A stretch of DNA of 26,488 bases from a virus: IMG/VR virus record IMGVR_UViG_3300042780_000023. The stretch is one strand, 5' to 3'. Below are positions 1 through 26,488 of the stretch, piece by piece (positions within the stretch are counted from its first letter, which is position 1; each line of letters starts with the position of its first letter). Made by a program: the position numbers and the translations under genes. The notes beneath the pieces were generated by a model. The model was not told the origin of the DNA and did not search any database. It saw nothing but the letters and a program-made list of their open reading frames with translations.

Positions 1-94
1 ATATTATATATTATGATCTATGTGATCAGAGAATTAGGTTAGACTAAAAAGTTAATAAACAAATTATTAAGAATTAATAAAAAAGCTAATAATA

Positions 95-910
95 CTACTC
101 AGAGTTGTTAAGCTGGAAATAGCCCTGCACTGGCTTATCTTTGGAGTGAATATAAAGCAGTTTATCATTTACCCTTCTGAAAATAGATGGCTTAGTTTCT
201 TTAAGGACCTCCCAGCTCTCGATAACAGGGATAAAATCCTCCTCTGGGAAGATATCAAATAATGCTTCCCTGATTTCCTTTAAACTAATTGCTTGAAGAC
301 CATTAGCTTTTAATACGTCTTCTACGAATTCAGGTATGCGTTTTTCTAATGCTTTTTCTCTAATTACCTTTTCTACAAGCATAACATGCTCTTCTTTTTC
401 TTCAATGTACTTTTTCAATGCTCTCAATTCTTTCTCTTTTTTAGCTAAATACTCTTCTTTTTCTGCTAACTCTTTTTCTTTCTTATTAATATAGAATTCT
501 CTCGCTTGTAATTCTCTCTGCTTAATAGTGATCTCTTTAAATTTCTCCCGGTATTTGTTGAGCTCAATACCCATTTTGTCGTAATTAGTTATTAAGAAGG
601 TAGTTAAACGCTTGTATTCTGCTAACTGTTTTACTGCTGCTTTATGCTCGACTTCAAACTGTTTTAATTTCGCTAATGTTGTTGTTAGTTCATGCTGATA
701 CTCCTCGAGAAGGAGATCCTTATCAATTGTGTTATTTTGCGATAGAAGATAGTAATGGATTGCTTCATTTATAATTTTGCTTAAACTCATATCTGTTACT
801 GTGGTTAGTTTTTTGAGTGTTTCTTTAATATGTTTCTTCGTGCTGAAGCTAACTACTACAGTTTCATCATCATTAACAGAAAGGTTTATATCCTCATCTA
901 CCCCATCCAT
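95..910 (-). CDS. N-terminal ribbon-helix-helix-like DNA-binding domain plus long coiled coil
   Basis: VVVSFSTKKHIKETLKKLTTVTDMSLSKIINEAIHYYL fits the RHH strand-helix-helix pattern and is followed by an E/K-rich heptad region. Start moved to ATG 910 because of a GGAGG RBS at 918-922. Confidence 0.6.
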   Translation of the reverse strand: MDGVDEDINLSVNDDETVVVSFSTKKHIKETLKKLTTVTDMSLSKIINEAIHYYLLSQNNTIDKDLLLEEYQHELTTTLAKLKQFEVEHKAAVKQLAEYKRLTTFLITNYDKMGIELNKYREKFKEITIKQRELQAREFYINKKEKELAEKEEYLAKKEKELRALKKYIEEKEEHVMLVEKVIREKALEKRIPEFVEDVLKANGLQAISLKEIREALFDIFPEEDFIPVIESWEVLKETKPSIFRRVNDKLLYIHSKDKPVQGYFQLNNSE

Positions 911-980
911 TATAGAGCCTCCTAAATATTCCATCTTTGCCAGCCTCCGTATCGGGATTTTCTATTTTATTTTGTTTTAA

Positions 981-1000
981 GACTATATAAACTTTTTGTT
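981..1000 (-). promoter_or_regulatory. Archaeal BRE/TATA promoter for the RHH gene
   Basis: Minus strand reads aacaaaaagTTTATATAgtc, about 70-80 nt upstream of ATG 910. Confidence 0.55.
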
Positions 1001-1014
1001 GTTTTTAAAGCAAT

Positions 1015-1044
1015 AAAAATGGAAAAGAAGAGGAAAAAAGGGGA
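1015..1044 (-). terminator. Oligo-pyrimidine (T-rich) archaeal terminator
   Basis: Minus strand reads tccccttttttcctcttcttttccattttt, directly after the stop at 1045. Confidence 0.45.
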
Positions 1045-1257
1045 TTACCTCCCCATAAATATTTTAAAACGGTTAGAAGAGGGAGTGTAACGTAAAAGAC
1101 GGTGATAAATCTCCAATGCCTCTCTATTAAGTATTTCTGCCTCCCCGTGCCTAAACCTTCTATTTAGTGCATCCATCTTATGTAAAATCTTCCCCAATCT
1201 AAAAAAATCTTCCCAAAATTCGGGGGGCAAGGGCTTAAGTGTCGGCTCGTCTTTCAT
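1045..1257 (-). CDS. Hypothetical protein
   Basis: ORF in the tightly packed leftward operon. ATG 1257 preferred over TTG 1263. Confidence 0.6.
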   Translation of the reverse strand: MKDEPTLKPLPPEFWEDFFRLGKILHKMDALNRRFRHGEAEILNREALEIYHRLLRYTPSSNRFKIFMGR

Positions 1258-1384
1258 CTTCAATCAACTCCTTTAACTTTTCTTCTAATTCTTCAACCCA
1301 ACCCAGAGCATCGGCGAAGTTCATATTAATACATGCATTTCGCAACATTGTAATTATCTCCTCGAGGGTAAAATCACAACTCAC
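1235..1384 (-). CDS. Small hypothetical protein (about 49 aa)
   Basis: GTG 1384 preceded by GAGGTGG (1391-1397), overlapping the end of the ligase gene. Confidence 0.55.
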   Translation of the reverse strand: MSCDFTLEEIITMLRNACINMNFADALGWVEELEEKLKELIEDERRADT

Positions 1385-2258
1385 TATTAACCACCTCGAG
1401 ATATAGTCTATAAGCAGAGTTTGGTAAGGCTTTCCCATACTCTTCTGTTACTTCTTTTGCGATTTCCTTCATAGCGGTCTTAGGATCAATAAACTCTTTT
1501 TCTGATAAGCGTAGTTTTACCTTATGTATTGCTTCTAAAACCTGCTCATGAGTAGCATAATCTTTATTTCGCTTTTTGCCTTTTTTAGTCTCGTTTTTTA
1601 TCATCTGTCCTTCGTGTGTTGGATAGTTAAAGTGTATCGGCTTAACTTTACACCTGTCGATTATTCTGTAAAGTCCGTCTAAGGCTTTAACGACAAATCC
1701 CTCATAATCTCTTAGCCAAGCCAACTTAGCGAGGTTCTCGAAGAGCTTTTTGGCGATAACGTTATTATAATATAATGATCTGAATTCTACGGATACAAAG
1801 TTAAGATCTTCATAATAGTAAGGTTTAAAGGCTTTTTCTCCAGCATCCCAGAGCTCATAAATAATAAAATTTGCTGGTTGAAACTGAGAGGTATAAGGTG
1901 CTTTAAGCTCTTTTGCTATTAATTCACCTACTAAGTAACTCCTATCTACGTAATCCGTAGAGAATTGGCTTATAGAACACATTAAAGCGTTGTTATTCTC
2001 TAATGCCTGTTTAAATAAGGTAAAAAATCTATTTTCTGCGTTCTGATTTCTCGTTAAAACGTATATTTTATTATTGAATTTTACTAATCGTAAGTTAGTC
2101 CCGTCATATTTCCGTTCGATAAGGATGTATGGAGCTTTCTTTGCTAACTTATCCCAGTTTTTAAGAAACTGTGCTGGGTTTTGTATTTTTGGAAAGGGCT
2201 TTATGTTTGGAGGGATATACTCATTAGAAAAAATAATACCGTCTTTTTCAAATTCCAC
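1374..2258 (-). CDS. ATP-dependent RNA ligase, archaeal Rnl3/Pab1020-like nucleotidyltransferase
   Basis: Motif I ERKYDGTNLRLVKF (cf. Pab1020-family EEKVDGYNVRVVKF), upstream PFPKI, motif Ia TRN, III LVGEL, IIIa FIIYE, IV EGFVVK and V KVK. No OB domain, so not a standard DNA ligase. Confidence 0.8.
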   Translation of the reverse strand: MEFEKDGIIFSNEYIPPNIKPFPKIQNPAQFLKNWDKLAKKAPYILIERKYDGTNLRLVKFNNKIYVLTRNQNAENRFFTLFKQALENNNALMCSISQFSTDYVDRSYLVGELIAKELKAPYTSQFQPANFIIYELWDAGEKAFKPYYYEDLNFVSVEFRSLYYNNVIAKKLFENLAKLAWLRDYEGFVVKALDGLYRIIDRCKVKPIHFNYPTHEGQMIKNETKKGKKRNKDYATHEQVLEAIHKVKLRLSEKEFIDPKTAMKEIAKEVTEEYGKALPNSAYRLYLEVVNSEL

Positions 2259-2454
2259 AGGTATCCCTCCAAAATTCTTTTAGTTTTCTCCTTGCCTTAT
2301 TGGCATAGCTTCTACTGTGCTTGGTCCTTGCGTTTTTGAGAGTTAGACCATAAACCAGCCTTTTAATAGTAGTTTCAGCGTAACCTTTTTCTCTCAAATA
2401 AGAGATAAATGCCTCTTTTTCATCAGCTGAAAGATGGATAGGCTCAAGGATCAT
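2248..2454 (-). CDS. Small protein resembling a tyrosine-integrase N-terminal (core-binding/SAM-like) domain
   Basis: FISYLREKGYAETTIKR matches the F..YL...G.S..T...Y pattern. No catalytic domain. Confidence 0.45.
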   Translation of the reverse strand: MILEPIHLSADEKEAFISYLREKGYAETTIKRLVYGLTLKNARTKHSRSYANKARRKLKEFWRDTCGI

Positions 2455-2816
2455 TCTTCACCCTCCAAAATGTCTGGGTCTTCCTCTGGATCAACTAAAG
2501 TGTAATAAACTAATCCTGCTTTCGTCTTCTTCTTCCAGACTTTAGCTAAAACAGGTTCACTATCATCAAATGCTCCCTTTTCTTTTAGCTTCCTTAATTG
2601 ATCCATTATTACTGCGCTTGAAGTGTTCCAGCAGTAGGAAGTTTTTTCTACATCGTTTGGAAAGTGGAAATAAACGCTAACGTAAGGTTTTCCGCTGTCG
2701 CCTACTCGCTCATGAAACTCTTCTATTGCTATCACTTCGCCTAAGACGGCTATGCTTTTCACTACTTGCCTATCGTCTTTATCACTCTTCTCCAAAAAGT
2801 CGCTTATTTTTTTCAC
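2451..2816 (-). CDS. Putative OB-fold single-stranded nucleic acid binding protein
   Basis: About 120 aa beta-rich pattern with aromatic residues (GKPYVSVYF, VYYTLVD) and an acidic tail (DPEEDPDILEGEE). GGAGGT RBS. Confidence 0.4.
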   Translation of the reverse strand: MKKISDFLEKSDKDDRQVVKSIAVLGEVIAIEEFHERVGDSGKPYVSVYFHFPNDVEKTSYCWNTSSAVIMDQLRKLKEKGAFDDSEPVLAKVWKKKTKAGLVYYTLVDPEEDPDILEGEE

Positions 2817-2858
2817 TTATACCAACCTCCTAATATTATCACGTTACTTATGGATGTT

Positions 2859-2880
2859 CTACCTTATAAGGTTTTGGTTT
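2859..2880 (-). promoter_or_regulatory. Leftward promoter containing the 12-bp palindrome ACCTTATAAGGT
   Basis: Minus strand reads aaaccaaaaccTTATAAggtag, about 45 nt upstream of GTG 2816. Near-identical to 3611-3631. Confidence 0.6.
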
Positions 2881-2916
2881 AAAAGCAAGAATTTTAATAA
2901 GGAAAAATTGTTTAAA

Positions 2917-2936
2917 AAACAAAAACCTTATATAGA
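2917..2936 (+). promoter_or_regulatory. Rightward BRE/TATA promoter
   Basis: aaacaaaaaccTTATATAg. Forms a 15/16 inverted repeat with 2865-2880. Confidence 0.5.
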
Positions 2937-2954
2937 CCTAATACCTACTCCTAC

Positions 2955-2997
2955 TTTTCTTTTTCAAGCCTCGTCCCTTCAGGGCGGGGAGGAGGTC
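2955..2997 (+). mobile_element. Orphan IS200/IS605 (IS1341-type) right-end hairpin, copy 1
   Basis: ttttctttttcaagcctcgtcccttcagggcggggaggaggtc, the typical archaeal tnpB right-end motif. No tnpA/tnpB in the window. Confidence 0.7.
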
Positions 2998-3047
2998 GCC
3001 TGAGGACTTTTTCATTTTTAATATTAAAGAAGAAGGAGGTGTTGGAG

Positions 3048-3362
3048 ATGAAAGAAGGAGTTTCGGGCGCAATTAAGCAGGAGCAGGAGGTAAGGAAGGT
3101 GGTGGACATGGAGGTGGAGAAATTGCTTGAACACTTGTCGAGGATAGGGCTGATGGAAGTGTTCGAGGATGGGAGAATTGTAGTGAAAACAACAGTGTTC
3201 AGTCTTCAGGAGTGGAAAAGATTTGCAGAGGAGCTCGGGCTTGAAATAGTTAACATAGTCGCAGTAGCACTCGGCAACGCAAGAATGAGGATTGAAATCT
3301 GGTTCAAGAAGTCTCAGAATGAGAGCTCGCCCTTCAGGGCGGGGAGGAGGTCAGTCCTCTGA
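3048..3362 (+). CDS. Hypothetical protein whose C-terminus (SSPFRAGRRS) is read through an IS605 right end
   Basis: Strong GGAGGTG RBS, visibly more GC-rich than the flanks. An alternative ATG at 3108 also has an RBS. Confidence 0.65.
   Translation: MKEGVSGAIKQEQEVRKVVDMEVEKLLEHLSRIGLMEVFEDGRIVVKTTVFSLQEWKRFAEELGLEIVNIVAVALGNARMRIEIWFKKSQNESSPFRAGRRSVL
3326..3355 (+). mobile_element. Orphan IS200/IS605 right-end hairpin, copy 2
   Basis: ctcgcccttcagggcggggaggaggtcagt, the exact reverse complement of 19252-19281. Confidence 0.75.
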
Positions 3363-3476
3363 CCTCGCCGACCCTCAACTTTTTGTCTCTACCCTCCTCA
3401 ACAGCTTCTCTCACCTTGATTTACCATTTATATAGAATATGAATATAGTAGCTTCTTCTCTTCCTCTAATGTGATG

Positions 3477-3532
3477 ACCTTATAGTCGTTAGCCTATTCT
3501 ACTTATTAGGATAATTGACTAATACGCAATAC
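3477..3532 (+). repeat. 56-bp repeat, inverted relative to 19299-19354
   Basis: accttatagtcgttagcctattctacttattaggataattgactaatacgcaatac matches the reverse complement of 19299-19354 with one mismatch. Confidence 0.9.
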
Positions 3533-3610
3533 ATTATTTAATCTACCAGAGCATATTCTTCTTTATTTAGTTAGTTTTTGTATTCTATTCTTGTATTCAC
3601 ATATTAATTC

Positions 3611-3631
3611 ACCAAAAACCTTATAAGGTAG
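3611..3631 (+). promoter_or_regulatory. Rightward promoter for the phosphoesterase gene
   Basis: accaaaaaccTTATAAggtag, about 35 nt upstream of GTG 3662. Mirror copy of 2859-2878. Confidence 0.6.
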
Positions 3632-3661
3632 ATTTTAAAACAAATTAGTTGAGGCGATATT

Positions 3662-4870
3662 GTGAAGCCAAGCCTTTTGAAATTGGTAACTATCCTTAAA
3701 GAAAACGGAGGAATACTACAAAGGCAACAACTGCAAAAATTATCTAATTTTAAACCAAATGCGTTTAGGGCTCGACTTTCTGAATTACGAAAGCTTGGCA
3801 TGGTTAGTGTTGAAGACAATAATGTTATATTGCTAAGAGATACCATTGATGAAAATGAAAAGCAAGATACAGAGAACTTAACTAAAAAGTTGCAGGCTCT
3901 TTTAGATGAAGGAATTATTATTGAAAAAGAGAGGGAGGTGGAGGGGAGAAAAGCAACGGTGGTAATAAGCGATATGCACTTTGGAGATGAAAACGTAATG
4001 CTAAACACGTATCGCTCTGCAGTAAATAACTTAATTAAAAAACTAAGAGAATTAGACAAAGAAAAGAAAATAAGCCTGATCAGAATAATCCTTAACGGCG
4101 ATATAGTATCTGGAAGGGGAATTTTTAGATGGCAAGAAGCCCAAAACGTGTTCAATAAAGGCAATATTCAAATATTGTACGCATCGGCTTTTATTTTAGA
4201 GTTACATGAAAAACTAAGCGAAATTGCAGAAACAGAGTATTTTGTTCTGAAGGGTAACCACGACCAGCACAGAAAAGATAACTACGCTTGGGAGCTAACG
4301 GACAAATTAAGAAGTTATGGGCTTAATGCTTTTTACGCAGGACACCAGCTAATAATGAACTTAGGTAATGATAATAAACAGCATTGGGTTCTTATCGAGC
4401 ATGGCTATGGTGGAAGTGATTATTATCCCGTGAGCTACGATTTTTTGAGAAATACATGGAAAAAGATAACTTGGCTTAACAGGTTGCAGAAAGAGAAGAG
4501 AAGGGATGAAATAGAAAGGGTAATAGTAGGTCACTCACACTGGTTAGTAACGAACTTAAGGCAAGATCCCTTCTGGGCTATTGATGTAAGCGGTGGTTTT
4601 CAAAGAAATGAAAGAGTAGAGCTGGGCAAAAATCAAAGACCAGCTGGGTTCTTATTATACGTTTTCGATGAAGAGAAGGACGGTCTAACAATATACGACT
4701 GGAAAAAGGGCTTAAGGCTTTTTGAGATAGTTGCAGATGAAGAAATAATGCTCCATGAGTTATTAGACCCAGCACTTGAACTAAAGAATAGGATGGACGC
4801 TCCAAAAACGCTAATGCAGTTATATAACAAGCTGGTAGAGATGGGATTAATTAAGAAGGAGGTAGGGTAA
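3662..4870 (+). CDS. Calcineurin-like metallophosphoesterase with N-terminal winged-HTH
   Basis: Motifs SDMHFG, NGDIV, GNHD, EHG and GHSH. N-terminus LQRQQLQKLSNFKPNAFRARLSELRKLGMV is wHTH-like. Confidence 0.85.
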   Translation: MKPSLLKLVTILKENGGILQRQQLQKLSNFKPNAFRARLSELRKLGMVSVEDNNVILLRDTIDENEKQDTENLTKKLQALLDEGIIIEKEREVEGRKATVVISDMHFGDENVMLNTYRSAVNNLIKKLRELDKEKKISLIRIILNGDIVSGRGIFRWQEAQNVFNKGNIQILYASAFILELHEKLSEIAETEYFVLKGNHDQHRKDNYAWELTDKLRSYGLNAFYAGHQLIMNLGNDNKQHWVLIEHGYGGSDYYPVSYDFLRNTWKKITWLNRLQKEKRRDEIERVIVGHSHWLVTNLRQDPFWAIDVSGGFQRNERVELGKNQRPAGFLLYVFDEEKDGLTIYDWKKGLRLFEIVADEEIMLHELLDPALELKNRMDAPKTLMQLYNKLVEMGLIKKEVG

Positions 4871-5085
4871 TGTATTATTATCTAACTGCAAAAAAAGATG
4901 ATTTTTTATTGTATTTTATTATACTACTATTAGCAAGTATTCCAGCGGTAACATCGTATCTTTTTTGGCGATGGCTTAACCCAGCAACATTTTATGAAAG
5001 ACTGCTTACGTTTTTAGCAATAGTTTTCATAGTCTATCCAGTTACGTTAGTTATTGAAATTTTATTCTTAGACCTATTAGAGTGA
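4870..5085 (+). CDS. Small membrane protein (2 TM)
   Basis: Two hydrophobic stretches. TAATG stop-start overlap with the upstream gene. Confidence 0.65.
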   Translation: MYYYLTAKKDDFLLYFIILLLASIPAVTSYLFWRWLNPATFYERLLTFLAIVFIVYPVTLVIEILFLDLLE

Positions 5086-5150
5086 TTAAATAATAATTAA
5101 ATCAGCCCTGTTAAAATAAGTTTATTTTATCTCGCAAAGGAGGTATAAAA

Positions 5151-5660
5151 ATGAGTTACCAGCCTGTTTTTTATATAGAGTTAGACGATGTGATTTTTGA
5201 GATAGAAAAGACCCAGATCCAAATAACTGAAAGAGGAACGATACAGAGTAGCGATTTTATATTCCACATTCAAACAAAAGATGATTATATTAAACTATCG
5301 TTCACTACAGAAACAGCTCTTTTCTTTGCAAGATTATTAAACTATGCTGTAGAATTCGCTACGAATACTTTTCTTAATTCCCCTGCTCCAGCGAGGCATT
5401 ATAAACTACTTCTTAAGCACGATAAGATAAGGACCATCACAGTCCAAGCCTTTCCGAGCGATGTTAGAATTATCCTTATTGGCTCTACTGATATGATAGA
5501 GATCCATATGCCACTAATAGATGCAAACTGGTTAAGTGAGGTATTACACTATGAAGCGTTAAGGGAGTATGCTAATTTAAGCGAAACTCAGCAAGTGCTT
5601 TACGATGAAATATGTAAGAAGAAAGAAGAGGATGACATGGAGGGGAGGGAGTTTGGTTAA
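5151..5660 (+). CDS. Hypothetical protein
   Basis: 169-aa ORF with an AGGAGGT RBS. Confidence 0.7.
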   Translation: MSYQPVFYIELDDVIFEIEKTQIQITERGTIQSSDFIFHIQTKDDYIKLSFTTETALFFARLLNYAVEFATNTFLNSPAPARHYKLLLKHDKIRTITVQAFPSDVRIILIGSTDMIEIHMPLIDANWLSEVLHYEALREYANLSETQQVLYDEICKKKEEDDMEGREFG

Positions 5661-6120
5661 GTGTCCTCTCTGTGGTTCTGATAAGCTTTTCTATGATCCT
5701 GCTCGAGGAGAATACTACTGTGGCGAGTGTGGTTACGTTTATGATTATGATGAGATACCATCAAGAGAAAGATTAGCAGAAATTAAAGGAGACATATCAA
5801 TAAATAATTTAAAAATAAATAGTTACAACGAGGATAATACTATTTATGCAGTACATGAGGTCTACAGGTTATCCTCTTGGCTAAGGATGCCAAAGCATAT
5901 GGTTAGGGAAGCAATTAATATATATATTAATATGATATATAAGAATAATCTCCACCGTAAATTAAACATCCCAATCGAGGACATTATTCCAGCATTAATA
6001 ATATTGATCTACAAAAAATATAGTTTAAACTGCAATTATGATGTTTTATTCAAGTATGCTAAATCAGATCCAAATGCTATCCTTTCATCATACTACAAGC
6101 TTTACAACTATATAGAGTAA
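5653..6120 (+). CDS. Truncated transcription factor B (TFB/TFIIB) homolog: Zn ribbon plus one cyclin-like repeat
   Basis: CPLCGSDKLFYDPARGEYYCGECG (C-x2-C-x15-C-x2-C). AVHEVYRLSSWLRMPKHMVREAINIY resembles TFB core repeat 1. TTG 5653 follows a GGAGGG RBS. Confidence 0.75.
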   Translation: MVKCPLCGSDKLFYDPARGEYYCGECGYVYDYDEIPSRERLAEIKGDISINNLKINSYNEDNTIYAVHEVYRLSSWLRMPKHMVREAINIYINMIYKNNLHRKLNIPIEDIIPALIILIYKKYSLNCNYDVLFKYAKSDPNAILSSYYKLYNYIE

Positions 6121-6271
6121 GACCTTATTGCATAATATATATAGGGAGTGTTAAATTTGGGGAGAGGCGGGGATTTACTCCCCCTCTCCACCCCAATGTG
6201 GGATTAATAATTATTACTATTGTCAATAGTTATCATAACTCTTGATGTTTTGCGAAAGAGGAGGCTTTAGA

Positions 6272-7366
6272 ATGGAGATACGAATGATCAAAATTGATGA
6301 ATTGATCCCGTATGTGAATAATCCTAAGAATTTTGTGATTATAGCAGGGCATGGGCGTTATGAAGCGGCTAAACTTTTAGGTTTAGAAGAAGTCCCAGTT
6401 ATTGTTGCGGATGATTTAACCCCGGCACAGGTTAAGGCTTTTAGAATCGCAGACAACAAAGTAGCGGAGAGCGAATGGGATGAACTTTCTCTCCAAGCTG
6501 AATTAGAGCAGTTACTGGAAGAAGGCTACGATCTCGAATTAACAGGTTTTGATGATGAAGAGATAGAGCGACTTTTCAAGGAATTAAGAGAAAATGAAAA
6601 TGTTGATGAAGAAAAGGAAGACGATTTACCAGGCGTTAAAGAAGAATTAGACCCATTTTCAAAAGAAAGAGATGTATGGATCTTAGGTGAGCATCTGGTG
6701 ATGTGTGGCGACAGCACGAAACGAGAAGATGTTGAGAGGTTGATGGGTAAAGAGAAGGCTAATGTTATCCTAACTGATCCACCATACGACTTTGACGATT
6801 TGAGTTGGTTCAATAATGCTCTCTCAATAGCAAATAAGGAGAGTTGCGAAATTTTTGTGATGAATAGCGATAAGTATCTTGTTAAACTTGCATATAACTA
6901 TTTTAATTATTTTAAGTATTTCTTCTCAGTTACACTAAAGCCTGGCATTTTAGTTAATAACAATATGCCAATAACGGCTCATGATTTAATTGCTTACTTC
7001 AGAGTAGGCAAAACAAAGTTCAAAAACCTATATGATGCATTTTCAACAGCTCTCGAAATTAATAAGCGGAAAGATGATATACATAGGCATTTAAAACCTG
7101 TTGCGTTATTTAAAGAGTTTATCATCCATTTTTCTGATGAAGAGGAGATTATTGTTGATCTGTTTGCTGGTTCAGGCACAACCCTAATTGCTTGTGAGGA
7201 AACACGAAGAAAAGCGAGGCTTATGGAACTTGAACCTGCTAATGTTGATCTAATTGTAAAAAGATATATCGATGCTTTTGGTAATGATGACATAAAACTC
7301 ATTAGGGATGGGATGGAAATTCCGTTTTATGAGATTGAAGAGGAGTTTATGGCTCGTTTTGAGTGA
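6272..7366 (+). CDS. ParB/Srx-like N-terminal domain fused to an amino-(N6A/N4C) DNA methyltransferase, beta class
   Basis: IIAGHGRYEAAKLLG (ParB), LTDPPY (motif IV), HLKPV, DLFAGSGTT (motif I). ATG 6272 follows GAGGAGG. Confidence 0.85.
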   Translation: MEIRMIKIDELIPYVNNPKNFVIIAGHGRYEAAKLLGLEEVPVIVADDLTPAQVKAFRIADNKVAESEWDELSLQAELEQLLEEGYDLELTGFDDEEIERLFKELRENENVDEEKEDDLPGVKEELDPFSKERDVWILGEHLVMCGDSTKREDVERLMGKEKANVILTDPPYDFDDLSWFNNALSIANKESCEIFVMNSDKYLVKLAYNYFNYFKYFFSVTLKPGILVNNNMPITAHDLIAYFRVGKTKFKNLYDAFSTALEINKRKDDIHRHLKPVALFKEFIIHFSDEEEIIVDLFAGSGTTLIACEETRRKARLMELEPANVDLIVKRYIDAFGNDDIKLIRDGMEIPFYEIEEEFMARFE

Positions 7367-7827
7367 TACTAATGGAAGCTGAAGTTTTAATTAAACAGAT
7401 GCCTGCAAAGGTTTTAAAAGCTTACGAAATTTGGACTAAAACACACTCTAATAAAAAAACAGCCGAATTAATAGGTGTTAGCGAAAGAACAATAAGCGTT
7501 TGGAAGAAGAAATACCGCTGGGGGGACATAGAGGCGGAAACTTTAGCAAGGATAATAGATGAAGCTAATGATAAAGTGTCTAAAATAAAAGAAGATCAAC
7601 GAAAAATAGTAACTGCCGCTATAGCTTCAGCAATAAAACAATTAAAAGAAGGCAAAATAAAAGCACGCTCTTTTTCAGATTTAGTTACCCTTCTCAAATA
7701 CCAGCTGGAGCTCGAAGGAGAGTTTAAACAGGATGTTAATGTTAATGTGTCACTTTCACTTGCCAGCCTCCACGAAGAATTAGAGAGAAGAAGGAGAGAA
7801 GCTGGGGAGGGGATGAAGGCTGAATAA
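7363..7827 (+). CDS. terS: Terminase small subunit (HTH)
   Basis: HTH KKTAELIGVSERTISVWKKKYRW, a helical region, and position immediately before TerL. Confidence 0.7.
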   Translation: MILMEAEVLIKQMPAKVLKAYEIWTKTHSNKKTAELIGVSERTISVWKKKYRWGDIEAETLARIIDEANDKVSKIKEDQRKIVTAAIASAIKQLKEGKIKARSFSDLVTLLKYQLELEGEFKQDVNVNVSLSLASLHEELERRRREAGEGMKAE

Positions 7828-9184
7828 GGTTGATTTTGTTGATTTATTAGCTCAATGGCAGAAAGATCCTATTCAATTTATTATTGATCTTTTTGGTGAG
7901 AAGCCCGACCCTCTCCAAGCAGATGTGCTAAAGGCGATATCTAAGAATAAGAAAATAGCAGTAAGGAGTGGTCATGGAGTAGGAAAAACTTGGTTAGCAG
8001 CACGAGCAGCAATATGGTTTTTTGTAACTCATCCTCATTCTAAGGTAATAACTACTGCTCCTACTTGGCAACAGGTTAGAAAAGTTTTATGGTCTGAAAT
8101 TCATTCAGCGTTAAGAAAAGTTCCGCCAATTCTTAGAGATAATTTTGATATTTTAGATATGGATATTTATATGAAAGATAAGAATGGAGAGAGAATTCAA
8201 GATTGGTATATTACTGGGAGGAGTAGTGATAGACCAGAAAACATGCAAGGTTTCCACGCTCCTTACTTGTTTTATGTCATCGATGAGGCATCTGGTGTAA
8301 AAGATGAAATTTACGAGGCAATAGAAGGAAGTCAAACCACAGAGGCAAAAATGCTTTTAATAGGCAACCCAACCAAACCAGAAGGATATTTTTATGATGC
8401 TTTTCATAAGAACAGGGAGTTATGGGTTACTTTTCATTTATCCAGTCTTGATAGCCCGAGAGTGAGTAAAGACTGGATTGAAGAGAGAAAGCGAGAATGG
8501 GGGGAGGATAGCGTTTTATATAAGGTTAGAGTGCTCGGTGAATTCCCTGACGTAATAAGTAACGCTTTAATTCCGCTTCATTGGATTGAAAAGGCGATAA
8601 ATGTTGATCTGCATGTTGATAATTTTGATGAAATCAGAATAGGGGTAGATGTTGCGAGGATGGGAGAGGATGAAACAGTAATAACTGTGATAGGGCAAAA
8701 TGGAGAGCATATCAAAGTTATAGATATAATTTCAGCTCAAGGAAAAGAAACAACTTGGACAGCAAGGAGAGTCAAGAGGTTATATGAGAAGTATAACGCT
8801 AAAATAGTAAATGTTGATGATACTGGTGTAGGTGGTGGAGTAACAGACTTATTAAAAGAGGAGGGCGTAAAAGTCAATCCAATTAAGTTTGGAGCATCCC
8901 CTACAAGGGGGGAGGCTAAACTTCTTTTCGCTAACTTAAAAGCCCAAATTTATTATGAGCTAAGAGATTATTTTGATCCTTCTAAAGAGCAGATGATAAG
9001 CATCCCAGACCACCCAAAGTTGATTAGGGATCTTTCAGCGTTAAAACAAGATTACACGAGCAGAGATTTAATAAAAATCATTGATCCACCAAAAAGCCCG
9101 GATTACTCAGATAGTTTAGCTTTAGCGGTTACGAGAGTAGGGAGAAGAGAGGTTTTAAGACCACCAAGCGTTTTTTTGGGGTGA
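7820..9184 (+). CDS. terL: Terminase large subunit
   Basis: Walker A VRSGHGVGKT, Walker B IDEASG, coupling motif IGNP, RNase H-like GVDVARMGEDET and PDYSDSLALA. The frame is open from 7817. The start at CTG 7820 is inferred; the ORF track gives GTG 7925. Confidence 0.9.
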   Translation: MNKVDFVDLLAQWQKDPIQFIIDLFGEKPDPLQADVLKAISKNKKIAVRSGHGVGKTWLAARAAIWFFVTHPHSKVITTAPTWQQVRKVLWSEIHSALRKVPPILRDNFDILDMDIYMKDKNGERIQDWYITGRSSDRPENMQGFHAPYLFYVIDEASGVKDEIYEAIEGSQTTEAKMLLIGNPTKPEGYFYDAFHKNRELWVTFHLSSLDSPRVSKDWIEERKREWGEDSVLYKVRVLGEFPDVISNALIPLHWIEKAINVDLHVDNFDEIRIGVDVARMGEDETVITVIGQNGEHIKVIDIISAQGKETTWTARRVKRLYEKYNAKIVNVDDTGVGGGVTDLLKEEGVKVNPIKFGASPTRGEAKLLFANLKAQIYYELRDYFDPSKEQMISIPDHPKLIRDLSALKQDYTSRDLIKIIDPPKSPDYSDSLALAVTRVGRREVLRPPSVFLG

Positions 9185-9190
9185 TATAGG

Positions 9191-9478
9191 TTGGTAGAAA
9201 CTAAATGGTATGTAGGAACTGTGGGCGTTAAGCTTGTCGTTGAAACAGGACAGGATTTATCTACTGCTTTTCAAGTGAGCGTTTTAGTAAAAAAGCCTGA
9301 TGGGACACAAGAAGAATGGATAGGAACTGCTAACGGCACACAGATAGAGTATATTATTCAAAATGGAGATTTAGACCAAGCTGGAATCTACAGAATTCAA
9401 GCAAAGGTTACTTTTGCGGATGGATCTGTTTGGTATGGACATACAGATGTTTTAGTAATTTATGAGTTATTTGAGTAG
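9191..9478 (+). CDS. Virion structural protein, BppU N-terminal-like Ig fold
   Basis: VKKPDG...GDLDQAGIYRIQAKVTFADG pattern. Confidence 0.5.
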   Translation: MVETKWYVGTVGVKLVVETGQDLSTAFQVSVLVKKPDGTQEEWIGTANGTQIEYIIQNGDLDQAGIYRIQAKVTFADGSVWYGHTDVLVIYELFE

Positions 9479-9491
9479 GGGGTTGATAAAA

Positions 9492-9962
9492 ATGGGTAAA
9501 GAAAAGTTTGGGTTAAAAGGAAAGGTAAAAATACGAATTTTTAAGGCGAAAACAGGCGAAGTTATAGAGGAAGAGTTTGATAATTTGGTAGTGAACGCTG
9601 GAAAAGCAGAAGTAGCTAAATTAATTGGCTCTGGGCTTGGAGGAACAGCATTTGGTTATATAGCGATTGGAACTGGGACTACAGCGGAAGCAGCAACTGA
9701 TACAGCAATGGAGGTAGAATTAAAGAGGAAAGCCGCAACTGTTACAAGCGTTACAAGCAACATTACTAACGACACCGCAAGATTTGAAGCAACATTTAGC
9801 TCTGATGACGGGCTAACTGGAACTTCCGCTGTTACCGAATATGGGTTATTTAACGACCCCACCGCTGGAACTATGCTCAGCAGAGTAGTTCAATCAGCTA
9901 AAAACCTGGACTGGGACGCCGGGGACAGTCTCACCGTCACGTGGGATATTATTGTCAGCTGA
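9492..9962 (+). CDS. Virion protein resembling a tail-collar/fibre attachment domain
   Basis: NLVVNAG...YIAIGTG...ATDT..E.E..RK...TEYGLF pattern. ATG 9492 follows a GGGGGT RBS. Confidence 0.55.
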   Translation: MGKEKFGLKGKVKIRIFKAKTGEVIEEEFDNLVVNAGKAEVAKLIGSGLGGTAFGYIAIGTGTTAEAATDTAMEVELKRKAATVTSVTSNITNDTARFEATFSSDDGLTGTSAVTEYGLFNDPTAGTMLSRVVQSAKNLDWDAGDSLTVTWDIIVS

Positions 9963-9976
9963 TTTTTTTGCTTTTT
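9963..9976 (+). terminator. T-tract terminator candidate
   Basis: tttttttgcttttt directly after the stop at 9962. Confidence 0.35.
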
Positions 9977-10013
9977 ACCTACTAACTAAATTAAGTAAGC
10001 AGGTGAAGTAAAA

Positions 10014-11141
10014 ATGACTTGGCTAACAGGGTGGACGTATAGACGAAGCATCACCATAACGGAGCAAAGCGGGAGTGATTTAACAGATTATCAAGTAAAA
10101 ATAGAATTAAATAGTTCAAACTTTGACTTTTCTAAAGCAAATGCTGATGGTAGCGATATTAGGTTTGCAGCAGAGGATGGGACAACATTATTGCCTTATT
10201 GGATTGAAGAATGGGATAGCGGTAATCAAACAGCAAAGATATGGGTAAAAATTCCAAGTTTGTTAGCAAATTCAAGCATAACGATTTATATGTATTATGG
10301 GAACGAGAACGCAGTAAGTGAGAGTAACGCTGAAGAAGTTTTTGACTTTTACGACGATTTCAACGGCACGGATTTAGACTTTAGCAAGTGGAAGAAAGAA
10401 GGGAACTTAAATTATTCACTATCTAACGGCATGTTAACAATTGAGGAGACAGCGGGAACATGGGGGTTTATACGACCGCTTAAGAATTTTCCATCAAGGA
10501 ACATAGTTTTTGAGGCCTACAGGAAACATAACAGTGGGTCAGAAGTGAATCATTATATACACAATTATGATGCAAACAGGAACATATGGGAGAATAAAAG
10601 CTGGTATAGGGCCGAAACAAGAACCACAGACACTTATGGAATAACCCGTTATACTCAGAGTGACTCTTCACAAACACAGTTATATCGCACATCTTTAGAA
10701 ATTAACATTTTTAGGCTTTACAGCGTTGCGATCGATGACACGAATATTAAATTTTACGTTGATAATGTTTTAAAGTATAGTGAAGCCTGTAGGCTTTCAG
10801 AACTGGACAGGCTTTATTATTCAATATCTTTATGGTACTATGGAAACGGGACTATAGACTGGGTGAGAGTGAGAAAATACGCAGATCCAGAGCCGACTTT
10901 CACGGTTAGTGCTGAGGGAGTCCCTATATCAGGTATAGTAAAGTTGTCAGATGGAACGCCCGTGAGTGGTGCTACTGTAATCTGTATAAGGGAAGACACT
11001 AATACAATAGTTGGAGTTACAACATCGCAAACAGATGGGAGTTATACTGTTTCGGCTGCTGAGGGAGTTAAAAATACCGTTATAGTAATTCCATCTGATG
11101 GCACACAAAATGGAGATATTAAGTGTCATATAGTGCCTTAA
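10014..11141 (+). CDS. DUF2341 / ConA-like adhesin-type protein with C-terminal carboxypeptidase-regulatory-like Ig domain
   Basis: WTYRRSIT...DGSDIRF...LPYWIE...IWVKIP...IYMYYGN (DUF2341), FDFYDDF, and ISGIVK..DGTPVSGATV...TSQTDGSY. Confidence 0.75.
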   Translation: MTWLTGWTYRRSITITEQSGSDLTDYQVKIELNSSNFDFSKANADGSDIRFAAEDGTTLLPYWIEEWDSGNQTAKIWVKIPSLLANSSITIYMYYGNENAVSESNAEEVFDFYDDFNGTDLDFSKWKKEGNLNYSLSNGMLTIEETAGTWGFIRPLKNFPSRNIVFEAYRKHNSGSEVNHYIHNYDANRNIWENKSWYRAETRTTDTYGITRYTQSDSSQTQLYRTSLEINIFRLYSVAIDDTNIKFYVDNVLKYSEACRLSELDRLYYSISLWYYGNGTIDWVRVRKYADPEPTFTVSAEGVPISGIVKLSDGTPVSGATVICIREDTNTIVGVTTSQTDGSYTVSAAEGVKNTVIVIPSDGTQNGDIKCHIVP

Positions 11142-11152
11142 CGGTGGCATAA

Positions 11153-12262
11153 ATGACTTATACCCCTCCTTCATCAAACAATGTGGAACTAACTATACAA
11201 ACAAGTTATTCATCACCAGCATCTACAAACGTAGAGCTTATAATAGATTTAGGTGTAGTAACTTACTCTATTACAATAGTAGAAGGAATGACTTTAGTAA
11301 GTTCTCCAGCCAAGCAATTAAGCAGGGTACAACAAATAGCATTAACTTTAACTTTAGCAGAGGATTTACAAAAAGTATTACCTTTGCTTGTATCAAATAC
11401 TGATAATATAACTTTAAACGAGAGCTTATTAAAAAAGGAGTTGGTGAGAAAGCTACTTAGCGAGATTATAACTTTAACTGAAGACTTGGCTAAGCAAGGC
11501 GTTCTTAATTTACCTTTATCAGAGCTTTTGTTTTTGGATGAAGACACTACCACAGCGGGAGACTTCAAGTCCGGCTTAGTTGATAATGTTACACTCGTCG
11601 AAGCGATATTTTATATTAAGCAGTTAAACAGCATTTTGAAAGAGAGCATTAATATAAATGAAGTAACAGCATTCACAAGTTTAATAAATAAAATACTATC
11701 TGATTTAGTAAACTTAATTGAAAATGTAGATTTAAAATCAGGAAGCGGGCAGTATATAGTAGATACATTATCTCTTTCAGAGGAGAGAAGGCTTAATTTA
11801 TTAAGCGCATTAGTAGACAGCGTTGTTTTGCAAGAGCTTTTAACGAAAGTTTATACTGCCTTCATACAAAATATAGAGAACATACATCTGAGCGAAAAGA
11901 CTGAGAGGAGGATTGGTATAAGCTATAGCGAGGCAATAACTCTATTAGATACAATCATAAAAGAATTAAAAATTATACTGTATGACAACATAGCATTAAA
12001 CGAGTTTATTACTTATCATTTAACAGCTTCTCTTTTAACTGAGATAATGTTAAACGAAGCCCAGCAAGGGAGCGCTTACTTAACGGAACAAATCCTCGAC
12101 ACGTTAGGGTTAAGCGATCAAATTGATGTAATCCGTCAATTGCTCACTATTTCCGGCGAGTATAATTTAGTTTCATTGATTTTAACGGCTAAATTGCTTA
12201 ATTCTGATATTGGAGCGATAATAAAGTTATACTCTTTAATTAAAAAAGAGGAGGATATATGA
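11153..12262 (+). CDS. Repetitive virion fibre-like protein
   Basis: Recurring [D/E]x[ILV]x[LI]x[D/E] units about 18-21 aa apart. N-terminal duplicate YTPPSSNNVEL / YSSPASTNVEL. Confidence 0.55.
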   Translation: MTYTPPSSNNVELTIQTSYSSPASTNVELIIDLGVVTYSITIVEGMTLVSSPAKQLSRVQQIALTLTLAEDLQKVLPLLVSNTDNITLNESLLKKELVRKLLSEIITLTEDLAKQGVLNLPLSELLFLDEDTTTAGDFKSGLVDNVTLVEAIFYIKQLNSILKESININEVTAFTSLINKILSDLVNLIENVDLKSGSGQYIVDTLSLSEERRLNLLSALVDSVVLQELLTKVYTAFIQNIENIHLSEKTERRIGISYSEAITLLDTIIKELKIILYDNIALNEFITYHLTASLLTEIMLNEAQQGSAYLTEQILDTLGLSDQIDVIRQLLTISGEYNLVSLILTAKLLNSDIGAIIKLYSLIKKEEDI

Positions 12263-13530
12263 TGAAAATTGATTTAAAAGGTTTATTTAAACAAAAGCAA
12301 GTGCCTAAGCCTCCAGTAGAACTTAGAAAATCAAACTCATCTACTTTGGAATATGCACAATTAACAACAAAAGCATATGCTTTAGATAGAGAGCTCTTAA
12401 TCTTATGTGAGAATGCTTATTTAAGTGAGCCCTTAACCAGAAAGGGAATACTGAAACGAAGCCATGATACTTTTGAGAGATGGATCACAATTATAACAGA
12501 AAACGAAGCAATAGAAGAAGCCTTTTATGAGCTCGAGGATAAAACAGACTTGAAAAATAAATTAATTGACCTGCTTAAAAACGCAATGATCTATGGCGTT
12601 GGTTACTTAGAGATAATCTTTGAAAACGATGATAGAAGAGCTGAGGAAGAGCCTCCTAAAACGCCAATCATAGGGATTGAATTAATAGATCCAAAGACAA
12701 TTTGCCCAGTTTACCAGTCTGATCCTAAAAAAGAAGATTATGGAGAACTGCTTTATTATGAGCAGAGAATAAACGAACTGCCGGGTTATGGGCTCAAAAT
12801 TCATCCAAAACGGATAATTGAATTTAAATACGATACGATAGGCGATGGAAAGAGACCAATCGGTGTTATAGAACCGATGCTTTATGTTATTGAAGCCAAA
12901 ATAACGCTAGATAAAGCGTCTGGAAAAATACCCAAAAAAGTGATCTCTCAGATTATAACTGCTACTTTAAAAGGTGATGGTGTTACTCAGCAACTATTAG
13001 ATGAATGGGCAAAGGCTTTTGCGAAAATGGAAGATGTAGGTCGTTTCGTTACTCCCGAAATGGTAGAAGTGGATATTAAAGAGGGAGGAAAGGCTTTAGA
13101 TATTAAGCCTTATTCAGAGCATTTAATCTATCAGATAGCTGGAGGAGTAGGAGTTCCTTATACCGTTTTGCTTGGATCAGGGCACGGAACATTAAGCACA
13201 GCTGAAACTAATTTAAGAGATTATTATAGTGATCTAAAAGACCTTCAAGTAAGATTTACACCGATAATTACGAGATTACTGGACTGGGAGCTTGAAGCGA
13301 GAGGAATTAGCGGAGATTATGATATCGTATGGAACGAGATTTACGCTGATGAAAAGAGCGAAGCAGAGGTTTTAGCTACAAAAGCGAAGGCAATAGACCT
13401 TCTTCTTATGAGCGGAGTTATAAGCGTTAATGAAGCAAGAGAATATCTTAACCTGCCCCCTTTGGAAGAAGAGGAATTGATGGAGAGATACGGCACACCA
13501 GTCAAAAGAGGTAGGTATGCTCATGGCTAA
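12259..13530 (+). CDS. Portal protein
   Basis: 423 aa. Helical N-terminus, IHPKRIIEF, IAGGVGVPYTVLLG, and LLMSGVISVNEAREYLNLPP C-terminus. Position before the MuF gene. Confidence 0.85.
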   Translation: MMKIDLKGLFKQKQVPKPPVELRKSNSSTLEYAQLTTKAYALDRELLILCENAYLSEPLTRKGILKRSHDTFERWITIITENEAIEEAFYELEDKTDLKNKLIDLLKNAMIYGVGYLEIIFENDDRRAEEEPPKTPIIGIELIDPKTICPVYQSDPKKEDYGELLYYEQRINELPGYGLKIHPKRIIEFKYDTIGDGKRPIGVIEPMLYVIEAKITLDKASGKIPKKVISQIITATLKGDGVTQQLLDEWAKAFAKMEDVGRFVTPEMVEVDIKEGGKALDIKPYSEHLIYQIAGGVGVPYTVLLGSGHGTLSTAETNLRDYYSDLKDLQVRFTPIITRLLDWELEARGISGDYDIVWNEIYADEKSEAEVLATKAKAIDLLLMSGVISVNEAREYLNLPPLEEEELMERYGTPVKRGRYAHG

Positions 13531-14272
13531 GCCTGATCTCGATATTCTGTTTAAAGTTGTAGATGATCTACTGTATAATATGCTCGAGGCGACTAAGGAA
13601 GGTAGTATTAAGTATATAGAAGAAGCGTATAAGAAAGGGCTCGATAAAGCTAACTCAGATCTCAAAAAATATGGTTGGACTTTTGATATTCCTCCGGATC
13701 CTCACAGCATTGAATTTTTAGAGCAATACACTTTTGATCTGATTACAGGCGTAGGAGAGGATGTAAGAAAGGAAATACGGAGAGTGGTTAGGCAGGGAAT
13801 TTTAGACGGTAAAAGTATGCAAAAAGTAGCGAAAGAGTTGAGAGATGTAGGTTTTACAAGAAAGAAATGGCGATTAAACACTATCGCAAGAACTGAGGTA
13901 ATGAGAGCAAGTAATTATGGAAGGTTAGAGGGGTATAAAAAAAGCGGAGTAGTGAAATACAAACAATGGCTTACTGCTTTTGATGATAGGACTTGCCCAG
14001 AATGTGAGGCGATGAATGGAGAAATAGCGGAGATAGATAAGCCTTTTTCGTCTGGAGAACAAGCTCCTCCTCTTCATCCTAATTGTAGATGCACGATTGT
14101 TCCAGTTTTTGAAAAAAAGGAATTAAGACGGCATTATCATTTTGGTAGAAAGGGGGAGTTAAACGTCAAGAGGATAGAGGCAAAATTTGCGAGACATCTT
14201 CAAAATAGCTTTAAAGAGATTATTAAGGCAGTTATAGAGCTAATAAGCCAATATTGGGGTGTTTTAGCTTGA
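13517..14272 (+). CDS. Mu gpF / SPP1 gp7-like minor head protein
   Basis: IARTEVMRASN, KQWLTAFDDRTCPEC, PPLHPNCRC. Confidence 0.9.
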   Translation: MLMAKPDLDILFKVVDDLLYNMLEATKEGSIKYIEEAYKKGLDKANSDLKKYGWTFDIPPDPHSIEFLEQYTFDLITGVGEDVRKEIRRVVRQGILDGKSMQKVAKELRDVGFTRKKWRLNTIARTEVMRASNYGRLEGYKKSGVVKYKQWLTAFDDRTCPECEAMNGEIAEIDKPFSSGEQAPPLHPNCRCTIVPVFEKKELRRHYHFGRKGELNVKRIEAKFARHLQNSFKEIIKAVIELISQYWGVLA

Positions 14273-14595
14273 CTGGCATCGAATTAATTGGGTTTAAATC
14301 ACTTAATAAGAAGCTACAGCAGTTAGAAGAGCTGGATAAAAAAATAGAGATAATAGCTTTAATGGTTGAAAAAGAGGCAAAGGAACTTTGTCCCGTTAGA
14401 ACTGGTCGTTTAAGGGCGTCTATCCATGCTGGAAAAGAAAACAAATATACTCATTATGTAGGCACGAATGTAGAATATGCTCCTTTTGTCGAGTTTGGAA
14501 CGAGAAAAATGAGAGCACAGCCGTATTTACGCCCTGCAGTTAAAAAGGTAGTTAATTATGTGAAACAACAAGGAATAAGCTGGTGGATAGATTGA
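14269..14595 (+). CDS. HK97 gp10-like neck/tail completion protein
   Basis: CPVRTGRLRASI and YAPFVEFGTRKMRAQPYLRPA. TTG 14269 overlaps the upstream TGA. Confidence 0.8.
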   Translation: MTGIELIGFKSLNKKLQQLEELDKKIEIIALMVEKEAKELCPVRTGRLRASIHAGKENKYTHYVGTNVEYAPFVEFGTRKMRAQPYLRPAVKKVVNYVKQQGISWWID

Positions 14596-14867
14596 ACGGA
14601 GAATATGACGAAAAGTTTGGAAAGATTTTTGAAAAACTTGAAAATCAGGAAATGATTTTACAGGAGATAAAAGAGAGATTAAAGGCAATTGATACGCTAC
14701 AAGAAAGGGTTCTTAGGTTAGAGTTATGGGCTACTCACCACGATAAAATGCATATGTTAGATAATAAAAACATTATTATCGATAAGCAGACAGGGTTGGC
14801 TATTTTAAGCATTTTAGCCGCAGGAGGCTTTTTTGGTTATATACTTAGTTTAATATTAGGGGGGTGA
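14583..14867 (+). CDS. Coiled-coil protein with C-terminal TM helix
   Basis: Heptad N-terminus and a hydrophobic C-terminus LAILSILAAGGFFGYILSLILGG. Confidence 0.65.
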   Translation: MDRLNGEYDEKFGKIFEKLENQEMILQEIKERLKAIDTLQERVLRLELWATHHDKMHMLDNKNIIIDKQTGLAILSILAAGGFFGYILSLILGG

Positions 14868-16234
14868 AAATAACGAAGGAAAAAGTAAAACTAACAGTAG
14901 GAATTGATAAGGGCGAACTTTTAGAAGAAGGCACAATTATTAAACTTCCACTCTCAACGATACTTAGCGAAGGAACGCATAACGGTATTCTCTTCTTAGC
15001 CGAAGAAATAGAAAAAGCAAAAGTCCCTCAGGTTTTTCCGCTTACATTAAATCATAGTAGGGATGTTGAGGATGAAGTAGGATGGTGGGAGAGTCCAAGA
15101 GTTGAAGACAATAAACTAAGAGCAATCCCAGTTATAAATCTCGAAACGTCAAAAGGTAAAGCCGCATTAGGATACGTAAAGAATAGGCTTCAAGCTGGGT
15201 TAGTTCCAGAAGTCTCTGTTGAAGTATGGGCTGATATCGATACAGACGATAAAGGTAACAGAGTTGCGAGGAATTTAGAAATAGATAAGGCTTCTTTAGT
15301 CGATAGAGGAGCATGTAATCCAGAAAAAGGCTGTGGTATTGGTTTAAAGGAGGGGATAAAGATGGGTGTTGTTCCTAAGCACCCGTGGAAGTATGGTAAA
15401 GACGCTGAAAGCTCCTGGAGTAAACCAAATCTAAGCGATTTTACTTCAAAGAGATGGGATGAGCTTTCAGATGCAGAGAAAAGGACTATAGCAGGGCATT
15501 TTGCTTGGGCTGAGAAAATGCCTCCAGAGACTTATGGACAATTAAAACTGCCTCACCACGATCCAAAGTCCCACGCCGTGGTTTGGAACGGAGTTAGAGC
15601 CGCAATGGCAGCATTAATGGGAGCAAGGGGAGGCGTTAATATCCCAAGTGCTGATAAAAAGAAAGTTTACTCACACTTATCTGCACACTATAAAGAATTC
15701 GATAAACAGCCACCAGAGGCGAAATTTAGCGAAGAAGGGGAGATTTTAGAGTTTAGATTTTTTGAAGGAGAAGAGGAGTTTTTTGAAATGGAGGACGGAG
15801 TTATGAATGAGGAAATACCGGAAATGGAGGAGCAACAAGAAGTGGAAGCAACTATTGAACAAGAAGAGAATAAGCTTGAATTCTGCAAGGATGAATATGA
15901 AGCTCTTATTAAAGAAAAAGAAGAAGAGATTTCTAAACTTAAAGCAGAGATTGAAGAGCTAAAGAAACTTTATGAAGACGCTAAAGCGAAAGTAGACGCT
16001 TATGAGCAGAGAGAAAAAGAAGAGCTAATAAACGAGTTAAAGAAGCTTAACCCCGATTTTGACCCAAAAGGGAAAGAATTGGAGGAATTAAGGTTTTTGG
16101 TTGAATTTGCGAAAGGCGTTAAGAAGTTTGGGCGTAAGAGTTTGGTTATTTCGCCCGTTGAGGACGATCCGAGGAAAAAATATGAGGAAATTTTGAGAAT
16201 GAAAGTTAAAGAAATGTTAAGGAGGAGTGAATGA
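14864..16234 (+). CDS. Prohead protease - accessory domain - scaffold fusion
   Basis: LTLNHSRD...VGW (His) and VSVE (Ser) protease-like motifs, a central LKLPHH/VVWNGVRAAM domain, an acidic coiled-coil C-terminus, and position directly before the MCP. Confidence 0.75.
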   Translation: MKITKEKVKLTVGIDKGELLEEGTIIKLPLSTILSEGTHNGILFLAEEIEKAKVPQVFPLTLNHSRDVEDEVGWWESPRVEDNKLRAIPVINLETSKGKAALGYVKNRLQAGLVPEVSVEVWADIDTDDKGNRVARNLEIDKASLVDRGACNPEKGCGIGLKEGIKMGVVPKHPWKYGKDAESSWSKPNLSDFTSKRWDELSDAEKRTIAGHFAWAEKMPPETYGQLKLPHHDPKSHAVVWNGVRAAMAALMGARGGVNIPSADKKKVYSHLSAHYKEFDKQPPEAKFSEEGEILEFRFFEGEEEFFEMEDGVMNEEIPEMEEQQEVEATIEQEENKLEFCKDEYEALIKEKEEEISKLKAEIEELKKLYEDAKAKVDAYEQREKEELINELKKLNPDFDPKGKELEELRFLVEFAKGVKKFGRKSLVISPVEDDPRKKYEEILRMKVKEMLRRSE

Positions 16235-17178
16235 AAATGGTAGATGTAGCTAAACTTCAAAAGGAGTTTGAGGAACTTGCAACTACTACTACAAGCGATA
16301 TATCAGCTATTATAAAGAGCGAAGTATTTTCTAAGCTAATAGTAGATGAGGCAGCTCTTGGTAGGAAACTTGCCGGGATTATCTCTGCAGTTCAAGAAGA
16401 CCTGCAAAAAGGCGATGGCGATACTATAAAAGTTAGAATATTCCCCAAAATTTCCGTCGCTCAGGTAGCGGAAGGAGCGGCTAATGAACTTGCGGCTTAT
16501 CATCCATTCTCTTCAAGCGTGACGATAAACAGGTATTCTGCTACGGTCCCACTAACAGGACAGAGCATTTACGAGGCATCTGTAGATCTACAGGCTAAGA
16601 TTATTTCAAGATTAGCAGATGCATGGGCTGAGAAAATGGATGAAGTAATCACCCAAAAGCTCGACCTAGGAGCGGCAACAGGAACAAACTATACTCCAGC
16701 CGTTAAAGAAGTTCTCGCTTCAGCGGGAGACTTTTCAGACTTTTACGCTAAGCTAAAAGCTCTCGTTGATACTATGAGATATAGCAAGGGACTTAACCCA
16801 GATTATCTTATTATACCAAAAGAGATTAAAGCACAACTTATAAGCGATTATGAAGATGGAACAAAGAGGTATGCAATAGAAGTCGATGAGAATGGAGAGC
16901 TTAAGAGCGTGTATGGGCTTAAAGTAATAGTTGCTCCTTTTGCATCATCGGATAAGACACCTAACCAAGTCGTTGCGGTTGTGCTCGATAGCTCTATAGC
17001 AGTTGTCGAAGCAAGAGGAAAACCAGCCCTATTTGAAGAAAAGAGAGAGCCTGAGTATGACATCTACAAAGAAGTGTTTAACGCATACTGGGGAGTAGAT
17101 GTTGTTAAAGCAGATCTCGACGGTAATAGCATAGCTGAAGCAATAGGTATTGGACAAGTAGTGAACCCAGAGGCCTGA
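16231..17178 (+). CDS. Major capsid protein (HK97 fold)
   Basis: 315 aa after the scaffold. GDTIKVRIFP, VAEGA, YLIIP, VYGLKVIV and a following terminator. Confidence 0.85.
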   Translation: MKMVDVAKLQKEFEELATTTTSDISAIIKSEVFSKLIVDEAALGRKLAGIISAVQEDLQKGDGDTIKVRIFPKISVAQVAEGAANELAAYHPFSSSVTINRYSATVPLTGQSIYEASVDLQAKIISRLADAWAEKMDEVITQKLDLGAATGTNYTPAVKEVLASAGDFSDFYAKLKALVDTMRYSKGLNPDYLIIPKEIKAQLISDYEDGTKRYAIEVDENGELKSVYGLKVIVAPFASSDKTPNQVVAVVLDSSIAVVEARGKPALFEEKREPEYDIYKEVFNAYWGVDVVKADLDGNSIAEAIGIGQVVNPEA

Positions 17179-17187
17179 TAGCGTAGC

Positions 17188-17201
17188 TTTTCTTTTTCTT
17201 T
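17188..17201 (+). terminator. T-tract terminator after MCP
   Basis: ttttctttttcttt. Confidence 0.5.
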
Positions 17202-17228
17202 AATTTAATTTACTTTTAGGAGGAAACC

Positions 17229-17834
17229 GTGATGCTTTACGGTGATTTATTAAGTATCAGGGCTTTAACAGGTTTAACGAGTGAAGACGTTAGCGATGAA
17301 GAGATTGCTCAGGTTATGCAGTTAGCTAATAGAATTGTGCTTAAGACTACTCAGGGAAAAATAATCAGAGAACAGCCAAGACAGCTAGGGAGCGATAGGT
17401 TAGTTTATCAAACTAATTATTATCCAGTTGCGGATACGGATGGAGATGGACAGGTTACGAGTAACGATATTAAAGTAGAAGCGTTAAACCCAATCGCAAG
17501 TTTTGATATGTGGCGAACTTTACAAATAGACCAAATAAATGCTGATTATGGACTTATAAAACTATTAAACGCTCCAGCAGATGGAGAAAGGGTATTTGTA
17601 ACATATTCATATATCCCTGATGGGATCACGAAAGAAGATTTAGATGATTTAGTTAATCTGCTTACTGCTCACATCCTCACTTTAAGACTGCAGAACCCAG
17701 ATACGGTTGCGATTACTGATTTAGGCGCTAATGAGCTTGTTATCAAAAAACAGGAGACTAAGTTCTTAGATGTGTATAAATTAAAACTAAACACAGTTAT
17801 GAGCATAAAATGGATGAGGAGTATTGAGCCATGA
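17229..17834 (+). CDS. Head-tail adaptor-like protein with inserted beta domain
   Basis: Position after the MCP. Helical N- and C-termini (DEEIAQVMQLANRIV; LDDLVNLLTAHIL) and an internal DTDGDG motif. Confidence 0.55.
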   Translation: MMLYGDLLSIRALTGLTSEDVSDEEIAQVMQLANRIVLKTTQGKIIREQPRQLGSDRLVYQTNYYPVADTDGDGQVTSNDIKVEALNPIASFDMWRTLQIDQINADYGLIKLLNAPADGERVFVTYSYIPDGITKEDLDDLVNLLTAHILTLRLQNPDTVAITDLGANELVIKKQETKFLDVYKLKLNTVMSIKWMRSIEP

Positions 17835-18268
17835 GTGATTATAGAGCTGAGTTAAAAACTAGGCTTAGTGGCATTACTTATACGGATAAATTAAACACAG
17901 TTCAAGCGGTAAACGTTTATTACGAGGAGGATCTAACGCAAGGGAAAGCAAGATTTAAAACACCCGCATTGATTATAAGGGGAATTCGACAGTTAATAGA
18001 CCCTATGGATATTGGTTGGAACTTATATGATGAGCTTTACGAGATTGATGTAACTTTATACTTAAAATTGCGGAGTGATAGTTATACTGCTTGGACTGTG
18101 AGGGAGGAAATTACTCATCAGATGATTTCTCTTGCGAAGCAGAATAAGGACGGGCTAACAGCTGATGATCTTTACTTAAAGCTCGTTGAAATTATTGATA
18201 GGAATTATTTGGAAGAAGTTGGAATTTTAAGGAGGGATTTTAGTTTTGAAATTTACAAGGAGGGATAA
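17831..18268 (+). CDS. Tail terminator / neck protein
   Basis: Position before the tail tube. VNVYYEE, TPALII and RRDFSFEI pattern. Confidence 0.5.
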   Translation: MSDYRAELKTRLSGITYTDKLNTVQAVNVYYEEDLTQGKARFKTPALIIRGIRQLIDPMDIGWNLYDELYEIDVTLYLKLRSDSYTAWTVREEITHQMISLAKQNKDGLTADDLYLKLVEIIDRNYLEEVGILRRDFSFEIYKEG

Positions 18269-18270
18269 GT

Positions 18271-19185
18271 TTGGCGTATCAATGGATAAAAATGGGCAAT
18301 ATAAGTAATAAAGGTGTTTATATCGGGCTTTTAGCAAAAGAAGACGATTTAACCATCGAAAAAGACTTAGAAGAAGAGTATTATATTCATTCAGTTCATC
18401 CATTAGAAGTAAGAAACGCAAAGGTAGCCCCTTCTGGGAGTATAACACTTCCGCTGAAACCAGAAGACGGCTTAGATGAATTACTTTACGCTTTCTTTGG
18501 GACTGTATCGACATCTTCGACATCTGAAACTGGTCCTTACACTCATACTTTCACAGTAAAAGAGAAAGATATCCCAGAATTTGAGATTATAAAAGCAATC
18601 GGCTCAATACAGGAGAAATATACTGGGTGTAAAGTTAGAAGTATCGAGATTTCAGCTAACGCAAGTGGAGAGTTTGAGGTTACAGTTGAAATAGTAGCAA
18701 AGAATGGACAGCAAGTTACAGGTGAAACAGAAGGAACTTATACGTTATCTAAGACTATGAAGGTCACATCCTCCTCAATCACGTGGGGAGGAATTGAATA
18801 TGGTATAGGCTCTGCAACAATTACACTTGAAAGAGATTTAGCAGAGGATGGCTTTTACTTAAATAGCGACGCTGGAAGGTCTGTAATTCCAGAAGGAAAC
18901 TTTAAAGCGAGTGTTAAGCTCGATGTTTTAGTAGATGACGTGACGTTTATCCAAGACTTTTTAGCAGGGACTACAAAATCATTAGCAATCACTTTCCAGA
19001 ATGCAGATGGACAGAGCCTTGTTATTAATATCCCAGTCGGGGTTATTGTTAGCAGGGCAAAATCCACTGATGTTGGCAAACAGCTTTTAGTTGAAGAAGT
19101 GGAGATAATTGGAATTGACGACGGCACAAACGGATCTGCATATGTTGAATTAACTAATTCTATCGCTTCATATCCGAGAACTTAA
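18271..19185 (+). CDS. Major tail tube protein
   Basis: 304 aa, beta-rich. SGSITL, YTHTFT, YTGCKVRSIEIS. No sheath gene nearby. Confidence 0.75.
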   Translation: MAYQWIKMGNISNKGVYIGLLAKEDDLTIEKDLEEEYYIHSVHPLEVRNAKVAPSGSITLPLKPEDGLDELLYAFFGTVSTSSTSETGPYTHTFTVKEKDIPEFEIIKAIGSIQEKYTGCKVRSIEISANASGEFEVTVEIVAKNGQQVTGETEGTYTLSKTMKVTSSSITWGGIEYGIGSATITLERDLAEDGFYLNSDAGRSVIPEGNFKASVKLDVLVDDVTFIQDFLAGTTKSLAITFQNADGQSLVINIPVGVIVSRAKSTDVGKQLLVEEVEIIGIDDGTNGSAYVELTNSIASYPRT

Positions 19186-19192
19186 TTAGTTA

Positions 19193-19211
19193 TTTTTTTA
19201 TTTTTTTATTT
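19193..19211 (+). terminator. T-tract terminator after tail tube
   Basis: tttttttatttttttattt. Confidence 0.5.
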
Positions 19212-19251
19212 CAAAATCCAAACTGTTTTTATAAAACAATTATGTAAAAGC

Positions 19252-19298
19252 ACTGACCTCCTCCCCGCCCTGAAGGGCGAGGCTTTCAAAAGAAAAAG
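19252..19298 (-). mobile_element. Orphan IS200/IS605 right-end hairpin, copy 3
   Basis: Minus strand reads ctttttcttttgaaagcctcgcccttcagggcggggaggaggtcagt. Confidence 0.75.
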
Positions 19299-19354
19299 GT
19301 ATTGCGTATTAGTTAATTATCCTAATAAGTAGAATAGGCTAACGACTATAAGGT
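19299..19354 (-). repeat. 56-bp repeat (partner of 3477-3532), abutting IS end copy 3
   Basis: 55/56 identity by direct comparison. Confidence 0.9.
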
Positions 19355-19376
19355 AAAATGAGAGGAGGAGATAAAA

Positions 19377-19661
19377 ATGGAGTTTATGGAATTTGAGTTT
19401 AACGGTAAAAAATACGTAGCAAGGGAGCCCAGCGGTTACCAACTATTAAAATTTACAGAAAAATACATGGATGATAACGGCGAAGTAAAGAGTAACGTAT
19501 CAAAAGCAGATATGATTATCGAGTTAGTAAATATGATTTTCGGTATGAGTATTGAAGAGCTTAAGAAAATGAAGTGGAGCGAATTACAGTTTTTAAACGA
19601 GAAAGCTAACGAGTATTTACAGCAAATTCTAAGCGGTGAGCTGGGAAAAAAGCAAGAATAA
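19377..19661 (+). CDS. Tail assembly chaperone (lambda G-like)
   Basis: Lies between the tail tube and tape measure genes and ends at a slippery site. Confidence 0.75.
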   Translation: MEFMEFEFNGKKYVAREPSGYQLLKFTEKYMDDNGEVKSNVSKADMIIELVNMIFGMSIEELKKMKWSELQFLNEKANEYLQQILSGELGKKQE

Positions 19662-19939
19662 TCGCAAAACAGCTTTTAAGCAATAAGCCTTATTTTTTTG
19701 CTGGTTCTGATAAGGACGCTTTTGCTATTTCTTTAAAGCTTCAAGCTATAATCATAGCTAAGTATTTCAATATTTCCCCAATTGAAGTTTTAAGCTGGAA
19801 ATATTCTGAAATGAGGGAGATAATAGAGCTTATTGAAATAATTGAAGAAGCTAATTCTGATAAAAATAACTCAAATAAGACGGTTTATGATGTTGAAGAA
19901 AGATTAAAAAGAGTAAAAGGCGAGGGAGATGGCGAATGA
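19643..19939 (+). CDS. Tail chaperone -1 frameshift extension (lambda GT-like)
   Basis: G GGA AAA at 19643-19649 is in the correct phase. The -1 frame is open to TGA 19937-19939 (KARIIAKQLLSNKPYFF...AKYFNISPIEVLSWKYSEMREII...GDGE). Confidence 0.8.
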   Translation, partial: GKKARIIAKQLLSNKPYFFAGSDKDAFAISLKLQAIIIAKYFNISPIEVLSWKYSEMREIIELIEIIEEANSDKNNSNKTVYDVEERLKRVKGEGDGE

Positions 19940-21758
19940 AACGTTAAAAGTTATCATTTCCGCACAGGATCAGGCTACAGGAGCAATAAGGAGAATAGCA
20001 GAGAGCTTAAAAGACCTAAAAGGGACGGCTATTTTAGCAGGAGCAGCATTGGGAGCATTAACCCTCAAAAAGAGTATAGACGCTTTTACGGATTTTCAGA
20101 GTGCTTTAAAACAATCAGTCGCTATTATGGGCGATGTTTCAGCAGAAATGGAAAAAGCGTTAGGTAAAAAAGCGTTAGAAATTTCAAATAGTCTGGCTGT
20201 AAGCCAAGAAGAAGTCGCAAGAGCTTATTATTACCTTGCCTCAGCTGGTTTATCAGCAAAAGAAGTTATGGAGAGCGTTACCGATGTTGCTAAACTTGCA
20301 GTTGCGGCTCATATGGATATGGCTGAAGCTACAGATATAGCAGTCAATACTATGAAAGCTTTTGGTTATGAAGCTAAGGATCTTTCAAAGATAAATGATA
20401 TCTTAATCGCTACTGTTACCAAATCAAATACAAACTTAGCCCAGTTGGGAGAAGCTATGAAATACGTTGCTCCTTTTGCAAAACAGGTTGGCTGGGAGCT
20501 TAGCGAAGTATCAGCCGCAATTGGTCTTCTTGCAGATAGAGGTATAAAAGGCTCACAGGCTGGAACTTATTTAAGACAAGCTATCGCTCAGTTAGTCGAC
20601 CCAACAGATAGCGCTAAGGAAGCGATTGAAAGATTAGGGCTTAAAGTGGAAGATTTAAACCCTGAAACTCACAGCTTAACAGAAATACTACAAAAGTTAA
20701 GCGAAGCCGGAGCTACAACCTCTGATATAATGCAGATCTTCGGCGTTAGGGCAGGCTCTGCAATGGCCGTTCTGATGCAAGTTGGAGCTCCAGCATTAGA
20801 GGATTTTAATAATAAACTTAAAGAGAGCTCAGGTATTACTGATGAAGTTATGGCAAAACAACAAGAAGCTTTTGGAGAACAATTCAAGATTTTAAAGAAC
20901 AATTTAACCTCGATTGCAATCACTATAGGGAGTGTCGTTGTCCCTGCCTTAAATTCCCTTCTCAATCCATTGTTAGAATTATTACAAGCGTTTAACTCAC
21001 TCCCAGAACCAATACAAAAGACAGCGGGAGCTATAATTGCATTAGGGTCTGCGTTAATGGTAGTTTTAGGAGTAGTAAAAGTAGTGTCTGGCGTTGCGGG
21101 GTTCTTAGGCTTAAGCGGAGCAATTAGTAGCATAGCGGGAGCAGTAAGTGGGGTTTTACCTGCCTTGGGAGCTTTAGCAGGAGCAATAAGCCTTCCAGTC
21201 CTTGCAATCGGGGCTTTAATTGCGGCTATTGGGTTATTGGTATTTAACGTTGGAGGAGCGAGAGATAAGTTAAAAGAGTATTTAGGGACAATAAAAGACG
21301 CTTTTGTTTGGGCGTTTAATACGATTGAAGAGAAAATGGTTAATTTTGCTTCTGATATGTATAATGCGGCTCTAAATATCGGGAGATCGATTTTAAATGG
21401 TATTAAAGACGGGCTTAGCAATATCTGGAACATAATAAAAGAGACATTAACGAACCCTATAAATCAGGCTATCGACTGGATTAAAGAGAAATTAAAGATA
21501 GGCTCACCTTCTAAAGTCTTCGAAGAAATTGGACAGAGCATAGTTGAAGGTTATGGAGCCGGGTTAAAGAGTATTCAAAAAATAAAGCCTGTTTTACCAG
21601 CGTTACAAGTTAAGCCAATGCCTACACCTGCCCAGGCAGGTGGAGGACAGGCTAATATCGTGATACGGCTTGAAGGAGTAGCTATACGAGAAGATAAGGA
21701 TATCGATAAGTTAGCAGAAGAAATTGAAAAGCGGATTGGGAGGAAACTTAGATGGTAG
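19929..21758 (+). CDS. Tape measure protein (TP901-type core)
   Basis: YYLASAG, LGEAMKYVAP, GIKGSQAGT and IGSPSKVF motifs, Ala/Gly-rich helices. Confidence 0.92.
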   Translation: MANETLKVIISAQDQATGAIRRIAESLKDLKGTAILAGAALGALTLKKSIDAFTDFQSALKQSVAIMGDVSAEMEKALGKKALEISNSLAVSQEEVARAYYYLASAGLSAKEVMESVTDVAKLAVAAHMDMAEATDIAVNTMKAFGYEAKDLSKINDILIATVTKSNTNLAQLGEAMKYVAPFAKQVGWELSEVSAAIGLLADRGIKGSQAGTYLRQAIAQLVDPTDSAKEAIERLGLKVEDLNPETHSLTEILQKLSEAGATTSDIMQIFGVRAGSAMAVLMQVGAPALEDFNNKLKESSGITDEVMAKQQEAFGEQFKILKNNLTSIAITIGSVVVPALNSLLNPLLELLQAFNSLPEPIQKTAGAIIALGSALMVVLGVVKVVSGVAGFLGLSGAISSIAGAVSGVLPALGALAGAISLPVLAIGALIAAIGLLVFNVGGARDKLKEYLGTIKDAFVWAFNTIEEKMVNFASDMYNAALNIGRSILNGIKDGLSNIWNIIKETLTNPINQAIDWIKEKLKIGSPSKVFEEIGQSIVEGYGAGLKSIQKIKPVLPALQVKPMPTPAQAGGGQANIVIRLEGVAIREDKDIDKLAEEIEKRIGRKLRW

Positions 21759-23290
21759 ATTATTCAACTCATATCACAGAGGGCGTAACGTTATCTGAAA
21801 CGCTTTCTTTTTCTCTTTTAAGCGATACGCTATCAGTACAAGAAAGCTTATTAAATTTACTTTCTACAGTTTTAAGCGATACGCTATCAATACAAGAAAG
21901 CTTATTAAATTTACAGGAATTACCGAGTAAAGTATATAAAAAACCCATCGCAACTTTCTATTTGGATGGCATAGAGAAAGGAATAAAGAGCTTTTCAATT
22001 AAGACAGACCTGAATGGAAGGGCTGAAGCAACAATAATTACATATGATGATACGATTACAGAGAGCGATATTTTAAAACCTGTCGAGCTCAAATTAACTG
22101 ATCAGCTTAATAATGCTACAATAACTTTATTTAAAGGAGTATTAGTTTCTTTTAGTGAAAATAAGCCTGACAATGAGCTTAGGCTTGAATGTAGGGGATT
22201 AGATTATTATCTTGAAAATGATCTATTTCTAACTTACGATGCTCAGGCTCAGACGGTAAACGGTGTTTTTGAATATAAGCAGACGAGAGCAGACGATATT
22301 GCGAAAGCTATCATTACCTCGACTCCTTTCACATTAATAGAGTGCCCGACTACTCCTATAAGCTTAAAATTCGATTATGAAAATAGATTAAGTGCTTTAC
22401 AGCTTATAGCAGAGATTTTAAACAAAATCCTCTGGATTGATAATAACTACGGCGTCCACATCGGAGATAATTCTGGATTATTTACAATAAACGAAATAAA
22501 AGCGAAGGAATTAACTAAAAGCGGAGATGAAACGTATAATAAGATTATCGTTATTGGAGGTAATGATGGGACTGGGAAAGTTCCAGTCGGAATCGCAGAG
22601 GATACAAATTTAATCGCTCAGCAAGGAGTTAAGGCTAAAAAGGTAAGTGTTCCACAGATACTAGATAAGGATACAGCATCATTATTAGCTAAAGCATACT
22701 TAGATACTTATAGGAATATTAATTATAATCTATCTCTACAGTTACCTGCAAAATTCAAAAACTACTTAATCAACATTGGTAATCAAATAACGGTTGATGC
22801 TATTAATTATATCGTATCTTCTTTAACCTTAACCGATAGTGAAATAACCTTAGAAGCAAATCCAGTAAGAGTCTATATTAATTTAAGGAACTATTTAGAA
22901 AGACAACTTAAGCAGATAGATACTGCTACTTCTTCAAGCACATTTTACAATGAAAGCCCCGAACTAATAGTCCTATACGAAAAACTAGACTTAGACCCGG
23001 CTTATTATGGTGGGGCTATCGCTAAGACGGTAGAAGTAGACGGGACAGAATACACAATTTTAAACGTAATGCATGTTTATATACCCGACACATTTACAAT
23101 AAGCGGCGGGGAGTTACGTATAAGATGGATAGGGGACGAATCACCAATATCTTTTAAAATAGTGGTCAATGGGATGTTATATAATATAAACTCGGATGGG
23201 ACGGCTACGGACGGGGATTATTTATATCATGTAGATATTCTGGCGGATTCATTAAAAACCGGATGGAATGATATTTATTTCGTTGAATAG
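21752..23290 (+). CDS. Tail tip / baseplate hub protein (gpD/Tal-like) with N-terminal repeats
   Basis: Follows the TMP. LFKGVL, LECRGLD, YNKIIVIGG pattern. Confidence 0.65.
   Translation: MVDYSTHITEGVTLSETLSFSLLSDTLSVQESLLNLLSTVLSDTLSIQESLLNLQELPSKVYKKPIATFYLDGIEKGIKSFSIKTDLNGRAEATIITYDDTITESDILKPVELKLTDQLNNATITLFKGVLVSFSENKPDNELRLECRGLDYYLENDLFLTYDAQAQTVNGVFEYKQTRADDIAKAIITSTPFTLIECPTTPISLKFDYENRLSALQLIAEILNKILWIDNNYGVHIGDNSGLFTINEIKAKELTKSGDETYNKIIVIGGNDGTGKVPVGIAEDTNLIAQQGVKAKKVSVPQILDKDTASLLAKAYLDTYRNINYNLSLQLPAKFKNYLINIGNQITVDAINYIVSSLTLTDSEITLEANPVRVYINLRNYLERQLKQIDTATSSSTFYNESPELIVLYEKLDLDPAYYGGAIAKTVEVDGTEYTILNVMHVYIPDTFTISGGELRIRWIGDESPISFKIVVNGMLYNINSDGTATDGDYLYHVDILADSLKTGWNDIYFVE
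21817..21914 (+). repeat. In-frame tandem repeat, period 54 bp
   Basis: 44-bp unit tttaagcgatacgctatca(g/a)tacaagaaagcttattaaatttac at 21817 and 21871 (LSDTLS[V/I]QESLLNL). Confidence 0.9.
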
Positions 23291-23302
23291 GGGGGAAATA
23301 AA

Positions 23303-23332
23303 GATGGTTAACAAAATGATGGTTAACAAAAT
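23303..23332 (+). repeat. 15-bp perfect tandem duplication
   Basis: gatggttaacaaaat x2. Confidence 0.9.
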
Positions 23333-23960
23333 TATAGCAGAGCTTATTATAAGGGGCTATTCAAAAGCGACCCCCAACGAAGACATTTTAGTAGAGAGTA
23401 CATACACCGAAAAATACCCCCCATGTGTTAGTTACACTTATGAAGAAAGAGCAAACACTTTAAGCGCTTTAGTTCGTTCGAATTATGAAAGCGGCGGTGT
23501 TAAATTTTGGTATTATCATAACTCTTTTGAAGAAGACCCACCAATTTTAACTTTATTAACGTTTTCGGGTGGTGCCGGTTATTTATCGTGGGGGTACACA
23601 CGAAAAGACAGTAACGACATTGATAGGCTAAATAACGACATTGATAGGCTAAATAAAGGGGTTTTAGAGATGCCTCCCGGTTCATTCATCCAATTAGGGG
23701 ATAACTCAAATTTGGTTTATGTTGATGATGCACGCATTTATTTGTTAGCATGCCCTGGCGACAAATTAAGGTTTGAGGTATGGGAGTACAACGTGGGATT
23801 ATACACTTCCGGAGAGATTGAAGGTTCGGGAGAATGGGCTAAAGTGGTTATTGCGTATGGGGGTCAAGGCGGAACTGCAGGGATTATTAAACTTTATGCG
23901 GACAGTAACAACAAAAATAAGATTTTTTTGGATGGGTTCAACTTTGCGGGGGTATTTTGA
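23304..23960 (+). CDS. Putative receptor-binding / tail tip protein
   Basis: Last structural gene, beta-rich with many aromatic residues. ATG 23304 follows a GGGGG RBS. Confidence 0.5.
   Translation: MVNKMMVNKIIAELIIRGYSKATPNEDILVESTYTEKYPPCVSYTYEERANTLSALVRSNYESGGVKFWYYHNSFEEDPPILTLLTFSGGAGYLSWGYTRKDSNDIDRLNNDIDRLNKGVLEMPPGSFIQLGDNSNLVYVDDARIYLLACPGDKLRFEVWEYNVGLYTSGEIEGSGEWAKVVIAYGGQGGTAGIIKLYADSNNKNKIFLDGFNFAGVF
23612..23656 (+). repeat. 21-bp perfect tandem duplication
   Basis: taacgacattgataggctaaa x2 (NDIDRLN NDIDRLN). Confidence 0.9.
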
Positions 23961-24241
23961 TGTTTAAAAACATAATATCAGAATTAACAAAAAAATGGAA
24001 AATTAGGCTTATTTTTTGGATTTTTGCCGGGGTAATTATCATTTTTTTGTTAAAAAATTACGGCTTAATTTGGGCTTTAATTTGGCTTTTATTTGCCGTT
24101 TTAGGGGATGAATTGATTAAAGAAGGATACGTGTTTAAGGTTAGGGATTTGGGCAAATTAACCCATGAAACAATAGCCGCCGTTATTGCTTTTATTATTT
24201 CAATTATCTGTGTGATAAGAAAAAGGGGGTTAAAGCGATGA
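23957..24241 (+). CDS. Membrane protein (holin-like position)
   Basis: Three hydrophobic segments and a basic C-terminus. Confidence 0.6.
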   Translation: MMFKNIISELTKKWKIRLIFWIFAGVIIIFLLKNYGLIWALIWLLFAVLGDELIKEGYVFKVRDLGKLTHETIAAVIAFIISIICVIRKRGLKR

Positions 24242-24414
24242 TATTCCCTGATATAGAAGATAAAGACCTTGCTATGGTTTGTTTACTAATTTTGGGCACC
24301 TTCATAATAGTTTACTATGGAAAAGATGGTAAGGACTTATTAGAATTAATAATAGTCGGCATTTTAGCACTAGCGGGTGATAGCTTAAAAAGAGTAGTAA
24401 AAGCAGTAAAATAA
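24238..24414 (+). CDS. Small 2-TM membrane protein (58 aa; not in ORF track)
   Basis: MIFPDIEDKDLAMVCLLILGTFIIVYYGKDGKDLLELIIVGILALAGDSLKRVVKAVK. ATGA overlap with the upstream gene and a GGGGGT RBS. Confidence 0.65.
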   Translation: MIFPDIEDKDLAMVCLLILGTFIIVYYGKDGKDLLELIIVGILALAGDSLKRVVKAVK

Positions 24415-24418
24415 AAAA

Positions 24419-24763
24419 TCAAAACTCAAACTCCTCTAAATCAACAACGTCGTCGAGATTAACTTCGTATGCGAACTCAACGTCAACCCTTTCAACAATA
24501 TCATTTAGATTCATTATAATATATGCAAACGCTGCTTCCGTGTTTCTTGCTATAGTATCTCTGATGAAATTCTCGAGCGTATAAAACTCATCGAAAATTC
24601 TTTTCAGCTGAGCTGAATCGAAGCTCAGTTCAACTCTTTCATCATCTACTTTCTTTACGTCGCAGTAGTTGAGCTCGTAGAAATACTCTGCGAGCTGGTC
24701 TGCATTGCAGTACACATTTTTCGCATTCAACACAACTTTCATCTTCATCTCCAACACCTCCAC
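24419..24763 (-). CDS. Hypothetical acidic early protein
   Basis: GGAGGTG RBS cassette. The true start may be ATG 24748 or 24742. Confidence 0.7.
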   Translation of the reverse strand: MEVLEMKMKVVLNAKNVYCNADQLAEYFYELNYCDVKKVDDERVELSFDSAQLKRIFDEFYTLENFIRDTIARNTEAAFAYIIMNLNDIVERVDVEFAYEVNLDDVVDLEEFEF

Positions 24764-24794
24764 TATTCTCTTTCAAAACTATTCTCTTTCAAAA
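24763..24794. repeat. 16-bp perfect tandem duplication
   Basis: ctattctctttcaaaa x2. Confidence 0.9.
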
Positions 24795-25183
24795 GGTGTT
24801 ATTACGTAGTGCCTCCTTTCCACTTTACTTACTTTTTTGTACCCCTCCTCCACCATCTCCATCATTTTATCTACGTCCCCCCAATCCAGGTCCACAACTT
24901 TGCCGTACTTGTTCACTCCACATATCCATATTGCATTGGGTATCCTCTGTGATACTGAATATTCTATGAGGCAGCATTCTGATATTTTTATTGCATCCCA
25001 GTACCCGTCTTTTAGTTTGTCTAGGAGTTTTTTGAAAATGTCTAAGTGCTCTGTAGCCTCGAATATAATGTAGAACCCTGTATTCAATGCCTTGCCTGCA
25101 CTCTTTTCCACAACCACATGTATATCCTCAAAGTTCCCAACTTTCCTAACTTCAAAATACTCCACCACTTCCAACACCTCCAC
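24779..25183 (-). CDS. Hypothetical early protein
   Basis: Downstream of the repeated promoter cassette. The start is probably inside the GTGGAGGTGTTGGAAGTG motif. Confidence 0.7.
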   Translation of the reverse strand: MEVLEVVEYFEVRKVGNFEDIHVVVEKSAGKALNTGFYIIFEATEHLDIFKKLLDKLKDGYWDAIKISECCLIEYSVSQRIPNAIWICGVNKYGKVVDLDWGDVDKMMEMVEEGYKKVSKVERRHYVITPFERE

Positions 25184-25192
25184 ATGTCTTCT

Positions 25193-25242
25193 TCAATATA
25201 TATTATGTTTCTAATGTTTATAAACTTTTCGGTCCATCACCC
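25193..25242 (-). promoter_or_regulatory. Repeated early promoter cassette, copy 1 (50 bp)
   Basis: Minus strand reads gggtgatggACCGAAAAG-TTTATAAA-cattagaaacataatatatattga. Identical to 25535-25584. Confidence 0.85.
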
Positions 25243-25522
25243 CGTCCACAGTCTCCACTGGGTCATCCCATGTGAGGGCAACCATCGCTGTTCCATCATC
25301 GAGTTCGTCGAAGAGTACTCCGTAAGCGTTTGGCGCCTCAGTGACGTCACTGAGCACTCTTGGTACTTCGTCGTAAGGGTCGTCATAGAGCTTCACAACC
25401 TTGTACTTCTCAAATAGGTCGGGAATCCAGACTATCTCCATATTACCACCTCCTATCTCCTTCGGCTCTGCACCATCTTTCTCAACTTCTACTCTTTTAT
25501 AAAGCGCCACCACTTCCAACAC
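25211..25522 (-). CDS. Hypothetical acidic early protein
   Basis: Flanked by the two 50-bp repeats. Its C-terminus (GVMDRKVYKH) is encoded by the repeat. Confidence 0.7.
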   Translation of the reverse strand: MLEVVALYKRVEVEKDGAEPKEIGGGNMEIVWIPDLFEKYKVVKLYDDPYDEVPRVLSDVTEAPNAYGVLFDELDDGTAMVALTWDDPVETVDGVMDRKVYKH

Positions 25523-25534
25523 CTCCTCGTTTTG

Positions 25535-25584
25535 TCAATATATATTATGTTTCTAATGTTTATAAACTTTTCGGTCCATCACCC
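25535..25584 (-). promoter_or_regulatory. Repeated early promoter cassette, copy 2 (50 bp)
   Basis: Identical to 25193-25242. Confidence 0.85.
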
Positions 25585-25585
25585 A

Positions 25586-25792
25586 TCACGCTCCTTTAGC
25601 TTTATTTCTCCTATCCTCAATTTCAAGCCCAATCAAGAATGCTCTTAACTCTCCGTAGTTTCTTGCTGAAAATACTACTATCTTGTCCTCATTTAAAACG
25701 ATATAAGCCCTCCCTATTCTTTCAAGAGCATAACCGTATTCTTGTAGCTTTTGTTTGTAGTATTCAAAAACTGCTTTTGAACGACGACCCAT
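25586..25792 (-). CDS. Small hypothetical protein
   Basis: TGATG overlap with the upstream gene. Flanked by 21-bp direct repeats at 25576-25596 and 25789-25809. Confidence 0.65.
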   Translation of the reverse strand: MGRRSKAVFEYYKQKLQEYGYALERIGRAYIVLNEDKIVVFSARNYGELRAFLIGLEIEDRRNKAKGA

Positions 25793-26073
25793 CACCCATC
25801 ACGCTCCTTCAATCCCCAAAACGCCGTTAATATTTCTCCATAATATCTATAGTCTTTTTTATAGTCGAGGTACCTCTTAAACGATTGAACGTATTTCTTT
25901 CTCATAGTATTGGATCTTAGCCAATATGCCTCTCTGATATCTTCTACCGTAATGGCATCTAAGTCTCCGACGTCCCTTTCTACTTTTCTAAGATAGCGGT
26001 AGATAATAGCAATGTAATTTTCTGAATATCGTTCTTTTAGCCAGTCATCGAAAAAAATAGGAATAGAAGGCAT
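25792..26073 (-). CDS. Protein resembling a stand-alone tyrosine-integrase N-terminal SAM-like domain
   Basis: FDDWLKERYSENYIAIIYRYLRKV...DLDAITVEDIREAY...KKYVQSFKRYLDY. Confidence 0.5.
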   Translation of the reverse strand: MPSIPIFFDDWLKERYSENYIAIIYRYLRKVERDVGDLDAITVEDIREAYWLRSNTMRKKYVQSFKRYLDYKKDYRYYGEILTAFWGLKERDG

Positions 26074-26079
26074 TACTGA

Positions 26080-26331
26080 TCACCTTTCTAACATGTATAT
26101 TAATAAATCCAATTGCTTTTCGTCAATTTCTCCATGCTTTACTGATGCTAAGAAATCGTATAACTCGTTAAAGAAAGTAGTTAATGCCGTATCTAATTCT
26201 TCTACGGATTTTTGAATAAACTGGGCGTCTGAAAACATGTAGGTAAAAGATGGAGTTAGTTCTTGGATATTCTCTGAAGCCCTATAAATCTCTGTTAGTT
26301 TTTTATCAAAAAAACTCTTTGTTGGGATCAT
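26080..26331 (-). CDS. Hypothetical helical protein
   Basis: GAGGTGG RBS, ATGA overlap. Confidence 0.65.
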   Translation of the reverse strand: MIPTKSFFDKKLTEIYRASENIQELTPSFTYMFSDAQFIQKSVEELDTALTTFFNELYDFLASVKHGEIDEKQLDLLIYMLER

Positions 26332-26477
26332 AATTCCACCTCAAATTCTTTTACTGTAACAGTTTCAATTTTAGGGTTTAAATGGTATTTTTCCCTTAAT
26401 TCTTGCTCAATTTCTTTTAATTGCTCCATAGTTAATTCTTGGGGTAATTGAGCTATTAAATAGAACCTAACTTCCAT
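26328..26477 (-). CDS. Small hypothetical protein (49 aa; not in ORF track)
   Basis: MEVRFYLIAQLPQELTMEQLKEIEQELREKYHLNPKIETVTVKEFEVEL. The stop overlaps the ATG of the next gene. Confidence 0.55.
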   Translation of the reverse strand: MEVRFYLIAQLPQELTMEQLKEIEQELREKYHLNPKIETVTVKEFEVEL

Positions 26478-26488
26478 CTTTACCAGCC

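Follow-up and report, generated by a model that had tools for sequence, protein, structure and literature searches.

The ATP-dependent polynucleotide ligase and the metallophosphoesterase (MPE) encoded within a 26,488-nucleotide stretch of viral DNA (IMG/VR record IMGVR_UViG_3300042780_000023; hereafter, the window) most likely constitute a conserved enzymatic core in the early region of siphovirus-like viruses that form a small clade associated with Archaeoglobus. A sequence-only reading of this DNA had recognized a ligase and a calcineurin-like phosphoesterase, and family searches bear out both (PF09414 RNA_ligase, 37.8 bits against a cut-off of 27; PF00149 Metallophos, 30 bits against a cut-off of 21.5). 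Coupled end processing and sealing is a reasonable frame for the two genes, and their target is more likely to be the viral DNA itself, or junctions of RNA with DNA, than cut tRNA. Specifically, and with a confidence that stops a little short of an even chance, we propose that the two proteins act as a pair in viral replication, recombination, or repair, one trimming ends and the other sealing nicks in DNA or RNA-DNA.

Table 1. Coordinates of the features discussed, with strand and basis of assignment.
Feature	Position	Strand	Basis
ATP-dependent polynucleotide ligase, 294 aa, RNA-ligase clade	1374..2258	-	PF09414, motifs, AF2 model
C-terminal helical module of ligase, residues 232-294	1377..1565	-	AF2 model, conservation
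Nucleotidyltransferase domain of ligase, residues 1-217	1608..2258	-	VIA-align, profile vs PDB
68-aa ORF, gene 2 of leftward unit	2248..2454	-	ORF list; both neighbors overlapped
121-aa conserved gene 1 of leftward unit	2451..2816	-	homologs in relatives
Leftward BRE/TATA-like promoter element, mirror copy	2858..2882	-	18-mer and arms
Strain-variable insertion between promoters	2927..3556		repeats D7, I1-I3; alternative contig
Rightward BRE/TATA-like promoter element	3608..3632	+	18-mer
Winged-helix and DP1-like MPE, 402 aa, gene 1 of rightward unit	3662..4870	+	PF00149, phrog_284, NCBIfam, AF2
Winged-helix (MarR/HTH_24-like) DNA-binding domain, residues 1-60	3662..3841	+	HTH_24, VIA-align
Metallophosphoesterase catalytic domain, residues 96-357	3947..4732	+	metal-binding motifs, DP1 fold match
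71-aa ORF straight after MPE	4870..5085	+	conserved in relatives

The catalytic motifs of the ligase are complete: K50-x-D-G-x-N55, T69-R70, E112, E135, E186-G-F-V-V-K191, and K204-x-K206 are invariant in 33 relatives, and the AF2 model of the protein has a pLDDT of 89.5. When the nucleotidyltransferase domain was compared using VIA-align, NgrRnl (Rnl5) scored Z 13.8, T4 Rnl2 12.2, T4 Rnl1 11.7, and MthRnl (Rnl3) 11.5, as against 10.5 for the best DNA ligase and 7.5-8.7 for Pnkp ligase chains, the viral protein being neither Rnl1- nor Rnl4-like. Similarly, its profile matched RNA ligases in the PDB at 1.6e-14 to 1.3e-9 and the top DNA ligase at 3.6e-6, the best matches being archaeal Rnl3 enzymes (Pyrococcus abyssi Pab1020, MthRnl, and the Palaeococcus pacificus ligase; TIGR01209) at 1.6e-14 to 2.2e-13. 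The top viral fold matches are all named RNA ligases, and Foldseek ranks full-length T4 Rnl2 first (7e-7). The nearest cellular relative is the host's own Rnl3 (1.9e-11), and the viral ligase and Rnl3 have in common the motif I context E-K-x-D-G-x-N-x-R and an upstream F-P-K-[IV] segment. To this extent the earlier description of the protein as Rnl3/Pab1020-like holds; a true Rnl3 is ruled out by a TIGR01209 score of 18 bits against a cut-off of 137.

At 294 aa, compared with about 380 in Rnl3, the viral ligase is missing about 48 residues from the start of the Rnl3 N-terminal domain, together with the dimerization and C-terminal domains, and carries instead a 60-aa helical module joined to the nucleotidyltransferase domain by a lysine-rich flexible linker. 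AF2 predicts four helices in this module (pLDDT about 90), within which F256 and E273 are invariant among the 33 relatives and K246, M263, K276, and Y286 nearly so. The module has no sequence match in Pfam or the PDB, and its fold leads are weak: the GatB/YqeY tail and GlnRS N-terminal domains, both tRNA-binding, align at Z 6.4-6.8 with an rmsd of 1.9-2.3 Å over 54-58 residues, a lead only. T4 Rnl2 has a similar two-domain layout, a nucleotidyltransferase followed by a small helical C-domain, but the viral protein has no match to Pfam T4_Rnl2_C and the C-domains were not superposed; the Rnl5 N-terminal domain is likewise missing, as the alignment with NgrRnl does not begin until residue 132 of the latter. 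Taken together, these data describe an archaeal nucleotidyltransferase of Rnl3 type that has been trimmed and has a helical module of ~60 aa of its own, a combination that fits none of the classes Rnl1-5.

In the MPE, a winged-helix DNA-binding domain is fused to a catalytically intact module that is specifically related to DP1, the small subunit of PolD; DP1 is the 3'-5' proofreading exonuclease of archaea and the ancestor of eukaryotic polymerase B subunits. Firstly, the protein matches the phage 'exonuclease' families phrog_284 (3e-11) and phrog_7339 and the NCBIfam PolD small subunit (1e-7), and a profile built from 31 relatives recovers PolD small subunits as the only family in the PDB (8e-7 to 8e-6), the stretch GD-V-x-G-x-G-I-[FY]-x-x-Q being common to the two. 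Secondly, DP1 tops the fold search with the AF2 model (pLDDT 89) by 3 Z units (VIA-align Z 17.0-17.8, the next match reaching 14.5), and Foldseek-based and Foldseek-independent searches agree. Additionally, the top non-viral match in an Archaeoglobus MAG is that genome's own DP1 (6e-11, identity confirmed by 613 bits on NF003118), the next lying at E 0.26. The metal-binding motifs D104-x-H106, G146-D147, G198-N-H200, H247, and G-H291-x-H293 are intact and conserved in the 31 relatives. Unlike DP1, to which it is about 17-19% identical, the MPE is missing the OB-fold domain, is not accompanied by a gene for a DP2 partner, and bears an N-terminal winged helix. This latter domain gives a weak HTH_24 match (E 0.0011) and a Z of about 10 by VIA-align (rmsd 1.1-2.1 Å over ~60 residues) to MarR-type regulators and a Z-alpha domain; relatives carry HTH_24, MarR_2, HTH_23/28, Terminase_5, or Sigma70_r4 at this position. 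HMM searches and structure prediction, while placing the ligase in the RNA-ligase clade, thus make the MPE a DP1 relative with a DNA-binding domain and not the equivalent of the Pnkp healing domain to which the sequence-only reading had likened it; a protein of the Pnkp/lambda-phosphatase kind is rejected, as PPP/lambda-phosphatase-like chains score only about Z 10. Mre11/SbcD belongs to the same superfamily and has a GNHD-type motif III, but Mre11 chains score Z 11.4-12.9, clearly below DP1, and the window holds no Rad50/SbcC-type ATPase gene.

The near-identical mirror promoters that had been reported between the two genes are real. One exact copy of the 18-mer AAAACCTTATAAGGTAGA stands at 3615-3632(+) and another, in reverse complement, at 2858-2875; the 18-mer lies within 25-nt inverted-repeat arms of 88% complementarity and has a palindromic core, ACCTTATAAGGT. 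As claimed earlier, the rightward element precedes the MPE gene, standing 30-54 nt upstream of its GTG at 3662 with GAGG at 3651-3654, and heads a gene string that continues into structural genes. The leftward element, 42-66 nt upstream of a GTG at 2816 with GGAGG in between, directly fronts the 121-aa gene and not the ligase; the ligase is third in the unit, behind the overlapping 121-aa and 68-aa ORFs. Overlap of the 68-aa ORF with both neighbors suggests translational coupling; the ORF has no family match, and homologs stand at the equivalent place in L001, L002, and L004. Homologs of the 121-aa gene, 64-75% identical, head the ligase operon in L001, L002, L004, L005, and L010-L013; the gene itself has no match in Pfam, PHROG, or NCBIfam. 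Behind the MPE, the 71-aa ORF, also with no family match, has homologs that likewise come after the MPE in L001, L002, L004, and L010-L013.

Co-occurrence in related viruses, which the sequence-only reading had offered as a check, is found in every lineage sampled (six of six). The two genes are adjacent and divergent in the window and in the same eight loci that carry the 121-aa gene, the usual arrangement in relatives being a divergent pair with one bidirectional promoter; in the MCM lineage, the MPE lies 10 kb from the ligase. Ligase operons of relatives include a Cas4-like nuclease (L001), PCNA with a Cas4-like nuclease (L004), MCM with a Cas4-like nuclease (L009) and, in the distant relative L015, Cas4-like and ERCC4 nucleases. 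For one distant MPE relative, the gene that follows 111 bp downstream encodes a protein of 803 aa in which PF01068 marks a DNA-ligase domain, which suggests that an MPE-type nuclease can partner a DNA-type ligase. Counting the other way, 16-23 kb separate the MPE relative from the PF01068 ligase in large viruses, and none is present in one complete virus of 80 kb.

If the two proteins form an end-trimming and nick-sealing pair, the winged helix would bring the MPE to DNA, where a metal-dependent 3'-5' exonuclease or phosphodiesterase activity would trim 3' ends that are mismatched, blocked, or ribonucleotide-bearing. With K50 adenylylated by ATP, the ligase would then, perhaps on the same molecule, seal breaks between a 3'-OH and a 5'-phosphate; the 3'-OH may be that of a ribonucleotide, as in sealing by Rnl2 and Rnl5 enzymes. 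Both units would be transcribed from one bidirectional BRE/TATA promoter, so that ligase and MPE would be made together early in infection. A like concept is embodied in bacterial LigD, in which a 3'-phosphoesterase is coupled to an ATP-dependent ligase preferring a 3' ribonucleotide, such that 3'-end trimming or healing accompanies ligation at DNA breaks with ribonucleotide-tipped ends; its folds are unrelated (the PE domain is not an MPE, and the ligase is PF01068 plus OB), and the viral pair has neither polymerase module nor Ku. A precedent for a role of an RNA-ligase-clade enzyme in DNA repair is DraRnl (Rnl5), which contributes to genome reassembly after irradiation (PMC5397189).

Several points count against action on DNA. 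By sequence and fold the ligase is nearer to RNA ligases than to any DNA ligase, it lacks an OB domain, and the window virus itself carries none of the MCM, PCNA, or Cas4-like genes. Gene neighborhood is only suggestive, because viral early regions mix replication and anti-defense genes, and the conserved pairing may reflect shared ancestry in place of functional coupling, because the close loci all come from a single family of syntenic viruses. Single-stranded RNA is the substrate of known Rnl3 enzymes, and MPE enzymes of several clades hydrolyze 2',3'-cyclic phosphates, so that an RNA end would be compatible with the DP1 likeness.

It is unlikely that the pair repairs RNA, with the MPE stripping 2',3'-cyclic or 3'-phosphates, a host kinase phosphorylating the 5'-OH, and the viral ligase resealing cuts made by host anticodon nucleases, toxins, or CRISPR-associated HEPN RNases. 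RtcB of archaeal hosts joins 2',3'-cyclic-phosphate/5'-OH ends directly, which counts against such a need. The RNA-ligase affinities described above, the closeness to host Rnl3, the conserved pairing, the tentative likeness of the C-terminal module to tRNA-binding domains, and the presence of RlaP and HD genes 6-8 kb from a very distant ligase relative are all consistent with work on RNA. Pnkp-Hen1 and T4 Pnk-Rnl1 also combine a phosphoesterase with an ATP-dependent ligase; the Pnkp phosphatase too is of the MPE superfamily (PMC3675462), and such phosphatases heal RNA ends in Pnkp (PMC2190708, PMC3675462). Within this superfamily, however, the viral MPE branches with DP1 and not with lambda-phosphatase, and it is fused to a DNA-binding domain; the ligase neighbors in relatives are enzymes of DNA replication and recombination, and no Hen1 or tRNA gene was found in the window, nor any 5'-kinase, the last as the sequence-only reading had noted; its choice of tRNA or other RNA as substrate is accordingly unsupported.

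Also improbable is that the two proteins perform unrelated jobs and that their adjacency reflects only the genome's bidirectional early promoter, the ligase acting on RNA (e.g., circularizing or joining viral or host RNAs, like cellular Rnl3) and the winged-helix MPE serving as a DNA nuclease or as a regulator of the palindromic promoter, whose core would suit a dimeric winged-helix protein. All leftward and all rightward genes diverge at the promoter pair, and therefore any first genes would look paired; moreover, the genes are separated in the MCM lineage, and the MPE family is far wider than the ligase family and mostly without a PF09414 ligase. Such independence is hard to square with retention of both genes by each of the six lineages, among which the presence of MCM, PCNA, and Cas4-like genes varies, and with the recurrence of a ligase-domain gene, of another family, beside a distant MPE relative. 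Finally, use of the MPE as a viral replication entry point, either as an origin-binding nuclease whose nicking or processing of the origin the ligase reseals or as a mimic of DP1 that binds DP2, the catalytic subunit of host PolD, and redirects the host replicase, would accord with the specific DP1 homology, the sequence-specific type of DNA-binding domain, the location of the gene at the GC-skew turning point beside palindromes, and the retention of the pair in a virus with no recognizable initiator, helicase, primase, or polymerase in the window, yet is very unlikely given that the DP1 OB-fold domain is absent, that the protein reaches 31 bits on the DP1 equivalog (cut-off 445), and that the skew switch coincides with the coding-strand switch.

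In relatives, about 100 bp hold both promoters back to back, their two TATA-like boxes forming an inverted repeat; the 725 nt between them in the window result from the strain-variable insertion, in place of which a contig from runs X6/X8 links 2926 to 3557 via 136 other letters. The insertion carries an ORF (3039-3362, +) with direct repeats of 23 nt on either side; just upstream, at 2922-2939(+), lies a third, weaker promoter-like copy.

The two genes for which the sequence-only reading had proposed RNA repair, a ligase and a metallophosphoesterase (MPE) lying on opposite strands, are both recovered as open reading frames, each scoring above its Pfam cut-off: PF09414 RNA_ligase for the former and PF00149 Metallophos, with an additional weak N-terminal match to HTH_24, for the latter. 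Within the MPE, the metal-binding motifs D104-x-H106, G146-D147, G198-N-H200, H247, and H291-x-H293 are conserved among 31 relatives. The nearest phage families in PHROGs are those named 'exonuclease' and 'DNA repair exonuclease', while NCBIfam returns the small subunit of PolD, that is, DP1, the 3'-5' proofreading exonuclease. Similarly, a family profile run against the whole PDB matched PolD small subunits only (8e-7 and weaker), via a common motif II stretch in which the viral N-G-D-I-V-S-G-R-G-I-F-x-x-Q aligns with A-G-D-V-V-D-G-I-G-I-Y-x-x-Q of DP1, and in the metagenome-assembled genome (MAG) of an Archaeoglobus species the best non-viral match is DP1 itself (6e-11; next match at E 0.26). 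In the AF2 model (pLDDT 89), a winged helix (residues 1-60) is joined through a linker helix to the MPE domain; DP1 comes first in two independent fold searches, its Z of 17.0-17.8 exceeding that of the next family by three units, with eukaryotic polymerase B subunits among the matches and Mre11 at Z ~12-13. The N-terminal domain resembles MarR-type regulators (Z ~10, rmsd near 1-2 A), and relatives of the MPE carry other DNA-binding HTH types in its place.

Despite sharing the catalytic motifs and the DP1-type motif II stretch, the viral protein differs from DP1 in several respects. It scores 31.3 bits against an equivalog cut-off of 445, and its model lacks the OB fold found N-terminal of the PDE domain in DP1. 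No gene for DP2, the catalytic subunit with which DP1 forms a heterodimer, is present in the window, and there is no ABC/SMC-type ATPase among the window ORFs of the kind (Rad50/SbcC) that partners Mre11/SbcD. The likeness to the healing phosphoesterase of Pnkp that had been suggested earlier is not upheld, the MPE being DP1-like by profile, by fold, and by best host match, and being fused to a DNA-binding domain. Chains of lambda-phosphatase and of the Pnkp phosphatase do not occur among the best 50 matches of either structure-alignment (VIA) search, an absence that is not proof of difference, and the only PPP-like matches among those best 50 score Z ~10. Judged from its sequence and predicted structure, then, the MPE is most probably a DNA-targeted, DP1-like nuclease and not a healing domain of the lambda-phosphatase/Pnkp type; the modelled fold, taken alone, would be compatible with activity on RNA ends.

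The ligase contains all of the covalent nucleotidyltransferase motifs I, Ia, III, IIIa, IV, and V, with K50-x-D-G-x-N55, T69-R70, E112, E135, E186-G-F-V-V-K191, and K204-x-K206 invariant in 33 relatives, and 33 of the 33 aligned family members match PF09414. The family is small, comprising 11 close homologues among 5.8 billion proteins and 28 matches when 1.8 billion representatives were searched exhaustively with a profile. Single-sequence searches of PDB sequences with the ligase or the MPE gave nothing useful, and tblastn against 50,697 GenBank phage records found no match to either. When the family profile is compared with the PDB, RNA ligases, namely the Rnl3-type 8uce, 3qwu, and 2vug (1.6e-14 to 2.2e-13), the Rnl5 enzyme NgrRnl (2e-12), T4 Rnl2 (2e-11), and MthRnl (1e-9), rank above the best DNA ligase (3.6e-6). 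The top Foldseek match of the AF2 model (pLDDT 89.5) is full-length T4 Rnl2, the independent VIA search returns NgrRnl (Z 13.8), Rnl2 (12.2), Rnl1 (11.7), MthRnl (11.5), and T4 DNA ligase (10.5), and in a viral fold library all top named matches are RNA ligases, with a 270-aa protein from a rudivirus of Sulfolobus at their head. Among the non-viral proteins of the Archaeoglobus MAG, the ligase profile matches that organism's own Rnl3 best (1.9e-11; TIGR01209 490.5 bits), with which the viral N-terminus aligns from host residue 49, while the same organism's 558-aa DNA ligase reaches only 3.7e-5.

The earlier description of this enzyme as Rnl3-like accordingly holds for its ancestry, as seen in the profile comparisons and the best cellular match, but not for membership of that family. 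Firstly, its TIGR01209 score is 18.3 bits, the cut-off being 136.9, and only residues 19-71 match. Secondly, Rnl3 (~380 aa) has N-terminal, dimerisation, and C-terminal domains, whereas the 294-aa viral ligase consists of a nucleotidyltransferase (NTase) domain (1-217 in the model), a lysine-rich flexible linker, and a 60-aa module of four helices (232-294; C-module). Two other families fit no better: Rnl5 has an N-terminal domain before the NTase and no C-terminal appendage, whereas the viral ligase has ~45 residues before motif I and a C-terminal module, NgrRnl aligning only from its residue 132; and the DNA ligase family PF01068 scores 21.5 bits, below its cut-off of 26.2, the viral C-terminus being helical and not an OB fold. 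For Rnl2, in which an all-helical C-terminal domain follows the NTase, the comparisons point both ways: an HMM alignment extends to Rnl2 residue 300, VIA aligns the NTase only, and the Atlas points to T4_Rnl2_C at a score of 0.90, few features being held in common. The C-module itself yields only noise against Pfam and no match at E<=10 among PDB sequences, and its weak fold likeness to YqeY, the GatB tail, and GlnRS-N (Z 6.4-6.8), possibly a common helical arrangement, is a lead only. Since it is conserved (F256 and E273 are invariant), the module nevertheless matters for function, and within the RNA-ligase clade we read the ligase as a minimal branch of its own.

The near-identical mirror-image promoters described from the sequence alone are confirmed. 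An exact 18-mer, AAAACCTTATAAGGTAGA, precedes each unit in opposite orientation, the inverted-repeat arms around the two copies reach 25 nt, and the intergenic DNA contains the palindrome ACCTTATAAGGT. Each copy lies 30-66 nt ahead of a GTG start that is itself preceded by GAGG/GGAGG, the layout to be expected if these are archaeal BRE/TATA promoters. The leftward copy heads an overlapping string of three genes (121 aa, 68 aa, and the ligase), and the rightward copy heads the MPE and a long rightward string. In relatives the units are just ~100 bp apart, with the two TATA-like boxes arranged as a compact inverted repeat, confirming that the bidirectional promoter is conserved; the 725-nt spacing seen in the window is due to an insertion, in place of which a strain 95-99% identical, present in public runs, has 136 other letters. 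For the 121-aa protein no family match was found, and an Atlas look-up gave unnamed viral clusters only, plus one phi29-SSB lead, the phi29 SSB family making up 13% of the members of its protein-language-model neighbour cluster.

Coordinates of features in the window
Feature	Position	Strand	Remark
Ligase, 294 aa	1374-2258	-	
121-aa protein	2451-2816	-	heads ligase operon in every lineage, 64-75% identity
18-mer, leftward copy	2858-2875	-	reverse-complemented
Strain-variable stretch between promoters	2927-3556 (630 nt)		~100 bp there in relatives
107-aa ORF in insertion	3039-3362	+	flanked by exact 23-nt direct repeats 2975-2997 and 3330-3352
18-mer, rightward copy	3615-3632	+	
MPE, 402 aa	3662-4870	+	
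TFIIB-type zinc ribbon protein, 171 aa	5605-6120	+	PF08271, 2.7e-11
ParB_N-N6/N4 DNA methylase	6242-7366	+	family match
Inverted repeat copies	19244-19354		80-95% complementary to units at 2954-2997, 3326-3363, and 3477-3538
Short leftward genes	95-2816 and 24419-26331	-	ORF list
Repeated blocks in right-end leftward genes	24731-25809		

The insertion looks like a mobile cassette that has entered the bidirectional promoter. The direct repeats flanking its ORF are able to form a GC hairpin, and the ORF has a 72% homologue elsewhere in the related locus L010 (6442-6666). Inverted copies of its repeat units lie 16 kb away, in the gap that separates the tail-tube gene from the tail gene after it; they may represent a terminator-like hairpin common to both places, or a miniature mobile element. 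The contigs of the 95-99% identical strain derive from X6 and X8, public runs described as small oligo-dT 'RNA-Seq' libraries with a single-organism label; those contigs (window 1-8000) span the ligase operon and the MPE, though contigs are no evidence for transcription, starts, or strand, and DNA may be present in the libraries.

When all fetched loci were searched by tblastn, the MPE was found to adjoin the ligase operon divergently in the window, L002, L001/L008, L004 (where the MPE is frameshifted), L005, and L010-L013, and, in an MCM-bearing lineage (L009/L003/L020), to share a 27-kb contig with the ligase at a distance of ~10 kb. Both genes are thus retained together in six of six lineages, MCM, PCNA, a Cas4-like nuclease, and DUF6876 being variable, and because co-occurrence does not break down among these relatives the proposed pairing stands. 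As evidence of coupling, however, the conserved pairing is weak, since all close loci belong to one syntenic virus family. Structure prediction of an MPE-ligase complex from two alignments scored 0.15 and 0.24, short of the 0.32 mark, which is evidence neither way, and a regular expression for the PCNA-interacting PIP box found no conserved match in the ligase, MPE, or 121-aa families. That the two proteins have unrelated functions and simply share one common promoter seems unlikely. In L004, the MPE (1780-2895) and PCNA (3363-4033) genes are both split over different frames, reflecting either sequencing frameshifts or decaying genes.

Beyond this family, a distant ligase relative has Cas4-like and ERCC4 nucleases as neighbours, while another, P0050, lies within a long run of unnamed small ORFs; for P0045 and P0049 the contigs are too short to be informative. 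Distant MPE relatives are found near PolB and a portal gene, and near ribonucleotide reductase and a PF01068 protein, and one lies directly upstream of an 803-aa PF01068 ligase-domain protein. Linkage of a PF01068 ligase with the MPE in 100-kb viruses was not counted, the genes being 16-23 kb apart. Viruses with distant MPE relatives (L016 7980-10391; L007 12209-14359; large IMG/VR viruses) encode very long proteins, in frames of 582 to ~1600 aa, whose sole recognisable part is a PF01068 DNA-ligase adenylation domain towards the C-terminus; in L007 a small PHP-domain protein precedes the long protein.

Taken together, these data lead us to favor, tentatively and at somewhat less than even confidence, a role for the pair in trimming and sealing DNA or RNA-DNA ends. 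This reading is preferred because the MPE is of DP1 ancestry and is fused to DNA-binding domains, because the genes that neighbour the ligase serve replication and recombination, because a DNA-type ligase takes the partner's place in one distant relative, and because a kinase is lacking; this evidence outweighs the single argument on the RNA side, namely the clade of the ligase. The RNA-ligase clade itself includes enzymes that seal nicks in RNA-tipped DNA and have a documented part in genome reassembly (PMC5397189, PMC4408790).

Repair of RNA by the pair, as originally proposed, is in our estimation improbable. The gene pairing and the placement of the ligase in the RNA-ligase clade agree with it, but the DP1-type MPE with its DNA-binding fusions and the DNA-metabolism neighbours of the ligase do not, and neither does the inventory of repair components. 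Scans of the window ORFs returned no kinase family, and the sole [AG]xxxxGK[ST] match in the window falls inside the methylase ORF, in keeping with the earlier statement that no 5'-OH polynucleotide kinase was recognised there; a host might supply one. Likewise, the window has no tRNA gene and no Hen1, its sole methyltransferase being the DNA methylase. RNA repair systems such as T4 Pnk-Rnl1 and bacterial Pnkp-Hen1 include a 2',3'-cyclic phosphodiesterase/3'-phosphatase for RNA ends; the active site of the MPE is intact and might serve such ends, but DP1 exonucleases are its nearest relatives. A role as an initiator or DP1 mimic is least probable of all. A more far-reaching reading, which we regard as doubtful, is that of a hitherto undescribed viral module assembled from two parts of the host's information-processing machinery: a DP1 that has lost its OB domain and gained a sequence-reading winged helix, and an Rnl3 cut down to a monomer-sized core and given a new helical module. 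The two would process and seal DNA ends that are damaged or tipped with RNA, at very high temperature; they would perhaps be the sole replication enzymes needed by these polymerase-less viruses, or else the viral DP1 copy might plug into host PolD. Alternatively, the pair might conduct kinase-independent RNA repair with a DP1-type healing enzyme.

Both folds are already known, as is the theme of pairing a nuclease or phosphoesterase with a ligase. What is new, as far as our searches reach, is a stand-alone viral DP1-like nuclease with a winged helix and a trimmed, Rnl3-derived ligase with a C-module of its own; the literature searched described neither a DP1-like nuclease encoded by a virus nor a ligase of this minimal type, and viruses of the Archaeoglobi are almost unknown. 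If the pair acts on DNA or RNA-DNA junctions, an enzyme of the RNA-ligase clade would have been recruited to viral genome maintenance, and the proofreading subunit of a replicase would persist as a stand-alone, DNA-targeted nuclease, which, if true, bears on the evolution of DP1 and of eukaryotic B subunits. If RNA is what the pair repairs, the route would be one whose healing enzyme is of a new kind. As published work on ligases of thermophilic viruses concerns Rnl1-type enzymes only (PMC10423840), the 294-aa ligase from the virus of a hyperthermophile is also a candidate tool enzyme.

The window as a whole (G+C ~37%) reads as a siphovirus-like archaeal tailed virus of 26.5 kb, with genes for small and large terminase, portal, a Mu-F-like protein, HK97-type capsid, tail tube, and tape measure. 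A plus-strand block from 3662 to ~24240 holds these structural genes, the DNA methylase, and the TFIIB zinc ribbon protein. The host is likely an Archaeoglobus relative, since close relatives of the window proteins come from metagenomes and from contigs of one Archaeoglobus sp. MAG. In that MAG (GB_MAG2_100), three contigs (L011, L012, and L013) each carry the MPE-ligase module, with proteins ~56% and 65% identical to those of the window, and may represent several related viruses or proviruses, or viral contigs binned with the host. The zinc ribbon protein, only half the length of TFB, is encoded just before the methylase and terminase genes, is kept in all relatives, and is a candidate viral transcription factor. 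Finally, the repeated blocks at the right end include exact repeats of 50 nt (342 nt apart) and of 21 nt (213 nt apart), together with a 31-nt block whose three copies occupy ribosome-binding-site positions, an arrangement that suggests a cassette-like array of small early genes.

Follow-up and report, generated by a model that had tools for sequence, protein, structure and literature searches.

Three hairpin repeats in a head-tailed Thermococcaceae virus as probable copies and fragments of a gene-less IS200/IS605 mini-element

The DNA analysed here, hereafter the window, is a stretch of 26,488 nt from a circularly permuted viral genome (IMG/VR record IMGVR_UViG_3300042780_000023), of which it omits ~2.8 kb. 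Direct reading of the sequence and a repeat finder (pairs I2 and I3) reveal three copies of a hairpin with an 8-bp stem, a TTCA loop and a purine-rich tail (Table 1), in agreement with an initial annotation that had drawn attention to this repeat and to the identity of copies 2 and 3 over 30 nt (3326-3355 against 19281-19252). With one mismatch at most, the 12-nt tail occurs three times in the window compared with 0.02 expected from shuffled sequences, and the ~2.8 kb outside it hold a fourth tail, this one without a hairpin. The TATA-like box that had been reported upstream of copy 1 is present at 2928-2935, ~20 nt before the copy, as are the T-tracts after copies 1 and 2 (3008-3012 and 3380-3384). 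Searches of the window's large ORFs and of the 2.8 kb beyond it found neither OrfB_IS605 nor Y1_Tnp, and the earlier label of IS200/IS605 right-end hairpins without TnpA or TnpB is correct.

Table 1. Features of the three hairpin copies and their surroundings (positions in the window)
Feature	Position	Strand	Remarks
CTAC	2951-2954	+	Target-like tetranucleotide immediately before copy 1; 35 host sites give TTAC as family consensus
Copy 1	2955-2999	+	Variant mini-element; extra T in stem; ends GGTCGC, not GGTCAG
Copy 1 left-end arm	2955-2973	+	Resembles left end of full-length Thermococcus IS, locus L008
Copy 1 hairpin	2974-2985	+	One extra stem T
Copy 1 right-end arm	2986-2997	+	Followed by GC in place of AG
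Repeated cassette, ~70 nt	2985-3057	+	Right-arm tail, stop codon, T-tracts, RBS, first codons
Small conserved viral gene	3108-3362	+	ORF open from 3048; homologues start at codon 3108
Copy 2	3327-3354	+	Truncated: hairpin and right-end arm ending GGTCAG; no left arm, no TTAC
Second 8-bp hairpin and T5	3347-3384	+	Hairpin 3347-3366 from copy 2 right arm and flank; T5 3380-3384
56-nt repeat	3477-3532	+	Inverted partner 19299-19354; weaker similarity to 3457 / 19371; repeat-finder pair I1
Copy 3	19253-19298	-	Canonical full 46-nt mini-element
Copy 3 left arm	19298-19279	-	
Copy 3 hairpin	19278-19267	-	
Copy 3 right arm	19266-19253	-	
ATAC	19299-19302	-	Target-like tetranucleotide 5' of copy 3

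The hairpin and its tail are the right end of TnpB-carrying IS200/IS605 elements. A 24-mer of this right end, matched by copies 2 and 3 through to the terminal GGTCAG and by copy 1 with one inserted T, sits in exact form 14-27 nt past the stop codons of ORFs that encode OrfB_IS605 and Cas12f1-like TNB domains, and tnpB ends bearing it were found in Thermococcus, Caldisphaera, Nitrososphaeria and one actinomycete. The Rfam families HgcC and sot0042 match both the tnpB-linked ends and the viral copies; for HgcC (RF00062), copy 3 scores 38.8 bits and copy 2 scores 25.5 bits, with no match for copy 1, against a gathering threshold of 50 that is strict for this clade, the TnpB-linked Thermococcus ends themselves scoring 40-46 bits. 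The T-rich arm of copies 1 and 3 recurs at the left ends of full-length Thermococcus elements, ending in AAAG or CAAG plus CCTC as at loci L008, L059 and L190-192; copy 2 has no such arm. Because copies 1 and 3 carry this parental left-end arm of 19-20 nt, they are left-arm/one-hairpin/right-arm fusions of ~46 nt, in which the initial 19-20 nt of the left end and the final 14 nt of the right end enclose one subterminal hairpin, and the 46-nt form keeps only the left-type tetranucleotide (AAAG) beside the hairpin foot. The parent insertion sequence, which the initial annotation had proposed to seek in candidate hosts, was recovered by scanning whole genomes for the hairpin: it is an autonomous element of ~1.9 kb with tnpA (Y1_Tnp) and tnpB, flanked by TTAC and present in five copies in one Thermococcaceae genome (G083); in locus L190 its tnpA spans 232-663. 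The hairpin was not seen in TnpA-centred loci with 1.5-kb flanks (L184-189). Most of the fetched loci were retrieved with the exact 24-mer; in the list of Thermococcaceae copies, at least seven have G-C in place of C-G as the pair that closes the loop.

A 42-nt left-arm/hairpin/right-arm chimera, searched with up to three mismatches, occurs in 53 of the 97 Thermococcaceae genomes with up to 15 copies in each, and the reversed control pattern gave 0 matches. Copy 3 has zero mismatches to the 42-nt consensus of these genomes and is almost the sole DNA that 19.7 kb of the virus has in common with them. The 35 unique host sites have flanks with no relation to each other and random sequence immediately past GGTCAG, and the elements are preceded by TTAC (T in 29, T in 27, A in 22 and C in 25, each of 35 sites). 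Y1_Tnp is found in 28 of the 97 genomes, and the element is present in 22/28 TnpA-positive versus 31/69 TnpA-negative genomes (Fisher p = 0.003, uncorrected for relatedness). The target-like tetranucleotides in the virus, CTAC for copy 1 and ATAC for copy 3, match TTAC in three of four positions; copy 2 has none, and no target duplication was seen. That neither of the viral tetranucleotides is TTAC itself counts against the explanation preferred below.

In the comparison with related viruses that had been suggested as a search for empty sites, the copies were absent, and no clean pair of filled and empty sites was found among the relatives compared. At the position of copy 3, where the window has 191 nt, viruses whose tube proteins are 80-84% identical have a spacer of 42 nt, and one of these viruses has an intergenic region of 108 nt compared with the 845 nt that hold copies 1 and 2. 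These relatives are without the copies, yet their length differences amount to ~150 and ~740 nt, not 46 nt, which leaves simple insertion a conjecture for every copy and counts against the explanation preferred below. The copies are also absent from homologues of the small gene, and all near-identical contigs carry them; samples that contain the virus include JGI 3300006631 and 3300006634 and ENA ERZ27245766. A megablast of 24 kb against a phage collection returned no match.

The ~70-nt cassette at copy 1 has a second occurrence after a gene for a 127-aa protein (gene X) outside the window, and contigs L175/L176 are recombinants between the two cassettes: coming from two assemblies, they are identical to the window from 2985 on, have a different gene upstream, represent a natural variant without the copy 1 hairpin and imply an inversion isomer. 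Spacer variants in L202/L203 point to gene conversion between both cassettes. At copy 2, homology to the related gene in locus L165 ends at the first base of the copy, which joins the small gene at a short stretch of similarity; the last 12 codons and the stop of the small gene come from copy 2 and its flank. The small ORF matched no Pfam or PHROG family and is no remnant of TnpB. The gene preceding the small-gene homologue in locus L166 is related neither to gene X nor to the 121-aa protein of the window, and therefore no simple ancestral gene order can be reconstructed; searches of IMG/VR returned no relative of gene X or of the HTH-phosphoesterase gene. At copy 3, the 56-nt repeat ends exactly at the ATAC left junction. 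The possibility that the repeat at 3477-3532 is a paralogue of the copy 3 site in cleanly empty form was rejected, since homology fails to resume past the element, and a metagenome scan, which missed even the source contigs, gave no match to the repeat. A composite transposon made of the whole virus, or of the unit from copy 1 through the gene to copy 2, was dropped on two grounds: copy 2 is without a left arm, and its junction with the gene falls at a short stretch of similarity.

The initial annotation had offered two interpretations, of which the PATE-type mini-element draws detailed support and the omega-RNA-like guide locus finds no support in the scaffold, the flank of copy 1 or the targets. 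In the latter interpretation, the copies would be trans-acting RNAs for host TnpB, serving as minimal guides through their 3' flanks or as titrating decoys, and if this were true, such TnpB-engaging RNAs would constitute a viral counter-measure to, or a hijack of, a transposon nuclease. In its favor, the hairpin and tail make up the end of TnpB-associated RNAs that adjoins the guide and are identical in every letter across phyla, a TATA-like box stands ~20 nt ahead of copy 1, and T5 tracts follow copies 1 and 2; moreover, orphan HgcC transcripts occur in T. kodakarensis (PMC4247193), and PATEs often encode omega RNAs that need use in trans (Meers et al. 2023, PMC10055086). However, of a ~176-nt scaffold with covarying stems the viral copies retain no more than the final 26-28 nt, and they are missing the upstream C-rich segment, which in full copies RNAalifold pairs with the tail and the hairpin's 3' half. 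A scaffold covariance model (R1; 176 positions, 53 pairs, 12 covarying) gives 4.2, 0 and 6.8 bits for copies 1, 2 and 3, compared with 199 bits for full copies and 71 bits for an independent partial copy; the omega-RNA scaffold is absent, and by this measure the copies would be unable alone to programme TnpB. The flank of copy 1, which had been put forward as a distinct guide, is not unique, being the repeated stop/terminator/RBS cassette that also follows another gene. No TAM-adjacent flank match with TTAC was found in the window or IMG/VR: the flanks have no second match in the window, and in IMG/VR the flank of copy 2 has no match and that of copy 3 has two AT-rich chance matches, both without TTAC. 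The copies are furthermore missing from related viruses, and the L175/L176 variant exists without the copy 1 hairpin. The copies are thus unlikely to act on host TnpB as guides or decoys; trans-acting RNAs of the kind first described appear very improbable, and slimmer still are the chances that the single-hairpin elements are transcribed as short RNAs engaging host TnpB as decoys, or as minimal guides completed in trans by host scaffold RNA. These results caution that not every orphan right-end hairpin is a guide-RNA locus.

The hairpins could also have been co-opted as cis RNA elements that stabilise or terminate adjoining transcripts, like bacterial REP sequences, with copy 1 acting as a 5'-leader hairpin, copy 2 as a 3'-end or terminator hairpin and copy 3 as an intergenic hairpin. 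Copies 1 and 2 flank one small gene at its leader and 3' end, copy 2 and its flank form two adjacent stable hairpins ahead of a T5 tract, HgcC4 of T. kodakarensis, located in a gene's 5' region, shares the start site of that gene (PMC4247193), and overexpression of a PATE-derived RNA improved Halobacterium growth (PMC4615843). Nevertheless, neither related viruses nor homologues of this small gene have the copies, variant contigs keep the gene context without the copy 1 hairpin, and folding energies are ordinary for the base composition (z -0.5 to -1.7), all of which makes such a function improbable. A more plausible, though still tentative, alternative is that the copies are mainly recombination substrates, short repeats shared with host genomes and between viral loci where modules would be swapped or inverted, their positions being breakpoints and not insertions. 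All three copies lie at a homology boundary, namely the recombinant and gene-conversion contigs at copy 1, the end of the L165 homology at copy 2 and the end of the 56-nt inverted repeat at the left junction of copy 3. Against this, the recombining unit at copy 1 is the ~70-nt cassette, to which the element tail contributes just the initial 13 nt, reciprocal junctions were not recovered, and breakpoints at repeats are expected for any repeat and imply no selected function. A role as recombination substrate is, moreover, compatible with an origin from a mini-element and does not exclude it.

We therefore favor, with a probability of roughly 0.78, the explanation that the three hairpins are copies or fragments of a host-derived, ~46-nt, gene-less single-hairpin derivative of a Thermococcaceae IS200/IS605 element, and the best reading of the locus is mini-transposon debris that doubles as marks of recombination breakpoints. 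Such derivatives may originate when near-identical left and right hairpins, which together make a direct repeat of ~20 nt, recombine with each other and the core is lost. The elements, or their full-length parents, would insert 3' of TTAC-like sites in single-stranded DNA via the Y1 transposase TnpA, and the virus may have picked up its copies while replicating in Thermococcaceae hosts. Copy 3 would then be an intact element, copy 1 a variant whose 3' tail runs into the repeated terminator/RBS cassette, and copy 2 a remnant that lost its left arm and became fused to the 3' end of the small gene; copies 1 and 2 could have arisen through recombination and not transposition, given the missing left arm of copy 2 and the abnormal end of copy 1. 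Side effects may include stable RNA hairpins in adjoining transcripts and short repeats available for viral genome recombination. We infer that the present effect of the copies is most likely neutral; the expression of PATE and HgcC-type RNAs in other archaea speaks against neutrality, as does the strong transcription of the PATE region in the virus HRTV-DL1 (PMC10544981).

Terminal-only mini-elements have already been described, and the present finding is real but ordinary. In Haloquadratum walsbyi, terminal-only PATEs of 52 bp arose when repeats led to loss of the core (Dyall-Smith et al. 2011, PMC3119063), and the elements studied here resemble these ~50-bp gene-less PATEs in their fused termini and single near-terminal palindrome. 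The Haloquadratum PATEs have a short 5' targeting oligonucleotide, cause no target duplication and occupy multiple strain-specific sites (PMC3119063). Unlike these PATEs, the elements studied here measure 46 nt, derive from a Thermococcaceae IS and are virus-borne, with two of the three viral copies rearranged. Related transcripts include VNG_R0052, a PATE-derived RNA of Halobacterium that joins part of a left end and the stem-loop of the right end (Gomes-Filho et al. 2015, PMC4615843), and those of orphan HgcC copies that lie outside transposase genes in T. kodakarensis (Jaeger et al. 2014, PMC4247193). The viral copies share the UUCA-tetraloop hairpin and the tail of HgcC, the sotRNAs and VNG_R0052; in contrast to the HgcC model, they have none of its ~90 nt of upstream scaffold. 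The TnpB omega RNA, an IS200/IS605 right-end RNA reportedly described in 2021 by Karvelis et al. and by Altae-Tran et al., has the hairpin and tail as its 3' terminal, guide-proximal module, with a guide that would start after GGTCAG; the resemblance is confined to this one module, the viral copies having no scaffold, no adjoining tnpB and no evident target. Bacterial REP/REPIN sequences, mobilised by RAYT (TnpA-like) transposases, are likewise very short, dispersed single-hairpin repeats related to IS200/IS605 ends, whereas in the viral elements the left and right arms of a canonical IS can still be recognised. REP/REPIN sequences have been named as the bacterial counterpart (PMC4615843).

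The direct significance of these observations is modest. The ~46-nt terminal-only form of IS200/IS605 is widespread in Thermococcaceae (53/97 species genomes) and reaches their viruses, its parent IS and TTAC target are now identified, and the element provides a defined, very small candidate substrate for TnpA mobility with a single hairpin and one left-type guide tetranucleotide. The virus is head-tailed and its host is a Thermococcaceae archaeon; the mini-elements serve as an independent host marker for this uncultivated virus, and a perfect CRISPR spacer match supports the host. Other archaeal viruses with IS200/IS605 elements or PATEs are HAV2 (NC_014321, annotated ISDka2), ATV, SMV1 and the haloarchaeal virus HRTV-DL1, which has an expressed 489-bp PATE whose region is by far the most transcribed (PMC10544981). 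The present case differs from these in its Thermococcaceae host lineage, its head-tailed virus and a genome with no full-length IS. The same hairpin module was found in published archaeal virus genomes, and HAV2 carries a full IS with tnpA and tnpB together with two left-arm/hairpin/right-arm mini-copies of the Desulfurococcales type.

The hairpin reported in the initial annotation, an 8-bp stem (one G-U pair) with a TTCA loop and a following 12-nt purine-rich tail, was found by direct reading at all three proposed places. Copies 2 and 3 are without difference over 30 nt, as had been claimed, copy 1 carries one extra T within the 5' half of the stem, and the 12-nt tail alone occurs three times in the window vs 0.02 expected.

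Coordinates of the hairpin elements and associated features in the window
Feature	Position	Strand	Remark
Copy 1	2955-2999	+	variant left arm; CTAC 5'; 3' end GGTCGC
Hairpin + tail of copy 1	2974-2997	+	direct reading
Copy 2	3327-3354	+	left arm and TTAC both absent
Hairpin + tail of copy 2	3329-3352	+	direct reading
Copy 3	19253-19298	-	zero mismatches to family consensus; ATAC 5' of element
Hairpin + tail of copy 3	19255-19278	-	direct reading
Repeated cassette	2985-3057		~70 nt; from 2985 shared with copy 1
Repeated cassette	24744-24761		reverse complement
Small gene	3108-3362		homologues of 77-84 aa
Promoter/leader, gene 19377	19293-19371		inverted duplication
Duplicate of promoter/leader	3457-3539		leftward orientation, without ORF
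25-nt inverted promoter-like box	2858-2882		palindromic TATA core
25-nt inverted promoter-like box	3608-3632		palindromic TATA core

The claimed identity of the motif as an IS200/IS605 right end was supported by several lines of evidence. Copy 3 (19240-19339, minus strand) and copy 2 matched the Rfam family HgcC at 38.8 and 25.5 bits, both below the 50-bit threshold, and a faint match was also obtained to sot0042, a sense-overlapping RNA of haloarchaeal tnpB genes. Scanning the exact 24-mer over one genome per prokaryotic species returned at least 120 loci, those listed belonging to Thermococci, Archaeoglobi, Desulfurococcales, Caldisphaera, Nitrososphaeria, Marsarchaeota, and a few bacteria. 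At many of the listed loci, an ORF of 300-460 aa has its stop codon 14-27 nt upstream of the motif; all six such ORFs tested carry OrfB_IS605 and Cas12f1-like TNB domains, which identifies them as TnpB. Because the motif lies just past tnpB stop codons and GGTCAG is the constant 3' limit of conservation among the listed loci, sequence comparison identifies it as the right end of IS200/IS605 TnpB elements and as that end of their RNA which adjoins the guide. This identity is consistent with Gomes-Filho et al. 2015 (PMC4615843) and fits the T. kodakarensis HgcC1-3 start sites, which lie within transposase genes (PMC4247193).

In copies 1 and 3, the hairpin is preceded by a T-rich arm of 19-20 nt rather than by right-end scaffold, and the same arm opens full-length Thermococcus elements at their left end. 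Both copies are thus fusions of left arm, single hairpin, and right arm (~46 nt), in agreement with the suggested reading as mini-elements of the PATE (palindrome-associated transposable element) type. The parent IS sought in candidate hosts was located in the Thermococcaceae genome G083, where five copies of an autonomous ~1.9 kb element encode a Y1 transposase and TnpB (Pfam) in the order TTAC, left arm, TTTA-loop hairpin, core, TTCA-loop hairpin, and tail ending GGTCAG. The hairpin regions of this parent are near-identical and form a ~20-nt direct repeat, and the 46-nt form is the expected outcome of core deletion by recombination between them. In IS608, a tetranucleotide by the hairpin foot (AAAG) reportedly base-pairs with the TTAC cleavage site (Barabas et al. 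2008). AAAG adjoins the hairpin foot here as well, and the single-hairpin form retains this left-type guide tetranucleotide only.

The competing proposal, that the copies are omegaRNA-like guide loci whose RNAs could load or titrate host TnpB, is unlikely. Neither TnpA nor TnpB is encoded by the virus (window plus ~2.8 kb outside). Five full-length right-end regions from Thermococcaceae served to build a covariance model (176 positions, 53 pairs, 12 with compensatory changes), which gave 199 bits for other full copies and 71 bits for an independent, partly masked copy vs 4.2, 0, and 6.8 bits for viral copies 1, 2, and 3 with filters off; the guide or decoy idea fails this scaffold test. In an alignment of full copies (L008, L059, L065, L099, and L190), RNAalifold predicts that a C-rich segment further upstream pairs with the hairpin 3' half and tail, an interaction that is alternative or pseudoknot-like relative to the terminal hairpin, and three more upstream stems show compensatory changes; the C-rich segment is missing in the mini-elements. 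No second match of the three 3' flanks was found in the window, and a search of IMG/VR for TAM-adjacent matches gave just two hits, both AT-rich and lacking TTAC. In copy 1, the flank that looked like a guide is part of a cassette (tail, stop codon, T-tracts, RBS, and first codons) repeated at several early genes, also at L193 10176-10251, and so is not unique sequence.

The same cassette lies 3' of a 127-aa gene, which also ends in an element-type tail, perhaps from an older and decayed copy, in the ~2.8 kb between the window ends of this circularly permuted genome of ~29-29.9 kb (L193 9259-12075); the ORFs there (48, 127, 109, and 465 aa) have no Pfam matches. In two independent assemblies (L175 and L176), the 127-aa gene is joined to sequence 100% identical to window 2985-4862, and the hairpin is absent. 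These contigs are recombinants between two inverted cassettes, by which ~3.9 kb would be inverted, and the cassette spacer is exchanged in two further loci (L202/L203). At copy 2, nucleotide homology to the closest homologue of the small gene breaks off at the very base where the element begins, and the last 9 codons are replaced via copy 2 and its flank by 12 new codons and a stop. The promoter/leader duplication (56-nt core at 95%; 83 nt at 89%) ends precisely where copy 3 has its left junction. The repeats thus coincide with three homology breakpoints.

Comparison with related viruses, proposed as a search for empty sites, yielded relatives without the copies, but no clean 46-nt filled/empty site pair among those compared. 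Viral contigs with 80-84% identical tail-tube proteins have a 42-nt spacer vs 191 nt with copy 3 in the window, and no HgcC-like match anywhere. One of these relatives, G005, has a divergent intergenic region of 108 nt vs 845 nt in the window, where copies 1 and 2, the small gene between them, and the 56-nt repeat are located; here the 25-nt boxes flank a ~740-nt lineage-specific insert between divergent RNA-ligase and HTH-phosphoesterase operons. The copies occur in every near-identical contig (about ten samples) and are absent from relatives, which makes them lineage-specific.

The host of this uncultivated head-tailed virus can be placed, from sequence matches, as a Thermococcaceae archaeon, given a CRISPR spacer match and a left-arm type restricted to Thermococci among the matches listed. 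The spacer (34 nt; L208 398-431) matches the terminase gene (window 8799-8832) at 100% identity and belongs to an array of at least 13 units with the group-typical 30-nt repeat (genome G088, contig C116). Copy 3 is almost the sole DNA common to the virus (19.7 kb compared) and Thermococcaceae genomes, being matched by 85 of 97. The 42-nt chimera (<=3 mismatches) occurs in 53 of the 97 species genomes at up to 15 copies each, while a reversed control pattern gave zero matches. At 35 unique host sites, the flanks are unrelated, TTAC stands 5' of the element, and random sequence follows right past GGTCAG; both TTCA and TTTA loops are present among host mini-copies, and the loop-closing pair is swapped from C-G to G-C in at least seven. 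TnpA is found in 28 of the 97 genomes, and the mini-element in 22 of these 28 vs 31 of the 69 others (p = 0.003, ignoring phylogeny). The genome with the highest copy number (G030, 15 copies) is without TnpA, so that the mini-copies may stem either from repeated loss of the core in full-length insertions or from mobility of the mini form itself.

Comparable elements are established in haloarchaea. Haloquadratum IS605-type transposons/PATEs have shrunk to 52-bp terminal-only elements by repeat-mediated deletion between near-terminal palindromes, and strain-specific insertions suggest possible mobility of the short form (Dyall-Smith et al. 2011, PMC3119063); the viral copies belong to the same class. 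Halobacterium transcribes an element with fused left and right ends, the tetraloop of which was linked to HgcC (Gomes-Filho et al. 2015), PATE-like elements were noted beside TnpB elements (Meers et al. 2023, PMC10055086), and the archaeal virus HRTV-DL1 expresses a 489-bp PATE (PMC10544981). The presence of PATEs and IS200/IS605 ends in archaeal viruses is already known, and we found the hairpin module in HAV2, ATV, SMV1, SMV3, and others. HAV2 (NC_014321) contains a full tnpA + tnpB IS at 7161-8954, annotated ISDka2, and two unannotated mini-copies (~3016-3058, plus strand; 6687-6729, minus strand) with the same architecture as here, but of Desulfurococcales type. A passive account is most likely, in which the virus would have picked up elements of the host IS pool while its genome was replicating. 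These would have arrived in the 46-nt form, or else at full length with deletion of the core soon afterwards, and recombination would later have remodelled two of the three copies. The hairpins, predicted in neighbouring transcripts, may affect RNA ends, and nothing indicates a selected viral function. The observation is correct; the host-virus setting is new, and the kind of element is already known.

Orphan copies whose left arm is shorter and directly follows TTAC are numerous in Desulfurococcales and Archaeoglobi (L005, L012, L034, L040, L045, L050, and others), with at least six in one MAG, which suggests parallel single-hairpin mini-element families in other archaeal orders. In a plasmid collection, the hairpin and tail matched 935 records (827 of them Klebsiella plasmids) at ~90-95% identity over 32-37 nt, and by these matches the module appears in bacterial IS200/IS605-type ends as well.
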